This document shows, in pieces, positions 1 through 64,000 of a stretch of 64,000 nt of DNA. How positions within the stretch are numbered: position 1 is the first letter of the stretch; the number at the start of each line of letters is the position of its first letter. The stretch lies in IMG/VR virus record IMGVR_UViG_3300018429_000002, positions 7,578 through 71,577 of that record. One strand, written 5' to 3'. This stretch comes from a virus. The notes beneath the pieces were generated by a model. That model saw nothing but the letters and a program-made list of their open reading frames with translations. It did not search any database and was not told the origin of the DNA. Both the position numbers and the translations under genes were made by a program.

Positions 1-406
1 CCCGTTCAGGCGTGGCAAGTCTCTGGACATCCCAAATAGTTCATATCCAGTAGGTCAACTTCGTAGTAAAATACGAACCTCGATTCTTGGTGTAAATCGG
101 TGGGGGACGCCCCAAAGCATGCTCGGTTTGGTCCGAGTGGTGAGGAAGGATAAAAGGGAGAGACGGCGCATCGAAGGCGGGCTTAGCGGTTCGGTAGAGA
201 TGCAATGCTGGAACGACGTGAAATCCCCGTTGATCGATACCTCAGGATCGACCAATTATTACCCCGCAACAATGTATCCCTGATACAATTCCCCTGCGTC
301 TGGGGTGTAAAAGCGGACAACGATGCGAGCAAGTAATGCGTCAGGCGCCCCCTTCAGACTTCAGATTGACTGCTACGAAAGGGGTGGGAAGGTTTATAAT
401 ATCGGC

Positions 407-556
407 ATTGAATTGCGGCAGCGTGGAAGGTCACGCTACTGAGTATCGGGATAGGGAGAAGCGGCAGGTTCCCGAGATGCTAGCTAAGAGCCGTCCAACG
501 GCAGAACGCCACTCGACGCTTCAATAGTCGGTATCAAGCCCGACCCGCAATTCAAT
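407..556 (+). ncRNA. tRNA-like RNA with an ~80-nt structured insert in place of the anticodon loop
   Basis: 12-bp closing stem ATTGAATTGCGG (407-418)/CCGCAATTCAAT (545-556); D-like arm AGCGT-GGAAGGTC-ACGCT (420-437); T-like arm GTCGG-TATCAAGC-CCGAC (527-544); TATAAT at 395-400 just upstream. Confidence 0.6.
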
Positions 557-592
557 ATTTTAGCCACAAGACGGCAAAGGGTAATCAGAGAC

Positions 593-820
593 ATGGATAA
601 CGAGATAATTGATCCTCTGAACTTAGCGTGCGGCTGCTCGTTCACGCCGGAAGGAAGTCATTTGCGCATGTGCGAAGAGGCAGGGCGATTGCGAGCGGTT
701 AAGAATGAGGTAAATCTAAAGGCGTGGCTGGACCACAACAAAGGTTCGCAGCCTACGCTACTTGTTGCCCAAAGGTTAGCGCGACTGAGATTGAATCCAG
801 ACACCAATGGGATGGTGTAA
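593..820 (+). CDS. hypothetical protein
   Basis: ATG-start ORF co-oriented with neighbours; no recognisable motif. Confidence 0.4.
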   Translation: MDNEIIDPLNLACGCSFTPEGSHLRMCEEAGRLRAVKNEVNLKAWLDHNKGSQPTLLVAQRLARLRLNPDTNGMV

Positions 821-870
821 CAGGTAGCATGTCGAAAGGCGGTGTCGGTTCAAGTCCGACTCCTAAAGGT
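803..870 (+). ncRNA. mini tRNA-like element lacking an anticodon loop (or pseudo-tRNA)
   Basis: TG at positions 8-9, D-arm GTGT-AACAGGTA-GCAT (815-830), GTC-GAAA-GGC hairpin (831-840), canonical T-arm GTCGG-TTCAAGT-CCGAC (844-860), imperfect acceptor stem, no encoded CCA. Confidence 0.65.
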
Positions 871-876
871 GAAATC

Positions 877-1044
877 ATGGAAGACGAGAAACAGACCCCA
901 CTTTTTTTGGCAGAAGGCATTGCCGACTTAGAGGGCAAAGACTTGCAATGCAAAGTAGTTGATGCTGACGGCGTTCCCGTGCCGATGGTAGTTGAAACAG
1001 TGCTGGTCGTATTCAGTGAGGGGCAGCAGGCCACAGGCGAGTAA
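877..1044 (+). CDS. small acidic hypothetical protein
   Basis: ATG at 877 after AAGGTGA; C-terminal part of ORF 724..1044. Confidence 0.4.
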   Translation: MEDEKQTPLFLAEGIADLEGKDLQCKVVDADGVPVPMVVETVLVVFSEGQQATGE

Positions 1045-1506
1045 CCTTATGGAAGACCAGCCAATCAAGATTCACGCAGTGGACGTTCAGGACTTCGGCA
1101 CGGGCACCATAAGCACGCCTTGGGTTCCGCCATTGGACGGAGATGAGCGCGAGCGTCGGAATCCCAGTTATCTGTGCTTACTGGATCTACTGGTGTACGT
1201 CACGGGCAAGGACGCAGACTACTGGGCCGTGTACACCTACGGAGAATTGATCGCCGCTGCGCTTGAGGCGTTAACGGCGGAGCAAGCGCGGATCCGCCCC
1301 GCTTCTACTGCTACAGGTGAGTAACAATGAAGGACAAGCCTGAACCTGACCAGGCGGTTGATCCTAAACTGGCAGAGGCTAGGCGTTTCGGTAAACGGAA
1401 GTGGAGTAATGGAGACCAGCGAACTCAACCAGGACGGTGTGATTGGCGGCAGGCTGATCCGACTTAAAGGCAAACAGCATGACTGCTGCTGGCAGTTAAG
1501 AAGTTA

Positions 1507-1923
1507 ATGGAAATCGCGAGAGATTGGCTTGGTAGGCGGGCAGTTGTGCAGGTCGCGCCTGGCGTTCGCGCAAAGTTCCTCCTGAAGTATCAAACTTTGG
1601 TTGTTGGAACTCTAAGCGTAGAGGATGGAATCTGGCAGTTTGATTATTCTGAGGAATTTAAACAAGACGGACAACTACGTCCGCTAGTTGAATTCCCGGA
1701 ATTAGACATATCTTATCAAAGCGCAGATTTGTGGCAGTTCTTTGCGATGCGAATCCCCAGCGCCGAACAACCGGAGGTCGAGGAAATTCTTCGACGTGAG
1801 GAGATCCTAGAGGATGATGCCGTAGGGCTGCTTAGACGGTTTGGTAAACGCACGATTGCCAACCCGTTCGAGTTGACAGTAGCTGAATTTCCTCCTTCCC
1901 CTGCCTACCGAGTTGTGCTATAA
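1507..1923 (+). CDS. stand-alone HipA N-terminal-domain protein (HipS-like antitoxin)
   Basis: VGTL..EDGIWQFDYSEEF...PL.EFP......YQSADLWQFF..RIP...GLL.RFG pattern matches the Couple_hipA/HipA N-terminal family; no HipA kinase domain seen in the window. Confidence 0.75.
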   Translation: MEIARDWLGRRAVVQVAPGVRAKFLLKYQTLVVGTLSVEDGIWQFDYSEEFKQDGQLRPLVEFPELDISYQSADLWQFFAMRIPSAEQPEVEEILRREEILEDDAVGLLRRFGKRTIANPFELTVAEFPPSPAYRVVL

Positions 1924-1928
1924 ACACA

Positions 1929-2063
1929 CCGCGAGGTGCACCATCGGAGCCGATTCATAAGATCGGCCCCGATCCGGTGTCGCGGATATGCGAATGTCCC
2001 TCTCTCGTAACGATCAAGGGGCTTCGGCGTTCAGTTGCCGCAAGTGACTAAGAACCCGGAGCC
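1929..2063 (+). ncRNA. putative structured small RNA
   Basis: Extended -10 TG-C-TATAAA (1916-1924) followed by long interrupted hairpins 1929-1985 and 2020-2063; no ORF. Confidence 0.4.
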
Positions 2064-2171
2064 TTATTGATCTCCTTCCTTTTACACCCGAACCCATGGT
2101 GTGGTGAAAATCGGCAGGCTGATTCCCTCCCTCAGAAATAAACCCGCCAAAGCGTGTAACCTATTGGTTGC

Positions 2172-2363
2172 ATGGCTCACAACCCGAAAGACAAACACGA
2201 CAAAACACTAGCCCCTGGTGATTCAGTAATCATCCGGGCGAAGGTATCAGACGTGTCTCGCGTAGGGACAAAGGTGTTCCTTGAGACCGTCGAGAATCGG
2301 GAAGGGGTTCCAAAACTCCCGTCGCTGCTTGAGTTGGATGGAAGGCAGGTTGAGAAATGCTAA
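2172..2363 (+). CDS. small hypothetical protein (KOW/SH3-like beta pattern)
   Basis: DKHDKTLAPGDSVIIRAKV motif; overlaps the endolysin start. Confidence 0.55.
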   Translation: MAHNPKDKHDKTLAPGDSVIIRAKVSDVSRVGTKVFLETVENREGVPKLPSLLELDGRQVEKC

Positions 2364-3376
2364 CGCTTGACCAGCTACGTCAGATCATGCCCAACGCAAA
2401 AAGGGCGTCCGAATACTTCCCCTACTTAGCTCAGGCGATGGTCGAGTTTGAAATCAATACTCCGCTGCGTGAATCCGCTTTCCTTGCCCAGTTGGCTCAT
2501 GAATCGGGCGAACTAAAACACATGGAGGAGATTGCTTCCGGCTCAGCATACGAAGGCCGCAAAGACCTTGGCAACACTGAACCAGGAGACGGCAAGCGCT
2601 TTAAGGGGCGCGGGCCGATCCAGTTGACCGGGCGCGCAAATTACAAGAAATACGGCGAACTGCTCAAACTGAATCTAGTCGACTTCCCCCTGATTGCCGC
2701 CACTCCTGAAGTTGGATTCCGCATCGCTGGTCTGTATTGGAAGTTAAACGGGTGCAATCGTGCGGCAGACGCTCAAGACTTCAGAGCGATCACGAAGGCG
2801 ATCAACGGAGGCTATAACGGACTGGATGACCGGATTAAGTATTATGAGCGAGCAAAGAGGGTTCTCGCTGAGCCCGTAGCGGTTAAGACTACGCCTTCTG
2901 TAATTGGAGCAATAGGCGCACCCGCGCTTGGGCAAATTCCGCCCGTAGGGATTCCAGCAGAAGATGCGCCACAAGACACGGCCACGCCGGCGGCTGCAAA
3001 GCCAGACAATCCGACACCCCAAAACATTACGCTTCAGCCGACCGTAGCGGACAATGCGACCGCAAAGAAAAGTTTATGGGCGACAGTATGGGCGGCTCCT
3101 GCGCTAATCGGCACTTGGGCGCTGACGAACATTGAAAGGGTTTTCGGCTGGCTAACAGGTATCAAGATGCCCACGATTGATCCTCAGACGCAGAGGATCG
3201 TGCTCATAGGTGTGGCTGTGATTATCGCGCTGTTTATCATCAGGCAGATCGTTGGGAAAGTGATTGCGGAAGTGGGAGCGATTGTTATCACGCTGCGGTC
3301 AATGAAGTATCACGCGGACCCGGTGACTAACAATGTCAAGATTGCATCCCCAGCACCAGCGGAGGAAGCGAAATGA
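2357..3376 (+). CDS. endolysin, glycoside hydrolase family 19, with Pro/Ala linker and C-terminal hydrophobic helices
   Basis: AFLAQLAHESG, YEGRKDLGN..PGDG.RFKGRGPIQLTGRANY and ITKAINGGYNGLDDR are GH19 signatures. Confidence 0.92.
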   Translation: MLTLDQLRQIMPNAKRASEYFPYLAQAMVEFEINTPLRESAFLAQLAHESGELKHMEEIASGSAYEGRKDLGNTEPGDGKRFKGRGPIQLTGRANYKKYGELLKLNLVDFPLIAATPEVGFRIAGLYWKLNGCNRAADAQDFRAITKAINGGYNGLDDRIKYYERAKRVLAEPVAVKTTPSVIGAIGAPALGQIPPVGIPAEDAPQDTATPAAAKPDNPTPQNITLQPTVADNATAKKSLWATVWAAPALIGTWALTNIERVFGWLTGIKMPTIDPQTQRIVLIGVAVIIALFIIRQIVGKVIAEVGAIVITLRSMKYHADPVTNNVKIASPAPAEEAK

Positions 3377-3380
3377 ACCG

Positions 3381-3578
3381 CTATTTTCCTTTCCTAGTTG
3401 GGCCGCGTTGGATCTTGCGCTTTTCCAGCCGCCTTACGTCAGCGTCGGAAAGGATCACTGACCGGCCAATCGTCTGGACTGGAACGATCCCCAGTTCCTT
3501 GATTAACTGTTGGACGCGCCTTGTTGACGTGCCGAGCTTGGCGGCGATTGCAGTTGTGGTAGCTATCCAGTTCGTCAC
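3381..3578 (-). CDS. small HTH DNA-binding protein with basic tail (Aca-like position)
   Basis: IAAKLGTSTRRVQQLI HTH; IGRSVILSDADV wing; last gene of an inverted cassette. Confidence 0.75.
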   Translation of the reverse strand: MTNWIATTTAIAAKLGTSTRRVQQLIKELGIVPVQTIGRSVILSDADVRRLEKRKIQRGPTRKGK

Positions 3579-3579
3579 C

Positions 3580-3948
3580 TTATACCTCCACTTCCGCGAC
3601 TACCTTGCCCGAAGTCGTGATTGCGTAGATGTGGCCTTCTTGAACGTCGTCGGCATCAACTTCCGCGAAGTAAACCTCCGAACCGGCCGCGCATCCGCCT
3701 TCGTCGCAAGAGCTGTCCGAGTGGCCGTAAACTCCGCGTTCGGTAACTCGCGTTACGTGGAAGTTCTCGCCAAGCCCGGCTTCGATCATTGCGTGGAAGA
3801 GGCTCCAAGAAATTACCTTCTGATCGTCGCCGGAAAGGTCGGCGTAGGCGGTCCCAGTCCACTCTTTATCAAGCGTAACGTCGGTTCCGAATTCCTGTTT
3901 CCAGCTCTCTGTGGCGCGTTTGATTGTTTTTTGTATTCTCTTGTTCAC
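3580..3948 (-). CDS. acidic hypothetical protein
   Basis: GTG start at 3948 after AAGGAG; downstream of a sigma70 promoter; abuts the HTH gene. Confidence 0.7.
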   Translation of the reverse strand: MNKRIQKTIKRATESWKQEFGTDVTLDKEWTGTAYADLSGDDQKVISWSLFHAMIEAGLGENFHVTRVTERGVYGHSDSSCDEGGCAAGSEVYFAEVDADDVQEGHIYAITTSGKVVAEVEV

Positions 3949-3988
3949 GGTCTTTATCTCCTTCAAGGCGTTTGCTTCGAACAAGAAG

Positions 3989-4018
3989 ATACTACGCTAC
4001 AAACGAAGTATCTGTCAA
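3989..4018 (-). promoter_or_regulatory. sigma70 promoter with overlapping inverted-repeat operator
   Basis: TTGACA-N18-TAGTAT on the minus strand; inverted repeat AGATACTTCG-N7-CGTAGTATCT spans the spacer and -10. Confidence 0.75.
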
Positions 4019-4615
4019 CACAATTCTTTCGGCTGAGGCGAAATATTCTTTGCACTGTCGGATCGGAGGCGGGAGCCGCGTCGTGAACCTATTGATTCTC
4101 TACTTCCTGATCGGCGGCTTCTGCGTGGCGGTTTACTCGATGCGCATTCTCGACAGGACATGGCTATCGGAGAAGCGCGGCGATGCGTGGGCCGTGTGGT
4201 TTCGAAAGGAAGGCTTACAGTTCATTGGCAACAGCTTTGGACTCTTGGTCTTCTGGCTCCCCTGGCTGATTTTGTCAGGGGTGAAGATGATTTGGCAGGG
4301 GGAGAGGGCAACTCAGTGAAGCCGATTCGGGAATTGACCGTACTGGACATAATCCCGTTTGCAGTTTTGGCGGCAATCATCGGGCTGCTGGCCTTGAATG
4401 CGGCGATTAACTGACGTGACGGGAAGTTGGGCAAGTCAATGAGGGGTACGTTTAGAACCTTACTAGTAAGCGCACTGGGTTTTGCTCTGTATTTAGCGGA
4501 GTTAGCGCTTATCGCTAATTACGTTCTTTATGATTACTGCGCCGCACATCTGTTGTCCGGTTGTTATCCTTAACGAGGGGCAAGTCGAGCGTGATTTGAT
4601 GCGAGAGACGCGAGC

Positions 4616-4936
4616 ATGACAGAAGCAGAAGCCACTATCGAAACAATTAAGCTTTTCGGTGAGGACTCTTTCACTGAGTTCGATGATGCGGGTGGGATGG
4701 ATCGCTATTACGTCGGCGCGCTGCCATCCGAACAAGGGCCTTATGTAGGTTTCATGGGATTTTCATGGGAAGAAGCATTGGGGTTTGCAAAACTGAGTAA
4801 ACGAATCGACGAATGCGCCCGCTGTTGGCATGTTCGCGGTGCTCACGGCCCCAGCAGCGACCACGGAGAGTGTACGCACTATGGTTGCGATTGCCATTCG
4901 TTTGCCAACGAGAAGCGAAATGACACAGGGAAGTAA
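4616..4936 (+). CDS. hypothetical protein with Cys/His-rich C-terminus
   Basis: CxxCxH...H...C...CxC putative zinc-binding motif. Confidence 0.55.
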   Translation: MTEAEATIETIKLFGEDSFTEFDDAGGMDRYYVGALPSEQGPYVGFMGFSWEEALGFAKLSKRIDECARCWHVRGAHGPSSDHGECTHYGCDCHSFANEKRNDTGK

Positions 4937-5503
4937 AGAAACGCCAAAACTTCCGTACGAGCCGGGCGCGTGGTCGGTATTGGTCCCTCTGATGGCTGTG
5001 GTGATCATGATTGGCATCATGGCGCTAGTAGTTAAATCATGCTGAACGCGGACGCCTATGAGCACGCACCAAAAGTCACTGTTTCAGATGTTGGGAGTCG
5101 CTGTCTTTATCATCGTGTTTTCGATTTTCGTGATCGTGACTGGGGGTTGAGCCAGATGAAAGTCACAATTCTCAAAGACATAACACCGAAGGGGTGGACA
5201 AGTGTTTTTTACGCCGCAACTTCTCGGATTGATTATGACGCCAAAAGCCCAATCGCCAAGAAGGATCATCAGTTGAGCTTTCAACGTGGCCCGCATTACG
5301 GGAACGTTGGCGATATGTGCGCCGGCCTAAGCCACGATCAACTGCTTGATTTGGAGCGCCGAGGCTTTGTGAGGATTGAGAGGGTGACCGGGGGTTGAGC
5401 AAATGACCGACAACACGAGAACCTTCATCATGGTCGTGTTGGGTATCGTGGCTCTCTTTCTAATCTGCAGCAGGGACGTTTCAGAGCACATTAGGAACAG
5501 TCA

Positions 5504-5764
5504 ATGATGATTCGAATTCTCTTGTTGGTGGTTTGGCTGTCAGGCACAGCCGCTTGCTTTGTGGTAATCCGTCCGCAGTTAGAAAACGATTATGAGCCCG
5601 TGTTCGCGACGGTTATTGGAAGCGCGATGTTTTGGCCACTGATGCTTCCAGTGTTCTGTTGTACCTTGGCATATCGAGCGGCGAACTCTTCCTTTCAGGC
5701 GTTCAAAGCGCGCAAGAATCGCCCCGCGTTGCGTTCGGGCTTTGAAAACGGATTATACGAATGA
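5504..5764 (+). CDS. small membrane protein
   Basis: Two hydrophobic segments; FWPL motif resembling the FWLPW segment of the membrane ORF ending at 4319. Confidence 0.5.
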   Translation: MMIRILLLVVWLSGTAACFVVIRPQLENDYEPVFATVIGSAMFWPLMLPVFCCTLAYRAANSSFQAFKARKNRPALRSGFENGLYE

Positions 5765-5832
5765 GAGCACTGCGAATCATTCAATGGCTCGGAGAATGGC
5801 TTAGCAGGTTGAGGTGGTGGCTGTTTGGGTAG

Positions 5833-5988
5833 CTAACTTTTCTTGGGCCGCCCGCGCTTTACGGTCCCGCGCTTCGTATTCCAGTAGGGAGAGTTACATT
5901 TAGCACAACCAGTCGGGACGATTTCAGAGATCCATTTATGGCCACAGCGCTCGCAAATACACTTGTTGACTTTGATCGGGGTAATCAT
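5833..5988 (-). CDS. 51-aa C4 zinc-finger protein with AT-hook-like tail (not in the ORF track)
   Basis: Translates as MITPIKVNKCICERCGHKWISEIVPTGCAKCNSPYWNTKRGTVKRGRPKKS; GGAG upstream. Confidence 0.75.
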   Translation of the reverse strand: MITPIKVNKCICERCGHKWISEIVPTGCAKCNSPYWNTKRGTVKRGRPKKS

Positions 5989-6075
5989 GGCTTTCTCCGA
6001 AGGTTGGCCCCCGCTCCAAGCGAGCGACCTGCGCCGCTCACGCTTTCGCGTTGGAGTCTTGAAGCGGGGATGAGG

Positions 6076-6567
6076 CTATTCCGCTTCCGCAAACAGCTTT
6101 TCAGCTTCTTCGGGCGAGCAGAACGCCCAACCGGTATTGTGAATATTCACCGCTGCGATAGTTTCGTCCACTCGCACGATATGATTCCATCCTTGGCTAA
6201 AGATCGTTCCCACTCGGAAGGGGAACATGTCGGCGGGCGCTTGCAAAAGAGAACCAAAGCCGATCACCCAGAGCGAATCATCGCGCACTTCAAAGGCTTC
6301 GTGGCCGTATTGGTCGGCTTGGCTAAAAATGTCGGCGGTATCAAAGTCGGTGATTTCGTGTTTGGAAATCTCGTGGAAGGAGCTGTCGGTGCCGTTGAGG
6401 ATCAATTCCCGGTCGCCGTCCCAGCAGTCCACGACGCAAGCCGCAAAGTTATTGTCACCCGTTTCCCGTTTAACCTCAGAGTCAAGGTAGTTGGCTGCAA
6501 GGGTGAGTGCCGTTTCCCGTTCGGAGTCGCTGCTGGAGTGCCCTTGGATGAATTCTTGAACTGTCAT
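6076..6567 (-). CDS. strongly acidic hypothetical protein
   Basis: GGGAG RBS; roughly 30 D/E versus 9 K/R in 163 aa by manual count. Confidence 0.7.
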   Translation of the reverse strand: MTVQEFIQGHSSSDSERETALTLAANYLDSEVKRETGDNNFAACVVDCWDGDRELILNGTDSSFHEISKHEITDFDTADIFSQADQYGHEAFEVRDDSLWVIGFGSLLQAPADMFPFRVGTIFSQGWNHIVRVDETIAAVNIHNTGWAFCSPEEAEKLFAEAE

Positions 6568-6609
6568 TTTATCTCCCTTTTTGCTCTTTCGAGCGCCTGT
6601 ATCGCTAGA

Positions 6610-6870
6610 TTAAAAGTTGCCGCCTCTTACTTTCCAGATTTGATTCGCAATGCCCGCCGCATTGCCGCTGGCCTCAAAGCCGGCCTTGCGCATCGAGGCA
6701 TCAACCTGCGCCTGCGTGGGGCGTGGGCCGGTTCGTTCTGCCGCCTTGCGAGCCTGCATTTCGTGCCACGTTTCGCAGGGATTCTTTCGCGCCCAAGGGC
6801 CGTCGGCGCTTTTGCAATGAGGGCAAGCGCCGTTGCTGAAATCGTGTTGTCGGGCTGCTGTGTTTTCCAT
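6610..6870 (-). CDS. hypothetical protein, probably leaderless
   Basis: ATG lies 6 nt after the -10 element; CPHC motif. Confidence 0.6.
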   Translation of the reverse strand: MENTAARQHDFSNGACPHCKSADGPWARKNPCETWHEMQARKAAERTGPRPTQAQVDASMRKAGFEASGNAAGIANQIWKVRGGNF

Positions 6871-6876
6871 GTCCAG

Positions 6877-6905
6877 ATACTACAGTAATTGTATGGTCGT
6901 GTCAA
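6877..6905 (-). promoter_or_regulatory. sigma70 promoter
   Basis: TTGACA-N17-TAGTAT; flanks GAATT(G/A)TG and GTAGTATCT shared with the promoter at 3989-4018. Confidence 0.75.
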
Positions 6906-7550
6906 CATAATTCTTTAATGGCAGGCGTTATTTTTTATTCGGGAGGTTTTCAGTTGAGGCAACCAGGAGAATACGCGGATAGCTACCTTGAACCTCTCGA
7001 AACTATCTCGGAGAGGATCACGCGGGTAACGAATCATGGAGAATCGAGGACAAAGCATGGCGACAAAGAAACCAAAGAAACGAAATCCGCAGGATGCAAC
7101 TCGCGCCCGAGATGTGGCTCCGCTTCGTCGCAGGCTGGAAAAAGCTGAGGATAAAATTAAGCAACTGCAAGCGCTGGTTGAGCGGATTACTGAGCACATC
7201 CATGAGTATGATGGAGTGGATGTTACGTGAAAGGTCAACAGGGAGAGTACAGGCGGGATGAGGTGAAAGCGTGAGCGCATCAAATCCGGTCTATTCAGGC
7301 GATCCGAACGACGAGGCATGGGCGTCTCCGAGCGAATTCGCAGACTGTGGTTTGTGCATCGTGTGCATGGCAAAGCGATACCTTCAGGGGAACGTGACCA
7401 AGTTAGAAGAAGGCGAAAGCGTGAGCGAGACTGAGACTAGAACTGCTGAGGCGATGAGTCCCGACAGGATGGCGGCGGACATTAAGGAACTACAGGAGCA
7501 GGTCAAGGTGTTGACCGAGAGCCTGCGCGAACTGAATTGGCGGGCACAGA

Positions 7551-8000
7551 ATGCTTAGTTTCCTTTCAAAGCTCACGCCGTGGCGAATCATCGGGGCGGT
7601 TGCTGGCCTCGTGGTTTTGATTGGAATTATCACGCTTTCGGTGAACTGGTTTCAGGCTCGCAACTTGGACAAGGCGCGAAAGCAGTACGAGGTTGATAAG
7701 GCATCATGGGCTACGGAGCGCGCAGGGATGCTTAGCAGGGCCGAGGAAGCCGAGAAGCGGGCGGCGGCACTGGAACCCAAGGCGATAGCGTTTGACGCCC
7801 TTGCAGCGCAACACAAGGCCGCTGACCCAGCACTGGTGAAACAGATTGAGGAGGTTTCCAAAAATGAAGTGGATAGGTTGGCTAACGCGGAACAGCCTAC
7901 TAACTGCCGTGATCGCGTTCAGTCTGTGTGCGACCTCCTTCGCGCAAGGAACCCAAAGTACGACTGCGGTACGATCTTCAGAGAGAACTGCGGACAGTGA
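7551..8000 (+). CDS. putative inner-membrane spanin (Rz-like)
   Basis: N-terminal TM helix, coiled-coil, C-terminal cysteines; lies between endolysin and terminase. Confidence 0.55.
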   Translation: MLSFLSKLTPWRIIGAVAGLVVLIGIITLSVNWFQARNLDKARKQYEVDKASWATERAGMLSRAEEAEKRAAALEPKAIAFDALAAQHKAADPALVKQIEEVSKNEVDRLANAEQPTNCRDRVQSVCDLLRARNPKYDCGTIFRENCGQ

Positions 8001-8442
8001 AACGGCAAAGCAATTGGAGATTGCCCTCATAAAACTTGGCGCGTCTGAGGCTCGTGAGGAATTACAGAAACAAAGGCTCGCTGAGAAAGACGCCACGATT
8101 AAAGCGCTTGAGGATGCGCGGGATGTGCGTGTTGACCAAATCGCAGACCTGAGAACGGCGAACAAAGAACGAGCAACAGTGAATACAGGGGACGCCCGAA
8201 TGCTTGAGGCTGCAAACGGTGTGATAGCGAAGCAAGACGCGGAGATTGCGAAGCTGAGGAATCCTGGATTTCTTTCCAGCGTGTTCGATATGCGGACGGC
8301 ATACGGCGGCATCTTTGGATATGCTGCGTGCAAATTGACAACGGGCTCGAATCCAACGATTAGCCTCCCCGGATTCAATCAGAATTCAATATTTATTACG
8401 TCACCTGAAGAGAGAACACGAAAGGCTTTGAGGGGAAAATGA
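7846..8442 (+). CDS. exported coiled-coil protein overlapping the Rz-like gene (possible second spanin component)
   Basis: Signal-like LLTAVIAFSLCATSFAQ, coiled-coil, out-of-frame overlap with the upstream gene. Confidence 0.45.
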   Translation: MRRFPKMKWIGWLTRNSLLTAVIAFSLCATSFAQGTQSTTAVRSSERTADSETAKQLEIALIKLGASEAREELQKQRLAEKDATIKALEDARDVRVDQIADLRTANKERATVNTGDARMLEAANGVIAKQDAEIAKLRNPGFLSSVFDMRTAYGGIFGYAACKLTTGSNPTISLPGFNQNSIFITSPEERTRKALRGK

Positions 8443-8663
8443 AGGAAATATCAGTTAGCTCAATGAATATACCAACTGGGTTTTGGCGAACGCGCCCTTT
8501 GCGCGAAAAGTTCTGGCTGAAGCTGGCTTACTTGCTACCGCGAAACCTCGTTTACTGGGCCTGTATTCGGCTATGCGCCAATGCGACGACTGGCAAGTAC
8601 GAAAATCAAGTCGTGCCCGATCTCACAGTGATGGATGCCCTAAAGCGGTGGGAAGACGGGTAA
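8439..8663 (+). CDS. phage hypothetical protein
   Basis: ATGA overlap with the upstream gene; LAYLLPRNLVYWACIR segment. Confidence 0.55.
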   Translation: MKEISVSSMNIPTGFWRTRPLREKFWLKLAYLLPRNLVYWACIRLCANATTGKYENQVVPDLTVMDALKRWEDG

Positions 8664-9137
8664 TTGGATACGGGTAGAAAAGCGAAAGTAGGTAAGGAAA
8701 TGGACGATGCTGCAAATTGGTGGAAGCAGGGAAGCGCTCTCCCTCGTTCTGTCGCCGAATCTAAAGGCATAAGGGTAAGCGATCACCTTACGATGACAGA
8801 CGCAAAACACTTCCACTACGGGGTGGTCATGGATATTGATCGAATGATCGATACTCCATGCGACGTGGATATCCGGGTAACACACAACGGCCAAACCAAG
8901 GAATTCTCTTACGCTGAATTCTTTACACGTCTTGGGTTTAAGGAGTAAATCTATGCAATCCGTCGCTATTCCGGTTCGAGACATCACAAAACTATGGATT
9001 CGGATTATTCTTCTATCTGCTGGGTAGTAGATATACGGGGTGAGGTAGTCGGTTTATGCAAAAACTATGCATAGAATGCTCCGAAACACGGGTGTAATGC
9101 ATAAAACAGGCGAGTTTTAATTCCAGAGCAAAACATA

Positions 9138-9437
9138 ATGGCAGGGATACCGGGATCAGGAGGCAAGAAAGGTCGAAGCGGGCGCAAGTCCAAGGCGGTA
9201 GAGATGGGGCTTGTGGCATTGCTCGATAAGTGCTGGACAGTCGCCGACCGTGAGAACTGCATTAGAAAGCTCGCAAAGACAGCCTCTGATCCGCTGTCTA
9301 ACGACCGAATGGACGCAGCTAAGTTGTTGATGTCTTATGCGTTTGGCAAGCCAAAGGAAAAGGTTGAGCATGGCGGGGATGGCGGCGGGGCGATTGAGGT
9401 AATTGTTCGACATGTCAGCAAGCCCCCGACAGATTGA
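9138..9437 (+). CDS. terminase small subunit (putative)
   Basis: GRSGRK N-terminus and AAKLLMSYAFGKP motif; directly upstream of the large terminase. Confidence 0.7.
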   Translation: MAGIPGSGGKKGRSGRKSKAVEMGLVALLDKCWTVADRENCIRKLAKTASDPLSNDRMDAAKLLMSYAFGKPKEKVEHGGDGGGAIEVIVRHVSKPPTD

Positions 9438-10644
9438 GATCGAGGTTCCCGAACTCCACCCCGCGCAGCAGACAATTGTCAACGAGTCGAGCCGTTTCAA
9501 CGTGCTCGCCTGTGGCAGGCGCTTTGGTAAATCACTTCTTGGGATCCAATTGGCTATTGAGCCCGCCTTGAATGGATACCCGGTCGGATGGTTTTCCCCT
9601 ACCCATAAAATGCTGGCTGAGGTCTGGCGTGACATGCAAAACATTCTCGCACCCGTCATTAAGCGCAAGGCACATCAAGAGCATCGATTGGAACTGATAA
9701 CAGGTGGTGTCATTGACATGTGGTCACTGGACGCGGCGGACAGTACCAGGGGCCGCAGGTATAAAAGGGTGGTAGTTGACGAGGCTGCGATGGTTCCAGC
9801 GTTTCAGGATGCGTGGCAAGCTGTCATTACGCCTACGCTCGCGGATTACGTGGGCGATGCCTTTTGGTTGTCCACCCCGCGAGGGATGAATTTCTTTAAG
9901 CAGGGTTTTGACAACGGGCAAGATCCTCTCCAGCCTGAGTGGGCAAGCTGGCAGTTTCCGACCTCAGCCAACCCGCGCATCAAGCCGGAGGAGATTGAGT
10001 TTCAGCGTCAGCAACTGCCAGAGCTTACGTTTAATCAGGAGTACCTGGCTGAGTTTCTCCAATCGGAGGGCGCGGTCTTCCGAAACATCAAACCAAACCT
10101 AACCGCGCCATTGAAGCCGATTCCCGAACAGCATAAAGGCCACCGAATTGTCTCAGGGCTCGACTGGGCTCAAAAGCACGATTTCACCGCTCACTGCGTT
10201 GGATGTGCGGATTGCAAGGTTGAGGTTGAGCTAGATCGGTTTAATAAGATCGAGTGGGCGTTTCAGCGAGCGCGCATTAGGGCGAGTCGAGATCGCTGGA
10301 GCATCAGAACGATCCTTGCAGAGGAGAACTCCATCGGTTCACCTAATATCGAGGCGCTACAACATGAAGGATTGCCGGTTAGGCCTTTTACGACCACAGC
10401 GACTACTAAAGGACCGCTGATTCAATCTCTCGCCTTAGCCTTCGAGCGCAGCGAATTTAAGTGGCTAAATCTTCCGGTCGCAACTGCTGAGCTTGTTGCC
10501 TATGAGTCAAAGGTTTCTGCCGTTACAGGACGGGCGACGTATTCAGCCCCGGAAGGAATGAACGATGATACGGTGATAGCGCGGGCGTTGATGCTTCAAG
10601 CAGCGCAGATGCCGATGTTCAGGCAGACACCGCTAAACCTCTAG
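9412..10644 (+). CDS. terL: terminase large subunit
   Basis: Walker A GRRFGKS, Walker B VVVDEAA, STP motif, nuclease GLDWA and NDDTVIA. Confidence 0.95.
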   Translation: MSASPRQIEIEVPELHPAQQTIVNESSRFNVLACGRRFGKSLLGIQLAIEPALNGYPVGWFSPTHKMLAEVWRDMQNILAPVIKRKAHQEHRLELITGGVIDMWSLDAADSTRGRRYKRVVVDEAAMVPAFQDAWQAVITPTLADYVGDAFWLSTPRGMNFFKQGFDNGQDPLQPEWASWQFPTSANPRIKPEEIEFQRQQLPELTFNQEYLAEFLQSEGAVFRNIKPNLTAPLKPIPEQHKGHRIVSGLDWAQKHDFTAHCVGCADCKVEVELDRFNKIEWAFQRARIRASRDRWSIRTILAEENSIGSPNIEALQHEGLPVRPFTTTATTKGPLIQSLALAFERSEFKWLNLPVATAELVAYESKVSAVTGRATYSAPEGMNDDTVIARALMLQAAQMPMFRQTPLNL

Positions 10645-10680
10645 AAAAATAAATCTCTCATCAACGGTATGCTTCGCCAG

Positions 10681-10872
10681 ATGCCCAAAACCAAAAAAGA
10701 CAACCCCATCTCCGCGCGCCCTCAGGTTGGCGACACTCTTGAGCTTAAATCCGGTGGACCGAAAATGACTCTTAGCTCAAAGCTCGGAGGTCGCTTTCAA
10801 TGTGAGTGGTTTAAAGGTGAAGAGCTGATGCGCGGCGACTTTCACCCAGCAGAACTTAAGCCCGCTACTTGA
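10681..10872 (+). CDS. DUF2158/YodC-like small protein
   Basis: VGDTLELKSGGPKMT...CEWF...F..EL signature. Confidence 0.75.
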   Translation: MPKTKKDNPISARPQVGDTLELKSGGPKMTLSSKLGGRFQCEWFKGEELMRGDFHPAELKPAT

Positions 10873-10874
10873 TT

Positions 10875-12368
10875 ATGCCCATCGAACCCCAGAACAAGCC
10901 AAACTACGAATCCAACGCTTACAAGTCCATGACTTCAGCGTGGACGGTTGTAAGTGACGTATCTGGTGGCACAGCCCGGATGCGGGAGTGTAGTGCTACT
11001 TACCTCCCTCAAGAGCCGGCCGAAAGACCGGAATCTTATAACCGAAGGCTAGCCCGCTCCGTCTTTTTCAATGCTTTCAATCGAATCCTTGACGCACTGG
11101 TGGGCATGGTTCACAAGGCTGATCCTGAACTTGGTGATGATGTTCCCGAGGAGATCAAGAAACATCTTGAGAACATTGATCTGGCCGGTTCGCATCTTGA
11201 CCCGTTTCTAAAGGAATTGTTCACGGACGCGGTTCGGGACGGGCACGCATTTATCCTTGTGGACATGCAGCCCGCTTTACCTGCTAACGCTACACGGGCC
11301 GATGAGATCGCCCAGGGACGCAGACCGTATTGGGTGAAGTACAAAGCGAACCAAGCGAAAAACTGGCGCACTACGGTAGTAAACGGCGAGACAATCTTGA
11401 GTCAGATTACCTTTGAAGAAAAGACAAACGAGTCGGATGGCGAGTACGGCGAAAAGGAAGTCTGCCGTTATCGAGTTTTCAAGTTGGAAAGTGGATTGGT
11501 TAAGTGGGCGCTTTATCGCAAGGTTGTACAGGTAGGGACGAAGGAAGAAACGTTTATCGAAGAAGGATCGGGCACGGTAAACAATCAAACCAGGATCCCG
11601 GTTGCCGTGGTCTATGGTAACAGACTCGGAATGCTTGTGAGTTCTCCTCCTCTGCTTGATCTCGCCTATCTGAACATTGCTCACTGGCAAGAGTATTCTG
11701 ATTACAGAAACATCCTGCACATTGCCCAGGTTCCATTGCTTGCGCGTATCGGCGCGAATCAAGACCAGCAAAAGGTAGAGATTGGGGTTGGTAGCACCTT
11801 AGACGTGGAAACAGGCGGAGATGTGAAGTGGATTGAGATTCACGGGAACGGGGTCACAGCGGCGCGCACTGAACTACAAGACATCGAACAGCGAATGGCC
11901 TTGATGGGTCTTTCAATGCTTAGCCAGAAGGCCGATTCCAACGTTACCGCAACTGAGATTAGATCGAACAACCTTCAGGAGTCTTCAGACCTCGCAACGA
12001 TGGCCCGGTCTGAGCAGGACGGGGCTGAGATGGCCTTAGAGTTCCACGCAAAGTATCTAAACTTGCCTTCTGGCGGATCGCTCAAGCTGGGAGTTGCCGA
12101 GTCTGACGTAGTTCTGGACGCGGTCATGGTCACAGCGGTTAGCAATCTAGTCTCGAAGGGCCAGTTAACACTTGAGACCTTTCTAAACCTCCTTCAGCGA
12201 GGCTTGCCAGGGGTTGAACTGCAGGATGAGCTAAAGAAGCTTGAGGCGGAAGCAGTCAAGAGCGCGGCTAATGGCCCGAACGTTGCGAAGGCTGGAATTC
12301 AAGGCGCACCACCGGGAATCAAGGATTTGTTTGGAGCGCAACCAAAGGCTAATGGAGCACTCGTGTGA
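10875..12368 (+). CDS. portal protein (DUF4055-like)
   Basis: YLPQEPAE...YNRRL..SVFFN, HAFILVD, RRPYW, PPLLDLAYLNIAHWQ motifs; position after terL. Confidence 0.9.
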   Translation: MPIEPQNKPNYESNAYKSMTSAWTVVSDVSGGTARMRECSATYLPQEPAERPESYNRRLARSVFFNAFNRILDALVGMVHKADPELGDDVPEEIKKHLENIDLAGSHLDPFLKELFTDAVRDGHAFILVDMQPALPANATRADEIAQGRRPYWVKYKANQAKNWRTTVVNGETILSQITFEEKTNESDGEYGEKEVCRYRVFKLESGLVKWALYRKVVQVGTKEETFIEEGSGTVNNQTRIPVAVVYGNRLGMLVSSPPLLDLAYLNIAHWQEYSDYRNILHIAQVPLLARIGANQDQQKVEIGVGSTLDVETGGDVKWIEIHGNGVTAARTELQDIEQRMALMGLSMLSQKADSNVTATEIRSNNLQESSDLATMARSEQDGAEMALEFHAKYLNLPSGGSLKLGVAESDVVLDAVMVTAVSNLVSKGQLTLETFLNLLQRGLPGVELQDELKKLEAEAVKSAANGPNVAKAGIQGAPPGIKDLFGAQPKANGALV

Positions 12369-13240
12369 TCTGGGATCCCATCGACCGACGATACGAAGAC
12401 AGCCGAGGCCGTCCGATTGCTCTCGCGCAAGTCCGCAGGGTTATCAGTAATTTCATCGTTCATGAGCAGGCACTAGTTTCCCAAGCAGCACGGCGACTTG
12501 TAGCCGGAGAGATAACACCTGAAGCATTCTTTGCCTTCATGGAGTCAAAGGTCACGGCGTGGCACCAGATTACCGGACAGATAGCCTATGGCGGGGAAAG
12601 TCAGATGAATCTTATTCGTCAAGGTCGAATCAATGCTCGCATCTTTTCAGAGCTAACCTACCTCGGAGAGTTTCAATCTCAAGCCGAAGCCTCGTTTATT
12701 GCCGCTGACATAATTGCCAACAAGGTATCTATCTCAATCGCTAAAGACTTCCCCCAGGCTCAAGCAGAAATCAGACAGAGGGTAAGCCGTGCTTTGTTCA
12801 CCGCCGCACCTTCTGAGGCCGCTTCAGTGGCAAGAAAGACCATTGTGGAGATTGTCGGCGCGGAGGTTCCGATAGTTGTAGGGCCGGAGGGCGGGTTTCT
12901 CATTGGCGGAACCGTAGAGAACAGGGCAACGCTCTATCCTGGCGCGATGTGGAGCACGCACGAAATGGAAATGCTTAATCGAGAGCGTGACGCAGGCGTC
13001 ATGATGGGCAGGCGACGAACCGAAGCGGACGGGAAAGTTTGCGATGGCTGCATGGCGGCGGCTACCGATGAATTCATCCCCTTGGACGAGATCGAAGAAA
13101 TTGGGACGCAGGAATGCGGCCCAAATGACCGCTGTGAAATTGAATTCGGAAGTGAGGAGTCATCTTTCCGCACGTCGGAAATATTCTCAGGGGTTGTTAG
13201 CGGGCAGGAACGTTATGGCGGAGATGTGGAGATCAATTGA
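12365..13240 (+). CDS. minor head/head morphogenesis protein (Mu gpF-like)
   Basis: Follows the portal; C..C...IG..EC..N.RC C-terminal motif. Confidence 0.7.
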   Translation: MIWDPIDRRYEDSRGRPIALAQVRRVISNFIVHEQALVSQAARRLVAGEITPEAFFAFMESKVTAWHQITGQIAYGGESQMNLIRQGRINARIFSELTYLGEFQSQAEASFIAADIIANKVSISIAKDFPQAQAEIRQRVSRALFTAAPSEAASVARKTIVEIVGAEVPIVVGPEGGFLIGGTVENRATLYPGAMWSTHEMEMLNRERDAGVMMGRRRTEADGKVCDGCMAAATDEFIPLDEIEEIGTQECGPNDRCEIEFGSEESSFRTSEIFSGVVSGQERYGGDVEIN

Positions 13241-13476
13241 AGTACCCACCAATGAGAAGCGGCGACACTATGGAATTACAGCCACGGGGCAGGAAGGGCC
13301 GCGCATGGGAACTGCTGCGCATGGCGTGTTGTGATTGCGGCTTAATTCACACGATAGCATTTGCTGTTGAGGCTAACGGTAATTTGGGAATTGCGGTGCG
13401 GCGTGAGAATCGAGCGACAGCCGCAAAGCGGCGTGGCGCTAAACTGCGCGGCCTAAAATTGCCACTGAAAACTTAA
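13237..13476 (+). CDS. phage hypothetical protein
   Basis: MACCDCGLIH motif, basic tail. Confidence 0.55.
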   Translation: MKYPPMRSGDTMELQPRGRKGRAWELLRMACCDCGLIHTIAFAVEANGNLGIAVRRENRATAAKRRGAKLRGLKLPLKT

Positions 13477-13546
13477 ATCTCAAATCCGTGATTTACTTCC
13501 CTCGATACGAAATCTCCCGGCGGTGCCGGTGAAAAAGGAATAGGCG

Positions 13547-14281
13547 GTGCCTATGGCGTTGAAAAGAAAACTCGCTAAGGAAGACTTTGACAAGCTGGAA
13601 GAAACTCAAAAGGGTTTCTACAAGGAAAAGGAAGGTGGTTACCTTCTTGACCTTGAGGGCGACGATCTGGAAGGCAAAGTCGCATCGCTCAAGCAGTCGT
13701 TGGACAACGCCTATAAAGAACGCGACGCCGCAAAGAAAGCGGCTGAGGCCTTTAAGGACGTTGACCCGGAGAAGTATCGGCAACTATTGGCTGAAGCGGA
13801 CTCCAAGGAAAACGACGATCTGAAGTCTAAAGGCAAGATTGACGAGATCATTGAAAAGCATAACGCGAAGCTGGCCGGAGTCAAAAAGGAATACGAAGAC
13901 AAGCTGGCAGCGCAAAGCGCAGAACTCGACCGCGTAGTGGTTGATAACGGCCTTCGGACAGTGCTCATTGAGGCCGGGGTTATGCCCGACAGACTTGACG
14001 ATGCGGTTGATTTGACAAAGCGACTGGCGAAGCGAGACGAGAAGGGTAAGATTCTCATGCACGACAAGGACGGAACCCCGCTTGATGTCAGTGTTGATGC
14101 TTACGCCAAGGAAATCTTGAAAGAACAAAAACCGTGGCTTTTTGCCGCATCCGGTGCGGGTGGGAGTGGTGCTTCCAACGGCACGAACGGTCAAGGTCGT
14201 GGACCTGACCTTTCCAAGCTATCGGCTACAGAACGCCTGAAGATTGCAAATGCAACTGAGGCGACTGGCCGAACTGGCTAA
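13547..14281 (+). CDS. capsid scaffolding protein
   Basis: Charged coiled-coil, PWLF..SG.GGSG motif, immediately before the major capsid gene. Confidence 0.85.
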   Translation: MPMALKRKLAKEDFDKLEETQKGFYKEKEGGYLLDLEGDDLEGKVASLKQSLDNAYKERDAAKKAAEAFKDVDPEKYRQLLAEADSKENDDLKSKGKIDEIIEKHNAKLAGVKKEYEDKLAAQSAELDRVVVDNGLRTVLIEAGVMPDRLDDAVDLTKRLAKRDEKGKILMHDKDGTPLDVSVDAYAKEILKEQKPWLFAASGAGGSGASNGTNGQGRGPDLSKLSATERLKIANATEATGRTG

Positions 14282-14295
14282 AATAAAGGAGCACT

Positions 14296-15222
14296 ATGGC
14301 CCTAACTCTCGTGGAAGCTGCAAAACTTCACTCAGGCGAAGTCAAGCGCAGCGCGATCATTGAATTATTTGCTCAAAGTTCGGACATCCTCCGCACTCTC
14401 CCTTTCGACACTATCGCGGGAAACGCTCTCCGTTATAACCGCGAAGAGACCCTCCCAGGCATCGGCTTTCGTGGCGTAAACGAAGCCTACACAGAATCCA
14501 CTGGCGTGATTAACCCGGTCGCTGAGCCGTTGGTTATCGCTGGCGGCGATCTGGACGTTGACGTTTTCATTCTTGAAACGATGGGAACAGATCAGCGAGC
14601 CGTTCAAGAAGCAATGAAGACCAAAGCCCTTTCGCTTCGATGGTCTCAGGCCATCATTAAGGGCGACTCGTCCGTTGATGCCCGTATCTTCGATGGTCTT
14701 CAGGTTCGTCTGACTGGCTCACAAAAGATTGCCGCTGGCTCAACCGCTAACGGAACCCCGCTCAGCCTTGCTTTGCTGGATGAGGCGATTGACGCCACCG
14801 ATAACCCGACCCATCTGATCATGAATAAGACAATGAGGCGCAGACTGTCCGCTGCCGCCCGCTCGTCCACTGTGGGTGGTTATATCACCTATGCGCTTGA
14901 CGCGTTCGGTCGCAGGGTGACGCAGTACAACGATCTGCCGATCCTCGTGGTTGAACAGGACAACGTTGGCAGCGACATTCTCCCGTTCACGGAAGCCGCG
15001 ACCTCCGGCAACGCAACTGCGTCCTCGATTTACGTCGTGTCGTTCATGGAAGGAATGCTTCAGGGCATTCAGAGCGGCGTTATGGACGTTCGAGACCTGG
15101 GCGAACTTCAGACTCAGCCGGTCAAGCGTACTCGTGTGGAATGGTATGCGGGCATTGCGCTGTTCCATCCTCGCGCCGCAACGCGTCTCTGGTCTATCTC
15201 GAACGCTGCTGTGGTTGCGTAA
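14296..15222 (+). CDS. major capsid protein
   Basis: MALTLVEAAK start, YNREETLPG.GFRGVN, FDGL, TRVEWY motifs; AAGGAG RBS. Confidence 0.9.
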   Translation: MALTLVEAAKLHSGEVKRSAIIELFAQSSDILRTLPFDTIAGNALRYNREETLPGIGFRGVNEAYTESTGVINPVAEPLVIAGGDLDVDVFILETMGTDQRAVQEAMKTKALSLRWSQAIIKGDSSVDARIFDGLQVRLTGSQKIAAGSTANGTPLSLALLDEAIDATDNPTHLIMNKTMRRRLSAAARSSTVGGYITYALDAFGRRVTQYNDLPILVVEQDNVGSDILPFTEAATSGNATASSIYVVSFMEGMLQGIQSGVMDVRDLGELQTQPVKRTRVEWYAGIALFHPRAATRLWSISNAAVVA

Positions 15223-15253
15223 TAGGCGGCTAAACCAAAAGGAGAAAAAGTAA

Positions 15254-15724
15254 ATGACTTACACTGCTGCAAAAAGCCGCCCGACCTACACGTTCGACGC
15301 GGATCTTGAAATGAAGGATGTGAGCGCGGTTATTGGGGCTGACGCGGCATGGCAAGTGGCCGCTGCCGCTAAGGTGCTCGATATGGGAACTGGCCGCGTT
15401 GACGCGAAGTGCATCATTGATATCACCGCTCTGGAAATCGCCTCGGGTGACGAGCGTTATGATCTGCTGATTCAGGGCAGTAACAGCGCAACGTTCGCCT
15501 CAGACATCGTGATACTTGCCTGCCTTCCGGTAGGTGATGGTTCGACAATCGGCACGGCTTACGCCGGGTCCGGCGTGGACGTTGACGACACCGCGGGTCG
15601 ATATGTTCTGCCGTTCACTAACGAGCGGAACAACATCTACTATCGATACATCCGCGGCTTCACCGTTGTAACCGGGGCAATTGCGTCCGGCATCACGTTC
15701 ACTGCGTATGCGGTGAAAAACTAA
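15254..15724 (+). CDS. putative capsid decoration protein
   Basis: Beta-rich, YYRYIR motif, directly after the capsid gene with a strong RBS. Confidence 0.6.
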   Translation: MTYTAAKSRPTYTFDADLEMKDVSAVIGADAAWQVAAAAKVLDMGTGRVDAKCIIDITALEIASGDERYDLLIQGSNSATFASDIVILACLPVGDGSTIGTAYAGSGVDVDDTAGRYVLPFTNERNNIYYRYIRGFTVVTGAIASGITFTAYAVKN

Positions 15725-15792
15725 CCCTTTACAGTTAATGAAAACGGAGGCGGGAACTGCTCCCGCCCCTGGAATCATAGGAGGCAAGAATA

Positions 15793-16227
15793 ATGGCAAA
15801 GGAAGTTTTTGCAACGACTGACAAGGTAACGGTGACGAAGACGCCAATTACCAGCGCCCCGGCTCCGCAGATGGTGCGTATCTATAACAAGGAAGACGGA
15901 ACATCTCAGGACGTGTTTCCGGTAGACGCGAAAGAGATCGTCTCCCAGGGTGGGTACAGTTACGATCCAGTGGATTTGGCCCACGCGACCGAGAGCCCGA
16001 ATGTATATAAGCCCGTGAGGCCGGAAACGCTCTCCGCAATGCTGCCGGAAGCAAGGCAGCCGCTTGACGAGCTAACGGCCAAGAGCGCAACAGGTGCCGA
16101 GGCTCCAGACTTCGAATCGATGACGAAGGCGGAACTTGAAGAATATGCCGACGCTCACGGTATCGAGTTAACCGCCGGGATGTTGAAAGCGGATCAGGTC
16201 AAAGCAATCCGCAAGGGAGGTAGTTAA
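15793..16227 (+). CDS. hypothetical virion-module protein with C-terminal HeH/LEM-like helix pair
   Basis: FESMTKAELEEYADAHGI...MLKAD motif. Confidence 0.6.
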   Translation: MAKEVFATTDKVTVTKTPITSAPAPQMVRIYNKEDGTSQDVFPVDAKEIVSQGGYSYDPVDLAHATESPNVYKPVRPETLSAMLPEARQPLDELTAKSATGAEAPDFESMTKAELEEYADAHGIELTAGMLKADQVKAIRKGGS

Positions 16228-16622
16228 TGTCTACAGGCGTCTACAATCCCGAATCCGACGAAGCGCAAGCTAACGCAACGCGGAAACTCGTTAACCTGAC
16301 CCAGGCAGAACTTGAACTACTCGCGCAGGGCGTGGCCCCTGGCTACAAGATTGCGCGAGGCGTTCATACTCAAGTTGCCGCGTCCGACACGGTAGTTACC
16401 GGGCTCGCGACTGTGGTAGCCGTGGTTGTTGGCTTTGGCAGCGCCCCAACGGTCAAGCAGCTCTTTTGTGCGGGCGACATTGGCGATCAGTCCGCCGCTC
16501 CGGTTGCGGGCTCGGTTCTGATCACTACCTACAAGCCCACGGCCGTCAACGACGTGACGCCAGTTGCCGCAACTGACTTTACGGATAACGTAAAGATCGC
16601 ATGGGCCGCAATCGGCACGTAA
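16227..16622 (+). CDS. putative minor virion protein
   Basis: Ala/Val/Thr-rich, ends WAAIGT; coupled start. Confidence 0.55.
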   Translation: MSTGVYNPESDEAQANATRKLVNLTQAELELLAQGVAPGYKIARGVHTQVAASDTVVTGLATVVAVVVGFGSAPTVKQLFCAGDIGDQSAAPVAGSVLITTYKPTAVNDVTPVAATDFTDNVKIAWAAIGT

Positions 16623-16818
16623 AACCAGATGACGCATTTCTTCCCTAACTATTCAATCACGCATGGGCCGGGAATTCACGCCAACTTCCGGTTCAGCAAT
16701 TCTCTGTCTGCTCTCGATCGGTACGGATTAAAACTGGCGAACGCAGGCCATACCTGGACGCTAAAAGAGCGCAAGATGTTTGAGAAACGAGTCCGGGAAC
16801 TGAAAGCGAAGAAACGCA

Positions 16819-17310
16819 ATGGCACTTGACGCAACAGTTGGCGGATCTGCCAGCAACTCATATTGCGATAGAGCCACGGCTGACACCTACTTCGCCGACC
16901 GTCTTTACGCAGCCGACTGGACAACGGCATCCACTGGCGACAGAGACAAAGCCCTAATCATGGCGACGGCCAGACTTGAGCAGGAATACTATGAAGGTTT
17001 CAAGGCGACAGACACGCAGTTGCTCAAGTGGCCGCGCTCGTGGGTTTACGTTGACGGATCCTATCTCGCTTCAGATGCGATCCCCTCGAAGCTAATTGCA
17101 GCGACAAGCGAATATGCGCTGCAGTTCATTCAGGAGAACGTAACGGCAGAGTCAGAGTTAGCGGATTTCAAACGGATCAAGGTTGGATCGATTGAACTGG
17201 AAATGAATTCTTCAGAAGCAGTTCAATCAGGGAGCATTCCTTCTGACGTGCTGCGATTGTTACGAGACCTGAGAACCGGATCTTCGGGAGCGGCAATTGT
17301 ACGGGCATGA
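16819..17310 (+). CDS. head-tail adaptor (DnaT-like family)
   Basis: SNSY...AD.YF..R, ALIMAT, Q.L.WPR, IP..L..A..E.A, KVGSIE motifs. Confidence 0.8.
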   Translation: MALDATVGGSASNSYCDRATADTYFADRLYAADWTTASTGDRDKALIMATARLEQEYYEGFKATDTQLLKWPRSWVYVDGSYLASDAIPSKLIAATSEYALQFIQENVTAESELADFKRIKVGSIELEMNSSEAVQSGSIPSDVLRLLRDLRTGSSGAAIVRA

Positions 17311-17702
17311 GCTTAGCAGACACGATTGCTTCGGCGCTAACAGCAATAACGCCAACGATCCTGAGTACGTTTCCCGATCTGTGCGACCTTAAACAGCCGG
17401 GAACCTTATCGCCGGATGGGTTTGGTGGAACCACCGACACGCCAGCAACGGTTGAGGCGAGCTTGGAATGTTTCTATGAGCGACTAAGCGAGCGAGACAA
17501 GGTTTTAGGTGGGACGCTAATTACAACGCAGACGCACAAGATGATGATTAAAGCAACTGCAAGCACAAGGTTGATCCAGCCGCACCAGTGGCTTGTAGTG
17601 GCCGCGAGGGAACTCCCGGCGCTTACGTTTCGCAAGCCTGTCACGTTAGACGGATCTTACGCGCCCGTCATTACGATTGCGGCGGAGCTGGTTAAATCAT
17701 GA
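17307..17702 (+). CDS. head closure protein (putative)
   Basis: Synteny; DGFGG motif. Confidence 0.6.
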   Translation: MSLADTIASALTAITPTILSTFPDLCDLKQPGTLSPDGFGGTTDTPATVEASLECFYERLSERDKVLGGTLITTQTHKMMIKATASTRLIQPHQWLVVAARELPALTFRKPVTLDGSYAPVITIAAELVKS

Positions 17703-18067
17703 GCGTTCAATTCAAAAAAACAGGATTCAATTTCGCGGCTCTCTCCCGGAACATGAGAGGGAACATTGCGGACGTGCTGAACGAGGGCGGCAAGTCGTTT
17801 GTCTCGCTGAGAAAGCAGCTTGCGCCGAAAGATACGCACTGGATGGCAGACCAGACGCGAGTAGAGGAAAAGGCTACGCCGGATCGACTCAAGGTCGTAA
17901 TGATCTGCGATTCTTCAAACAACCCGCACAGAGGCGGAAACAATGAAGCGTACGACGCCTTGGTTGAATATGGGACGGTAAATTCTGACGCACAGCCAAG
18001 CGCGACCCCTGCTTTTGAGAATGCGCGAAAGCGAGTCAACAACGGATTATTGAGGGTGCTGAGGTAA
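17699..18067 (+). CDS. HK97 gp10-like neck protein
   Basis: APKDT..M, Y..LVEYGT...AQP...PAF motifs. Confidence 0.8.
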   Translation: MSVQFKKTGFNFAALSRNMRGNIADVLNEGGKSFVSLRKQLAPKDTHWMADQTRVEEKATPDRLKVVMICDSSNNPHRGGNNEAYDALVEYGTVNSDAQPSATPAFENARKRVNNGLLRVLR

Positions 18068-18241
18068 TGGAAAACACCGGCCACTGCCCGCGTTATCTGA
18101 TCTACTGTTGGAGTTGCAATGCAGTGGAAGCAATGGAAAACGGAGTCGTCAGCGAAGACTTTGGAAGTCAGCACGAAGCGCATTCCGAAGATGTGCGAAC
18201 GATTGTGATAAAGCATTCGGTGATCGAGAGGGCCGCATAGT

Positions 18242-18685
18242 GTGGGCGACATTGATGAAGTCGAACAGGCAAAGAAGTGGATCTACGATTCACTGTCAGG
18301 CAATGCCGAAATCACGGCAGTGGTCTCTACCCGTATCTATTCTGATTATTGCCCTGACCCTCCCGCTTCTCGTGTTTTCCCTTATGTGCTTTATGAGTAT
18401 TTGGGTGGCAATGACGTTGACGGGCTCGGCACTTCGCGCATCCTCTCGGAACCGCTCTTTCAAGTTAGGGTTGTTACTGAAGGCAGACCAACTACAGCAA
18501 CACGAAGGGCTGCGAAACGAATCACTGACGTTCTCGGAGTCGCTGTGTACCAGCTCAGTGGCGATTGGTATTTCACCGCACGAAGAGAGCAGCCAGTTAA
18601 TAGACCTGAGACAGACACAGCAACCGGGAAGAAGTACCACAATCTTGGGGGACTATTCAGACTTTACATTGGGAGAACAGCATGA
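18242..18685 (+). CDS. tail terminator (DUF3168-like)
   Basis: IY..L......V..RIY...P....FPYV motif; synteny. Confidence 0.75.
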   Translation: MGDIDEVEQAKKWIYDSLSGNAEITAVVSTRIYSDYCPDPPASRVFPYVLYEYLGGNDVDGLGTSRILSEPLFQVRVVTEGRPTTATRRAAKRITDVLGVAVYQLSGDWYFTARREQPVNRPETDTATGKKYHNLGGLFRLYIGRTA

Positions 18686-18975
18686 AAATTGACAACGTAA
18701 ACTTGCGAGTCATCAAGACGCAGGGAGACACAGAGGTGTTCATGACGGGCGATCATCCCGTAGTCAACACGGTCTTTCGTCTGCCGGCCAGCCTTGATTT
18801 GGAATCAGGGAACTATTCGGTGACTTTCACGAAAGTCGAGCCTCCATCGTCCCAGTTGGATCTAAGTAAGATGTCCAAGGCTGAACTGGTTGCCGAGGCG
18901 GAGCGATTAGGCTTGACGGTCGTTCCAGACGGGATGTCTAAATTGGACATCATTGCAGTTATTGAAGGCAAGTAG
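18682..18975 (+). CDS. hypothetical protein with HeH/LEM-like C-terminus
   Basis: LSKMSKAELVAEAERLGL...MSKLDII, similar to the 15793..16227 C-terminus. Confidence 0.55.
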   Translation: MKIDNVNLRVIKTQGDTEVFMTGDHPVVNTVFRLPASLDLESGNYSVTFTKVEPPSSQLDLSKMSKAELVAEAERLGLTVVPDGMSKLDIIAVIEGK

Positions 18976-18993
18976 CCTCAAGGAGGTGTCGCC

Positions 18994-19974
18994 ATCGGCA
19001 GAGCAAATGTTAATCGCAAGGTTCAAGTTGGCCCCGAGGTAACGAAGGGCACAGCCGTCGCCGCATCTAAGGTTCTTCCGTCGATGGACCTTCAGCTATC
19101 GCGCACGCTGGACGTGGCGAGGTTCCGCGCGCAGGGGTTCAAGACTGAAACAGCTACTCAGATAACCAAAGACTTTGGGTCCATCGCGCTACAGGGGCCG
19201 GTTAACTTTACTGAGATCGTTTACCCGCTTTCCACGATTGTTACGCCGGTGATAACAACCCCAGGCGGAGCCACGCTCGCCCGCAAATGGCTGTTTACCT
19301 TACTTGCAAGTGGTGCAGACGCTTTCACGACTCTAACCGTTCAGGAGGGCGATTCTACAGCGGCTGTGCAGATGGCCTATGCGCTTCTGACCGAACTTGG
19401 ATTCGATTTCGCGGAAGGCGGATCGACTCTCTCGGGTTCAGGGATTGGCAGATCTCCTACGACCGCATCGCTGACCGGTTCCCCGACTTCCATCGATCAG
19501 CTTCCTGGTGGCCCTCGTGGTGTAGATGTCTACATGGACGCAATCGGCGGAACCATCGGCACAACGAAAGTAGCAACGGCTAAACAGGCATCTTTCAAGA
19601 TTTCCAACAAGCAGGCCATGAACTGGGTTTTGAACACTACGTATCAATCGTTCATCGACACGGTTGAGACAGTTCCAACCCTCGACGCAATGTTTTCGAT
19701 GGAGTTCGATACACAGGCGCGGGCGCTTTATGACGCGGTTCTAGCTGCCTCGAATCCGATCAAGTTGATCCGCTTTCTGAGCACTGGGCCAATAATCGAG
19801 AGCACCACAGCCTACACGCTGAAGATTGACTTTGCGGCACAGGTCGTCGGGTTGGCGCAAACGGATCTCGAGGGGGTGTGGGGTTATCAGTTCACACTGC
19901 TTCCGCTTTACAGTTCAACCTTTGGCAACAAGGCTTGTGAGATTGAACTGATAACAAACTTGACCGCGCTTTAG
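18994..19974 (+). CDS. major tail tube protein, apparent ATC start
   Basis: AGGAGG at 18981-18986, in-frame ATC at 18994, N-terminal VQVGPEVTKGTAVAA typical of tail tube proteins; precedes chaperone and tape measure genes. Confidence 0.75.
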   Translation: MGRANVNRKVQVGPEVTKGTAVAASKVLPSMDLQLSRTLDVARFRAQGFKTETATQITKDFGSIALQGPVNFTEIVYPLSTIVTPVITTPGGATLARKWLFTLLASGADAFTTLTVQEGDSTAAVQMAYALLTELGFDFAEGGSTLSGSGIGRSPTTASLTGSPTSIDQLPGGPRGVDVYMDAIGGTIGTTKVATAKQASFKISNKQAMNWVLNTTYQSFIDTVETVPTLDAMFSMEFDTQARALYDAVLAASNPIKLIRFLSTGPIIESTTAYTLKIDFAAQVVGLAQTDLEGVWGYQFTLLPLYSSTFGNKACEIELITNLTAL

Positions 19975-19991
19975 ACTGAAAGGCCCACTGA

Positions 19992-20378
19992 GTGCCACTG
20001 AACAAATCAAGGGTTACAGATCGAACCGTACCAGTAAAGTTCTCGCTTATCTTGCGGAACGATGAAACAGGCGAAGTAGAAACAGAGGAAGTTTGCCCCA
20101 AGGTTCGTAGTCTTTCCTATGTTCGATGGCAGCAGTTATTCCCGCCTGATACAAACGGCGCAAGTCCCGACAAAGAGGTTTTGGCCCGCCAACTTTCCGA
20201 GGTAGTAGCCGATCTAGATATAGTTGACGACGACGGCAATCCCCTTGCTCCTACCATTGAAAACCTCAAAACCATCGATATGCCGGTGCTCAGCCAGTAC
20301 AGCGAGGCGATTCTCCGTTTTTTCGTGCCCAAGAGTGCGACCTCGACGAAGAACGGTTCCTCTTCCAGCGATTCTTAG
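19992..20378 (+). CDS. tail assembly chaperone (G)
   Basis: Between tail tube and tape measure genes; slippery T-TTT-TTC at 20318-20324. Confidence 0.8.
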   Translation: MPLNKSRVTDRTVPVKFSLILRNDETGEVETEEVCPKVRSLSYVRWQQLFPPDTNGASPDKEVLARQLSEVVADLDIVDDDGNPLAPTIENLKTIDMPVLSQYSEAILRFFVPKSATSTKNGSSSSDS

Positions 20379-20590
20379 GCAGTGGGGCGAAGGCCGGGAG
20401 AGCCCCAGACGATTTGTTCTGGATTGACATGGCGATACGGACGGGGATCCCACCCTCGGAATTACAGGAACGATGGACAAGGGAAGATTTCGAGCGAGTA
20501 ACGATGGTGATCGACGTAAGGGCAAGGGACGCCATGTGGCGAGCGGGTGCGCCAGTCCCGGCTTATCACTACAGGAAGATGGAGGACTAG
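20318..20590 (+). CDS. -1 frameshift extension of the tail chaperone (GT)
   Basis: The -1 frame is open from the slippery heptamer (FFRAQECDLDEE...MAIRTGIPPSELQERW...KMED) to TAG at 20588-20590, abutting the tape measure start. Confidence 0.8.
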   Translation, partial: FFRAQECDLDEERFLFQRFLGSGAKAGRAPDDLFWIDMAIRTGIPPSELQERWTREDFERVTMVIDVRARDAMWRAGAPVPAYHYRKMED

Positions 20591-23224
20591 GTGGCGACAT
20601 TAGGCCGGCTAACGACGGTATTTGATGCCGACACCGTCAAGTTTAAGGCGGGCTCCGCGGAAGTTCAAAAAGGACTTGCTGGCGTCGAGAAGTCCATCAA
20701 TAGCGTATCTAGTTCCGCCCGAGGCTTTGCCGGCGGCATCCTACCGGGACTCGCAAGCATTTCAGAAATCATTCAGGGAATTCCGCAGATCGGACGACTT
20801 GCAGGCGGGCTGATCCGTCCGCTAACCGATGCTGCAGAAGAAGGCATCCGTCTCAATATGGTTTTGGAGACGGCTAAAATAGGATTTGAGGGCGTTGCGG
20901 GAAGCGCGGAGAAGTCAGGAAAGCATATTGCTGCTTTGATGGCATTTGGGCAGTCTTCCCCCTTCAGATTTGAAGGACTATTAGAAGCCTCACGGTTCAT
21001 GACTGCCTTTGGTTTTGAACTTGACGAGCAGATTCCAAAATTAACAGTCTGGGGCAACGCGCTTGCCGCATCTGGTGAACTGTCAGCCTCCAAGGTTCAG
21101 GATGTGGTGCGAGCGTTTGGGCAAATGCGGATGGCGGGCAGAGTCAACGCTCAAGATATGAACCAGTTGACGAATGCAAATATTCCCGGCTGGGAATTGC
21201 TTGCAAAAGCCATTGGAAAGACCGTCGCACAAACGCGAAAACTTTCCGAGGCTGGAAAACTGGAAGGCAAGTCGGCGGTCGAAGCTATTACGGCGATGAT
21301 GGCCCAAGAGCCGCGCTTCAAGGACATGATGAAGCGCATGGAGGGAACGGGCGCAGGACGGCTAAGCGCCGCTCAGGACGTTATTCAGTTCGCCCAGGCT
21401 AAAGCAACGACATCGCTGACTCAGGATATTTCCACAACCTTGGGCGCGGCGCTTCAGAGACAGAACGTAGTTAGTGAATTGGCTGGCTCGATTAACAACG
21501 CTATCACGCCCGTTTCCGCATTGATAAGAACGGCGGCGGTTGGCGTTCTGGGAGGCGGATTAACGTCAGGATTTATCGAGGGAATTCAGGCCGGGAAGGA
21601 TGCGGTCAAGGCTGCGGTGGGTGACTTCGCGTTAGACGGCATCATTGGAACGGCAAAGGGCTGGCTGGGCATTCAATCCCCCTCCACAGTGTTCTATGAC
21701 ATGGGGCTAATGTCTGCGCAGGGCTTTGCTTTAGGACTACAAGAAGGATTCAGAGATAACCCAATAGTCAGAGAACTGGAAAAGCTGCTTGAAGATCCGC
21801 GAATGCGAGCATTTTTTGAAGCTATCAAAAAAGCTGAGGGCGGTTCATTAAATGTTATGGCCGGGGGCCGCAGAGTGGATTCCGGCGCTCAACATCCCGG
21901 CGAGGTGGTGCCTAAGTCTCAATGGTTTCGCGGCGACAAAGGCCGCAGTTCAGCCGCCGGGAACTACCAGATCACGCGGACAAACTGGCGTGTGATCGCC
22001 GCAGAGCTAGGCCTCGATAACTTCTCAGATCCGCATCAACAATTGCTGGCCGCTGTGAAGTTGTTTAGAGATCGCCGGGAAGGGGCGGGCGTCCAGGCAT
22101 TGCAAAGTGGTGACATCGTAGGAGCCCGTAATGTGGCGGCGCTAGATTGGACTTCGACTCCTGGTTCAAAGATTGGCGGTGGCGGTCAAGTTGGCGCAAA
22201 CAAGTGGATGGGTCATTACAATCAAGCACTGTCGTCGATGTCAGTTGGTGGTCGTGAAGTTTCGTCTAGTAATCCGTTCCCCGTTTACCTCGTTACCGGA
22301 GGCGTTGGGGGTAATGGTAGTCCCTTGATGTCGTTCGGCGCTCCTCAAAACGCAGAACGCTCGGGCGCAATGCGACCGGCTGGATTTACTGACCTGACTG
22401 ACGCGCAGGCCGGAATGGTCGTTGATCGATTCAAAGCCGCACGAGGCGAGGTCTTAGCCACAACTACCGCCGCCAATAACCTAACGATCTCATTCAAGGC
22501 AGTGGCAGAGGTCGCGGGAATAGCGGCAGAGCAAAGTCAGGGGCAGGCCTTAGCCGCAGGCGAATGGGCCAAGGTAGTTATTCAACAGACCGACGATCTG
22601 GGCACACGTCTGCGTGACATTTCAGACTCGTTACCAACATTTAGAGAGAACTTTAATGACATCGTTTCCGGCTTACCCGAAGGTCTGGGAAATATTTTTG
22701 GTGATGCCGTGCATGAGTGGGATCTAACCATGAAGGGATTTCTGACATCGCTCGGGCAAGGCGTGCAGCGGACACTATCGGACATTGCATCGATGGTGGC
22801 TTCAAGTGCTATTAAGAACGCCTTTGCCGAACTACTTGCGGGGTTATCATCGGGCGCGGGTAAAGGCGGATTCTGGGGCGGATTGCTTAAGACTATCTTT
22901 GGCGCTGCCGTTGGCGGGGCGGCGGGTGGCGCTGGGGGTGGCGGCGGGAGTGGATATGCGGGAATGGGTAACGTTTATGTTGGCGGGTACGCTTCTGGCG
23001 GTATCGTTCCAGGCGTAGATCGCGGATACGATTCCGTTCCGGCTATGCTTACACCCGGCGAGCTGGTTTTAACAAAGGAACAGCAGCGGGGAATGGGCCA
23101 GCAGGTCGTGAATAAGTATTACACGATTAATTTACCGCCCGCGCCTAACTCAAGCTATAACCCGCGACGTTCGGCAAGGCAGCACGCGGACATGGTTCTC
23201 GCCGCATTGCAGGGGGCGCAATAA
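20591..23224 (+). CDS. tape measure protein with embedded lambda-R-like lytic transglycosylase domain
   Basis: N-terminal tape-measure domain (SPF.F.GL, AFGQM...GRV.AQDMNQL...IP.WELLA); AFFEAI..AEG, SSAAGNYQ, DNFSD..Q, WTS.PG; C-terminal YASGG.VPG...DSVPAMLTPGELV. Confidence 0.92.
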   Translation: MATLGRLTTVFDADTVKFKAGSAEVQKGLAGVEKSINSVSSSARGFAGGILPGLASISEIIQGIPQIGRLAGGLIRPLTDAAEEGIRLNMVLETAKIGFEGVAGSAEKSGKHIAALMAFGQSSPFRFEGLLEASRFMTAFGFELDEQIPKLTVWGNALAASGELSASKVQDVVRAFGQMRMAGRVNAQDMNQLTNANIPGWELLAKAIGKTVAQTRKLSEAGKLEGKSAVEAITAMMAQEPRFKDMMKRMEGTGAGRLSAAQDVIQFAQAKATTSLTQDISTTLGAALQRQNVVSELAGSINNAITPVSALIRTAAVGVLGGGLTSGFIEGIQAGKDAVKAAVGDFALDGIIGTAKGWLGIQSPSTVFYDMGLMSAQGFALGLQEGFRDNPIVRELEKLLEDPRMRAFFEAIKKAEGGSLNVMAGGRRVDSGAQHPGEVVPKSQWFRGDKGRSSAAGNYQITRTNWRVIAAELGLDNFSDPHQQLLAAVKLFRDRREGAGVQALQSGDIVGARNVAALDWTSTPGSKIGGGGQVGANKWMGHYNQALSSMSVGGREVSSSNPFPVYLVTGGVGGNGSPLMSFGAPQNAERSGAMRPAGFTDLTDAQAGMVVDRFKAARGEVLATTTAANNLTISFKAVAEVAGIAAEQSQGQALAAGEWAKVVIQQTDDLGTRLRDISDSLPTFRENFNDIVSGLPEGLGNIFGDAVHEWDLTMKGFLTSLGQGVQRTLSDIASMVASSAIKNAFAELLAGLSSGAGKGGFWGGLLKTIFGAAVGGAAGGAGGGGGSGYAGMGNVYVGGYASGGIVPGVDRGYDSVPAMLTPGELVLTKEQQRGMGQQVVNKYYTINLPPAPNSSYNPRRSARQHADMVLAALQGAQ

Positions 23225-23955
23225 TGGCCGTTGTATACCTCTTTGATGAGATTCTTTTGGATCCTGATATCTTCGTTGCGGGTGGGGCGTTGGGTGGCCC
23301 AACCTACAGCAACACAATGGCGCGCAATGCTCAGACAGGCATCCGCAAGGTGAATATTGGAAGGCTAGACTTTCAGCAGGAGTGGAATGTCCAAACTGAA
23401 CTAATGACACCCGCTCGCCTTGCCTACTTCATGAATTTCTGGGGTGGTGGCTACGGCTCGGGCTATGGCTTTCGAGCCGTGATCGTCTCTGACTTCTACA
23501 TGATCGACGAGGTGATCGGAATAGGCGACGGAGCACAGACGATCTTTCCGATAGTTAAAAAGTACATGCGCCCAGGCGCGAGCCACTCATACTCTCGACG
23601 CATTATCAAGCCGGTCGTGAATTCGCTTTTAGCGGTGGGTGGAGTTTCGCTATTTGAGCCAAACGGATCTACATCCCGAGTGATTCCAAGCGTGAGAGGG
23701 CAAGGGCAAAACGTCCCAGCATTCACCGTCAAACTTAACGATACGCCCACGGCTGCTTACACTGTAAACAACGTCACGGGCAACCTGATCATGACTTCCG
23801 CGCCGGGAGTAGGCGTGCTAGTCAAGGTGTCTTGTGAGTTCGACACTCCCGTCAGATTCTTGAATAACGCGGTTCAGATGAAACCCGACACGGCGAGCGA
23901 AATGAGCGGATTACAACTGGGAGAAATCTTGCCCGCCGAACTTGGGATAGCCTAA
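23224..23955 (+). CDS. distal tail protein (DUF2460-like, GTA-type)
   Basis: GA.GGP.YS, IG.GDG..T.F.I.K.Y, R.I.KPV, FDTPVRF motifs. Confidence 0.85.
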   Translation: MAVVYLFDEILLDPDIFVAGGALGGPTYSNTMARNAQTGIRKVNIGRLDFQQEWNVQTELMTPARLAYFMNFWGGGYGSGYGFRAVIVSDFYMIDEVIGIGDGAQTIFPIVKKYMRPGASHSYSRRIIKPVVNSLLAVGGVSLFEPNGSTSRVIPSVRGQGQNVPAFTVKLNDTPTAAYTVNNVTGNLIMTSAPGVGVLVKVSCEFDTPVRFLNNAVQMKPDTASEMSGLQLGEILPAELGIA

Positions 23956-24518
23956 TTCCGTCGATCTATTATTTTCCGAGCCTCTAGAGCGGCCCCCTTG
24001 TATTTTTGAGCATACATTGCCAGGAGAGCATCGCAAGCGGCGGAACTTCTGAGCCTGCGACGCTGGGCAAGAATCTCAGTTTCTCTAGCACTCTTACCTA
24101 TAGCCTCCCCCAATATTTCAAAAGCGGGAACCCCAATATCAGACAACGCAATGAGATTTAGATATACCGCATCGTCTCTGCCGTTTTTTAGCGAAGCCAT
24201 TCGCCCTACCAATTCTGAGTAGCCCTGATCGTTAAAGTCTAACGCTGCCGCCATGTCGCCACATGGGGTGAGGATTAACATAATCTGCTTCGGCTTAAAT
24301 CCCGCAACGATTAGCCGCTGCGAAATGCCAATCAACCCGGACTGATACGGAGTCTCGCTGGAGTAGGCAGCGAGTTGCGCCGCAAGGTACTCAGCTTCGG
24401 GCTTAGATTTTAGTAGTCGAGTAAAGAGTGGTATCGCGTCCTGAGCAGATGTCTGACCATTTGCGAGAGTTGGAAACGAGAGCAGCAGAATCGCCAACGT
24501 CAATATGAAGGCTTTCAT
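23952..24518 (-). CDS. exported stand-alone tape-measure N-terminal-domain protein (candidate superinfection exclusion)
   Basis: Signal peptide MKAFILTLAILLLSFPTLANG; mature part aligns by eye with tape-measure residues ~100-250; own promoter. Confidence 0.75.
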   Translation of the reverse strand: MKAFILTLAILLLSFPTLANGQTSAQDAIPLFTRLLKSKPEAEYLAAQLAAYSSETPYQSGLIGISQRLIVAGFKPKQIMLILTPCGDMAAALDFNDQGYSELVGRMASLKNGRDDAVYLNLIALSDIGVPAFEILGEAIGKSARETEILAQRRRLRSSAACDALLAMYAQKYKGAALEARKIIDRRN

Positions 24519-24529
24519 AGTTAGCGGAG

Positions 24530-24559
24530 ATGCTACGCCTCCAGGTATCCGCCTGTCAA
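24530..24559 (-). promoter_or_regulatory. sigma70 promoter of the antisense moron
   Basis: TTGACA-N18-TAGCAT, 11 nt upstream of the ATG at 24518. Confidence 0.7.
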
Positions 24560-24598
24560 AAAACTTAAACCCTCGTTTCCCTCTACACTTGGCATCCG

Positions 24599-25426
24599 AT
24601 GCCAGTATCCGCAGAGTTAATTGACCATCTCGCTTCAAATTGCACCTTCCTTTGTGCTATCTGGAAAATGACAGCGGCGGATGGGACGGTTGCCGCCTAC
24701 GCTGCTCACACGCGGAGCCTGACCTTTGACTCCCAACTCTACACCGCCGCCCCGGTTGAGCCTACCCGCTTCTCCCGAACCCTCGGCGTCTCGAAAGCCG
24801 ATCACGTTGAACTATTCGGAATCTTTGACGACATCGTGACAGAGGAAGACGTTCAGGGTGGAAGATGGAAAAACGCCAAGATAGTTTTCGAGTATGTGAA
24901 CTATTTGGATCTGACAATGGGTTCAGTGGGTCGCATGAAAGGTCAAGCCGGAAAATTCACGATCAACAACGGGACATTCAACGTTGAACTTCGCTCGCTT
25001 TCCGATCTGCTCAGTCAAGAGATAGGCCAACTCACGAGCCCGCTCGATCGTCGCCGCCGTCTGGAAGATTTAGGCATCGACACCGCCCCGTTTATCTTCG
25101 CCCGAACAGTCACAGCAGTTGCGGATCGGATGAATTTCACGGTAGGCGGAACGGCTAAAGATGACAATTACTTCCAGTATGGACGGGTAGTTTGGAGCGG
25201 TGGAGACAACGAAGATTTAGAGATGGAGATCAAGGCGAATGTTGGTAACGCAATTGAACTTCAGTTGCCAATGCTGAACGCGATCGAAGTGGGCGACACC
25301 GTTGATCTCTATGCCGGATATGACGGCACAAGGGAAATGTGCAGAGATAAATTTAACGCAATGGAAGGCTTTGACGGCGAATGCGATCTTCCCGGAATTA
25401 AAGGGGTCATAACGTTTCCAGAATGA
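24599..25426 (+). CDS. baseplate hub protein (DUF2163/BR0599-like)
   Basis: W.MT..DG.....H..SL.FD, YFQYG.V.W..G.N, GYD.T...C..KF.....F.G...PG motifs. Confidence 0.88.
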   Translation: MPVSAELIDHLASNCTFLCAIWKMTAADGTVAAYAAHTRSLTFDSQLYTAAPVEPTRFSRTLGVSKADHVELFGIFDDIVTEEDVQGGRWKNAKIVFEYVNYLDLTMGSVGRMKGQAGKFTINNGTFNVELRSLSDLLSQEIGQLTSPLDRRRRLEDLGIDTAPFIFARTVTAVADRMNFTVGGTAKDDNYFQYGRVVWSGGDNEDLEMEIKANVGNAIELQLPMLNAIEVGDTVDLYAGYDGTREMCRDKFNAMEGFDGECDLPGIKGVITFPE

Positions 25427-25863
25427 GCACGCTAGCTGAAAGAATTGTTACCGAGGCTGAGGGCTATGTCGGCACTCCCTTTTTGCATCAGGGGAGACTG
25501 AAAGGCCTTGGGATCGACTGCGCCCACTTTGTTGCGAACGTGATCAACGCGGCCCGTGCTAATACGCCAGACATCAAAATTCCTCACGACTACAGACGGC
25601 GAGAAGATGGCACAATCATGATGGGGCTACTTGGGGCTAACGCAGACTTTGTGCCTACCGAAGAAAGGCAACCGGGCGACGTGCTGGCCTTGTGTGATGA
25701 AGCGTTGCGATTTCCTGGCATTCCCCGACACTTAGCCTTCGTTAAAGAAGTCACGCCGAAAACCACGTTTATCATTCACGCATCCGAGCACGGAGTTAGA
25801 TCGCACCGCATGGACGCGAGATGGATGCGGCGGATTCATTCTGTGTGGAGGGCGCACGAATGA
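25423..25863 (+). CDS. NlpC/P60 tail-tip peptidase
   Basis: GTPFLHQGR..G.GIDC, PGDVL, HLAF, IIHA. Confidence 0.9.
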   Translation: MSTLAERIVTEAEGYVGTPFLHQGRLKGLGIDCAHFVANVINAARANTPDIKIPHDYRRREDGTIMMGLLGANADFVPTEERQPGDVLALCDEALRFPGIPRHLAFVKEVTPKTTFIIHASEHGVRSHRMDARWMRRIHSVWRAHE

Positions 25864-28800
25864 TGATTCGAGAGGCGATAGAAAGATACAAAGAGATCGC
25901 CGCTAAGAAACGAGCGGAACTTGACGCCGCTTTAGAAGCGGGCCAAGTAGCCGATCCTGTCTCTATCGGAATTTCAATAGCGATCTCCGTGGCACTCTCT
26001 GCCGCGTCATACTTAGTTGCAACTGCTCTTGCTCCAAAGCCTCCACGTCAACAGCAAGGGAAGTTAGCCGGATCGCTTCAGTTGATGAACTCCGAACAGG
26101 GATTGTTCATTCCTGAAATCTACGGAGCAGGCCCAGAAGTAACTTTAGTCACTGGGGCGAATCCAACATGGCAGAATCTTACAAACACTACAGGGGGCGC
26201 TGACGGCTCGATAACGAAGACAGGCGGCTCGCCCACCGCTTACGATGCGGGAGCAAGCCACAACGTCTCTGTGACTGCAGGAGATGCCTTTATCGAGGTG
26301 ATTGCGGGCACGGGGCCAGCCTCTGTGGGGTTTGTTACGACCGCATCACCTACGATTGACGATGATTTACTTTTCGGCGTGCAGTGGCATTCTGAGGGTA
26401 CTTGTCATGTAAACATCGGCGGGGCAAATTATCCCGTTGGACACTGGACAACCGGCGACACGTTCCGGGTCGAGATCCGTAAAGGGCGCTTTCGTCTGTT
26501 CAAGAATTCTGCTGAGTTGTCTCGCTTCTCTGCTCCGGTTCCCACTGTGGTTTATCCCCTTCACCTTGGGATCATCATGTATGCCTCGGGCGCGGGAGTA
26601 TCGAACACAAAGGTCAAGATTGCGGATATTGGAGAACCACCGAATGCCGGGCGGGGCGGGGTGAAGGTTCCAGCGATGATCGTCTGGACTTCCCGTATAA
26701 GAAAAAACGTTTCAGTCACTCAGCAACCAGTACAGGGAGGCAAAGGCGGAGGATCGCGAAGTCAAACGATTGAGAACATAACCTACGACATTGATGTCCG
26801 CCTGAACTATGCCAATTACGGTCCACACAGACTCATTCGAGAGTATGGCAACGCAGACATTCTGATCGATCAATACACACAATCAGCGAATCCCACCGGA
26901 GTCCATGATCCGACTATTGATCCCGACGCTCCTTACGATCCAACCGCCCCGCCGGATCCACAGCCGGATTATCCGACACCTATTGCGCGGGTCAACGCTG
27001 ATATTGACTTCGATGGTGACGACGTAGGAACTGGAGCAATTCAAGCGGGCGGGTCTTCGTTCGCGGTCTACCCTGGTAATGACACTCAAGACCCTGATCC
27101 CACCGAAGAAGGGGACGTTGATGCGCGGTATGGTGCTGGATCAACGCCTGCACATAGAAACCGCTCGGGAATCGTCCACAAGCAGTTTGACTTGTCTCGA
27201 TGGTCGGGAATGGTTCCAAACTTCACAGCCGCATGGGAGCACACCGTACTGAAGACGATTGACGCGATCTTTGCATCGTTCTGCGAGCGCGTAAACGTCT
27301 TAGCGGCGGATGATGATTATGACTTCACTGGACTCTCGGAAATTGCTTCTCGGGGAATGTTGATTTCGGGCCGGCTGTTCAAACCGTCAGAGGTGATCGA
27401 CTCGCCGGAAATTCAACTTGCCTATAACTACTTTGTGACCGAAGCGGAAGGCCAGATTATTGGCTACGAGGAAGGTGACGAGCCAACACTTGAGATTGAT
27501 GACACAGAAGTGGGCTGGTTGGACGGTGAGGCAGATGTCCCTGACATCATTCCCGAACTGGAGTCTTTGTTAGTTTCAGAGATTTCCTTGCCTCGCCAGA
27601 TAGACGTTAAATCCATTGATCCCGACGATGACTGGGACGCGACGACGGCTAGTGCGCAGAGGCAAGTTACCGAAGGCGTCAGCACGGAATTACTTGAGAT
27701 CGCGATCACGCAACTGGCAGAAGAACGGAGGGCAACGGCTCAGAGAGCTTTGTATCGAAGGCACGCATCCAACGCGGGGCACAAATTCACTCTACCCTGG
27801 ACCTATCTCTATATTTACCCAGGCTACAGATTGATAATTAATCGGGCGGAAGGCTTTACCCACACTTTGCGACTAACCTCAGTCTCTGGTGGTATTGGCG
27901 TGCTGGATTGTGAGGGGGTCGCATTACAGCCTGCCGTATTCAATCAACCTGCTACCGGACCAAACGGCCCAGGTAATCCGCCGCCTCAACAGATTCCCGC
28001 CATGACCGTGATGTCTTTGCTTGATACTCCGTTATTGAGAGAAGAAGACGCTGGCAAGGTTGGACAGTATGTTGTCGGGACTCCTCGGACTGGATTCAAT
28101 CAGGCTTGGCGAGGATTTGGCCTCGTGATGTTCAAGAACAACGAGTGGATCCCGAAAGCTAGCTCAGAATTACCGGGCACGATTGGAACAGTGGTCAGCG
28201 TGACGGGACTCTCTGACGATCCTGAAACCATCGATCTCGTTGGTGAAATCGTTGTTGACCTGTACGGAACAACTCAAACCCTTTCGAGCGTGACTGAACC
28301 GGACATTGAGGGCGGCGCGAATCTTGGATTGTTCGGAAACATGCTGGGCAACTTTGCCGACGCAACGCAGGAAGCAGGATTCCCAAATCGCTGGACGCTA
28401 ACCACGTTATTGAATGGGCAGAAAGACACGGTGGCTTATATCAACGAGGTGGCAGCGGGCGATCGCTTTGTCCTGATCAATGAAGCGGTCAAGTTCTTTT
28501 CGATGGAACTGGAAGACCTCAACACCGAGTTTGATTATCGGGCCATCACTGTCGGGCAGTCATTAGATGACGCGGCAACGATTCCGTTTACATGGACTGG
28601 TGGAACGGTTCGAGATCGCACGGTCTCAGGCGTGGTTATCGTTACGGATGAAAGCGATGACACCTTGGTTTGGTTTACGGGACGCCCACGACCCGGCGAC
28701 TTAAACGCGAGATATGTTGTAGAGGTATGGGCTGATACTGGCCGAAGCGATCCGGCTGAACTTTTAGGGACTCTCCCGGTAGAAGAAGTCTCTACGCATC

Positions 28801-28877
28801 CGGCTTTGATCGTTGCCAGCACAACTGGGAGCGGCACATGGGGAGGCGGGTCAGATATGCCCGACGAAGAATCATGA
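25860..28877 (+). CDS. central tail-tip/host-specificity protein (GTA megatron-like)
   Basis: IPEIYG, GGKGGG, YPG..TQ.PDP, LPRQI.V..IDP, LLDTPLL, LL.GQ..T, GDRFVLI motifs. Confidence 0.85.
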   Translation: MMIREAIERYKEIAAKKRAELDAALEAGQVADPVSIGISIAISVALSAASYLVATALAPKPPRQQQGKLAGSLQLMNSEQGLFIPEIYGAGPEVTLVTGANPTWQNLTNTTGGADGSITKTGGSPTAYDAGASHNVSVTAGDAFIEVIAGTGPASVGFVTTASPTIDDDLLFGVQWHSEGTCHVNIGGANYPVGHWTTGDTFRVEIRKGRFRLFKNSAELSRFSAPVPTVVYPLHLGIIMYASGAGVSNTKVKIADIGEPPNAGRGGVKVPAMIVWTSRIRKNVSVTQQPVQGGKGGGSRSQTIENITYDIDVRLNYANYGPHRLIREYGNADILIDQYTQSANPTGVHDPTIDPDAPYDPTAPPDPQPDYPTPIARVNADIDFDGDDVGTGAIQAGGSSFAVYPGNDTQDPDPTEEGDVDARYGAGSTPAHRNRSGIVHKQFDLSRWSGMVPNFTAAWEHTVLKTIDAIFASFCERVNVLAADDDYDFTGLSEIASRGMLISGRLFKPSEVIDSPEIQLAYNYFVTEAEGQIIGYEEGDEPTLEIDDTEVGWLDGEADVPDIIPELESLLVSEISLPRQIDVKSIDPDDDWDATTASAQRQVTEGVSTELLEIAITQLAEERRATAQRALYRRHASNAGHKFTLPWTYLYIYPGYRLIINRAEGFTHTLRLTSVSGGIGVLDCEGVALQPAVFNQPATGPNGPGNPPPQQIPAMTVMSLLDTPLLREEDAGKVGQYVVGTPRTGFNQAWRGFGLVMFKNNEWIPKASSELPGTIGTVVSVTGLSDDPETIDLVGEIVVDLYGTTQTLSSVTEPDIEGGANLGLFGNMLGNFADATQEAGFPNRWTLTTLLNGQKDTVAYINEVAAGDRFVLINEAVKFFSMELEDLNTEFDYRAITVGQSLDDAATIPFTWTGGTVRDRTVSGVVIVTDESDDTLVWFTGRPRPGDLNARYVVEVWADTGRSDPAELLGTLPVEEVSTHPALIVASTTGSGTWGGGSDMPDEES

Positions 28878-29608
28878 TCTTAGGAAGTCTACCGAATACA
28901 GATCAGAACAACCTCATCCCGATTGGTGACGAGACGGCGGGAGTAACGACCGAAGCGCTCACCGAGACTGATACCGCATTTAGTTTTAACATTCATGGTG
29001 GTACAGGTCTGACAGAAGGTGGAACTGACTTGCCGGACACGTTGGTGGTAACGGTCGGACTTATGGAGCGCTCGGGTACAGATGGCCCGTGGAGCTTTAC
29101 TCAGAATGATTGCGCTCTCTGGGTAAAGTGGACTCGTCCGTTTCCACCTCCCGATTTTCAATATTTAGGACTGCCGGGAACGGTTACTGAATCGTGGGGA
29201 AGTTTCGGAACTACCTTCACGCCCACCGCTAGAAAGAACGGGCGATCAGATGTAGACGTTGGCTACGTGCGACAGGGGCCGCGCTACACATTAGGCTTGG
29301 AAGGGGCGAATTACGTTGGTTACGTTGACTATCACAGACGGGGCGGCGCGGTTCCTCGTGCCATTGTCTCTGCCCCTGCGGGTGGTTTCCCTTTTCCTCT
29401 TCGGCTGGTCATGAGCATCACAACATCAGGCGGCGGCGTTGCGTCCCCTGCGGAGATACGCGACATCGTTCTTGAGGGGAAGCTAGGAGAAAAGGCAACT
29501 CTGACGGCAGATAATAAGACCGAGTGGGGGGTTGATTCGGCCCACCCTCATTTAAGAATTTATCAACTCGGAATTGTTCCCGGTTTCCCGGTGGACATTG
29601 ATTTATAG
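28874..29608 (+). CDS. putative tail protein
   Basis: ATGA overlap with the upstream gene; ends RIYQLG..PGFP like GTA tail-protein C-termini. Confidence 0.55.
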   Translation: MILGSLPNTDQNNLIPIGDETAGVTTEALTETDTAFSFNIHGGTGLTEGGTDLPDTLVVTVGLMERSGTDGPWSFTQNDCALWVKWTRPFPPPDFQYLGLPGTVTESWGSFGTTFTPTARKNGRSDVDVGYVRQGPRYTLGLEGANYVGYVDYHRRGGAVPRAIVSAPAGGFPFPLRLVMSITTSGGGVASPAEIRDIVLEGKLGEKATLTADNKTEWGVDSAHPHLRIYQLGIVPGFPVDIDL

Positions 29609-29746
29609 GAAGGCTTGTATGTTTTACATATTGCTAATCTTGACCTTACTGATTGCTTCCGTTCCTGAGAAGCGAGCTAAGTCAAAGTCTTGCAGAGCAC
29701 CAAAAGGTCAGGAAGTTGTTTGTTACGTTTCGCCGGAATTGAAGTA

Positions 29747-32700
29747 ATGGCTATTACAATCCCAACAGCAGATCCACGCGAGAGTGGCAGCGCGTTCATG
29801 CCTCAACTGCGAGCAGCGTTTGATGCCGCCTACGTCGCCTCGGGCGCTATTTACAACGTCACCGTGTATGGCGCTCTTGGTGATGCAATCGAGATCGTTG
29901 ACGCCTCAATAACTTCCGGCACTCCCGATCTGGAATCTCTAAGCAGCACATTCACCGATGCAGAGATCGGTAAATCAATCAGCGTGCGCGGAGCGGGAAC
30001 GGCAGGAGCCACGTTACGCGAAACTATTATTGCCGTTCCTTCGCCTACTGAGTTAACGCTTTCCGGGAATGCTGTGACTACCGTTTCCGCTGAACAGGCA
30101 GTTTACGGAACAGACGATCTAGCTGCGTTCATTGCTGCGAAGAGTGCTGCCGTTGCGGAAGGCGGGGGAACTGTGATCGTCCCTGCTGGGTTCTATTACC
30201 TCTCTGGACAAATTCCGTGTGATGGAACAGTCGCTTTCAAGGGGACGGGCTACAGTGAGATGTCAACCGTAGGCGTCGCCGCCTTATGGGGCTCCCGACT
30301 CTACATCGGTTTTGAGGTTGCAACTGCTGATTCGCTTTTTTACGTCACCGCTCAAGGTGTCGAGATTGAGGGTCTGGAGTTCTACTGCACGCAAAATCAG
30401 ACAACTGCCCTGACAACTCCCTGGTCTATCTTTGCCTACCGCGTTCCCTTTGCAGACGTTGGTGGAGACGGTCTCAAGGCTCGCAATCTCATGATCCGAA
30501 ACTTGAGTCATGGAATCAAAGTCTCAGCGGACAGATGCGTTCTGGATCTCATCTATGGACAGCCAATGGTACTGGGAATTTATCTGGACGGTGTTTACGA
30601 TTCCGCGAAAGTCACAAGAGTGCATTGGTGGACCTACTGGGCAGGCTTGGCAGTGAGCTACACGTTAGCCAACTGTACTGGCTTACTGCTGGGTCGCGTT
30701 GATCATCCTTCAGTATCAGATTATTTCGCGTTCGGCTGTTTCAAGGGGATAGATTTTGAAGATAGCGCGGTAGGCGTTAATCCGTCTGGTTACACCACCA
30801 AAGGCCAGTTCTCAAACATCCGTTTGGATAATGTGCATTACGGCATTTACGCGGGCGGCAATGGTGAGGCGAGCTTTTCAAATCTTGTTATCTACTGCAT
30901 CTCAGGTGTTGGAGATGCAACGACCGGTTCAAGGGGAATCTGGATAAGGTCTACGTCGTTGGCAGTTTTCCAGATTACAGGCGGCGACTTCTTTAACTCT
31001 GACCTTGAGGCAATTCGGGCGGACGCTGGATTCGTTGGATGGTCCACCGTTCTGATTCGAACATGGAACGAACTAAACAACGGTAGTACCGCATTCTACG
31101 GCGCATCGGGAGCAACGTTTAATCCAGGTCCTACTAGTGCCGATCCTACGCTTGCAAATGGTGGCGCGGTCTATGGTGGCACTCCTTCACTAGCAGGGTT
31201 CAGAGCGCCAACCACACCAACAGCCACCGGCGGTCTCGGAACCATAACCCCCTTTTCACACATCAGCAGTCTGGCTGCAAATCTTGATGTGACCGCAGTG
31301 GGCACGTCTCGATTTGTGTTGCACGATACGACCGACCCGCACGAGGTAAAAATCTCGCTTCAGAATGCCGGAGGTGTGTTTTTTGACATTGCCGGATCGT
31401 CAACGGTGGCAAATAATTTTACTGCCTTTCGTGTCGGGCTTACTCCATCAGCCTACAGTGGCATGACCGAGATGGCCCGCATTAACTCTACAGGGATGGG
31501 GATCGGAACTTCGATTCCTGCGTTTAACGCCAATCCCTCTACCTTTCTCGCTGTAGCCCGGTCTACCGCTGGTCAGTTTGGCGAGATTGGATTAGGAGGC
31601 AATGCCACGGGGACAACCGACACGCTAGGCGCGTTGGGCTTTTACAATTCATCGCTGGCGACCGCAGACAAACGCAACGCGGCCATGGTTGGAATCAACG
31701 ATGGTGCGGTTAACTCCGGCAAGTTGCAATTCTATACATGGGATGCAGGCTCTCCCGGCCTAGCGCTGACGATAGACAAAACGCTTCTGGTGAGCGTGGC
31801 CAGCGCTTTGGTTACTCCAATATTCGCAGTCTCTGGATTGACCCCTGGGAGACTGCCGATCATCTCGACTGCGGGTCTCTTTGTTACCGACTCTGATTTG
31901 AGCTGGTCCGTTGATACTCTCACGTCTACAAAGATTGTTGGCTCTACAAGTATTTCAACCCCATCACTGATAGCCGCTGCAAACCTTACCGCTGCACCCG
32001 TTGGTGATTGGATCTTCAATCCGGGCGGCAAGGATGTTAACCCGGCAGTTAACTATGACCTGAACCTTGGGGCGCTGGACAAGAAGTATCTAACCTTGCA
32101 CGCTGCTGAATTGTGGGTTGAAACTCTTGTTGCCCAGAACACTATCGCAACCATTGGGGGTAGGATTCTTGTTGGCCCAACGACGGTATTGACTTCCGAT
32201 CTTGCAGCGGCTGGAACCTCGATCATTGTCAAACACAATCAAATGGTTAGTGGCGATCGTGTCTACATGGAGGCTAACGGCAAAGTTGAATTCATGGCGA
32301 TCACGTCTGGACCTTCAGGCGGCGGACCATACACTTACACCGTCACTCGCAACCTTGACGGCTCGGGCGCGAATGATTGGTTTGCTGGTGATGCCGTTTT
32401 CAACACAGGAACGACTGGAAATGGATTCATGGATTTGTACTCTGCGCGAGGAGTGAAGGCAGGGACGGAACTTGGCCCAACCATCGTAGGCAATGTCCGA
32501 AATTCGACAACCTATAACGACTGGTCAAGTCACTGGGCCATCGGCAACCTTGACGGACTTTATGGTTATTCAGGTACGGCTTTCGGTGCTGCGTTTGGAA
32601 AGTTCTCAACGACATCTTCATACATCACGATTGACTCGACAAATGGGTATCGAGCAATAAGTCAAAATGCGGTGCGTCTGCAAATCTCAGCAGCAGGTGT

Positions 32701-34681
32701 GATGACCCTGCGCGATTCTGCCGGGGTTGCAAAGATTACTTTAGACGCGGCTGCAGGGATGACCCTTGACGGCAAGATGCAGATGCTCGGATCAAGTTCT
32801 GCAATTGCTATCGGCGTTTTGCCTCCACTCAGTGCAGCAATCGGTACAGGGCTTTGGCAAGACCGCACGGGGCTCTATGGAATCCTCGGAGTTAAGCAAG
32901 TCGAGACTACAACCGTACTGGGAACGGTGACGCTAAACGGTAACGCAGCGGTGACAGTCACCGCGGCAAGCATGGTCGGGTCGCCCTACGTGCTCAACGT
33001 GGCCGTGCTCAATGGTGATACCGCGACCGTCGTGGCGGGTAAGGTTCGTACAGCCTTGGGTCTCGACGCTACGGTGACCGCTTTCTTCACCGTGAGTGGC
33101 GCTGGCGCGGACGTGATACTTACCGATCTTCATGGTCGTGCAAACGACGCGACGATGAACCTTCGGATCACTAACGGCACTTGTACGGGCTTGACTCTGG
33201 CGGATTCTGCAAACACCACAGCAGGATCGAATACGACGCAGGCGAAGCTAGACGCGGCGACGGGGGCAATTACAGCAGGGGGTGGAAACGTCGTCATGGA
33301 CGCACTGGGGCTGTCAATCGTGTCTGGTTCTGGCGTGTCGAATGGAATTACATGGAGATCGTCAAACCTACCCATTGGCTCGATATATTCGTTTTATGCA
33401 AGCGGTACAGCGAGTTTTACTGTCGTGAGTTCTGCTCTGAAGGCCTCGGATACTACTGGAGCAGCAGAGGGTCGGTTTGAGATAACCAACGATGTAGGCA
33501 GCGGCGCTGTGTTTGGCGTCAGGGCATATGGCAGCGTCAGAGGAGCAGATCCGAATGTGGCGTTCGCCTATCTTGATCAATTCGGAAGCCCTACTTTCAA
33601 AGGATTCATCGTCGGGGCTACTACAACCCCCATCTCCATGCTTGATGTGAGAGGGACAATCAGTGTTGGCCCTGCATTCACTGGGGTAACTCCCGGAATC
33701 TTGTGCAGAGACATAGCCGCGAATTACTCAATTCTCGGGTTCTACCCGCAGTCTGGAACGAACGTAAACATGAGCTTCCAGATATTCCCTAAAGGGACGG
33801 GGCAGTCTGGGAATAGGGCACAGTTTACGGTATTCAATACGGATGGCGTGGCAGATTCAGCCAACATTGAATATTTGACCTTCCGCGCAACTGGAACGAG
33901 CTTTCTGGCCGCATCCGGGCAGGAAGGAACGGGTACACTTCGCCATGTAATCATTTCCGCTGGGGCTGCGTCGAGCGGTTCCCCAACGAATTCAAATCAA
34001 CTTTATTTAGCGACAACCGGGAATGTGAAGCTGTCAGGCTCAGCAGTCAGAGGCACAACGGAAGGAACCAACCACCTCGACATATTTGACGGGACAGCGC
34101 CAGTCGGAACGTTAACCAACGGTGTTTCACTCTACTCTGCCTCGGGTGAATTACGGTCGATGGATTCTGGAGGCACGTCAACCTTGCTGTCTCAACATGC
34201 CTCAGACGCACCCGAATGGATGCACGACGATGACCCTACGCCGCCGAATATTAGTCGCGAGACAAACTGTTTTTCAGGCATTGTTCGGTTCATCAACTTT
34301 ACTCGCCAAGCCCGATTGCAGCAACTCGTGTTCGACGCGGAGCCGCTGCCTGCCGACCCTCAAAAACGGAAGATTATCCACGAGGAAAAATTCGCGGAAT
34401 ACAATGCGCGTCTCAATTTGCCATCAAGTGATCCGCGATTTTTGGTAGTGGCTGATTGGGACGCGGATCAGGAGACGCATCGGATTAATCGCATAGCAGA
34501 ACGCGCTGAATGGAGCGAATACAAAGCGGCATGGGAGCAATACGGCAGAGAGAATCCAGAGAAGGCACGGCCATTCCCGCATCCAGAACCGCAAGAACAC
34601 GTCAAACGAGAAAAGCCTGACTGGCTAAAGAGAGGGAAAAATGACGAAACAGGAGAAGAAGAAAATGTCAGCACTCGGTGA
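29747..34681 (+). CDS. tail fibre/tailspike with pectate-lyase-like beta-helix and mosaic Gly/Thr-rich domains
   Basis: YNV..YGA.GD, TDD.AAF.AA...GGGTV.VPAG.Y motif; 1644 aa G/T/S/A-rich. Confidence 0.85.
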   Translation: MAITIPTADPRESGSAFMPQLRAAFDAAYVASGAIYNVTVYGALGDAIEIVDASITSGTPDLESLSSTFTDAEIGKSISVRGAGTAGATLRETIIAVPSPTELTLSGNAVTTVSAEQAVYGTDDLAAFIAAKSAAVAEGGGTVIVPAGFYYLSGQIPCDGTVAFKGTGYSEMSTVGVAALWGSRLYIGFEVATADSLFYVTAQGVEIEGLEFYCTQNQTTALTTPWSIFAYRVPFADVGGDGLKARNLMIRNLSHGIKVSADRCVLDLIYGQPMVLGIYLDGVYDSAKVTRVHWWTYWAGLAVSYTLANCTGLLLGRVDHPSVSDYFAFGCFKGIDFEDSAVGVNPSGYTTKGQFSNIRLDNVHYGIYAGGNGEASFSNLVIYCISGVGDATTGSRGIWIRSTSLAVFQITGGDFFNSDLEAIRADAGFVGWSTVLIRTWNELNNGSTAFYGASGATFNPGPTSADPTLANGGAVYGGTPSLAGFRAPTTPTATGGLGTITPFSHISSLAANLDVTAVGTSRFVLHDTTDPHEVKISLQNAGGVFFDIAGSSTVANNFTAFRVGLTPSAYSGMTEMARINSTGMGIGTSIPAFNANPSTFLAVARSTAGQFGEIGLGGNATGTTDTLGALGFYNSSLATADKRNAAMVGINDGAVNSGKLQFYTWDAGSPGLALTIDKTLLVSVASALVTPIFAVSGLTPGRLPIISTAGLFVTDSDLSWSVDTLTSTKIVGSTSISTPSLIAAANLTAAPVGDWIFNPGGKDVNPAVNYDLNLGALDKKYLTLHAAELWVETLVAQNTIATIGGRILVGPTTVLTSDLAAAGTSIIVKHNQMVSGDRVYMEANGKVEFMAITSGPSGGGPYTYTVTRNLDGSGANDWFAGDAVFNTGTTGNGFMDLYSARGVKAGTELGPTIVGNVRNSTTYNDWSSHWAIGNLDGLYGYSGTAFGAAFGKFSTTSSYITIDSTNGYRAISQNAVRLQISAAGVMTLRDSAGVAKITLDAAAGMTLDGKMQMLGSSSAIAIGVLPPLSAAIGTGLWQDRTGLYGILGVKQVETTTVLGTVTLNGNAAVTVTAASMVGSPYVLNVAVLNGDTATVVAGKVRTALGLDATVTAFFTVSGAGADVILTDLHGRANDATMNLRITNGTCTGLTLADSANTTAGSNTTQAKLDAATGAITAGGGNVVMDALGLSIVSGSGVSNGITWRSSNLPIGSIYSFYASGTASFTVVSSALKASDTTGAAEGRFEITNDVGSGAVFGVRAYGSVRGADPNVAFAYLDQFGSPTFKGFIVGATTTPISMLDVRGTISVGPAFTGVTPGILCRDIAANYSILGFYPQSGTNVNMSFQIFPKGTGQSGNRAQFTVFNTDGVADSANIEYLTFRATGTSFLAASGQEGTGTLRHVIISAGAASSGSPTNSNQLYLATTGNVKLSGSAVRGTTEGTNHLDIFDGTAPVGTLTNGVSLYSASGELRSMDSGGTSTLLSQHASDAPEWMHDDDPTPPNISRETNCFSGIVRFINFTRQARLQQLVFDAEPLPADPQKRKIIHEEKFAEYNARLNLPSSDPRFLVVADWDADQETHRINRIAERAEWSEYKAAWEQYGRENPEKARPFPHPEPQEHVKREKPDWLKRGKNDETGEEENVSTR

Positions 34682-35117
34682 TGAACTTCGAGCAATCGCG
34701 GCAAGGGTGGACAAGATGGCAGAATCGCCCGTGACACCCTCGCCAGACCAAACCCCGGTCTCAGTACCCCCAGGACCGGAAACGCCAGCCACGCCTAATC
34801 CAGCGCCAAGGGACAATGCTCCTGCGTTGCCTGCTCAAGTATCGCTGTTGATAATCTCGGCATTGAGTGAGGCAAGGAAACTCCGAGGTGCGAGCCCGGT
34901 AATATCGAGACTCGAGGAACTCAAAGCCGCAACAAGCGATGAAAAGAGACGCGAGGCGATCCAAATAGCCTTGGGTGAGTCACAGTTGCTAAAAGAAGAT
35001 CACCTCATTGACTCACGTGCACTCACGGCGATCCTTATGCAAATCTCTGCGTTGGTTGGGGGAAGTGACAGCGTGATTGTCGGTGATACGAATGTAGGTG
35101 GGGATATGGAAGCGTAA
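34641..35117 (+). CDS. hypothetical protein
   Basis: Co-oriented, Pro-rich linker. Confidence 0.5.
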   Translation: MTKQEKKKMSALGDELRAIAARVDKMAESPVTPSPDQTPVSVPPGPETPATPNPAPRDNAPALPAQVSLLIISALSEARKLRGASPVISRLEELKAATSDEKRREAIQIALGESQLLKEDHLIDSRALTAILMQISALVGGSDSVIVGDTNVGGDMEA

Positions 35118-35647
35118 TGGGGCGTGAATCTCGAAGGAATCAGAAAGGTAAAAAGATAATGGGAAAGATTTGTTTGACGCAAGTTGTGAAAGATCTAGAC
35201 GGCCAACCAATGACGGTTGAACAGACGGGACTGCCTGCGGTGGTTCTGGAGAAAGACCTACAGACGTTAGAGCCGGATAATATTCCCAAATACGTAACCA
35301 GGGGCGGTCTGTGTTTTCTGAAAAAAGAGTTCGAGAAGTCTCTGCTTTTCCGGCACGTTCTCACCGGAGCACTTTTGCACCGGGTAGAAGAAGAGGATAA
35401 GACTCTTTCCAACGAGGCTTTGATGGAGCGCGTGATGCTCGCTCAGAAAGTCCATGAAGCGGAGTCGTTTTCATTTACCGCTGAACAGATCGTCCTGCTC
35501 AAGAAGTTGGTAAACCGAAGGTGGGCACCGGCCAATTTGCTGATCGTTGGTCGAGCATTTGAAATGCTTGAGCCAAAGGAAGAAGAGGAGGCTATCCCAA
35601 GGAACGGACACTTACCAGAGAGAGAGCGAGAGCAAGTGACGGTTTAG
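35117..35647 (+). CDS. hypothetical protein (possible fibre chaperone)
   Basis: KDLDGQP, R..LA.K......FTAEQIVLLKKLV motif of the type found after fibre genes. Confidence 0.55.
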   Translation: MGRESRRNQKGKKIMGKICLTQVVKDLDGQPMTVEQTGLPAVVLEKDLQTLEPDNIPKYVTRGGLCFLKKEFEKSLLFRHVLTGALLHRVEEEDKTLSNEALMERVMLAQKVHEAESFSFTAEQIVLLKKLVNRRWAPANLLIVGRAFEMLEPKEEEEAIPRNGHLPEREREQVTV

Positions 35648-35658
35648 AGGTTCAGGAT

Positions 35659-35886
35659 TCATGGAAGACGCCTGACCTGCAGCGGTTTAACTTCGCACCA
35701 TCCGTCCTTCTTCGCTTTAGCATAGGTGTCGTAACCGTAGTTTTTAGCAGCTCGCTGCTTGGCTTCTTTGATTGACGTAAACGCTAAGATCGCAATACCG
35801 CCATCGTCTACATTTGACAGAAGTTCGCGTAGCCAATCGCCCCTATTGTTGTTCTCGTCTTTGCACCAAATGCCGTAGAGATTCAT
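35659..35886 (-). CDS. hypothetical protein
   Basis: ATG after GAGG, directly downstream of a hairpin element. Confidence 0.55.
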   Translation of the reverse strand: MNLYGIWCKDENNNRGDWLRELLSNVDDGGIAILAFTSIKEAKQRAAKNYGYDTYAKAKKDGWCEVKPLQVRRLP

Positions 35887-35960
35887 ATCCTCAACCTTTC
35901 CCAGACGGCGTTTCGCCGTCACGACCTAGCAGATTAGTATCCTTGGTTCTACTGCTTTGG

Positions 35961-36575
35961 TTAACTTAAATCCTGATTCTCTTCTTCTACTCCACCGGGG
36001 CGAGTAAGTAGAGCGCCGATTGCTTCCAACGCGTCTGAGTACGCAGAGTTGTCGTCACTGAACCGCACGCTGTTAGCTGCATTCAGAGCGGCTTGCACTC
36101 CTGCTATATAGTCAGCCGACAAAGATTCGGAGTCAGTGAGATGCGGAACAGAACCATCCGGCGTAGATGCTCGGTCGTTGCCGCCAAGGGCGGTCTGGGT
36201 ATGTAGTCTGTGAATCTCAGGAAGTCCGCAGTTACCGCACAGTTTCTTATCGTTTATCATCCATTCCGGAGGTTCAGGGGTGAACCCATGCGGAGCTATT
36301 TGGTTCACCGCTTCGCGGGTGTTGGTACGGGGATCGGAGGCGATCGCCCTCAGCGCTCCGTCATACCCATTGACAGATGCGCACACCCAGTCAGCCAATG
36401 ACGCGCCTTCCATGAACCACAGTCGTCTGCCGTTGGCCGACATAATGTCGTACTCGCCGGGTGCGGTTCGAACGGCGGTAAGCGGTAAGTAGTCATCAAA
36501 GGATTCGCCGTTTCGGTTAACCTCATTGTCTTGACGATCCGTGCTCGTGGGCTTACTGGGTTCTACATTCTTCAT
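35961..36575 (-). CDS. mosaic hypothetical protein containing two hairpin elements
   Basis: TQTALGGN peptide shared with ORF 62377..62820. Confidence 0.55.
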   Translation of the reverse strand: MKNVEPSKPTSTDRQDNEVNRNGESFDDYLPLTAVRTAPGEYDIMSANGRRLWFMEGASLADWVCASVNGYDGALRAIASDPRTNTREAVNQIAPHGFTPEPPEWMINDKKLCGNCGLPEIHRLHTQTALGGNDRASTPDGSVPHLTDSESLSADYIAGVQAALNAANSVRFSDDNSAYSDALEAIGALLTRPGGVEEENQDLS

Positions 36576-36587
36576 TTCCCCTAACTC

Positions 36588-37673
36588 CTAATCTCGATCT
36601 ACTGTTTTGGGGGACGGAGGCGCGGGTAGTGGCAGCCCCAAGGCGATTAGCAGAAATCTGAGATGATCACACGCGCTCTTATATCTAGCGTTTACTATCG
36701 ACGCTGACGTGGTAGGAGATCGGCTCCATAGGTCGAGGTCGAACTTAATACCTTCAAGTGACGCTTGCCACGCATCGGGCGGGGAGGAGTCTGCAAATGC
36801 TTCCATTGCCCATTCCAACCCCTTTAGTACGACTTCGCGCTGCTCTGGCGGTCGAAGGTCGGGAGCGCAGGCAATGAAATTAGCAGCGGCCCATAACACC
36901 GTTTCGAGGGTAAGATTCTCCGCATCCACAGCTAGATTGTCTTTGGAACCCTCAACCGCGTCCTTCCCCGGTACGGCGTCTTTACCTGAATTCTTCTGCT
37001 CCTGCTCTCCTCCTTCTTGACTGGGAGGGACTTGAGGGAATTCACATTTGCAACTGCAGTAGACGAGGCTTCCTCCTGGATCTCGACGTACCGTCGTGCA
37101 CTTGCCGAGAGAGTCACGACTATCCTTATCGCCACACTTTACACAGACAGGGGCTTGCTGCTCTTTAGCGTGATGGTGGCAACCACACCCATCGTGTGAA
37201 TCTCCGTTCCCTGCCCTGGCCCAGCATTCAGACGTGCAGGGAGTGACTTGCTGCTCTTGCTTGTCCTGAAGGGCGTCACGTAATTCATGGATCTCATCCT
37301 CAAGACCCTTTCGCGCCTCAAGGTATCCTCCGGTTAACAGTGTCCGGTATTCCCGACAGCCCACGTGGGGACAATCAGCGAACCTGTAGGTCTCCGGTGA
37401 GTGATACTGCCCGTGAAGCAGCACCGCAGCGGAATACAGTGCGTCTCGCATTTGAGACACGTTAGCGGCAATTTTCCGTCTGGGTTCCCACGGATGTTCC
37501 TGAGAACGCGGAGTTGGGGCTTGCTGCTCTGGAGGAAAACAGTGCGAGAGAATGATCACCTGAATCTCCGCTGCTGTTGCTTGCCAAGCCTCCCTATCGT
37601 CGGACGGAAAGGGCCGGGCAATAATCGCCTCAGCCGCCGCTCGTGCTAGTTCAATCTGTTGTGGTGTAGGCAT
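36588..37673 (-). CDS. mosaic hypothetical protein with Cys-rich segments
   Basis: Long ORF in the leftward operon; repeated EQQAP/EQQVTP linkers. Confidence 0.55.
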   Translation of the reverse strand: MPTPQQIELARAAAEAIIARPFPSDDREAWQATAAEIQVIILSHCFPPEQQAPTPRSQEHPWEPRRKIAANVSQMRDALYSAAVLLHGQYHSPETYRFADCPHVGCREYRTLLTGGYLEARKGLEDEIHELRDALQDKQEQQVTPCTSECWARAGNGDSHDGCGCHHHAKEQQAPVCVKCGDKDSRDSLGKCTTVRRDPGGSLVYCSCKCEFPQVPPSQEGGEQEQKNSGKDAVPGKDAVEGSKDNLAVDAENLTLETVLWAAANFIACAPDLRPPEQREVVLKGLEWAMEAFADSSPPDAWQASLEGIKFDLDLWSRSPTTSASIVNARYKSACDHLRFLLIALGLPLPAPPSPKTVDRD

Positions 37674-38162
37674 TACAATTCGCCCTTCGTATCAAGAAAG
37701 TCTTCAATGGTGGCCTGGATCTCGTTTGCTAGTCGCTCTGCTACATCGCGCTGGTCTTCCGTTATTAAGCCGAGAAACCACTTCTCATTGGTTAGAAACT
37801 CGTCCGCCAGAGCGCGGCATTTTACGTCATGTGTTTTCACAGTCACTTTCTTACCTCCGCTTGTTGTGGTGTTGGCATTACTTTTTCTTCTTTCGCTGAA
37901 TCTGACGATTGCCGATCTGATTCCAGCAAGTTCCGTGATAGTCGCCTTTCGGGCCCGAAACGTACTCGTCTCGAATCGTCTTACCGCAGACCTCGCATAC
38001 TAACCGGCTCTCTTGTGGCGTATTCATTACTTTTCCTTTGTTCCGAGATGGACCAGCCAGCGGTATTCGTCAGACGGCTGTTGTAATACCAGCGAAAAGT
38101 AATTCGATAGCGCCACTCTTCCGGTACCTCCCAGAGAAAATCAAAAATCTCAGATTCAATGC

Positions 38163-38693
38163 TCACGACTTCCCATCCTTTGCTGCCTCAATGTCAGGAA
38201 AATTTAGCCATGCAAATTCCCCAAAGAATTCCCTAGCTTTTACGTCGTATGCTCGGGCGGCCTCTTCTGCGGTTTTGAAATACCCTATGCAACTATATTT
38301 GTAGTTGTGGCGGATTTGCGCTGCCCAGCAGTATTTACGGCCAGCAAATGCAGGATTGTGCTTTCGGTAAACCCCTTTAAAACCCGAAGTGTTATCACTA
38401 CGCAAAGACCTATTTGCGGCGTTCCCACACCGAGTAGCCAACCGAAGATTGCTCCTACGGCAATCTAGTCCGTTTCTGTTTTTGTGGTCTACATGGAAGC
38501 CTGAAGGCGCGGAAAGTATAACTTGATGTAGTCTAATCATAGTCCGCTTGCCACTCATGGTCACAGTGCGAGATGCGTACCAAGTGCGGCCAGTACACGA
38601 AAGAGAAGCCTGCCACTTGTATTTAGCGACGCTCTCGTAATCCTCATCATCAACCAGCGCCACTTGACCTTTAGTTAGTTTAATTTCTTTCAC
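38163..38693 (-). CDS. HNH-AP2 homing endonuclease
   Basis: ALVDDEDY, VDHKNRNGLDCRRSNLR, SGFKGV, W.AQI, G.F.TAEEAARAYD. Confidence 0.92.
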   Translation of the reverse strand: MKEIKLTKGQVALVDDEDYESVAKYKWQASLSCTGRTWYASRTVTMSGKRTMIRLHQVILSAPSGFHVDHKNRNGLDCRRSNLRLATRCGNAANRSLRSDNTSGFKGVYRKHNPAFAGRKYCWAAQIRHNYKYSCIGYFKTAEEAARAYDVKAREFFGEFAWLNFPDIEAAKDGKS

Positions 38694-38727
38694 CTTGTTA
38701 TTACCTTGCTGGCTATATTGCTCATGA

Positions 38728-39090
38728 TTAGCTCCTCAAGTTGGCTAGTGCGGCCAGCGCAGCCCGTAACGCCTTCCGTTCTGTCCAGCCTTCGGGGAAG
38801 TCGCCCTTATGCCTATCGCAGGCTTCCCAGCGGGTTTCAGGGTCGTCCCATCTATCCCAGAGCGCAACGTTTTCACAGTCGTCACAGCCACCGGATTCAT
38901 CAACTACCAACGCTGCCAGCGTTACCGTCGACTTCCGCTCCTCTGCCCTCACCGATGCTTCCCTGGCATCCAGTGCGGCGACTATCGCGTCTCCAAGTTG
39001 CTTAACGTGTGACGTTGGGCCTATGTACCCTGCGGCTTTCGCAAAGTCGGCCAATAACCTGTTCACCGTTTTCTTGTTCTGGTCACTCAT
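38728..39090 (-). CDS. hypothetical protein
   Basis: Co-oriented in the leftward operon. Confidence 0.5.
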   Translation of the reverse strand: MSDQNKKTVNRLLADFAKAAGYIGPTSHVKQLGDAIVAALDAREASVRAEERKSTVTLAALVVDESGGCDDCENVALWDRWDDPETRWEACDRHKGDFPEGWTERKALRAALAALANLRS

Positions 39091-39095
39091 TTCAT

Positions 39096-39491
39096 TTACA
39101 CCCTTCCACTTCTCTCGTAATCCAATATCCTTGCCTCTAGTCGCTCCACCTCTGCCCTCGCCTCAGTAAGTTTGATAGACAGCGCCTCTGCCTTCGTTTC
39201 TAGTCGGACCGTGTGGGCGTGTTGATTCTTTCGTTCCGCAAGTATCTGGGCTTGGCTTTCTTCCAGTGCGGTTAATAAAAAGTCTATGTCCGCGGGAGCG
39301 TGAGCAATGAACTCCGAGTTGTCCCTGTCGAACGTATCTGCGTAGCCTGTGGCCGCAACCATCATTGAGCCTCGTCTTTGTACGGCCCACACGGTATGCC
39401 CTCTACCGCTCACGTGCTGGTATTCCCATGCACCTTCCGTAATCTTCGCCAGCCGTGCCTCTATCTCTGCTATCTGGTCTGATTTAGTCAT
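39096..39491 (-). CDS. Ead/Ea22-like protein
   Basis: IEARL...T.G.W and NSEFIAHAPADIDFLL motifs. Confidence 0.7.
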   Translation of the reverse strand: MTKSDQIAEIEARLAKITEGAWEYQHVSGRGHTVWAVQRRGSMMVAATGYADTFDRDNSEFIAHAPADIDFLLTALEESQAQILAERKNQHAHTVRLETKAEALSIKLTEARAEVERLEARILDYERSGRV

Positions 39492-39750
39492 TTCAAATCT
39501 TTCTTTTTAACTGGGTTTTGCAATCATTCCACCTTCGTGCTATCTCTGCGCTTCTCTTGAGCTACCTCAATTGCCTGCCCTAGCGCTATATGCACTTCCA
39601 GCGCGACGGGTAGTGTAAACATCGCATGCCCTTCATAGTCGTCGGTTATTACGTTAAAGAAATAGCCGTCAGTGGAAACCTCACAACGCGAGGCAATAAA
39701 CTCGGGCGACTGGTCTTTAACGATGATCTGATGAAACAGTATTCCTGCCA

Positions 39751-40203
39751 TTACGCTGCCTTCCTCGCTTCTTTCATTGCCAGTTCTCTGGATTTTGTTC
39801 CCAAAAGTTCCAACTCTCGGGCCATCTTTCTCCCTGCTACCGTGTGGTGAGCGTAGTCATGATGGTAAGGACATAAGCATGCACCGTTCGACTCGTCCCA
39901 CTTCAAATCCGGCCTTTGTGCTCTCGTGTGAATGTGATGAGCATGAATGTGTTTTGAGTAGTAGCCACACTTGGGCCATCGGCATGTAAAGTTGTCGTTC
40001 TCTCTTACCTTGGCGATCCAGTTGATCTCTACCTGGCTTCGGTGCCTTCGCTTTAGTGTTCCGCCTGATTGCGACTTACCAACACGCCGAAGGCGGAACG
40101 ACCGGGCAGATCGGGTGCAGGAGTTCTTTGCAGCATCAAGCCGAATTCTGAATCCAGTCCTCTTCATTGGCTTAGAGGATTGGGGCATGTAAGATCGTTT
40201 CAT
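39751..40203 (-). CDS. HNH endonuclease
   Basis: V.E.DNFTC...C, HAHHI, NG.CLC..HH. Confidence 0.8.
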   Translation of the reverse strand: MKRSYMPQSSKPMKRTGFRIRLDAAKNSCTRSARSFRLRRVGKSQSGGTLKRRHRSQVEINWIAKVRENDNFTCRWPKCGYYSKHIHAHHIHTRAQRPDLKWDESNGACLCPYHHDYAHHTVAGRKMARELELLGTKSRELAMKEARKAA

Positions 40204-40247
40204 TCAGTTCCTTTTGTGCAGACGCCGGACATCTCAGGCGTGGCGGG

Positions 40248-40988
40248 TTAGTTGGTGCCGCTCGCAACGAGCGTGTCGGTATCGACCTTCTCGCCTATCG
40301 TTACCATCTCTCCCGCGACCCGGTCGCCCTCTTGCGGGATTCTAAAGATGTAAACGGTGTCTCTAGGGCTGAATTCTGATTTCTCGCCCAGGCTAACCGG
40401 GAAGACGCACGTCACGGCTCGCCGTGGAGACAGCTTGCGATAGAGCTGAGCGGAATGCTCGGCGATAAGGTAGAAGATTTCCTCTACTTTCAAATCAACG
40501 AATTCTTTGACTACAAAGCGCTTCTGGCTTTCCTCGATATCACGCGCAACCGAGCGCTCAATCTCCGCAAAGAATCCCCAGACATCAAATACGTCGGCGG
40601 TAGCCTCCAGCGTGGCTCGGCTGACGACGTTCGTCATCGACGACGAACAGTTCTCGCCCTGATGTGCCCAGCCAATGACGTACTGCCGATAGCGAGCGCC
40701 AAACGCCTCAAGGTTTCCAGGGACCAGCGCTATCGACTCAGAGTTGTTTATTACCATTCGAATCTCGGTGATCATCGAAAGGGATGATTGATTCACAACT
40801 ACGGAGTGCCCAAACCATTGCAGGGCATCTGCGGGGTCGGCGGAGAATCGTTCGATAGCTGTGGCGATGTATTCGCGCAGTTCAGATTCACGTCCATCGA
40901 GGCTGCGGTACGTATCTTTCAGAACGTCCTCGAATTCACGGGCGACTACGACTGAATTGCTAAGAGAATATGGCGAATTGTGTATCAT
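40248..40988 (-). CDS. hypothetical protein bracketed by inverted hairpin elements
   Basis: 246-aa ORF with AAAGG RBS. Confidence 0.65.
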   Translation of the reverse strand: MIHNSPYSLSNSVVVAREFEDVLKDTYRSLDGRESELREYIATAIERFSADPADALQWFGHSVVVNQSSLSMITEIRMVINNSESIALVPGNLEAFGARYRQYVIGWAHQGENCSSSMTNVVSRATLEATADVFDVWGFFAEIERSVARDIEESQKRFVVKEFVDLKVEEIFYLIAEHSAQLYRKLSPRRAVTCVFPVSLGEKSEFSPRDTVYIFRIPQEGDRVAGEMVTIGEKVDTDTLVASGTN

Positions 40989-41310
40989 TGTTTTACCTTT
41001 CCAAGTCCCGCGTTGCGCGGGCTACGACCGTTTACGTTCTCCGTTGGGTTCTTTGTATTCATTCCCCTGAAGTCTTTGGATTCTGTTCCCCTACTAGACT
41101 AAGAGCGTCTGAGACCATCTGGCCCCGGCGCATCGCTGTAGATATGCCAATGCGTAACGTCCCGTCGCCCTGACATTGGCTCGCGTTCGATTTCGCATTG
41201 AACCCGCCACGGTCGCGGAGTAGCCTTATCTTCTGTTTCGCTCATCACTTCCCTTTCGCTCTCAAATAAAATCTTTCAACTTAGACGCCTGCCATTTGAG
41301 GCGCGGCGGG

Positions 41311-41772
41311 CTAGGTCGTGCCGCCTTCGGCGCGTTGGCGAGCGATCTCAAGCGCTGCCCTGCATATCGCCTCTGGCGCAGACGGGCAAAACTCCGACTC
41401 AACGTACTTGCCAGTCAGCGGGTAAATCACGGCCCACCACGATTTTCTGTCTGAGCTTGCGTTAGCGCTAACCGTGCATCCCTGCTTCTGAAGGCACTCC
41501 ACCACCTGCCAAGCGGCGGAGATGTCGGACGAGAAATAAGGAACAACGTTCTGCTGGTTTCTATCCCAAGGCGTGTTCGGCAAATAATAGAGCACTCCGC
41601 TGATCGCTCGATTATCCGTGGGGTGCGGCGCGACGGGGGCGCGAGTAAACCCCATGACGCGCTCTGCAATGGCCGCGTCTAACTCTCGACCTACCAAGCC
41701 CGACTGTGCGACCGCTTCGGCGCCACTCTCAGACGATCCGCTGGTAGGTTCTACTTTCTCATTATTTGACAT
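41311..41772 (-). CDS. phage ABA-sandwich-like protein
   Basis: GRELDAAIAERVMG, PYFSSDISAAWQVVE, APEAICRAAL. Confidence 0.75.
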   Translation of the reverse strand: MSNNEKVEPTSGSSESGAEAVAQSGLVGRELDAAIAERVMGFTRAPVAPHPTDNRAISGVLYYLPNTPWDRNQQNVVPYFSSDISAAWQVVECLQKQGCTVSANASSDRKSWWAVIYPLTGKYVESEFCPSAPEAICRAALEIARQRAEGGTT

Positions 41773-42211
41773 CTGTGGCCTCTTTCTCTCGACGCCGGTA
41801 GAGACGAGGAGAGAGCACCGCTTTCTCTCCTTCTACCCCTCTAGCTATTCGCTGAAGGATAAGCCTATGACTGACTTGCGACACATCGGCCCACTCAACG
41901 GCTAAGCGGGTAACGCCCTTAATGGTAATCGACACATTGCTCCGCATGTTTCGTGTTTGCTGTGTTCTAGTGGCCCAGCGGCAGTTGCCGGGCTCGTAAT
42001 TCCCCTCGTTGTCAACGCGATCAAGAGAGTGGGAACGAGTTGGTCGCGGCCCCATATCGCCAAGGAATGCCGGGAAAGAAGCAGTCCACCGTGCACAAAC
42101 GGTAATCCCTCTGGCTCCGTACCTTTGATAGCTACTATGGTTCGGGTTATCACACCGACCGCGCATGGCTAGCCAGATTTTGTATTCAGGCAAACCCGAT
42201 AAATTATTCAT
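41762..42211 (-). CDS. HNH-like endonuclease
   Basis: W.AMR.RC.NP..SY.RYG.RGITVC.RW and SLDRVDN.GNYEPGNCRWAT. Confidence 0.85.
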   Translation of the reverse strand: MNNLSGLPEYKIWLAMRGRCDNPNHSSYQRYGARGITVCARWTASFPAFLGDMGPRPTRSHSLDRVDNEGNYEPGNCRWATRTQQTRNMRSNVSITIKGVTRLAVEWADVSQVSHRLILQRIARGVEGEKAVLSPRLYRRREKEATDVK

Positions 42212-43092
42212 TTGATCTATCCCTCTCTATCGAATTGCTTGCGCCAGAATTGCCTGAGTTCGTTGCGCTTCTCTCAACTCTTCCATTCGTTCAAGGTACT
42301 GAGTGCGATATTGTGAGCCTGCTACTTCCGAGTCTCTATCGTCTCGCACCCGCATCTCGCGTTGATAGAATTTTTCCTCTTCCCGGATGCAGGCTGTGCA
42401 GATGTCGTCCCCTGGTTCCGGCTCGTCGCCTTGGCTGATAGCGTTGGCGTTTACACAGCCTTGGCTTAGATAGCCGGGGCAAATCCGCTCTGTGTGCGAT
42501 TCGGTTAGCGATTGAAGCCTCGGGGCAACTAAGGCAAAGGCCTTTTCTTCTTGGTGTGCGGTCCATGCTTCGTCTGCCGTACTTCGATTGTTTATATTTC
42601 TCATAGTTTCCCTTCGTTCCATTCGCTGCTCATGATGTCTAGCGTTTCCCTGGCGAGCGTTCCGCCAAGTTCCTGCCACCGAGAGAATTCTTTTTGCCAT
42701 CTCCAAGGCCTCTCCAAATAGGCAAGTACTTCGTCTATGTCGGATACCTGCCCGCACTCGTGGAGCACGTGGGCGAATGCAATGATTTCATCGTATCGGC
42801 CCATGTCTGCGATCTTGCTCATTTCTTTACTCCGTGCTTTTCTGGATTCGTACATTTGGCCCAGTTGGGCAACTCTTCTGCTAGATACTGATTGCAGGCT
42901 GGACATCGCTCCCAGCGTTTGGCCCACAGCAGCCTGTTTCTGTGAGCCACAATTAGTTGACTGGGCGACAAGTCATTTACGGTGATAAGGCGGTAGTCCA
43001 TTTCTATTCCCTCTCTCGTCCTCAAAATCTCAATCAGTCTGTTCAGACGTCTGACCGGGGAGGCGCAGGGTCGAAGCGCTCGCGCTTTAGTG

Positions 43093-43452
43093 TTATGGCC
43101 CCACCTCGCCCGCCTGAACTATTCGACGCGCAAACTCAAGCGCTCGATTCCATACGGCATCGGTAGGGAATTTATTGCCGACGCGCTCCGCGTCTAGCGC
43201 TTCCAGAATGCGGGCCTTTTCCGCCAGCATTCCTTCAGTCACCGCATCGTATGCATTGCGCGAAACGTCATCAGCGATGGATTTATCCACCTCAAGACGC
43301 AGCGCCATTAACGAGCGGTTTAACTTCAGTAGCGCGGGGCGGGGGGCTTCGGCTATCAAGCCCGACTGTGCGCCCGCTTCGGCGCCCTTCTCAGACGATC
43401 CGCTAGAAGGGTTCTGGTTTTCATTACTTAAATTCTGATCGTTCGTTTCCAT
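43093..43452 (-). CDS. hypothetical protein whose N-terminus is encoded by a hairpin element
   Basis: SGSSE.GAEA.AQSGL shared with 41311..41772; AAGGAG RBS. Confidence 0.6.
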   Translation of the reverse strand: METNDQNLSNENQNPSSGSSEKGAEAGAQSGLIAEAPRPALLKLNRSLMALRLEVDKSIADDVSRNAYDAVTEGMLAEKARILEALDAERVGNKFPTDAVWNRALEFARRIVQAGEVGP

Positions 43453-43484
43453 AACTAATCTCCTTCAAATCTCAATCTGTTTGT

Positions 43485-43799
43485 TCAGACGCCTTCTAGG
43501 GCAGCGCGGATTAAGTCCAGGACTCTATTGTTTGGGCTGTCGATGCGCTTCCCGCCGCGTCCGGGGATGCCGTTAAACTCTTCGGAGATCACAGACTGAG
43601 CGGCAATCAATGCTCCCACTAGCCTCTCGTGTTTATTGACCGCCAACTTCAGCGCGTAGGCTCTTTCCTCCGTCACGCAAGTCGCTACAGGTTCAGCGTT
43701 CCAGTCGAAGATGGCCCATGAAGCGCCTGGCACGGTTTGCTGGACGTTGAGCGGAGTAGCAAGCGCGTGCATGACAATATTTTCTATTTTCGTTCCCAT
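43485..43799 (-). CDS. hypothetical protein
   Basis: AAGGAG RBS; start region nearly identical to that of 43093..43452. Confidence 0.6.
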   Translation of the reverse strand: MGTKIENIVMHALATPLNVQQTVPGASWAIFDWNAEPVATCVTEERAYALKLAVNKHERLVGALIAAQSVISEEFNGIPGRGGKRIDSPNNRVLDLIRAALEGV

Positions 43800-44387
43800 A
43801 ACTAAATCTCCTTATGCTGTCGTGAGCTAGTCCAAATACTTATTGGCGATGGGCTGTGCGATCTTGGCAAACTGCCGCGCCGCCCCGATAAGAGCGTTGC
43901 GCTCTCGCTGCGAATATTCATTCTCTAGAACGTAGCCAAGCCAGCCTGCTAGCCGCTCCATCTCTTCGAGCGCTCCGGTGACAGAATCAAAGCGATCGTC
44001 TTCAGGTCTAGCGCGTCCGGCATGTTCTCGAATTAACGCTTTTTTCTTATCCAATTGTGTATGGCATTACCTTGCTCCTTATGTTTATGCTGCCATCTGG
44101 TCTACCAAATTAAATCTCAATCAGCTTGTTCAGACGCTCGCCCGTTAAGGCGTAGGGCCTAAGCGCTCGCGCTTGTTTCGGGCTCGCACTGTTCTGGGAA
44201 AAGCAGTACGTGATTCTGTCGCGGGTCGCCATCGTCGGATCCAAACGGAAAGTGCGAAGCCGCGCTCTCCGGTCGTCCGTCCATTTGCACCCACGCGCCG
44301 TCGTCGCTGAAGCGTAGTCGCTTAACCTCGCCCGCTACACCGACAATCGGACTGTCGGCGTCAATTACTCGAACTCTTTGACCGTCT

Positions 44388-44615
44388 CTAAATCCATGCC
44401 ATCTGGTCTAACAGCGCTTCGTATGCCTTCTCACCTTTGCGCACCATGAATTCTTCAAGTAGGTAATTCCGGGTTATGTTCTCAGCCCTGCTTATCTCGC
44501 CCCCGCCGATTGTCACAACCGCGTCAGCTATCTGTTCTGTGCTCAGAGCTGCGACTGCTGCCGTCATTGCGTTGTGCGTGCTGCGTGATGCGGCGATTGT
44601 TGTATTGGTGTTCAT
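44388..44615 (-). CDS. hypothetical protein
   Basis: TAAGGA RBS. Confidence 0.55.
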   Translation of the reverse strand: MNTNTTIAASRSTHNAMTAAVAALSTEQIADAVVTIGGGEISRAENITRNYLLEEFMVRKGEKAYEALLDQMAWI

Positions 44616-44625
44616 GGTTGATTCC

Positions 44626-45174
44626 TTATGCTGCTCTCAGTTTTACGTGTTCTTTGCTGTGGCATTTCTTGCATAGCCATTCGACTTCTAATGGTTTGCT
44701 GTAGTCGTGATGGTGCGCGTGTAGGGACTCACGTCTTTCCGGTGACGTTCCGCACAGTTGACATCGCGCTGGCTTGTCCAACTTGCCCGCCTTAACCGCA
44801 CGGCGTACCGCTTGCCTTGCCCGATACTTATCCCTATTCATAAGTTGATCGACCCGCTGATGCGAGACGCCCATGATGGACGCTATCTCTTTGCGCGTAC
44901 CGCTCGGCAGTCTCATGTCGCTTCGCATTGGGGTTCCCGTAAGAACCGTTAAGGGGTCTCCATGTGTCCTCATTCGGGCGCGGTGCTTCGCGCAATAGCC
45001 CCGACAGTTCCCGTTACGATCACACCCGTCAACGGAGCACTTCTCTGGGACTATGGGGGTCAGTGCCCCGGCCCGCGCCACGCGCCGATAGTGTGTAGCG
45101 CAAAGACCTCTAGCGGTGTACGGCTTCTCGCATGCGGGCTTACTACATTTGCGATTTGGTATTTGTCTTCCCAC
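44626..45174 (-). CDS. zinc-finger/HNH-like protein, first gene of the leftward early operon
   Basis: Two CS...C......GLC..H repeats; HAHH.DYSKPLEVEWLC..CH. Confidence 0.75.
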   Translation of the reverse strand: MGRQIPNRKCSKPACEKPYTARGLCATHYRRVARAGALTPIVPEKCSVDGCDRNGNCRGYCAKHRARMRTHGDPLTVLTGTPMRSDMRLPSGTRKEIASIMGVSHQRVDQLMNRDKYRARQAVRRAVKAGKLDKPARCQLCGTSPERRESLHAHHHDYSKPLEVEWLCKKCHSKEHVKLRAA

Positions 45175-45181
45175 GTCCAGC

Positions 45182-45222
45182 AGTATACCGAGGGGAAACC
45201 ATTAAGTCAACCCTTGGGATAC
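45182..45222 (-). promoter_or_regulatory. leftward early promoter with operator
   Basis: TTGACT-N17-TATACT; GTATCCCAAGGGTTGAC (minus strand) matches GTTTCCCAAGGGTTGAC at 45766-45782 in 16 of 17 positions. Confidence 0.8.
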
Positions 45223-45267
45223 TTTTATTTCATAAAAGATTTCAGGGCCGGAGCGGGTGAGACGGAA

Positions 45268-45726
45268 TTAGGCTACTTTGGTTTTCTTGGGCTTGGGCTT
45301 TTCTGCGTCCGGTTCGGGTTTAATACGTCGCTGTGTCCATAGCGCCTTAACCATCTCTTCGGCCAATAAGCGATCTTCTGGGGAAAGCTCATTGTAATAC
45401 CGAAGAATTCGAACCGGGTGGGAGTTTTCAGTCATTGCGGCCCCTGGTTTGAGGTATCCGAGCGCGGCCAAGGGCTCCGCGATGCTCACCCCAAACGAAC
45501 GTGCCAGTTTATGAAGGAAGTCCAGCGTGGGCGATGGCGGGCTTCCTCCGGGGGAATGGGGAGTCGCTTTTTCTACCTTGCTAATGAACGCCTTACCCCG
45601 CTTGACCTGATCGCCAAGTGTCTCTTGGCTCATTCCGGCTTGCTCTCTCTTCATTTTAACCCAAGCGCCTAGCGCTTTTGAGTCAGGAATCACCGCCGCG
45701 TTCCTCCATGTCTTTAGGTTGCCCAT
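45268..45726 (-). CDS. CI-like XRE repressor without peptidase domain
   Basis: LG..VK..RE.AGMSQETLG...FISKVEK...PTLD.L.KLA..FGVS; divergent from a cro-like gene. Confidence 0.85.
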   Translation of the reverse strand: MGNLKTWRNAAVIPDSKALGAWVKMKREQAGMSQETLGDQVKRGKAFISKVEKATPHSPGGSPPSPTLDFLHKLARSFGVSIAEPLAALGYLKPGAAMTENSHPVRILRYYNELSPEDRLLAEEMVKALWTQRRIKPEPDAEKPKPKKTKVA

Positions 45727-45743
45727 TAGGATACTCCAATAAA

Positions 45744-45806
45744 GTTTCCCCTTAGGAAATTAAATGTTTCCCAAGGGTTGACAAACGCGAGAAGGGAGCG
45801 TATAAA
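45744..45806 (+). promoter_or_regulatory. rightward early promoter and operators
   Basis: TTGACA (45778)-N17-TATAAA (45801); GTTTCCC half-sites at 45744 and 45766. Confidence 0.8.
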
Positions 45807-45818
45807 GCATTCTCAGTT

Positions 45819-46055
45819 ATGACCGACCTAACAAACATTGGAATCGACGGCGCAAAACTTCGAAAGGCCAGAGACAAGTCTGGTCTTAGTCAATCACAGG
45901 CTGGGCAGGCTGTAGGCGTAGGCAAGGCAGCAATCTCAAAAATTGAGCGCGGGGGGACTTCGCCTTCGTCGGACGTACTTGCTCGCCTATGCAAACTCTA
46001 CGGTGTCGGCATCGCAGAGATAACGCGGCGAAACGCAAGAGTCGAAGCGGTGTAG
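45819..46055 (+). CDS. Cro-like XRE regulator
   Basis: LRKAR..SGLSQSQAG..VGV.KAAISKIERG...PS. Confidence 0.85.
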   Translation: MTDLTNIGIDGAKLRKARDKSGLSQSQAGQAVGVGKAAISKIERGGTSPSSDVLARLCKLYGVGIAEITRRNARVEAV

Positions 46056-46138
46056 GAGGTAAGGGGAACCGCTTCAGGCGACACCTTACACGGATTTCCC
46101 ACACCGCGGGAAGTGCTACTTCGATTCAAATTGAACCA

Positions 46139-46591
46139 ATGAAACAGCAACCCCCGAATCAGCACGACACAGACCGCCTCCTAGGTGATTCATTGAGCCA
46201 CGGAGACAAAACCAAACTGGCGAACCTGCTTGGCGTCTCTGGTTCTGAAATCTGCCGTCAGTGCAACCCGGAAGACCCGAAACAGAGTTTTTACTACCGA
46301 TTCAAGCGCAGCATGTTCTGGTTGAAAACCCAAGTCAACGAACGAGCGGCCCGGATTATTGTTGCCGACTTTCGGGCCGACTTTGAATCGTGGGATACGC
46401 CTGTAGTTAAGCCGGAATCGCTGGCCGCTTTGGTTGTGGCGGCTGATCGTGAAGGCGATGACGTGATCCAGTCATGGGCAGAAGGAAAGCCGCTACACGA
46501 GCAAATCATGCACGCAACCGAGGCTATAGCGGCCCTTGAGAAGTTCCGAGAGGCGGCAAGGAAAGCGGCAAGGATACGTGAAGCAGTTTGA
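46139..46591 (+). CDS. CII-like regulator (putative)
   Basis: KLANLLGVSGSEICRQCNP.D HTH; follows the cro-like gene. Confidence 0.6.
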   Translation: MKQQPPNQHDTDRLLGDSLSHGDKTKLANLLGVSGSEICRQCNPEDPKQSFYYRFKRSMFWLKTQVNERAARIIVADFRADFESWDTPVVKPESLAALVVAADREGDDVIQSWAEGKPLHEQIMHATEAIAALEKFREAARKAARIREAV

Positions 46592-47277
46592 GGGAGGTCG
46601 GAAGGTGACTCTTTTTAGAACCGTGATCGTTCTGATCGTCTCTGTCGCTGGCGTAGTCAAGTTGATTCAGTCGTATCTCAGTGAGGACTTAGCCTGATAG
46701 CCATCATTTTCAATTTGGCCGGATTCTGGTTTTACCAAGACACGCTTCGAATAAAAGCGGAAATACAGCGACTGGAAAAAAAGACGCAAGCGCGGATGAC
46801 TAAAGCAGTTTGAGCGCTCCGCAAGAAAGGGGAGAGAGATGAGCATAGCTTCAGTGACAGCAAAGATACGCGGAGTGGCGCTCCATCTCGGGCGAGCGGA
46901 CACGGGCGGGTATTACTGCCGAACGCGGCGCACCCAGAACACATTGCATACGTGGCAACAGGAGCAGGCTACTTGCAAGAAGTGCCTGAAGGCTTATAGC
47001 CGCAAAGTTAAGGTCGCATGAACAGAGAGACAGCCATGCAATTCAAAATCAGACTCGAAAACAGCAGATGGGAATTGATTGATCCTTCGACTGAAAAGAT
47101 GGTGGCCCACTCCGCAACCTACGAAGGGCTCCTGAAAGCGCAAAAGGAAATTCAAAGTCCCTTCGATGATCCGATCAATAAGATGCGAGAAGGGCTAAGG
47201 ACTGAACATTTAGGCCGAGTCCTTGCGGAACGATATAGAGAAATTTGGGGCGGTCAGTGAGTGTAAGTGAGAAAATT

Positions 47278-48339
47278 ATGAGTTACGCAAAGCAAGCAAT
47301 GGAATCGGGTTTTGAATACGGCGCTCCGTGTGTTGAGGGTGATTATCCCGATGCGTGGGCTCCTCAGTCATCCGAGATCGTGGCCGAGGTTCCGCAAGAC
47401 AAGGATCTAAAAGCCTCGCCACCGATGCGAATCACCAACCTGCTAAACCTGCCCATGCCTCTGGTTGCCGCCGTAAAGAACGATAAATACTCCCCTGGCA
47501 AGTCCGATTACACAACAAGCCAACTGGCCGGCACTCCTGCGCGTCAATTCGCCCTCAAACGCATTCATTGGAAAGAACTGACTGAAGACGTAGCCGACCG
47601 GATCTATTCGCTCTCAGGGCAATCCAAGCACGTCATCCTCGAACGAGCGGCAGAGTTCTGCGAAGACTATGAGTACCTGGCTGAGAAGCGGTTTTACATA
47701 GAACGCTGCGGGAAAACTATCGGCGGACAGATTGACCTTTATGACATTAAGACCCGGACTTTGTACGACTGGAAAGAGGTCTCTGTGTGGGTGGCTACCG
47801 ACGCCCTAAAGAATCCCGACGATCTAAAGCCTGAATGGATCACTCAAGGGAACATCAACAAGCTTCTGTGCGAAGAGAACGGTTATCCAGTTGAGCGGCT
47901 AGTCAATATCGCTTTGTACCGAGACTGGAAAAAGTCAATCGCTCTTACCAAGCCTGAGACTGAATATCCAAAGCATCAAGTCGGTCAATTCCCTCTCCCT
48001 ATCTGGCCCGTGGAGCAAACAGAACGATTCCTTGAATCCCGAATCACTGAGTTTGAAAGGTCAAAGGCAATTCTCCCTGAATGCTCAGACGAGGAGAGAT
48101 GGTACAGAGGCGAGACCTTTGCCCTGATTAAAAAGGGCAACAAGAAAGCTACGAAACTATTCGATACAGAAGCCGAGGCTAAAAACCATATCGAGGTTTT
48201 TAAGCTAAGCGGATACGAGATCAAGTTCAGACCGGGAACGAGCACGAGATGCGAGTCTTACTGCGTCGTGTCAGAGCACTGCGCTCAGTATGCAGAGATC
48301 AAACGACTTGCCGAGGAAGATAAACCCCAGGCCGCGTAA
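47278..48339 (+). CDS. Cas4/RecB-like PD-(D/E)xK exonuclease
   Basis: EKRF, GQIDL, YDWK, Q.N motif; C-terminal RC..YC.V..HC.QY. Confidence 0.8.
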   Translation: MSYAKQAMESGFEYGAPCVEGDYPDAWAPQSSEIVAEVPQDKDLKASPPMRITNLLNLPMPLVAAVKNDKYSPGKSDYTTSQLAGTPARQFALKRIHWKELTEDVADRIYSLSGQSKHVILERAAEFCEDYEYLAEKRFYIERCGKTIGGQIDLYDIKTRTLYDWKEVSVWVATDALKNPDDLKPEWITQGNINKLLCEENGYPVERLVNIALYRDWKKSIALTKPETEYPKHQVGQFPLPIWPVEQTERFLESRITEFERSKAILPECSDEERWYRGETFALIKKGNKKATKLFDTEAEAKNHIEVFKLSGYEIKFRPGTSTRCESYCVVSEHCAQYAEIKRLAEEDKPQAA

Positions 48340-48366
48340 AGCGGTTCATCACCAAAGGAGAACGTT

Positions 48367-49062
48367 ATGGAGTTGAATGAAATTCTAAAAATGCCGGATG
48401 GGTTCACACCGCCGGAGGTCACTGTAAAGATCGACAAAGTTTACGACTACAAGTCAGGAAAGAACGATAACGGTGAATGGAGCTTTCAGGATGTCGCGGT
48501 TGTCGGTGGTGGACGATTAAAGCTGAAAGGAATCAATCACGCATTTCCGAAAGAGCGCGAAGGGATGACGGTCACGATCAGGGCCAACCAGTCAAAGCAG
48601 CACGGCCTGACCGGAATGAAGGTCTTACACGAGGAGTACCAGGGCAACATCTACGACAAGCTGGTAATTACATCATCGGCAAAGTGGGAGTTTGCAAATC
48701 CAGCCACGGTTAATCAGGCCGCCCCGTCTCAGCCTACGCCCGCAAACGGGAACAAGAAGCCGGATCTTACCTACGCGCCAGCGATGGACAATGTGGCACC
48801 CTACGCTGCGCACCTGTTGGGCTGTGCGGCGTTAGCTGGAGAGGTTGCGGGCTTTCTGAAGGTGTCAGACGGCGCGGCACTACAGGCTTGTTTTGCCACC
48901 ATCTGCATAGACACAAAGAACCGGGGAATTCTGCTACCCAAGCCAGCGGCAAACGGACACGCTCAGCCACCTGTAGCGCCGGAGCAGCCATGGGCACAAG
49001 AGGCTTCGCCCTTCGGAGATTTACCAGACGAGTTAGACGATAACCCCGAGGCTCGGTTTTAA
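48367..49062 (+). CDS. single-stranded DNA-binding protein (putative OB fold)
   Basis: Beta-rich N-terminus, acidic C-terminal tail ending in F, located next to the exonuclease. Confidence 0.6.
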   Translation: MELNEILKMPDGFTPPEVTVKIDKVYDYKSGKNDNGEWSFQDVAVVGGGRLKLKGINHAFPKEREGMTVTIRANQSKQHGLTGMKVLHEEYQGNIYDKLVITSSAKWEFANPATVNQAAPSQPTPANGNKKPDLTYAPAMDNVAPYAAHLLGCAALAGEVAGFLKVSDGAALQACFATICIDTKNRGILLPKPAANGHAQPPVAPEQPWAQEASPFGDLPDELDDNPEARF

Positions 49063-49342
49063 GTTTGTGATCGCTGGGGGCACCAGACACGGTGATGGCG
49101 ATCACAGTGGAAGGCGGGCTTGTCGCATTGCAGGCCCGCACTTCAAAAATAAAAAGAGAAAGCATGGTATGGATTTATGGGAGTTAGAACATCCCGCGAC
49201 GCGGGCCGGTTGGCAGCCGAGTATGTTACGGGGGAGCGAGAGCCTTGAACTTTCAAGGCGCTTTGGTCGCTACTCCGCACCCCGTACGGAGTCCCAGCCA
49301 AACGCGCCAAGCGTCTTGAAAGTTGAGGGCTTTTTCTTACAT

Positions 49343-50215
49343 ATGAGCGTGAAAATTATGTCTCTAGTTTGGGAACATGCGCCGTATTCGGAGGGCTCGC
49401 TTTTAGTTCTCCTGGCACTGGCTGACTGGGCTGACGATAACGGCATCGCTTGGCCGAGCGTGCCTGCGTTAGCCAAGAAAGCCCGTCTCAAACCTAGGCG
49501 CACTCAGTATGTAATTCGGAAGCTCCAATCCGACGGGTTTGTAGACATTGAAGACGGTGGCGGGCGCAACAAACAGCACCGATATTCCCTCAATCTGGAT
49601 AAATTAAAGGGCGCAATAAATGCACCCTATATCGAAAAACCTTCGGAAATAAACAGCGCAATAAATGCACCGTTTACGGGAAAGGGTGCACTCAGCGACA
49701 TAAAAAGGGTGCATTTTGGAGCACAAAGGGTGCACTCAGCGACACAAACCCTGCACTCCAGTGCACCCGATCCATTAGAAGATCCATTAGAAGATCCACC
49801 AATAGAACCGTCAGAGCCAGTCCTTCCTTTTTCCAGCAAGGAATTCACCCAGGCGATTGGGGACTTTTTGCAGAACCGCAAGGAGAACAAAGTCAAACCC
49901 TACACACGGACAGGGCTACGGACTTTGTACCGCAACCTAGGCGAATGGGGGGAATCTGCAGCTATCGAGGCGCTAGAGGATTCCGTTCGCGGAAACTGGA
50001 AGGGAGTCTTCCGCCCCAAGGCCGCAGAGTCCCGCCAACGCGCTGCTGACAATCACAAGCCCGAGGTTGAGCTTGATCCGTTTGGCGAGCCATTCATCCG
50101 AAAACCTTTCACAGCCGAGGACGCGATTTTCTATTGCCCCGACAAGGATCCTGACGACATCCGGGCGCACTTCGCCGGTCAGTTGGAATGGACGGAGGTG
50201 AGATCATCCCGTTAG
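49343..50215 (+). CDS. replication initiator (N-terminal winged HTH)
   Basis: MSVKIMSLVW, LVLLALADWADD.G.AWPSV..LA.KA, C-terminal SV.GNWKGVF. Confidence 0.85.
   Translation: MSVKIMSLVWEHAPYSEGSLLVLLALADWADDNGIAWPSVPALAKKARLKPRRTQYVIRKLQSDGFVDIEDGGGRNKQHRYSLNLDKLKGAINAPYIEKPSEINSAINAPFTGKGALSDIKRVHFGAQRVHSATQTLHSSAPDPLEDPLEDPPIEPSEPVLPFSSKEFTQAIGDFLQNRKENKVKPYTRTGLRTLYRNLGEWGESAAIEALEDSVRGNWKGVFRPKAAESRQRAADNHKPEVELDPFGEPFIRKPFTAEDAIFYCPDKDPDDIRAHFAGQLEWTEVRSSR
49608..49800. repeat. iteron cluster, probable origin of replication inside the initiator gene
   Basis: GCGCAATAAATGCACC x2, AAAGGGTGCA x3 (two extend to AAAGGGTGCACTCAGCGACA), GATCCATTAGAA x2. Confidence 0.75.
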
Positions 50216-51972
50216 CACCCGAACAAGAAGCCCTGCGACAGAGTAAGTCTGATCTGGTTTCAGCCTTGGGCGTGAGCCTTCGCGGAACTGCTTGCAAGTG
50301 TCCGTTCCATGACGACTCGCACGCATCGGCAAGCGTCCACTACGACAAAGACGGATGCTGGCGTTTCCATTGCTTTGTCTGTCAATGGAAGGGCGACGTG
50401 TTCGACGTGCGGGCACGAATGGAGGGGCGAACCGTGGGAGATGTTTTGAAGGACTCAAGACCAGAACCGGAAAGCAAGCCGAGGGTATTTTCCACCCTGA
50501 AAGAACTGGCCGCGACCTATCCAAACGTGGAAGAGGTTTACAAGTACAGGAACCCCGAAACGACAGTGATTGAGATGGCAGTGGTTCGCTATTACCCCGT
50601 CGTCGGAGGAAAGAAACAATTTGCTCAGTGCTCGCCTGTGCAGGGTGGGTGGGCCAAGATTCGTCCGCCAGCAAAACTTCCGCTCTATAACCGCAAACGG
50701 GTCATTGCCTCAGACACGGTGATCGTTGTTGAGGGGGAAAAGAAGGTGCACGCACTACACGACATCGGACTGACCGCCACCACTTCGCCAATGGGGGCAG
50801 GAAAAGCCAAAGAAGCTGACTGGGCAATCATGGACGGGAAGTCGATTTACCTCTGGCCGGACAACGATGCGCCGGACGCAAAGACTGGGAAAGTTTCAGG
50901 CATCGCGCACATGCAGGACGTTCAACAGATTCTCGAAAAGATGAACACGCAACTGTTCTGGATTGATCCAGCGGGTTTAGACCTCCCGGTCAAAGGCGAC
51001 GTGGTTGACTTCCTGGAGCGCAACCAGGGCGATCTTGCGGATAAGAAAATCGCCGTCGAGCTTGTTATGCAAGAAGCTCAGCCTCTCGGGGCCGCGAAGG
51101 AGTTAGAGGATCGCCTGCAGTCAATCATGTCGGGCGACTGGGTAAACATCGAATGGCCTTGGCCCATGCTCACGGCGGAAGCGCAAGCATTACTCCCAGA
51201 CACCGTGACAGCTTTTTGCGGCGACCCTGGCGCGGGTAAGAGCTTCGCGCTATTGCAGGCATGGTGGCAGTGGAACTTGATGGGCGAGAAGGCCGCGATC
51301 TTTGAACTGGAAGATGATCGCGTGTACCACTTGCAACGAGTCTTGGCCCAACTCGAACAGAACGCATTTTTGACCGACACGCAATGGGTGCAGCAAAACC
51401 CCGAACGGGCTAGGGAGTCTTTAGCGAACCAGCGAGACATTATCGACTCGCTTGGGAAAGTGATGTGGGACGCCCCGGATAAGCAGGTGAGCACGTCGGA
51501 TCTTGCCAACTGGTTTGAAGCTCGATGTCAAGAGGGTTTCAAGATTTGCATTATCGATCCGGTTACTGCCGCGACCACATCCGAGAAGCCCTGGATAGAC
51601 GATCAAAATTTCATTTTTAAAGTTAAGACCACCGCGAAGCGCTATCACGCAAGGTTGATCTACGCGATACACCCGCGAATCTCAAACGGCAAAGTTGGCG
51701 CGAGCTTGAGCAGATTGGCCGGCGGCGCTGCATATCCCCGGTTTTCTCATTCCGTGTTTTGGTTGAGCAAGTACGACAAAGAAAAGATGGGGCAAGTGTG
51801 GCGAGCGGAGACCGGAACACGTCCGGTTAGTTTCGAGCGTGGGTTGAAGATCAGCAAAGCAAGGAACGGTCGAGGAGCAGGAACCGAACTGGCATTCCAC
51901 CTGAACACGGGAACGCTTTGCTTTGACGAATACGGATCGATTTCCGTGGCCGCGGACAGGGTGGCGAAATGA
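50188..51972 (+). CDS. primase-helicase (CHC2 zinc finger, TOPRIM, DnaB/RecA-like ATPase)
   Basis: CPFHDD...FHCF.C, VVEGEK, LWPDND, GDVVDF, GDPGAGKS, IIDP, ISKARNG. Confidence 0.9.
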   Translation: MDGGEIIPLAPEQEALRQSKSDLVSALGVSLRGTACKCPFHDDSHASASVHYDKDGCWRFHCFVCQWKGDVFDVRARMEGRTVGDVLKDSRPEPESKPRVFSTLKELAATYPNVEEVYKYRNPETTVIEMAVVRYYPVVGGKKQFAQCSPVQGGWAKIRPPAKLPLYNRKRVIASDTVIVVEGEKKVHALHDIGLTATTSPMGAGKAKEADWAIMDGKSIYLWPDNDAPDAKTGKVSGIAHMQDVQQILEKMNTQLFWIDPAGLDLPVKGDVVDFLERNQGDLADKKIAVELVMQEAQPLGAAKELEDRLQSIMSGDWVNIEWPWPMLTAEAQALLPDTVTAFCGDPGAGKSFALLQAWWQWNLMGEKAAIFELEDDRVYHLQRVLAQLEQNAFLTDTQWVQQNPERARESLANQRDIIDSLGKVMWDAPDKQVSTSDLANWFEARCQEGFKICIIDPVTAATTSEKPWIDDQNFIFKVKTTAKRYHARLIYAIHPRISNGKVGASLSRLAGGAAYPRFSHSVFWLSKYDKEKMGQVWRAETGTRPVSFERGLKISKARNGRGAGTELAFHLNTGTLCFDEYGSISVAADRVAK

Positions 51973-52250
51973 ACCAACGCAGGAAAATGTTTTATCAGTC
52001 TTTGGGCCGTTGGTGGCAGATGGCCGCGATGGAGGGCTATGACTGGAAGTTACCCGACTCGGAGGAAACAATCCAGGCAGAAGAAACCTTATGGGAGAGT
52101 AAGGAACTTTATGAGCACGGCGACATAAAGCTATCAGAGGTTCGCCCAGTGTTTGAGGCATGGGTTAAGACCCATCGCAAGCTGAAAGCGTCTCAGGGCG
52201 AGATTGTGGACGCTATGCGAACCAATCGCAGACAGAAGGCGGCAGCATGA
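51969..52250 (+). CDS. hypothetical protein
   Basis: ATGA overlap; ends AAA. Confidence 0.55.
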   Translation: MNQRRKMFYQSLGRWWQMAAMEGYDWKLPDSEETIQAEETLWESKELYEHGDIKLSEVRPVFEAWVKTHRKLKASQGEIVDAMRTNRRQKAAA

Positions 52251-52454
52251 GAGCAAAACTAACCGATAAGCAAGTCTGCCCCGCTTGCAATGGAACTGGA
52301 ACCCGAATCATCAAGGGTCGGAACTATTCGTACTCACTCCCCTGCTTACGTCCAGTACAGAAGATCAGGAGTTGGTGGTTGATAAAGAACAAAACCTAGT
52401 CCACCAGCGGGGCTAGATCGTACCCGCCAAGGGCGGTGTTGGTAAGTAAATTCT

Positions 52455-53477
52455 ATGGTAGCCACGGCAGCTAAAGCAAAAACAGAACACCCGATACTTT
52501 TCAGCGGGCCAATGGTGCGCGCAATTCTGGAAGGCCGGAAGACTCAGACGCGGCGCGTCGTGAAGATTCCGCTACACGGCGAAGAGGATGCGTCATGGGT
52601 GAAATCGATCCATCAAGACGGTGGCGGTAACTGGATCGCGTGGTCTACCGACGCGCCCGCAACAGCGGAATTCACAAAGAAGGCATATCCCAATGGCGAA
52701 GGGTTTAAGTGTCCTTACGGGCAAGTCGGTGACCGTCTTTGGGTACGTGAGACTTTTGTACTCAACCGTGACGCCGACAAGAAGGGACAGCCACCATGCT
52801 TTTACCGCGCCGACTGGAACGCTGTGGGATACGAGAATAGTAGCCCATCAAAACCGTCGATCTTCATGCCGCGCAATTTCTCTCGCATCACGTTGGAAAT
52901 CACGAACGTTCGAGTTGGGCGATTGCAGGAGATAAGCCAAGCCGACGCGATTGCGGAAGGACTTGATCAGGGTTTATGCGCCCATGTGTTCAAGCAATCC
53001 GCTGGCAAGGTGGAACGGTCTAATGCCTACTGGCTTGAGCACTCAGAAACAAGCGAGGAAGAGAGCGGAGACAACGGGAATTATTGCCGAGCGTGCGCCC
53101 TAAAGCAGCAGAAGCGCAAAGGTAAAAAGTGGTTGCTTATGGGAGACGGAGGTTCTGCGATGGAATCTGACGGCCCCGCCTTCTGTGGTTGCGGAACCCC
53201 GTTGCTGCTATCGCTTACTGAGTATGGAATCGAGCGAGAACTAAGAATTGAGGACGATCCCAACGGGAAGGAGCCTGAGCATTTCCCGGTGAGCGGTATG
53301 GATGCCCGAATTGTCGAGATGATCGCGGACGGGATCGGAGATTTGCGTGATGAGCACCTCGGGCGTTTGGCGCAAATCGGATTCGCGACTGGTTGGAATT
53401 CACTGAACGCCAAGCGCGGCTACTCATGGGAATCAAATCCGTGGGTGTGGGCCATCACGTTCAAGCGGCTGGGATAG
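52455..53477 (+). CDS. ASCH/PUA-like phage protein with Cys-containing insertion
   Basis: PILFSGPMVRAILEGRKTQTRR, CPYG.VGDRLWVRET, PSIFMPR..SRITLEI, W.SNPWVW. Confidence 0.8.
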   Translation: MVATAAKAKTEHPILFSGPMVRAILEGRKTQTRRVVKIPLHGEEDASWVKSIHQDGGGNWIAWSTDAPATAEFTKKAYPNGEGFKCPYGQVGDRLWVRETFVLNRDADKKGQPPCFYRADWNAVGYENSSPSKPSIFMPRNFSRITLEITNVRVGRLQEISQADAIAEGLDQGLCAHVFKQSAGKVERSNAYWLEHSETSEEESGDNGNYCRACALKQQKRKGKKWLLMGDGGSAMESDGPAFCGCGTPLLLSLTEYGIERELRIEDDPNGKEPEHFPVSGMDARIVEMIADGIGDLRDEHLGRLAQIGFATGWNSLNAKRGYSWESNPWVWAITFKRLG

Positions 53478-53706
53478 AAACCATGAACCACTGGTCCACA
53501 CCAGGGCTACCGCCCGCGCCAGTGTCGGCAAAGACGCACGGCGATCCGAGTACGTGGACAATGTTTGAGTGGATACGTTTCAACGAGTGGGCCAAGTCGC
53601 TTGAGCGGTACGGGCCAACGAAGAAACGCATCCGCAACCGTACCAACACCGCGAAGCGGGTACGACCTAGATGATGGGCCAGACGGGCGAGCGTCTAAAT
53701 TAAATC

Positions 53707-54159
53707 ATGGAAACCTACACTGAGAGACGAGTAATAAGAGAATCAGAAGTGGAGAGCAGAAAACCACTTGTATATCTCGCGTGCCCTTATTCGCATCCAG
53801 ATCGCTCGGTGCGAGTAGCTCGCTTCCAAGCGGTGAACAAGGTAGCCGCAAGGCTTATGGGTGAAGGTCAGTTTATTTTTAGCCCAATCTCGCATACGCA
53901 CCCAATAGCAGAAGCAGGGGATCTTCCTTTGAGTTGGGAGTATTGGGCCACGTATGACCGGGCAATTCTTTCTGAGTGTCACAAACTGATCGTGTTGAAA
54001 CTGGAAGGGTGGAAAGAATCGGCGGGCATTAAAGGCGAAGTTCAGATCGCAACGGAACTGGGACTTCAGATTGAGTATTTAGATGGACAAATCTTGAGCA
54101 CGAGAACACCCCGCGATGATGATTTTCCTGAGCAAAAGACGGAGACGGAAAGCAAGTGA
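53707..54159 (+). CDS. DUF1937/nucleoside 2-deoxyribosyltransferase-like protein
   Basis: VYLACPYSH, FSPISHTH, GW.ES.GI..E...A. Confidence 0.8.
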   Translation: METYTERRVIRESEVESRKPLVYLACPYSHPDRSVRVARFQAVNKVAARLMGEGQFIFSPISHTHPIAEAGDLPLSWEYWATYDRAILSECHKLIVLKLEGWKESAGIKGEVQIATELGLQIEYLDGQILSTRTPRDDDFPEQKTETESK

Positions 54160-54347
54160 TCACAAAGAAAGCCGTAAAGATTGGGCAGACAGAATTGAAG
54201 ACTTGGAAAATCGTAAGGTGGGACACGATCTATGATCTTGAGCGGGCACTGGCTTCGGCCAAGCGAGGATACTGGGGCCAATGTGTGGAAAGAGTGGAAG
54301 TGGCCCGCACGTCCGCTTACGAATGGGCCAAGCTGGCCAAGAAGTAA

Positions 54348-54644
54348 ATGAGACAGCCACACCTACACGGAACGGTACAGTCTTACAAGCGTGGATGCCG
54401 GTGTTTCCCTTGTCGAGTTGCTATCTCAGAGTATCAACGATTTCGTTACATGGAGCGGGCAAAGGGACGAAGGAAAGATTGCCGGGGAGTATGGAAATCC
54501 AGAGCAGCGATCAAGGGGATTGGAACGCAACGGGAGATCGCGGAATTGCTGGGAGTCCATCAGTCAACGGTGTCTCGAATCCTTGCAGGTAAGAGGAAGA
54601 TCAGGCCGGAGACAGAGCGCAAGATTTTGCGGGAGGCGGCATAG
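54348..54644 (+). CDS. zinc-finger plus HTH protein
   Basis: HGT..SY..GCRC..C and TQREIAELLGVHQSTVSRIL.G. Confidence 0.75.
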   Translation: MRQPHLHGTVQSYKRGCRCFPCRVAISEYQRFRYMERAKGRRKDCRGVWKSRAAIKGIGTQREIAELLGVHQSTVSRILAGKRKIRPETERKILREAA

Positions 54645-55172
54645 ATGGGCCACAAGAAACTAAAAGAGCATTACCGAATCGGCCACACGGTCTGCGTGAC
54701 TGACAAGGGAATCTGCATTGGCTCCCCGTACATTCATGATCTGATAGTCATCAGCCCTGATGGGAAAATAATCAAAGCGGACGACGGGCACAACAAAGAC
54801 CTGAAGCGCTACACGGACGAAATGAAGGCAGACCCAGAGAAGTTGCGCGAGATAGTGGAAGCGCAGGACGTGTTCGAGGCTGACATCCCGGTCTATACCT
54901 ACGACGGCGGCGAAATCATAGAAAAACTTTGTGAGAAGCCCGGTTGGCCGAACGTCACGCACGACGGCGACATGATGTACGAAAACACTTACTCAACCGA
55001 CAAGTGCTTGGTGGTGAAGTGGGCAAAGACAAACGCAGCGCTCGGTGTCCAGCGGAAACAGGAGCGAGTAGAAGAGAGCAAAGCGGAACTCGTTAAGTTT
55101 GAGGTGCTTGTAAAAGAGTCTCAATCTGATCTCGCAAAACTGGAGGCGGACTATCCCGAACAGGTAGCGTAA
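54645..55172 (+). CDS. phage hypothetical protein
   Basis: ICIGSPYIHDLI and GWPNVTHDG motifs. Confidence 0.6.
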   Translation: MGHKKLKEHYRIGHTVCVTDKGICIGSPYIHDLIVISPDGKIIKADDGHNKDLKRYTDEMKADPEKLREIVEAQDVFEADIPVYTYDGGEIIEKLCEKPGWPNVTHDGDMMYENTYSTDKCLVVKWAKTNAALGVQRKQERVEESKAELVKFEVLVKESQSDLAKLEADYPEQVA

Positions 55173-55417
55173 TGGGCCACACATGGCGAGAGCGAGCCCG
55201 ACCAATTATTGCCGAGGTGCTTTCGGAGACTCAGGGGCAATCAGAAAGCAGTATTCGCAAAGCGTTGTGTGATGCTTTTCCGTTTGGGCCAAAGCAATAC
55301 CATCCGTACAAGATTTGGTTGGACGAGATCAAAGCACAACGAGGACTGAAGAAGACGAAGGCGGCAAAGGTTAAAGAATCGCAGCCACCAGATCCAAGAC
55401 AGCCAGAGATGTTTTAG
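55172..55417 (+). CDS. phage hypothetical protein
   Basis: PFGP..YHPYKIWLDEI motif. Confidence 0.6.
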   Translation: MGHTWRERARPIIAEVLSETQGQSESSIRKALCDAFPFGPKQYHPYKIWLDEIKAQRGLKKTKAAKVKESQPPDPRQPEMF

Positions 55418-55442
55418 CCGTTCGCGGATTGAAGAGGGAATT

Positions 55443-55688
55443 ATGAGCGCTCGATTTCAAATCGTTGACTCTGATATGGACGACCTGATCCCGCTTCACG
55501 TCGGGGCCGCAAAACTTGGTTTGGATGCGTCCACGATTCGCAAGCGGAAGGCAGGCACGGAGAAGCTAACCCTTATTCGGCAGGGTCGAAATCTCTACAT
55601 GGTGCTTGGGGAAGTGATTGCGCACCGGCAGAAAATGACAGAAGATGCGCGGCGTAAGAACAGCCCTATCCGGTTGGTGACTGAATGA
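55443..55688 (+). CDS. excisionase-like winged HTH (putative)
   Basis: AAKLGLDASTIRK; overlaps the integrase start. Confidence 0.6.
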   Translation: MSARFQIVDSDMDDLIPLHVGAAKLGLDASTIRKRKAGTEKLTLIRQGRNLYMVLGEVIAHRQKMTEDARRKNSPIRLVTE

Positions 55689-56911
55689 TTAAGAAATTCT
55701 TCTCAAATCGAAATCGCCCTGGCTGGAAGTACGACTCTCGTCTGAAGAAATACTATTCGTGGGGCTTTGAAATGTATCTGGCCTCTGGCCGGCGGAAACG
55801 TGAGACTGGGTTTCTAAATCGGGCCGATGTTGAGTCGGTTGTTGTTCGGATTCGTCAACTGGAAAAGGAGATGCGATATGGAGTCACAATGTCCGTGGAA
55901 GCGCCCACTTTGGAAGAGGTGTCCGCGAAGAAGCTCACGCTCACGGCAAGCCGCAGGGAGCAGGTGCGAGCGAAGAGAGTTCTAGCCGTGTTCCGCAGGG
56001 TTGCCCAGGTCAAACGAGTGACAGAACTGAAAACCGAGCACCTTCAAAGATTCGTAGACTTCCGTCGCAAGGAAGTACAACCGCAAAGCGTTGACCGGGA
56101 GTTGAATATTATTTCTGGGATGCTCCGTGCTGCCGTAGTTCACTTCCCTGCTTTGTCTGACTGGATCGTTCCTCGCATTCCTCGCCCTAAGCACTCAAAG
56201 CGCCGCAGAGAGCGAGTAATAAGCATTCAGGAAGTCGCCAAGGTCTTGACCTGGCTCTACGCGCCGCAGGAAGGCGAGACGGTAAGGCAATCCGCGAAGC
56301 GCCGGAATGTGGGCCATGTATTCCGAGTCGCATTACTGACGGGGGCACGCAAGGGCGAACTGTGCAAGTTACGGTGGAGTCAAGTCGATTGGGATGCGGG
56401 GGTCGTCCAGATCATTGGAACCAAGACTGAAAACAGATCCGAACAGACCTCCCGCTACATTGCTATCGATCGAATGTTGGAAGTGATTCTTAGGGAGCGG
56501 CAAGCGGTCGCGGGCGATTTTGTGTTTACGCGGGCAGGCGGAGAGGTAACGCACTATTACAAGATTCTCAAGGAAGCCTGCGAAGCCTGCGGCGTAGCCT
56601 ACGGCAAAGACGTGGCCGGGGGATTTGTGACTCACGACGCAAGGCACACGGCGGTTACAAGAATGCTTCGGGCGGGCATCGACCTGGCGACCATCGGATC
56701 CATCACCGGGCACAATGACAAGACGATGATTTTACGTTACGGCCACGCATCAACCGAGAGCCAAAAGCGAGCAATCGGAGTGCTTGAAAAGTTTGCTGGG
56801 TTTGACGCACTCGGAGACGGTTTGGAGACGGCTATAGATAGCGCGCCGATTTACTTAGGAAATCAGCAGGGTATGGTGCCGGAGGTCGGAACGAAACGCC
56901 GAAAAGCCTAA
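55685..56911 (+). CDS. int: tyrosine integrase
   Basis: LLTGARKGEL (R), TK (K), HDARH (HxxR), TGH and RY catalytic motifs. Confidence 0.93.
   Translation: MIKKFFSNRNRPGWKYDSRLKKYYSWGFEMYLASGRRKRETGFLNRADVESVVVRIRQLEKEMRYGVTMSVEAPTLEEVSAKKLTLTASRREQVRAKRVLAVFRRVAQVKRVTELKTEHLQRFVDFRRKEVQPQSVDRELNIISGMLRAAVVHFPALSDWIVPRIPRPKHSKRRRERVISIQEVAKVLTWLYAPQEGETVRQSAKRRNVGHVFRVALLTGARKGELCKLRWSQVDWDAGVVQIIGTKTENRSEQTSRYIAIDRMLEVILRERQAVAGDFVFTRAGGEVTHYYKILKEACEACGVAYGKDVAGGFVTHDARHTAVTRMLRAGIDLATIGSITGHNDKTMILRYGHASTESQKRAIGVLEKFAGFDALGDGLETAIDSAPIYLGNQQGMVPEVGTKRRKA
56874..56890 (-). other. attP core matching a tRNA 3' end (tRNA-Leu-like acceptor)
   Basis: Minus strand reads TCCGACCTCCGGCACCA (T-stem, acceptor, CCA); GGAGACGG arm-type repeats at ~56813, ~56824 and ~57009. 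Confidence 0.75.
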
Positions 56912-57331
56912 GTATTTAGGTTTGCGGCGTTTAGCTGCGTTTATAGCTCAAGTACCGGCAGAACAGTAAACGGATACTGCGGACGGCGGGGATGATAAGG
57001 ATGCAAATGGAGACGGTTCGGACTCGATTCTATGGTGTGACTTGCGGTTCAGGGCGGGCTTAGGCTCGTTGGATAGGTGTGTCAGGAGGGGAAATGGCGC
57101 GACCAGCATTTCAACGTGACGGGATTCTTAACCTGGATGAGCGCGCAACGAGCGCACGGAAGTGTATCAACCTTCTGGGCGCTGTTGATCCCTACAGAAT
57201 GGCGGGAAGGGACTGGACGTTTTTCTGTGACCAGTTAGCACATTCGAAGCGAATTGGCTACGCACCTTCTGAGCCTCAGCTTCAATGGTTACGCGACCTC
57301 GTTGAGAAGTATGTGACCTAAAAGGAAGTAT

Positions 57332-57694
57332 ATGAGCAACGCGATTCGCAAAGCTAAACGATACGCAGAGCGCCATAGGTCATTGAAGGCCCGCTTGCGG
57401 GGTATCGATAACCGCGGAATCATCGTCTACGGGGCTGGCTGCGTTTGGTGGGACGTTATCGAGAATGCCGCCCGGACGCGACCGCCTTCCTGCCCGTTCT
57501 GTGGGAGCGTGCTTTTCCAGTTCGACAGTGAGCGGGCGTTTTGGTTCGGGTCAGAGGCCTACGAACAAACACATCCCGGCTACATCGCGCTCACGAAATG
57601 GCTCAAAGGAAAATGCTTCAAGACCATGAAGGATGCCGCTGTCGCTTACGAACTGGAAACGGGAATCCATTATGAAACAGAGGCGACAGCCTGA
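57332..57694 (+). CDS. hypothetical protein with CPFC motif
   Basis: IVYG.GC.WWD, CPFCGSVL, HPGY. Confidence 0.55.
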   Translation: MSNAIRKAKRYAERHRSLKARLRGIDNRGIIVYGAGCVWWDVIENAARTRPPSCPFCGSVLFQFDSERAFWFGSEAYEQTHPGYIALTKWLKGKCFKTMKDAAVAYELETGIHYETEATA

Positions 57695-57892
57695 AGGATC
57701 TCTATGCCAGACAAGAAACCAAAGAAGCCTAAGCCGCCAAAAGGATCGGAGTTCTGGGATACGAACGCACACTCGATCTCGATTCTTAAATCTCTACTTA
57801 GAGATGCGCGGACACCAGGAGAGAAGTTTGCACTTAAACGAGTCCTGAGAATTATGAGAGCGATAGACGATGCACAGTAAGGAAGGGAATTT

Positions 57893-58369
57893 ATGAATTC
57901 TGTAAATGAGGAACAGAACTTTTCTAATGTAGCTACCAGTAAATCCGCCTCGGATGGCGTGTCGGTATCAGGCTTGTCGGGCCGCGAACTAGATGCGGCA
58001 GTTGCGGAGCGTGTGATGGGGTGGGTTTGGTGGGCCACGACCTTGCGGTTCTCTGCTGAGCGACGCAGGGCGCTATTCCAACCCGAACTAAAGAATCCAG
58101 ATTATCAACTAGCAGATGGATCGGAAGAGCCGTTTACAGGAGACAACTATTTTATATCTCATTACTCGTCCAGTATCGCCGCCGCTTTTGAGATGCAATC
58201 GCGGATTTCAGACTTAGGGCTTGCGCAAGAATTCGCGGTCGCGCTTGGGCAGATACTTCTTCGTGGCAACACTCAGCCAATCACTGCGTTTGATTACGCG
58301 AACGCAACCGCAGAGCAGAGATGTCGCGCAGCTCTCCAAGCAGTTGAAAAGGATCATGAATCAAGTTAG
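57893..58369 (+). CDS. phage ABA-sandwich-like protein (paralogue of 41311..41772)
   Basis: GRELDAAVAERVMGW, YSSSIAAAF, EQRCRAAL. Confidence 0.7.
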   Translation: MNSVNEEQNFSNVATSKSASDGVSVSGLSGRELDAAVAERVMGWVWWATTLRFSAERRRALFQPELKNPDYQLADGSEEPFTGDNYFISHYSSSIAAAFEMQSRISDLGLAQEFAVALGQILLRGNTQPITAFDYANATAEQRCRAALQAVEKDHESS

Positions 58370-58438
58370 ACGCTCGCCACTTCAGTAGTAGGGGGCTAGG
58401 TCGTACCGGGCAAGGCCCGTGTTGGGGAGGCTGTGGAT

Positions 58439-58981
58439 ATGGCGGGACGATTACCAAAATTAGAGCATGCGTTCCCGGTCACGACAGACGCCGAGGGACG
58501 AAGACTTTGCCGTTGGGATCAGGGCGTTATTCCTGCCGGGCGACGAACGTTTTGCAAGCAGAGTTGTGTTCATCAAGTTTCGATGCGGACTAGTCCTGAC
58601 TATCTTCGCAGGCTTGTTTTCAAACGAGACCGGGGATTCTGTGCTGCCTGTGGATGTGATACGGGGAAGATTCGCCGCGTTTCGGAGTTCGCGGCTACTG
58701 CTTATCGAGACCTAGGCACCGCGATTGGGCAACGAGGAAAGTATTACATGTGGGACTGGGCGGCGACGTGGGCTGTATTTGTCAAGATGGGGTTTCATCA
58801 CCGAGTAGAGGCCGCAGAGTGGGAAGCTGATCACGTCGTGGAAGTAGTGCGCGGGGGCGATTCGTGCCTAGAAAATATGCAAACACTCTGCATACCGTGC
58901 CACAAGGGAAAAACGAAACAACTTGCAGGGGATCGAGCACGGGAACGGCGCGACGAAAAGAGAAGGTTATTAGTTGCGTAA
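58439..58981 (+). CDS. HNH endonuclease
   Basis: VFKRD.G.C..CG, WEADH...V.GG...LEN.QTLC..CH..KT. Confidence 0.88.
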   Translation: MAGRLPKLEHAFPVTTDAEGRRLCRWDQGVIPAGRRTFCKQSCVHQVSMRTSPDYLRRLVFKRDRGFCAACGCDTGKIRRVSEFAATAYRDLGTAIGQRGKYYMWDWAATWAVFVKMGFHHRVEAAEWEADHVVEVVRGGDSCLENMQTLCIPCHKGKTKQLAGDRARERRDEKRRLLVA

Positions 58982-59056
58982 AAAGGAAGCGGGCCGGATC
59001 GCCGTAGACGACGCCGACCCATTGGAAGGGAACCACGAGCAACCAAAGGATAACAG

Positions 59057-59587
59057 ATGAAGGAAATTAAGAATTTAACAAACCAAAGCCAAGAACAACC
59101 TAGCGCGAGTGCTAGTAACCGCGCGTATCGCGCGCCCGCTTCGGAGCGAAAGGTGCACGTCCATACTGATCACTGTCCGCATGGCTGTGCCGAAGAGTAT
59201 CAACGTACCGATCTGGAGAAGGTGGTAACGGAAGGGAGAACGTGGGGTAGCGAGATCATCGCGGTTCACTGCATCGGCGAATATGCCTTTGTTGAATACG
59301 CGGATCGCGATTTCTCAAGCGGCCCTAACTACGGCAAGGAAACTGGCGCCCACTGCTTCAGTCAGTTTATCAACGGGCACTCGCTCTCCCATTACGCACA
59401 CTCACTCGACGGAGCATTAGTGGAGGCCATCGCCTACAAGCGCGACGGGTGCAACTCCCAAGCGGGATATCTATTCATGAAGGCCACGCGGCCACGGGAC
59501 GGAAGCGACTGCGATCCCGAAACCCGTAGGCATTACTACGTTAATCAAGAGTCCAACAGCCGCCTTGCGGCGCACGAAGGGAGATAG
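59057..59587 (+). CDS. hypothetical protein
   Basis: AAAGGA RBS; hairpin elements at both ends. Confidence 0.6.
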   Translation: MKEIKNLTNQSQEQPSASASNRAYRAPASERKVHVHTDHCPHGCAEEYQRTDLEKVVTEGRTWGSEIIAVHCIGEYAFVEYADRDFSSGPNYGKETGAHCFSQFINGHSLSHYAHSLDGALVEAIAYKRDGCNSQAGYLFMKATRPRDGSDCDPETRRHYYVNQESNSRLAAHEGR

Positions 59588-59833
59588 ATGGGAGTTAAAC
59601 AAGAAATGGAAGCTGCGGCGATAGCGGGCATCAAGTGCCCTAGTTGCGACGCCGAGCCGGGGGCCAAGTGTCACTACACAGGACGACACTTGGACGGCAG
59701 TCCGGCGTTTCCTAACTCGGTGGTAAAGACGCATCAACGGCGGATGAGTGCGTTCGTGGCGACGCGGGTGAGCTTCACCGACCGGACTGACGCAACCAAC
59801 GCACCAACACGTCGCTTCGACGGTACGATCTAG
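59588..59833 (+). CDS. small zinc-finger protein
   Basis: CPSC.A.PG.KC...H..R motif. Confidence 0.6.
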   Translation: MGVKQEMEAAAIAGIKCPSCDAEPGAKCHYTGRHLDGSPAFPNSVVKTHQRRMSAFVATRVSFTDRTDATNAPTRRFDGTI

Positions 59834-60454
59834 CAGATGAGGAGGAGGGTTTTATGCCTCGATTAGCAAATGGATTGAAATTCTTTGGGGTACTACTTCT
59901 AATTTTATTTATGGCTACTAGTAGAAGGAAGGAGTGGCCGGATTAGGATTCAAGTTAATACGCAGAAGCAGGGCTACGGGTTGAAATTAAAGACAGAAAG
60001 GTTGTGGTTGATGAGTCAAATTCGATTTGGGAAGTGCGACGTTGTTGCGCAAGAAATACCCGAAAGTGATTGCGATGAGTGTGGGATGCCGATCGGGGGT
60101 CGCGGCTGGTTTGTGGAATTAGACTTTCGCGGAGCGGGGGAGACTGTACAGCTTGGCGCAAACCTTTACTGCTCAGAAACCTGCGCTGAAATAGTTGCTG
60201 AGAGCATTCGCAAGACGCTCCCAGAATGCGAGGACGAGGACGCCTTACCAACAGCCGGAGGCGAACGACCGTGATGATGGTCTATGTGGTTCTTTGCTTC
60301 ATTACTTAGAAAAGGGACTTTGATTGAAAGATTCTAAATTTCCAACGCCACAAAGGGGCCACTGCCGCAACTGTGAACTAAGCGGACTGTTCTGTTATTG
60401 CGGCTGCCGTGCATGTGCTGAGGTACGAAAGCGGGAACGAGAGGCGAAGAAGGC

Positions 60455-60925
60455 ATGATCGCATTCACTGTATACGGAATAGCTCAGCCAGGAGGGAGCA
60501 AACGGGCGTTTGTCTATCGGGGCAAGAGCGACGGCAACATGCACGCCGCGGTGAGTGACGCCAACCCAAAAGCAAAGGACTGGAAGCATACAGTTGCTTG
60601 CGCTGCGCTGGAATCCCTGAACGGCAGCCGTGGAAGGCTTCTAACGTGCGCTTTGGCGGTAGTGGTTAGATTCTATCGCCCGCGACCGAAAGGGCACTAC
60701 AAGGGCAACGGTGAGCTAAGCAAGGCCGGCCGGGAGTCGATGGCGCCCACCACTAAGCCCGACGCCACTAAACTTTGGAGGTGCGCAGAAGACGCACTCA
60801 ATAAAGTCCTATGGTCTGACGATGCGATCATAGTGGATCAACATGTGACGAAGCACTGGGGCGAGCCTGCCCGGATGGAAATTGAGATTCGAGAAATTGA
60901 GACCCTCGGAATAAAAACAACGTAA
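60455..60925 (+). CDS. rusA: RusA-like Holliday junction resolvase
   Basis: F.V.G...P.GSK, FYRPRPK.H, KPD..KL....DAL..V.W.DD..IV. Confidence 0.88.
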   Translation: MIAFTVYGIAQPGGSKRAFVYRGKSDGNMHAAVSDANPKAKDWKHTVACAALESLNGSRGRLLTCALAVVVRFYRPRPKGHYKGNGELSKAGRESMAPTTKPDATKLWRCAEDALNKVLWSDDAIIVDQHVTKHWGEPARMEIEIREIETLGIKTT

Positions 60926-61109
60926 TGCCCAAACCAACTCAGCAGACAATCCTCAAGGCGCTCCATGATCTAATTGAGGCGGTACGTGCCAGGGAAGTCA
61001 GAGGCACGCTATCAAGATCGGGATTATTAGAAGTCACAGAGCGAGCGTACATAGTTTTAGAGCGGGAGAAGGCAGAGGAAGAGGAAGCTAAACCTGAAAG
61101 GACTACCAC

Positions 61110-62156
61110 ATGAGCGCTGTTTTAAAAGCGGTTCCCGAAATTGCGGACAAGTCGGAAGCAGTCAGGCAACGGCGCGTTGGCAAGGCGCTAACCAACGTCA
61201 TCACGCAGATCAATAAGCTGGAAGGAATTGAGCATGAAGTTATTGCGCTGTTGCCTTCCCTTTCTGACGATCAGGTCATGGAGACGCGTAACTCTGCTCG
61301 ATTGCTGTACGCCTCTGCCTGGAAGATAGAGATCGCGTGCGATGCTGAGATATGGGACCGAACCACCAAGGCGGTCAACGGTCGTGGAAATAAGGACGAG
61401 GGTGAAAAAGGGATACTGGCAGCGGTGAACAAGCGGGCGCACGACCTGGGGTGCAGCGGGCGCACGGTTTACGAGAACGCTCGCATCCACAGACGGTTCA
61501 AGAAAAAGATTGAAACCACTTGCAATATTTTAGATGACAAGGGCTTTTTCCAAGCGGCACTTGCTTCTGAAGACCCGGACGTGGCAATCGAGGAGTTTGC
61601 GAAGATGCGAAGCGAGAACCCGTTTTTCAGGGTTGCCGATGCTTGGCGTTGGGTAAGGGCAGCGCCGGAAGGCCCGAAGGAAGACGAGACGAAAGTCCTG
61701 GCGACACCCGAGGCGCAAGCGTGGCTGTCGGGGCTACATACTTCCCTCCTATCACACATCCCTACCGTACCGGAGAGTGCAGCGTTTCTAAAGCACATGA
61801 TCCAGGCGATTGACGGCGTAGTGCTCCATCAATCGGAAAGAACCGTAGAGGGCGATTGTCGCGTAATCATGGAGGCCATAGAAGAGACGGGCGGGCTATC
61901 AGGTGATGACCTGTATGACTGGCAGATAGCTCACTTCTATTTCATGAGCGAGGATCAGTTAAAGGCCCGCTTGCTGACAATGGTGGCAAATAAAGAACTG
62001 ATTGAGGAAGACGCAGGGAAGGCCGGGAAGCAGGCGAAGCGGCGCGGTAAGCTGCCACAGTGGTATGAGCCTTATTACGCCAAGCGGCAGAAGTACGATC
62101 CGTGCAAAAAGTGTGGCGAGTGGCACAGAGACCCGGAAGACTGCATGGAAGATTAA
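61110..62156 (+). CDS. hypothetical protein with possible HTH
   Basis: 348-aa ORF; AHDLGCSGRTVYEN HTH-like segment; C-terminal CxxC...H..C. Confidence 0.65.
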   Translation: MSAVLKAVPEIADKSEAVRQRRVGKALTNVITQINKLEGIEHEVIALLPSLSDDQVMETRNSARLLYASAWKIEIACDAEIWDRTTKAVNGRGNKDEGEKGILAAVNKRAHDLGCSGRTVYENARIHRRFKKKIETTCNILDDKGFFQAALASEDPDVAIEEFAKMRSENPFFRVADAWRWVRAAPEGPKEDETKVLATPEAQAWLSGLHTSLLSHIPTVPESAAFLKHMIQAIDGVVLHQSERTVEGDCRVIMEAIEETGGLSGDDLYDWQIAHFYFMSEDQLKARLLTMVANKELIEEDAGKAGKQAKRRGKLPQWYEPYYAKRQKYDPCKKCGEWHRDPEDCMED

Positions 62157-62376
62157 AAACCTGATTGACGTGTAGGGGGAGGTGGAGAAGGTGACGAACA
62201 GCGCGGGAACATGCGAGCACTGTGGAGGTGAGATTCCCTATCACAGAGGCCGCGCATTGACTATTTGTCAGACGTGCCGCATCAGGGGACACAAGGGTGC
62301 CACGGAAGAATGCGCCGAATGCGAACGGTTAGACAGGGATGATGTCCCTACGGAGACGAAACAGGAGTAAGAGTTT

Positions 62377-62820
62377 ATGGAAAATGAAGCAAAGAACCCT
62401 TCTGACGAACCATCACTGAAGGGCGGCGAAGCGCACGCTGTAGCGGGCTTGGTGCCGAGGGAACTACAACGCTTGCTTGCGTGTCCTCATAGCATGTTCA
62501 GATCGGATTGCCTTGGCTGCTGGTGCGGGCATGCTGCAAGACTGGAAGGCCAACTTAGAAAGTTGGAAGAGTCAACCGCGCTTCCAATTCGGGAGCGAAT
62601 CGAGAAAGCAGTGCGCGAGCAAATGGAGCACTGCTATCAAGTCTACAAGGGCGTACCGCCCACGGTTGAGGATTGGGTTGGCGGTGCGCTCCATTACGTC
62701 ATGTGGGGCATCGAGCGCGATTTACCGTTGGCAGCCACGCTCGACACCCAGACCGCCCTTGGCGGCAACGAACTGGCAGATCCGCCGGGTGGTTCTTTGC
62801 AGCATAACTTGAATTCTTAG
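62377..62820 (+). CDS. hypothetical protein bracketed by inverted hairpin elements
   Basis: N- and C-terminal peptides derive from the repeat family. Confidence 0.55.
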   Translation: MENEAKNPSDEPSLKGGEAHAVAGLVPRELQRLLACPHSMFRSDCLGCWCGHAARLEGQLRKLEESTALPIRERIEKAVREQMEHCYQVYKGVPPTVEDWVGGALHYVMWGIERDLPLAATLDTQTALGGNELADPPGGSLQHNLNS

Positions 62821-62846
62821 ATTCTGATTCAACAGAGGGAGACACG

Positions 62847-63125
62847 ATGGGCTTGAGATGGAATAGTTTGTTCGGCGGTAGCGAAGTCGAGATTCCTAAT
62901 GATCCGGTCTGGCGTACGACCGCAGCGACTCTTGCGCCGTTCGACTGCAAGGTTGAAACGCGCATGGTTACGGACGATTCCGGATCGAAAGTCGAGGTGA
63001 TTTTCCGAAGCGTTAGCAACAGCGACTTGACGACCGTTACGTTCAAGCATGTGGAAGGCGTTGATTCGCTGATCGAGAAACTGATTAAGATGCGCGACCT
63101 ACTTGAGAAGGCAAACCAGAAATAA
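62847..63125 (+). CDS. hypothetical protein
   Basis: GGGAG RBS. Confidence 0.55.
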   Translation: MGLRWNSLFGGSEVEIPNDPVWRTTAATLAPFDCKVETRMVTDDSGSKVEVIFRSVSNSDLTTVTFKHVEGVDSLIEKLIKMRDLLEKANQK

Positions 63126-63223
63126 GGAAGCACTACGGAGTAAGCTACAGACATTCCCAAAGAAGGGAGCCCATCCGCCTATGAACTGAACAAAGATTGT
63201 TTCGGGGACAACCTATGTGAGCG

Positions 63224-63256
63224 AGCCGGGGAGTCTCAAGCGATTTCCCGGCTTTT
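63224..63256 (+). terminator. rho-independent terminator
   Basis: AGCCGGGGAGTC-TCAAGC-GATTTCCCGGCT followed by TTT. Confidence 0.7.
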
Positions 63257-63329
63257 GCTTGCCCTCAGAAATAAAGCCAGCCTTTCGCGTATCTTTGAGG
63301 AAGAAAGGGACGGGGTGATTAAGTGTTAA

Positions 63330-63797
63330 ATGAACGATCCGGGCATGATGGGCGAGAGCAGTTTCGACAAGCGCCTTACTGACAACGTTCGGCGAATTGA
63401 CGAAAAGGTCGGATATGTTCAGGACATTTTAAGCGAAAAGATTGACCACCTCCGTAGCGAGGTAATGGGAAACGACAAGAGGTACGCCGAACGGTTTGAC
63501 GCACAGAGAGAAGCCAACAGGCAACGATTCGACGCGCAAGAGGTGGCTAACAAGTATGACCAGGAAAAGTCAAATGAGTTCAGAGGCGCCCTCGAAGACG
63601 TAGGGAAGAATAAGATACCACGCCCAGAAGCAGAGGCAATGTTTCGATCTCTAACGGAAAAGATTGACGCACTTCAGGCCAGGATGGATAGAAACGAGGG
63701 CCGCGGATCCGGGCTAGATGCCGGCTGGAAATTTCTTATCGGAGCCGTCACGCTGGCGGCGGCGCTAGTTGGTATTTTCCTCGCAATTAGGAGGTAG
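63330..63797 (+). CDS. coiled-coil protein with C-terminal TM helix (holin-region protein)
   Basis: Charged helical body and WKFLIGAVTLAAALVGIFLAI tail; follows a putative late promoter. Confidence 0.6.
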   Translation: MNDPGMMGESSFDKRLTDNVRRIDEKVGYVQDILSEKIDHLRSEVMGNDKRYAERFDAQREANRQRFDAQEVANKYDQEKSNEFRGALEDVGKNKIPRPEAEAMFRSLTEKIDALQARMDRNEGRGSGLDAGWKFLIGAVTLAAALVGIFLAIRR

Positions 63798-63799
63798 GG

Positions 63800-63955
63800 A
63801 TGCTCATCACCATTTTGATAGTGCTGTTGGTTCTGTATCTTCTGGGCTTATTCGGCGGGGTTGGTGGCTCGCTGATACACCTAATTTTGATTCTTTGCGC
63901 GGTGATCCTAATCCTTGAACTCTCTGGTCGGTGGAGACCAAGAGGCGGGGGTTGA
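63800..63955 (+). CDS. lmo0937/DUF5670-like small membrane protein (not in the ORF track)
   Basis: MLITILIVLLVLYLLGLFGGVGGSLIHLILILCAVILIL...; AGGAGG RBS. Confidence 0.7.
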   Translation: MLITILIVLLVLYLLGLFGGVGGSLIHLILILCAVILILELSGRWRPRGGG

Positions 63956-64000
63956 AATGACCGATCCAGTAAAGGTTGCGATTGTGATCGGCATTTCCAA

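What the first reader, a model, noticed from the sequence alone, without database searches (positions are those of the whole stretch)
23952..24559. Exported stand-alone tape-measure domain on an antisense promoter: candidate self-mimic superinfection exclusion
Seen: an antisense gene between the distal-tail and hub genes with TTGACA-N18-TAGCAT and a Sec-type signal peptide (MKAFILTLAILLLSFPTLANG). The mature part aligns without large gaps to this phage's own tape-measure N-terminal domain: LAAYSSETPYQ-SGLIGISQRLIVAGF vs LMAFGQSSPFRFEGLLEASRFMTAFGF; LTPCGDMAAA vs LTVWGNALAA; LSDIGVPAFEILGEAIGKSARETEILAQRRRLRSSAACDALLAMYAQ vs LTNANIPGWELLAKAIGKTVAQTRKLSEAGKLEGKSAVEAITAMMAQ. Established: tape measure proteins are ejected and help form the DNA-entry conduit, and some exclusion proteins (Ltp, HK97 gp15) act through them. 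Inference: a lysogen-expressed periplasmic tape-measure fragment could co-assemble with incoming tape measure protein and block DNA entry as a dominant negative. I know of no described exclusion protein built from the tape-measure domain itself.
Basis: partly seen in the sequence, partly recalled or inferred. Interest (0 to 1): 0.85.

Follow-up and report, generated by a model that had tools for sequence, protein, structure and literature searches.

The report
Exported tape-measure-like protein in phage moron
A temperate soil phage carries, backwards inside its tail genes, an add-on gene for an exported protein from a previously undescribed family related to the front domain of phage tape-measure proteins; it may block entry of rival phages, but that is untested.

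Summary
A 188-aa gene (24518..23952, minus strand) fills a 643-nt gap between the distal-tail and hub genes. It has a Sec-type leader and is homologous to the N-terminal domain of the phage's own tape measure protein (TMP): BLASTP 28% over 129 aa, E 2e-10.

"Self-mimic" does not hold. The gene belongs to an old, diverged family. Forty-two cluster representatives of about 190 aa form one clade, separated from 109 TMP domains by a long, well-supported branch. The phage's own TMP sits deep inside the TMP clade. A leader-like N-terminus is present in 37 of 42 members, against 2 of 105 TMPs.

Every context seen is an accessory insertion:
- two phage tail operons, both antisense;
- a ParA-bearing element;
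- an insertion into the rbfA-DHH-cobO row of a Pyrinomonadaceae genome;
- an accessory region of another genome in that family.

Related phages have no insert at this site, or a different exported-protein gene. The phage has an integrase.

My best reading is a periplasmic blocker of siphophage DNA entry (about 0.4). Function is untested. The scan holds an unchecked note of a similar design on other DNA (e1-6173518).

The parts
23952..24518 (-). Gene for the 188-aa exported TMP-N-terminal-like protein (P0001), stop codon included. Its stop overlaps the stop of the convergent distal-tail gene.
   Evidence: 42-member family; AF2 model pLDDT 94
24456..24518 (-). Signal-peptide-like leader, residues 1-21 (one Lys, hydrophobic core, A-N-G before Gln22)
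   Evidence: hydropathy script: 37 of 42 family members have such a leader, against 2 of 105 TMPs. SignalP was not run.
23955..24455 (-). Mature all-helical domain, residues 22-188, homologous to TMP N-terminal (TMP_3-like) domains, ending in a basic tail
24530..24559 (-). Sigma-70-like promoter match TTGACA-N18-TAGCAT (10 of 12); would give a nearly leaderless mRNA
   Evidence: 2 sites found, 2.1 expected from shuffles, so weak on its own; a perfect TTGACA also precedes the unrelated cargo at the same slot in L038
24560..24572 (-). 13-nt block at the hub-side border of the insert, identical in the L038 insert that carries a different cargo
20591..23224 (+). The phage's own tape measure protein (877 aa). 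TMP_3 domain at residues 86-263 (nt 20846-21379), preceded by a hydrophobic segment.
23224..23955 (+). Distal tail protein gene, left neighbour of the insert
   Evidence: phrog_2913, 1.2e-21; homologues in 7 related loci
24599..25426 (+). Hub / tail assembly protein gene, right neighbour of the insert
   Evidence: phrog_778, 1.3e-30
55685..56911 (+). Tyrosine integrase, the basis for calling the phage temperate
45268..45726 (-). HTH_3/HTH_31 protein, candidate repressor, divergent from the + strand gene at 45989

Best explanation
The gene is a moron: a self-contained add-on inserted backwards between the distal-tail and hub genes of a temperate siphophage with an RcGTA-like tail. The phage probably infects Acidobacteriota. 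The gene encodes a Sec-exported, compact all-helical protein of about 167 aa after cleavage.

The protein belongs to a rare, horizontally mobile and previously undescribed family. That family is an old, diverged sister of the N-terminal (TMP_3-like) domain of tape measure proteins. These points are shown, or nearly so.

The function is inferred. I propose that the protein is made from the prophage, when the late operon is silent, and sits in the periplasm. There it would interfere with the step in which the ejected TMP of a superinfecting siphophage refolds and builds the DNA conduit at the inner membrane. It could do this in two ways:
- by occupying the envelope site or host factor that the TMP N-terminal domain uses; or
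- by binding the incoming TMP.

Either way it would act as an injection-stage superinfection-exclusion or defence protein. Bacterial copies of the family would do the same for the cell. It is not a specific mimic of this phage's own TMP.
For: Real gene and family:
- phmmer found 1898 proteins at E<=1e-3. The top hits are full-length proteins of 180-208 aa, followed by long TMPs.
- AF2 gave pLDDT 94 and pTM 0.85.
- In a tree of 152 rows, 42 short proteins lie on one side of a 99-supported branch of length 1.3.

Export:
- 37 of 42 members have a leader-like N-terminus. The 5 exceptions are two N-terminally cut fragments, two with shortened starts and one without a leader.
- Only 2 of 105 TMPs over 400 aa have such a window in their first 45 residues.

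TMP homology.

Insertion in this phage:
- 12 loci were found with the hub protein, 11 of them at 62-69% identity.
- 7 of the 12 show the distal-tail gene upstream. In 6 of these the gap to the hub gene is 8-13 nt. L033-L036 gave identical match values and positions (L034-L036) and are probably one lineage.
- L038 has a 572-nt gap holding a different antisense gene that also has a leader.
- 0 of the 12 loci match P0001 by tblastn at 1e-5.

Other contexts:
- L025: the short gene is antisense and immediately upstream of a TMP gene. The flanking ORF matches residues 10-120 of a 1012-aa TMP, E 2e-6 in a library of 153 sequences.
- L026: HTH_17, then the short gene, then ParA/CbiA.
- G001: the gene is inserted in the rbfA-DHH-cobO row. 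None of 13 related loci has it. In 11 of these cobO follows DHH at 72-454 nt, against 779 nt in G001.
- G020: the gene sits in an accessory region after a TonB_C gene.

Rarity: short forms were found in 2 of 121 family genomes, 2 of 401 order genomes and 1 of 401 phylum genomes.

Temperate phage.

Precedent from papers (passages read):
- The HK97 gp15 exclusion moron lies in the tail operon just before the TMP gene, and has bacterial homologues outside prophages (PMC3594210).
- Ltp, Tab and SNIPE all act through TMPs (PMC11480721, PMC10884400, PMC13190303).
- Some SNIPE homologues carry a domain homologous to the P22 tail needle (PMC13190303, section 9).
Against: - There is no functional, expression or localisation data of any kind.
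- The function of the TMP_3 domain itself is unknown.
- The short family has lost many residues that are nearly invariant in TMPs, for example the T-P-F, G-Q-M and K-G-K-V positions and the Trp at own-TMP position 201. It has gained its own conserved residues, such as a Cys in 86% of members. It is therefore not a faithful surface mimic.
- The promoter match is no better than chance in its 2.5-kb region, and no terminator-like site was found on the minus strand.
- There is no Shine-Dalgarno sequence at a normal distance.
- PADLOC gave no hit for 7 family members.
- The GC dip of the insert is small: 0.49-0.52 against 0.53-0.55 in the flanks.
- Only five independent contexts were seen, out of 42 clusters.
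Confidence: 0.4

Rival explanations
1. It is an exported accessory protein whose role has nothing to do with phage entry, such as an envelope, nutrient or stress function. The TMP-derived helical domain would be just a re-used scaffold, and the phage would carry the gene as an ordinary lysogenic-conversion moron.
For: - Strong divergence from TMPs at TMP-invariant positions, with family-specific conserved residues of its own.
- Chromosomal copies outside prophages.
- In G020 it follows a TonB_C-domain gene by 93 nt on the same strand.
- Some members carry extra C- or N-terminal domains of unknown kind: P0020, P0021, P0024 and P0080.
- No PADLOC hit.
Against: - Two of five contexts are antisense slots inside tail operons within one gene of the TMP gene.
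- The patchy, rare, insertion-type distribution is typical of defence or exclusion cargo.
- The domain comes from the one virion protein that crosses the periplasm.
Confidence: 0.3
2. It is a dominant-negative self-mimic: a recent copy of this phage's own TMP domain that co-assembles specifically with the TMP of the same or sister phages.
For: The pairwise similarity to the phage's own TMP is significant, and the gene lies one gene away from the TMP gene.
Against: - The phage's own TMP is not the closest TMP: 35.9 bits against 51.7-62.7 bits for the long TMPs listed.
- The tree puts P0001 in the short clade and the phage's own TMP deep in the TMP clade.
- The nearest relative, P0003, is another short protein at 51% identity.
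- None of the 12 loci found with the hub protein has the gene.
Confidence: 0.07
3. The leader is not cleaved, and the protein is an inner-membrane-anchored sensor or adaptor at the injection site. It would recruit or trigger another factor rather than blocking entry by itself.
For: - A third of TMPs (34 of 105) have a hydrophobic segment within 45 residues before the domain, so a 'hydrophobic helix plus domain' unit may be ancestral.
- SNIPE shows that membrane placement next to the TMP can be used for defence (PMC13190303, passages read).
Against: - The leaders end in small-x-small motifs before Gln, Glu or Asp in most members, as cleaved Sec leaders do.
- No conserved partner gene appears across the five contexts.
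Confidence: 0.13
4. It is not a functional gene, only a chance antisense ORF or a decaying TMP fragment.
For: There is no ribosome-binding site at a normal distance and no terminator.
Against: - There is no competing + strand ORF of 40 aa or more across the gap, apart from a 51-aa one.
- A 42-member family is conserved over its full length, leader included.
- The fold is predicted with high confidence.
Confidence: 0.02

Closest known systems
N-terminal domain of phage tape measure proteins (Pfam PF20155 TMP_3; NCBIfam TIGR02675 tape_meas_nterm)
   Same: Homologous in sequence and in predicted fold. Core positions are shared, such as the G-(V/I)-P-A...L-A..I-G-K stretch.
   Different: - Stand-alone, about 190 aa, with a Sec-type leader and a basic C-terminal tail.
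- No coiled-coil body.
- Below both curated cut-offs.
- A separate clade behind a long branch.
- Many TMP-invariant residues are replaced.
HK97 gp15 moron (superinfection exclusion; YebO-like)
   Same: - An add-on gene inside the tail operon next to the TMP gene.
- An envelope-located product.
- Bacterial homologues outside prophages.
- Exclusion depends on the incoming tail (PMC3594210, passages read).
- In L025 the short gene sits directly before the TMP gene.
   Different: gp15 is a small inner-membrane protein. I ran no sequence comparison with it. Here the product is a larger exported domain derived from the TMP itself, and the gene is antisense to the operon.
Ltp of Streptococcus phage TP-J34 (lipoprotein exclusion factor that targets the TMP)
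   Same: A prophage-encoded, exported protein proposed to stall the ejected TMP (as summarised in PMC11480721, passages read).
   Different: Ltp is a lipoprotein with two HTH-type repeat domains. P0001 has no lipobox Cys and a different, TMP-like fold.
Tab (Pseudomonas phage JBD26) and SNIPE (E. coli), defences that recognise TMPs
   Same: The TMP is the recognised phage component. Some SNIPE homologues carry a domain homologous to a phage entry protein, the P22 needle (PMC10884400 and PMC13190303, passages and section 9 read).
   Different: Tab acts in the cytoplasm on tail assembly, through the TMP C-terminus. SNIPE is a membrane nuclease. Neither is reported, in the parts I read, to be built from a TMP domain.

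Membership tests
Pfam PF20155 TMP_3 / NCBIfam TIGR02675 | Score at or above the curated cut-off (41 bits; 21.35 bits) | tested here: not met
   P0001 has no hit at E<=1 in either library. Relatives reach 19-39 bits, below the cut-off. The phage's own TMP passes both.
Pfam PF20155 TMP_3 / NCBIfam TIGR02675 | Homology to the domain by sequence and fold | tested here: met
   BLASTP E 2e-10; phmmer E down to 3.8e-12 against long TMPs; Foldseek BFVD TM 0.72-0.75
Moron (as described in PMC3594210: an independent transcription unit inserted between genes that are adjacent in related phages) | Lies between genes that are adjacent in relatives | tested here: met
   The gap is 8-13 nt in 6 of the 7 related loci that show both genes, against 643 nt here
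Moron (as described in PMC3594210: an independent transcription unit inserted between genes that are adjacent in related phages) | Own promoter and terminator | tested here: inconclusive
   A promoter-like site is present but no better than chance. No terminator-like site was found on the minus strand.
Moron (as described in PMC3594210: an independent transcription unit inserted between genes that are adjacent in related phages) | Base composition unlike the flanks | tested here: inconclusive
   GC 0.49-0.52 in the insert against 0.53-0.55 in the flanks
Sec (SPase I) secreted proteins | Positive n-region, hydrophobic h-region, small residues at -3 and -1 | tested here: met
   Read by eye and with my own hydropathy script. 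Conserved in 37 of 42 family members. No SignalP run and no experiment.
Bacterial lipoproteins (Ltp-type exclusion factors) | Lipobox with Cys at +1 | tested here: not met
   There is no Cys in residues 1-85 of P0001
Known anti-phage defence proteins (PADLOC-DB 2.0) | Match to a model | tested here: not met
   0 families for 7 family members at E<=0.01
Superinfection exclusion proteins (functional class) | Expressed from the prophage; blocks DNA entry without blocking adsorption | not testable with these tools
   Needs a host, a phage and expression data

The most novel reading that the evidence does not exclude
An ancient, horizontally mobile family of periplasmic 'tape-measure decoys' is a new class of injection-stage immunity. 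The N-terminal domain of the TMP, together with the hydrophobic segment that precedes it, was cut loose and turned into a Sec-exported protein. Both temperate phages and Acidobacteriota now pass it around as a cassette. It would block the last step of conduit formation by siphophages. In doing so it would reveal what the widespread but functionally unassigned TMP_3 domain does during DNA entry.
Probability: 0.3. Interest if true: 0.8.

Novelty: new variant of a known kind. Interest (0 to 1): 0.6.

Why it matters
TMPs are turning out to be a main target of bacterial and prophage defences (Ltp, gp15, Tab, SNIPE). In the papers I searched, no defence or exclusion factor made from a TMP domain has been described.

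If this family works as proposed, it would add 'mimicry of the entry machine in the periplasm' to the list of exclusion mechanisms. It would also give a handle on the unknown role of the TMP_3 domain, which is present in a very large number of siphophage and myophage TMPs.

Even without the function, the finding defines a new exported protein family that arose from a virion protein. It also shows a swappable antisense cargo slot in the tail operon of a group of soil phages.

Tried and rejected
Complex prediction: the mature protein against the phage's own TMP residues 80-275, both given as alignments. Verdict 'no answer', score 0.00. It counts neither for nor against binding.

Expression: the look-up of sequencing runs on window 22000-27000 listed no run, and no RNA holder was listed.

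Fold searches:
- Foldseek against PDB gave nothing at E<=0.001.
- VIA-align wide gave a best Z of 7.7 over 74 residues to a designed helical protein. All rows were generic helical matches.
- The PDB sequence profile search gave a best hit to a 'probable tape measure protein' chain, E 0.016.
- I do not claim a new fold.

Protein atlas: no hit at 0.9 or above, and structural TM values were all below 0.4.

PADLOC: none for the family.

Close relatives in public collections:
- Viral-contig scans with P0001, A2, P0005 and P0006 found none.
- The phages and plasmids collections gave only long TMPs, or nothing.

The genome contigs and metagenome-contig scans used a single peptide pattern and returned only 1 and 3 loci. 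L003 and L027 differ at 8 of 12,400 bases and count as one context.

Literature: searches found no paper describing an exported stand-alone TMP-domain protein or a TMP-derived exclusion factor. Subscription journals are mostly not in that library. Supplements were closed. Supplementary Table 3 of PMC13190303, which lists the N-terminal domains of SNIPE homologues, could bear on whether TMP-like domains are already recorded in a defence protein.

Idea rejected: the gene as a recent duplication of the phage's own TMP 5' region.

Rows dropped before the tree: P0026, a 120-aa fragment spanning fewer than 120 model positions, so 152 of 153 stored proteins were used. One short protein without a leader, P0121, fell among the TMPs and is taken as a TMP fragment.

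Unpublished genomes: G014 is one of the 16 of 121 hits, where it is a fragment. G014, G018 and G033 are among the 58 of 61 DHH matches.
Full report
WHAT IS THERE.
The window is bases 7578-71577 of a 71,577-bp IMG/VR virus record with direct terminal repeats, rated 100% complete. Between the + strand distal-tail gene (23224-23955, phrog_2913) and the hub gene (24599-25426, phrog_778) lies a 643-nt gap. Its only long ORF is on the minus strand, ATG 24518 to stop 23952, 188 aa.

The surrounding tail module is of the RcGTA/R4C kind. It runs TMP (877 aa), distal tail, hub, a 146-aa peptidase-like protein (phrog_329 minor tail protein), then a 1018-aa protein (compare PMC10276861, passages read).

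The stop of the short gene overlaps the stop of the convergent distal-tail gene. A longer reading from TTG 24638 is possible, but every relative starts directly with the leader, so ATG 24518 is the start.

It is not significant on its own, with 2 sites found against 2.1 expected, and it would give a nearly leaderless mRNA. No terminator-like site was found on that strand. GC dips only slightly across the insert.

HOMOLOGY TO TAPE MEASURE PROTEINS.
BLASTP of the 188-aa protein against the phage's own TMP gives 28% identity over 129 aa, E 2e-10. [quoted passage not shown]

The small protein itself misses both curated models at E<=1. Other evidence still shows homology:
- It hits TMP families in PHROGs.
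- It hits the TMP of Bacillus phage Finn.
- It hits hundreds of long TMPs in the 1.84-billion-protein library.
- With the family alignment, AF2 gives a compact bundle of eleven helices, pLDDT 94 and pTM 0.85.
- Foldseek matches this model to predicted TMP N-terminal domains at TM 0.72-0.75.

No solved structure matched convincingly.

A FAMILY, NOT A SELF-COPY.
The best library hits are not TMPs. They are full-length proteins of 180-208 aa (sequences).

I built a tree of 152 domain segments. One 120-aa fragment was dropped.
- 42 short proteins form one side of a branch of length 1.3 with SH-aLRT 99.
- 109 TMP segments and one leaderless fragment lie on the other side.
- The phage's own TMP sits in a 10-row TMP clade (96).
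- P0001 pairs with P0003, at 51% identity.

The phage's own TMP scores 35.9 bits against P0001. That is less than every long TMP among the 150 best hits, which score 51.7 bits or more.

A column comparison shows that many positions nearly invariant in TMPs are changed or free in the short family. The short family also has conserved positions of its own, including a Cys in 86% of members. The scaffold positions are shared. So the gene is not a mimic of this phage's TMP in particular.

EXPORT SIGNAL.
By a simple hydropathy rule (11-residue window, mean 2.0 or more, ahead of the domain), 37 of 42 family members have a leader-like N-terminus. It typically has Lys or Arg at the start and small-x-small before Gln, Glu or Asp. 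The five exceptions are two N-terminally cut fragments, two with shortened starts and one without a leader.

Only 2 of 105 TMPs longer than 400 aa have such a window in their first 45 residues.

In 34 of 105 TMPs a hydrophobic window lies within 45 residues before the domain, as it does in this phage's TMP. The leader may therefore descend from that segment. This is inference only.

WHERE THE FAMILY LIVES.
All ten representatives that I looked up are singleton clusters from metagenomes, named 'hypothetical protein' or nothing. I could see five independent contexts.

(1) This phage: antisense, one gene after the TMP gene.

(2) L025 (1.4 kb): antisense, directly before a TMP gene. The flanking ORF matches residues 10-120 of a 1012-aa TMP (E 2e-6 in a 153-sequence library), and the gene is convergent with the preceding gene. 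This is the slot of the HK97 gp15 moron (PMC3594210).

(3) L026 (3 kb): an HTH_17 protein, the short gene, a 96-aa ORF, then ParA/CbiA.

(4) A Pyrinomonadaceae MAG (L003; L027 is the same organism, 8 differences in 12.4 kb). The gene lies between the DHH phosphoesterase and cobO, in the row rimP-nusA-infB-rbfA-DHH-cobO.
- In 13 related genomes none has the gene.
- In 11 of them cobO follows DHH after 72-454 nt, against 779 nt here.
- In the other 2, cobO was not in the locus.
- So it is an insertion.

(5) G020: after a TonB_C-domain gene, among small genes that include an HNH endonuclease and PHROG families of unknown function.

Short forms are rare in genomes:
- 2 of 121 in the family. The other 14 hits lie in ORFs of 836-1631 aa, except G014, a fragment.
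- The same 2 of 401 in the order.
- 1 of 401 in the phylum.

THE SLOT IN RELATED PHAGES.
The hub protein found 12 IMG/VR loci, 11 of them at 62-69% identity. The distal-tail gene is visible upstream in 7 of them.
- In 6 (L030, L033-L037) the gap to the hub gene is 8-13 nt. L033-L036 gave identical match values and positions (L034-L036) and are probably one lineage.
- L038 has a 572-nt gap holding a different antisense gene, whose product also begins with a leader.

The two inserts share an identical 13-nt block at the hub-side border, and each has a perfect TTGACA. None of the 12 loci has the TMP-like gene. This site is therefore a swappable antisense cargo slot.

LIFESTYLE AND HOST.
A tyrosine integrase (PF00589, 79.6 bits) and an HTH_3 protein divergent from the replication genes point to a temperate phage. 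Hub homologues up to 51% identical occur in 11 of 121 Pyrinomonadaceae genomes, and the short family's best TMP relatives are prophage TMPs of that family. An Acidobacteriota host is therefore likely, by inference.

READING.
Shown:
- a real, inserted, antisense gene;
- an undescribed family with a conserved leader;
- homology to the TMP N-terminal domain;
- mobility across phages, an element with ParA, and chromosomes.

Inferred:
- export and expression from the prophage;
- action on incoming siphophages at the TMP step.

The inference rests on the slot, the kind of cargo found there, the origin of the domain, the patchy distribution, and precedents in which TMPs are the target of exclusion or defence (PMC3594210, PMC11480721, PMC10884400, PMC13190303; passages read). 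PMC5099701 (abstract and outline read) shows that the N-terminal 154 residues of a different type of TMP are needed for infectivity.

Against it:
- there are no functional data;
- the family diverges at TMP-invariant positions;
- the regulatory signals are weak;
- there is no PADLOC match.

I put the exclusion reading at about 0.4, an unrelated envelope role at about 0.3, and the original self-mimic idea below 0.1.

The scan's notebook holds an unchecked first-reader note of a similar design in another genome (e1-6173518). I could not examine it.

Noticed in passing
L038:5431-5976 (minus strand; probable start at the internal Met that precedes a leader): At the same distal-tail/hub slot, a related phage carries a different antisense gene. 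Its product begins with a signal-peptide-like leader and has no Pfam or PADLOC match.
   Followed up: partly
window 24560-24572 and L038 about 5958-5970: An identical 13-nt block lies at the hub-side border of both inserts, just upstream of a perfect TTGACA in each. It may be a relic of the ancestral junction or a recombination site for cargo exchange.
   Followed up: partly
L037:1938-2519 (minus strand): A 193-aa antisense ORF fills a roughly 1-kb gap between the hub and peptidase genes of a related phage. It has the look of an HNH-type homing endonuclease. L029, L030 and L031 also have 260-360-nt gaps at this second slot.
   Followed up: no
L028:2555-2734, L031:3194-3403, L026:221-490: Small HTH proteins with a basic K-P-G-R-P-R-K-like tail lie just upstream of the hub gene in two related phages, and just upstream of the short TMP-like gene in L026 (HTH_17, E 1e-9). 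They may mark a shared mobile module.
   Followed up: no
L020:8330-9781: In G020 the short gene follows, by 93 nt on the same strand, a 483-aa protein with a TonB C-terminal domain. This could be an operon linking the family to a periplasm-spanning protein.
   Followed up: no
window 20591-20850 (TMP residues about 45-80) and 34 of 105 other TMPs: A hydrophobic segment lies directly before the TMP_3 domain in a third of the TMPs sampled. It may be the ancestor of the family's leader, and a hint that this end of the TMP meets a membrane.
   Followed up: partly
window 2357-3376: A 339-aa protein with a Glyco_hydro_19 (class I chitinase-like) match, E 8e-7; a candidate endolysin.
   Followed up: no
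P0020, P0021, P0024, P0080 (library proteins): One subclade of the short family carries extra domains of 90-140 aa, C-terminal or N-terminal, with no Pfam match.
   Followed up: partly

Follow-up and report, generated by a model that had tools for sequence, protein, structure and literature searches.

REP/BIME/REPIN sequences and IS200/IS605-derived PATEs form chromosomal families of high copy number; their stems are conserved, a Y1 (HUH) transposase is dedicated to them, and they are probably recognized as folded single strands. Integron attC sites and Acinetobacter pdif sites are short, imperfectly palindromic sequences that delimit single promoterless accessory genes, with pdif modules being flanked by inverted sites. 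In T4-type phages, promoter-early stem-loops (PeSLs) have been described as regulatory cassettes (PMC2839356; PMC4122927), in which an AT-rich part and a stable stem-loop are followed by a Shine-Dalgarno (SD) sequence and then by the start codon of the open reading frame (ORF) that lies downstream (PMC2839356). PeSLs include a consensus sigma-70 promoter, and because they are directly oriented, recombination between them yields deletions and mini-circles (PMC2839356; PMC4122927). For lambdoid mosaicism, short conserved "boundary sequences" at gene or module junctions have been proposed; a paper that summarizes this proposal notes that most mosaic boundaries show no such sequence (PMC3029335).

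We analyzed a stretch of 64,000 nucleotides (the window; positions refer to it unless given as genome positions) from the 71,577-bp (71.6-kb) genome of a temperate, lambdoid-type phage. Its early region contains a switch of cI-like and cro-like genes, whose promoter (TTGACA-17-TATAAA) is a textbook sigma-70 site, and also encodes an O-like protein, a primase-helicase, RusA, Ead/Ea22 and an integrase. An initial annotation had proposed 13 hairpin elements, and every one was found where it had been placed, with the hexamers, stem and loop assigned to it. These hairpin repeats are a real family. A covariance model (R1), run on the window with filters off, scored the 13 copies at 29.5 to 49.8 bits; the next-best match, at 16.6 bits, was a decayed 14th copy (36293-36329, + strand), and the remainder scored 10.2 bits or less. 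The decayed copy, which retains the hairpin CCGC-TTC-GCGG of copy 53643 and has an eroded left hexamer, reached 26.7 bits after inclusion in a second model (R2). Applied to the whole genome, R2 gave 14 matches between genome positions 43,473 and 70,356 (window positions 35,896 to 62,779). None lay in the virion or late part, which bears out the claim that the virion module is free of copies; the family is confined to the early, non-structural part of the genome. Two further degenerate copies (43033-43099 and 44118-44175, both + strand) fell below detection of both models. No covariance match at E ≤ 1 was obtained in 80 unrelated phage loci (1,289,273 bases in total), and the family matched neither Rfam families nor terminators.

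The repeat is approximately 60 to 100 bp long. Its core reads GGTYGT, then two bases, then a hairpin that is rich in GC and variable in sequence, and finally TGTTGG; outside the core follow a variable middle module and then an AT-rich outer motif. The flanks are fixed six-letter words, and the spacing between them ranges from 11 to 21 bp among the copies. Across the 13 copies, 93.8% of 64 stem cells were paired compared to 56% in shuffles, both-sided changes occurred at five of five pairs, and slid registers reached only 32 to 49% pairing; in 25 copies from four genomes the value was 92.2% of 116 cells, whereby perfect stems had partly guided the choice of copies and the 25-copy alignment had been fitted to the model. 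A single G-U pair was present in the 116 cells, the stems being otherwise almost purely Watson-Crick, which fits constraint on both strands or on DNA and counts against the reading favored below. The hexamers are equally conserved in antisense and sense copies, and both orientations retain the entire upstream organization of outer motif, middle module and core. Since the RNA of the two orientations differs, an RNA-only role cannot explain this conservation of the flanks as DNA words. No U-tract follows the hairpin in either orientation, which rules out a standard terminator. A sigma-70-like promoter was found at none of the copies, which places them inside operon transcripts.

As had been annotated, the copies lie in sense orientation at gene 5′ ends and in antisense orientation at gene 3′ ends, and 11 of the 13 hug a gene end. 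The TGTTGG side pointed toward the gene end in 11 of 13 copies compared to 14% of random placements (binomial, ~3e-8), a statistic that rests on our own crude ORF calls. In four of the 13, a start codon follows 12 to 13 nt past the TGTTGG end. The sense copy at 52391-52442 (+; 49.8 bits, the top score of all) is followed by an ATG at 52455, 12 nt past the core, and the same distance separates the sense copy at 41001-41052 (−, 32.8 bits) from the ATG at 40988. The sense copy at 58366-58425 (+, 46.8 bits) has a TTAGACGC upstream module whose TAG is the stop codon of gene 57893-58369, and the ATG of an HNH endonuclease gene lies 13 nt downstream. Past the sense copy at 35900-35953 (−, 41.9 bits; upstream module with GAACC, core GGTCGT-GA-CGGCG-AAA-CGCCG-TCTGGG) lie a ribosome-binding site and an ATG at 35886, 13 nt from the core. 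Over four genomes, 12 sense copies end 12 to 23 nt upstream of an ATG (nine of them at 12 to 14 nt), and SD-start strings are common across genomes.

Convergent ORF stops fall inside or beside the element in seven of the 13 copies. The antisense copy at 40218-40279 (+, 34.0 bits; upstream module AGACGCC and an extra hairpin) provides gene 40248-40988 with its last codons and its stop. Last codons and a TAG stop are likewise supplied to the Phage_ABA_S gene 41311-41772 by the copy at 41281-41338 (+, 36.5 bits; upstream module TTAGACGCC and a hairpin) and to ORF 59588-59833 by the copy at 59804-59853 (−, 44.5 bits). Two antisense copies sit on the 3′ ends of ORFs 59057-59587 (59553-59596, −, 33.2 bits; the next ORF, at 59588, has its ribosome-binding site and start on the outer side of this copy) and 59981-60274 (60248-60293, −, 29.5 bits; shortest stem, 3 bp). 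A third (62747-62796, −, 41.0 bits) lies near the 3′ end of ORF 62377-62820, which reads through it and stops 47 nt further on. The antisense copy at 53643-53698 (−, 38.9 bits) is located 165 nt past gene 52455-53477; on the copy's own strand, an SD-like stretch and an ATG at 53631 come next (a 56-amino-acid ORF of uncertain reality). The degenerate antisense copy at 43033-43099 (TTCAGACG module, GGTCGA, hairpin AAGCG-CTCG-CGCTT, TGTTAT) contains the stop of gene 43093-43452 in its inner end; the one at 44118-44175 has the same outer motif and hairpin. ORF ends run into the antisense copies in three different frames; therefore, the element is not conserved at the protein level.

This layout of AT-rich part, stem-loop, SD and start is that of PeSLs (PMC2839356). 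Both are short composite repeats that cluster in the plastic part of the genome, where the accessory genes lie; both flank small genes of unknown function, and both are proposed homology patches for modular shuffling. Unlike PeSLs, the elements lack a sigma-70 promoter and have conserved six-letter flanks around a variable hairpin. Moreover, whereas PeSLs are in direct orientation and belong to T4-type phages, approximately half of the elements in these temperate lambdoid-type phages are inverted on gene 3′ ends, so that some genes are bracketed.

The same family is present in three other complete metagenomic phage genomes, G001 (5 copies), G002 (2 copies) and G006 (8 copies). Together with this phage (G000) they make up four mosaic genomes; each of the three shares with it at most a replication module or three to four ORFs, and no protein is common to all four. 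A blastn comparison of the window with G006 gave only three matches, one being the element at 53633-53685, and the core of copy 53643-53698 is nearly identical to G002 and G006 copies. The left edge of the module that G001 has in common with this phage coincides exactly with a sense copy; over four module edges, one exact and one near coincidence were counted, which is not significant. Copies that are tied to accessory-gene ends and common to genomes with almost no shared genes are as expected of a gene-exchange seam. Like the lambdoid boundary sequences, such junction sequences could let homologous recombination join unrelated modules; unlike them, they form a defined, structured, multicopy family that marks many boundaries in more than one genome. 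No element accompanies the relatives of the cargo gene 52455-53477 in 80 other phage loci, indicating that the element belongs to the genome lineage and does not travel with its cargo in the manner of attC. We tentatively regard the repeat as an undescribed, lineage-specific, modular gene-boundary element.

Several features would also suit a selfish miniature mobile repeat, comparable to REP/BIME, PATEs or Rickettsia palindromic elements and copied by an enzyme whose substrate would be the folded single strand. It would have spread to new gene boundaries and occasionally into genes, and its flanks, conserved in both orientations and set by folding at a fixed distance regardless of stem length, would be recognition or cleavage sites. 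Subfamilies with identical hairpins occur in unrelated contexts: one at 36173, 52416 and 62747 (copies 36150-36199, 52391-52442 and 62747-62796; the first and last share 60 nt at 83% identity) and one at 40079 and 41314 (copies 40079-40127 and 41281-41338). Another hairpin is common to copy 53643, the relic at 36300 (36293-36329) and G002 14219, and near-identical cores lie beside non-homologous genes in three genomes. Besides relics and degenerate copies, in-frame copies exist within the HNH gene 39751-40203 (sense copy 40079-40127, −, 41.4 bits, in the N-terminal coding region), ORF 35961-36575 (antisense copy 36150-36199, +, 44.7 bits) and ORF 33302-34567 of G001; more distant HNH homologues lack approximately 20 residues where the element lies. 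The elements thus resemble REP/BIME/REPIN/PATEs as short interspersed hairpin repeats in both orientations at gene ends, with subfamilies, relics and occasional intragenic copies, but here the stems vary, the flanks are fixed and copies were found only in four phage genomes. Pfam/PHROGs scans that covered the great majority of the early-region ORFs of this phage and nine ORFs from G001 and G006 showed neither a Y1 (HUH) nor any other transposase-like gene, and the four genomes have no protein in common. One subfamily pattern gave 39 single, random-looking matches in 185,579 species genomes and thus no sign of a high-copy host repeat. In addition, the near-constant 12 to 14 nt to start codons and the shared SD-start strings resemble a selected function rather than random insertion, and the copies have diverged to the motif level only. 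A mobile repeat appears rather unlikely.

The initial annotation had described six genes as enclosed by inverted pairs, of which only two to three hold up. Model-detectable copies bracket 40248-40988 at both ends (41001, −, and its partner at 40251, +, within 40218-40279) and 52455-53477 (52416, +, and 53643, −, across the 165-nt gap), whereas the pair 58399 (+)/59553 (−) brackets two ORFs, 58433-58981 and 59057-59587, rather than a single gene. Gene 43093-43452 has only the degenerate copy at its 3′ side and an upstream-module fragment at its 5′ side, and in genes 41311-41772, 59057-59587 and 62377-62820 only the 3′ end carries a copy. Single genes enclosed by an inverted pair are nevertheless more frequent than expected: five of 12 sense copies in G000 and G006 are matched by an antisense copy where the same ORF ends, with three genes bracketed in G006. 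The suggestion had been that two opposed copies fold into a four-way junction, a split site resembling attC, at which the phage integrase, host XerCD or an integron integrase excises, inverts or exchanges single genes. Watson-Crick-only stems would suit such a site, as would the tyrosine recombinase gene approximately 330 nt from one G006 pair and the RusA junction resolvase and several HNH nucleases encoded near the elements. However, the integrase (55685-56911) is, judged by its sequence matches, an ordinary tyrosine recombinase (best NCBIfam match 58 bits against a cut-off of 220), and it stays far below the cut-off of every Xer and integron-integrase model; tblastn with this integrase, the only recombinase queried, matched nothing in G001 or G002, and no protein occurs in all four genomes. 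Most copies are solitary (7 of 13 in this phage), and 3-nt loops with unrelated stems offer no common 6- to 8-bp overlap region such as tyrosine recombinases need. Junction regions folded no more stably than shuffles (z, −0.8 to −1.1), and the complementarity of opposed copies is a trivial consequence of their inverted orientation. Short imperfect palindromes delimit single accessory genes here as attC and pdif sites do, but the two flanks of one copy are mirror images instead of complementary R″/R′ boxes, arrays are not directly oriented, an integron integrase and an 11-6-11 core of Xer-type sites are both missing, and cargo relatives elsewhere are element free. There is no evidence for an integron-like recombination site, and we consider the split-site model highly improbable. 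The broader idea of accessory-gene shuffling retains support in the ties to accessory-gene ends, the G006 pairs and the presence in near-unrelated genomes.

The full upstream organization in both orientations, and flanks kept as DNA words, could alternatively reflect a binding site or promoter-like signal through which a host or phage factor (an alternative sigma factor, activator or roadblock) controls the adjacent gene. One G001 copy precedes a lone ORF reversed relative to its neighbors, which would need its own promoter. Antisense copies would then drive or block antisense transcription at 3′ ends, but it would be unusual for eight promoters to fire antisense into the ends of genes. No recognizable −35/−10 pair occurs at a fixed distance, although the phage's own switch promoter is so readily recognized, and the 11- to 21-bp hexamer spacing is hard to reconcile with a double-strand binder unless the hairpin extrudes. 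A candidate factor common to the four genomes was not found, and such a signal seems improbable.

The reading that we put forward, with reservation, is a PeSL-like gene-boundary module whose hairpins cap individual early-operon messages and whose flanks serve as homology patches for gene exchange. Long early operons would run from the cI/cro-type switch, and the hairpins would fold in their RNA; we infer this folding, the processing and the recombination at the copies. Sense copies would cap the 5′ end of single accessory-gene messages and bring a ribosome-binding site and start codon, while antisense copies on stop codons would cap the 3′ end. Cleavage may occur in the AT-rich outer parts, after which the hairpins would insulate or stabilize each message. 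In the DNA itself, otherwise unrelated neighboring genes and genomes would have no homology apart from the conserved flanks. General recombination between copies could then swap, delete or invert single genes and would leave behind bracketed genes, solitary copies, relics and in-frame copies. Most likely, the repeat marks the boundaries of accessory early genes for expression and gene swapping.

The initial annotation had described 13 copies of a hairpin repeat, and every one of them was found to be present in the window. In their common form, GGTCGT is followed by two bases, a perfect GC-rich stem of 3 to 6 bp enclosing a 3-nt loop, and TGTTGG. A covariance model, which the annotation had proposed as a check, was built from the 13 copies and run with filters off on both window strands; it scored the copies at 29.5 to 49.8 bits, clear of the background. 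The best match other than a copy reached 16.6 bits (36293-36329(+)) and represents a decayed copy with the same hairpin as the copy at 53643-53698(-), while the remaining matches in the window scored at most 10.2 bits. Two more degenerate copies (43033-43099(+) and 44118-44175(+)) have an outer motif and the hairpin AAGCG-CTCG-CGCTT in common but had degraded beyond what the model recognizes. On the whole genome, a second model yielded 14 matches, all within window positions 35,896 to 62,779, and the first model gave no match at an E value of ≤1 in 80 unrelated phage loci (1.29 Mb). Among the 13 copies, which were partly recognized by their perfect stems, 93.8% of the stem cells were paired, compared to 56% in shuffled sequences and 32 to 49% in slid registers. 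Double changes were seen at all five stem pairs. In 25 copies from this and three other phage genomes, the stems were almost purely Watson-Crick (1 G-U in 116 cells). A scan with the flanks only and loose mismatches showed no excess (292 matches versus 302 ± 26 in shuffles); at this stringency the scan is uninformative, and therefore we relied on the covariance models. The repeat family is real and statistically solid. Comparison with Rfam, also suggested in the annotation, assigned it to no known RNA family: the whole window had no match at the gathering score, and at an E value of ≤5 the stretch 35500-63000 had only one, to an unrelated snoRNA model and away from the copies. A narrow literature search retrieved no printed description of the family, which is undescribed so far as this search shows.

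The virus of the window is a tailed temperate phage. Its record comprises 71,577 bp with direct terminal repeats of 123 bp, the window being bases 7578 to 71577. Terminase, portal, and major head and tail proteins are encoded in the left 35 kb of the window, and cI-like (45268-45726, minus strand) and cro-like (45819-46055, plus strand) genes face away from each other at 45.7 to 45.8 kb. In the switch region between them (window 45740-45806), the rightward promoter has the consensus form TTGACA-17-TATAAA, from which it is evident that ordinary sigma-70 promoters function in the host. This region also contains palindromic words that resemble operators, of the TTTCCCCTTAGGAAA type. Early genes extend leftward down to 35.66 kb of the window and rightward to the record end, the latter including genes for an exonuclease, an O-like initiator, a primase-helicase, an integrase, RusA, and HNH nucleases. 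The integrase gene (55685-56911) sits midway along the rightward early operon, neither beside the repressor gene nor at a genome end.

In relation to the local genes, 5 copies of the window are oriented sense and 8 antisense. Four of the five sense copies are followed 12 to 13 nt later by an ATG, the interval containing a ribosome-binding site, and the fifth (40079-40127(-)) lies in frame within the sequence that encodes the N terminus of an HNH protein. Seven antisense copies cover or adjoin the stop codon of an open reading frame (ORF) that converges on them, and the TAG or TAA of several of these ORFs is supplied by bases just outside the left hexamer. By our own crude ORF calls, a gene begins or stops within reach of the TGTTGG side in 11 of 13 copies, compared to 14% of random placements. 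Conservation of the copies at the protein level was ruled out, since three reading frames are used; for the ORFs 35961-36575 and 62377-62820, the sole protein similarity consists of 28 residues encoded by the element. Paralogous gene fragments were likewise rejected, because the similarity between copies spans at most 60 nt. Six genes had been proposed to be enclosed by inverted pairs. This arrangement was clear for 40248-40988 and 52455-53477, and one further pair surrounds two ORFs (58433-59587); the remaining cases did not hold. A reverse-strand ORF of 56 aa (53461-53631, minus strand) with an SD-like GGTTGCGG occupies the 165-nt gap after gene 52455-53477. Its start immediately follows the "antisense" copy at 53643, so that this copy may be the sense copy of a small reversed gene.

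Upstream of the core, the copies are modular. When they were aligned on the left hexamer, CTA or CAC was found directly 5′ of it in most copies. The middle module is of two types. One is (A/G)AACC at 17 to 19 nt upstream, frequently in the form ATGCTGCAAAGAACC; the other consists of TTAGACGC with a second small hairpin after it. About 55 to 65 nt upstream of the left hexamer lies an outer motif that is rich in AT and of the AAGATTTTTCAG type. The word TYAGACG occurs 30 times in the genome compared to 12.2 ± 3.7 times in shuffles, an enrichment of about 2.5-fold. These modules combine freely, the same flanks being found with different hairpins and the converse, and minimum-energy folds of the upstream 75 nt of 20 copies revealed no common fold beyond the core hairpin. 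Parts of the upstream sequence were also observed without a core. The outer motif AAAGATTTCAGGG stands alone just downstream of the cI-like gene (45233-45246, plus strand), and upstream-module fragments, among them TTCAGACGCC, TAGACGACGCC with GAACCAC, and GTTAGAC with a small hairpin, occur at other gene ends (43473-43500 (plus strand), 58998-59040, and 62328-62350). Two Phage_ABA_S-domain paralogues are encoded at 41311-41772 on the minus strand and at 57893-58369 on the plus strand. A TTAGACGC-type module forms the end of both genes, antisense in the former and sense in the latter, where the TAG of TTAGAC is the stop codon.

Four HNH or HNH-like genes are present in the early region (38163-38693, 39751-40203, 41762-42211, and 58433-58981). 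Both of the Pfam/PHROGs-detected HNH genes close to copies have a sense copy at the 5′ end; the HNH gene 38163-38693 and the HNH-like gene 41762-42211 have none directly there. ORF 41762-42211 (149 aa, PHROG HNH family) is among the very few that the window's phage has in common with G002 and G006, two further phage genomes that carry the repeat. In HNH gene 39751-40203 (minus strand), residues ∼17 to 42 are encoded by a complete in-frame element, the copy at 40079, which is translated. RIRLDAAKN, derived from the middle module of the element, is kept in the three closest homologues (62 to 63% identity, from other assemblies), which indicates that the entire element was retained in frame in this lineage. 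More distant homologues are missing about 20 residues at the element position, and a viral scan with the HNH alignment recovered distant relatives only (≤43% identity).

Cultured-phage records gave no match by megablast or blastn. Three other metagenomic phage genomes, all complete records with terminal repeats, carry the family: G001 (62,364 bp) and G002 (73,087 bp) were reached through the primase-helicase (79% and 64% identical protein, respectively), and G006 (64,206 bp) was reached through a DNA pattern. With the window's phage, G001 has only the replication module in common, G002 the primase-helicase and one other ORF, and G006 3 to 4 ORFs. The nearest relatives recovered share only the replication module or a few ORFs; the collections may lack records that closely resemble the window's genome. 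A viral-collection pattern scan produced chance matches only, 10 of 10 being without a hairpin; a second scan gave at least 112 matches, with two true ones among the matches listed (G002 and G006), and a third gave 18 loci, of which only those of G006 were true. Scanning with the primase-helicase retrieved one 1,975-bp contig from metagenomes and nothing from genomes.

G001 carries 5 copies and G002 carries 2, and G006 gave 8 model matches (5 of them strong). In these three genomes the left hexamer is most often GGTTGT, and the loops have 3 to 7 nt. Over the four genomes, 12 sense copies end 12 to 23 nt before an ATG (12 to 14 nt in 9 of them), strings from Shine-Dalgarno sequence to start such as GAGGATATG and GGAGGCT-ATG recur across genomes, and antisense copies are situated at stop codons or at most about 15 nt from them. 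The family has a clear position rule and is present in four mosaic temperate phage genomes. Three single genes of G006 are each bracketed by a sense and an antisense copy (RusA-like, DNA methyltransferase, and a 147-aa ORF); for the window's phage and G006 together, 5 of 12 sense copies are matched by a partner where the same single ORF ends. Bracketed genes of different genomes are not homologous. One base distinguishes the core of the copy at 53643 from its counterpart in G002, and a very similar core occurs in G006, in each case adjoining unrelated genes. Between the window and G006, blastn gave only three matches, of which this copy is one. A sense copy of G001 (42962-43007; positions 2962-3007 of locus L090) is located exactly at the left edge of the shared replication module, at the start of the exonuclease gene, and in the window's phage the right edge of the module shared with G001 lies one small ORF before the copy at 52391-52442(+). 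This coincidence of copies and module edges is suggestive, not significant.

We compared the repeat with known classes of elements. A sigma-70 promoter and a rho-independent terminator were both ruled out as its identity by the promoter and terminator scan and by the copy sequences: three promoter-like sites in 35500-46500 were all away from copies, ungapped upstream profiles of the 52- to 63-kb copies contained no -10/-35 pair, none of eight terminator-like sites in 35500-46500 was a copy, and the stem is followed by TGTTGG one way and ACGACC the other way, with no run of U. By-eye comparison of the flanks with the geometries of ECF-sigma, sigma-54, sigma-32, and archaeal TATA-type promoters revealed no fitting spacing. 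Some other DNA-binding or promoter-like signal is an improbable explanation in our judgment.

The annotation had interpreted the inverted copies as a split attC-like site at which a recombinase exchanges accessory genes. In integron attC sites, however, the R″/R′-type boxes RYYYAAC and GTTRRRY pair within the site, whereas GGTYGT and TGTTGG are mirror images that cannot pair, and pairing within one copy is confined to the short central stem. attC sites are in direct orientation with one per cassette, unlike the 5 sense and 8 antisense copies observed here, and they travel with the cassette, whereas 80 loci with relatives of the cargo gene 52455-53477 gave no model match; the element is lineage-specific, not cargo-specific. 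Integrons also need an IntI with the array. The integrase of the window is a generic tyrosine recombinase that fails every integron-integrase model; its best NCBIfam match scored 58.3 bits compared to a cut-off of 220, and XerC and XerD models scored 43 bits compared to cut-offs of ∼330. Xer/dif and pdif sites consist of two conserved 11-bp arms around a 6- to 8-bp center, an arrangement that was not seen by inspection: the copies are 23 to 36 nt in total, with a central loop of 3 nt (3 to 7 nt in the relatives) and stems that are unrelated between copies. Partner sites would consequently be without a common overlap region. Moreover, no factor is common to all four genomes, and most copies are solitary. 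Adjacent antisense and sense copies were predicted to pair through their hexamers in two of three long-range folds, with energies that did not improve on those of shuffles (z of -0.76 to -1.06). Hence, a site-specific cassette system of the proposed kind is highly unlikely, even though orientation symmetry, Watson-Crick stems, and a fixed hexamer distance would suit a recombination site in folded DNA.

REP, BIME, and REPIN elements form high-copy families in the host chromosome and combine a conserved palindrome with a Y1 transposase; in the present family, the stems differ and the flanks are fixed, and no transposase family was detected among the ORFs scanned. A scan with one subfamily pattern gave no indication of a repeat of the host chromosome: run on one genome per species (185,579 species), the pattern with a 4-bp stem and TTC loop yielded 39 single matches in unrelated taxa, and the outer flanks of the family occurred in 0 of the 39.

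The closest resemblance in layout is to the PeSL cassettes of T4-type phages, in which an AT-rich part precedes a stem-loop, Shine-Dalgarno sequence, and start codon, the whole being placed before accessory ORFs of a plastic region (PMC2839356). Stem-loop, Shine-Dalgarno sequence, and start are shared by the sense copies but not by the antisense copies, and the sigma-70 promoter within the PeSL motif is missing here. This layout holds for 4 of the 13 copies of the window and for 12 copies over the four genomes (ATG 12 to 23 nt past the core). We tentatively favor a PeSL-like gene-boundary module, at somewhat less than even probability. As the copies lie in long operons and are without promoters, the simplest role of the hairpins is in RNA: once the AT-rich outer parts had been cleaved, they would cap single messages at the 5′ and 3′ ends.

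The boundary-module reading leaves unexplained why the hexamer flanks are conserved equally in both orientations and why the stems are almost purely Watson-Crick. Folding of the hairpin sets the hexamers at a fixed distance whatever the stem length, which suggests that a nucleic acid is recognized in its folded state; the equal conservation of the flanks in both orientations argues that it is DNA. These features keep two rivals alive. We consider a selfish miniature mobile repeat, copied by a putative enzyme, unlikely but the stronger of the two. A candidate landing or exchange site in folded DNA, a weakened version of the proposal in the annotation, is a very unlikely option. Here, an extruded hairpin would bring the hexamers together for recognition by a nuclease or recombinase, and single promoterless genes would be inserted, inverted, or exchanged between inverted copies. 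The enzyme may be the phage HNH protein whose own gene has an in-frame copy, or a Xer-type enzyme of the host. If true, this would constitute an integron-like gene-cassette system native to the early regions of temperate phages.

According to an old idea (PMC3029335), mosaic exchange makes use of short conserved sequences at boundaries, which act as patches of homology. The element fits this idea, since it is lineage-specific and often the sole similarity between neighboring genomes. Recombination of inverted copies would invert a gene with a sense copy still in front of it, and recombination of direct copies would delete or duplicate genes. Both types would leave solitary copies and relics, matching what is seen.

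Phage genomes are mosaics, and conserved sequences are rarely found at their seams. Here, a defined structured repeat is located at many accessory-gene boundaries in four complete genomes with hardly any other similarity. If the copies are exchange points, they would explain by a concrete mechanism, open to testing, how temperate phages can be modular at the level of single genes, as a counterpart of the PeSLs in T4-type phages; they would also provide a marker for accessory and anti-defense cargo in metagenomic phages. If they are instead RNA caps, they would show a phage tuning single genes within long antiterminated operons.
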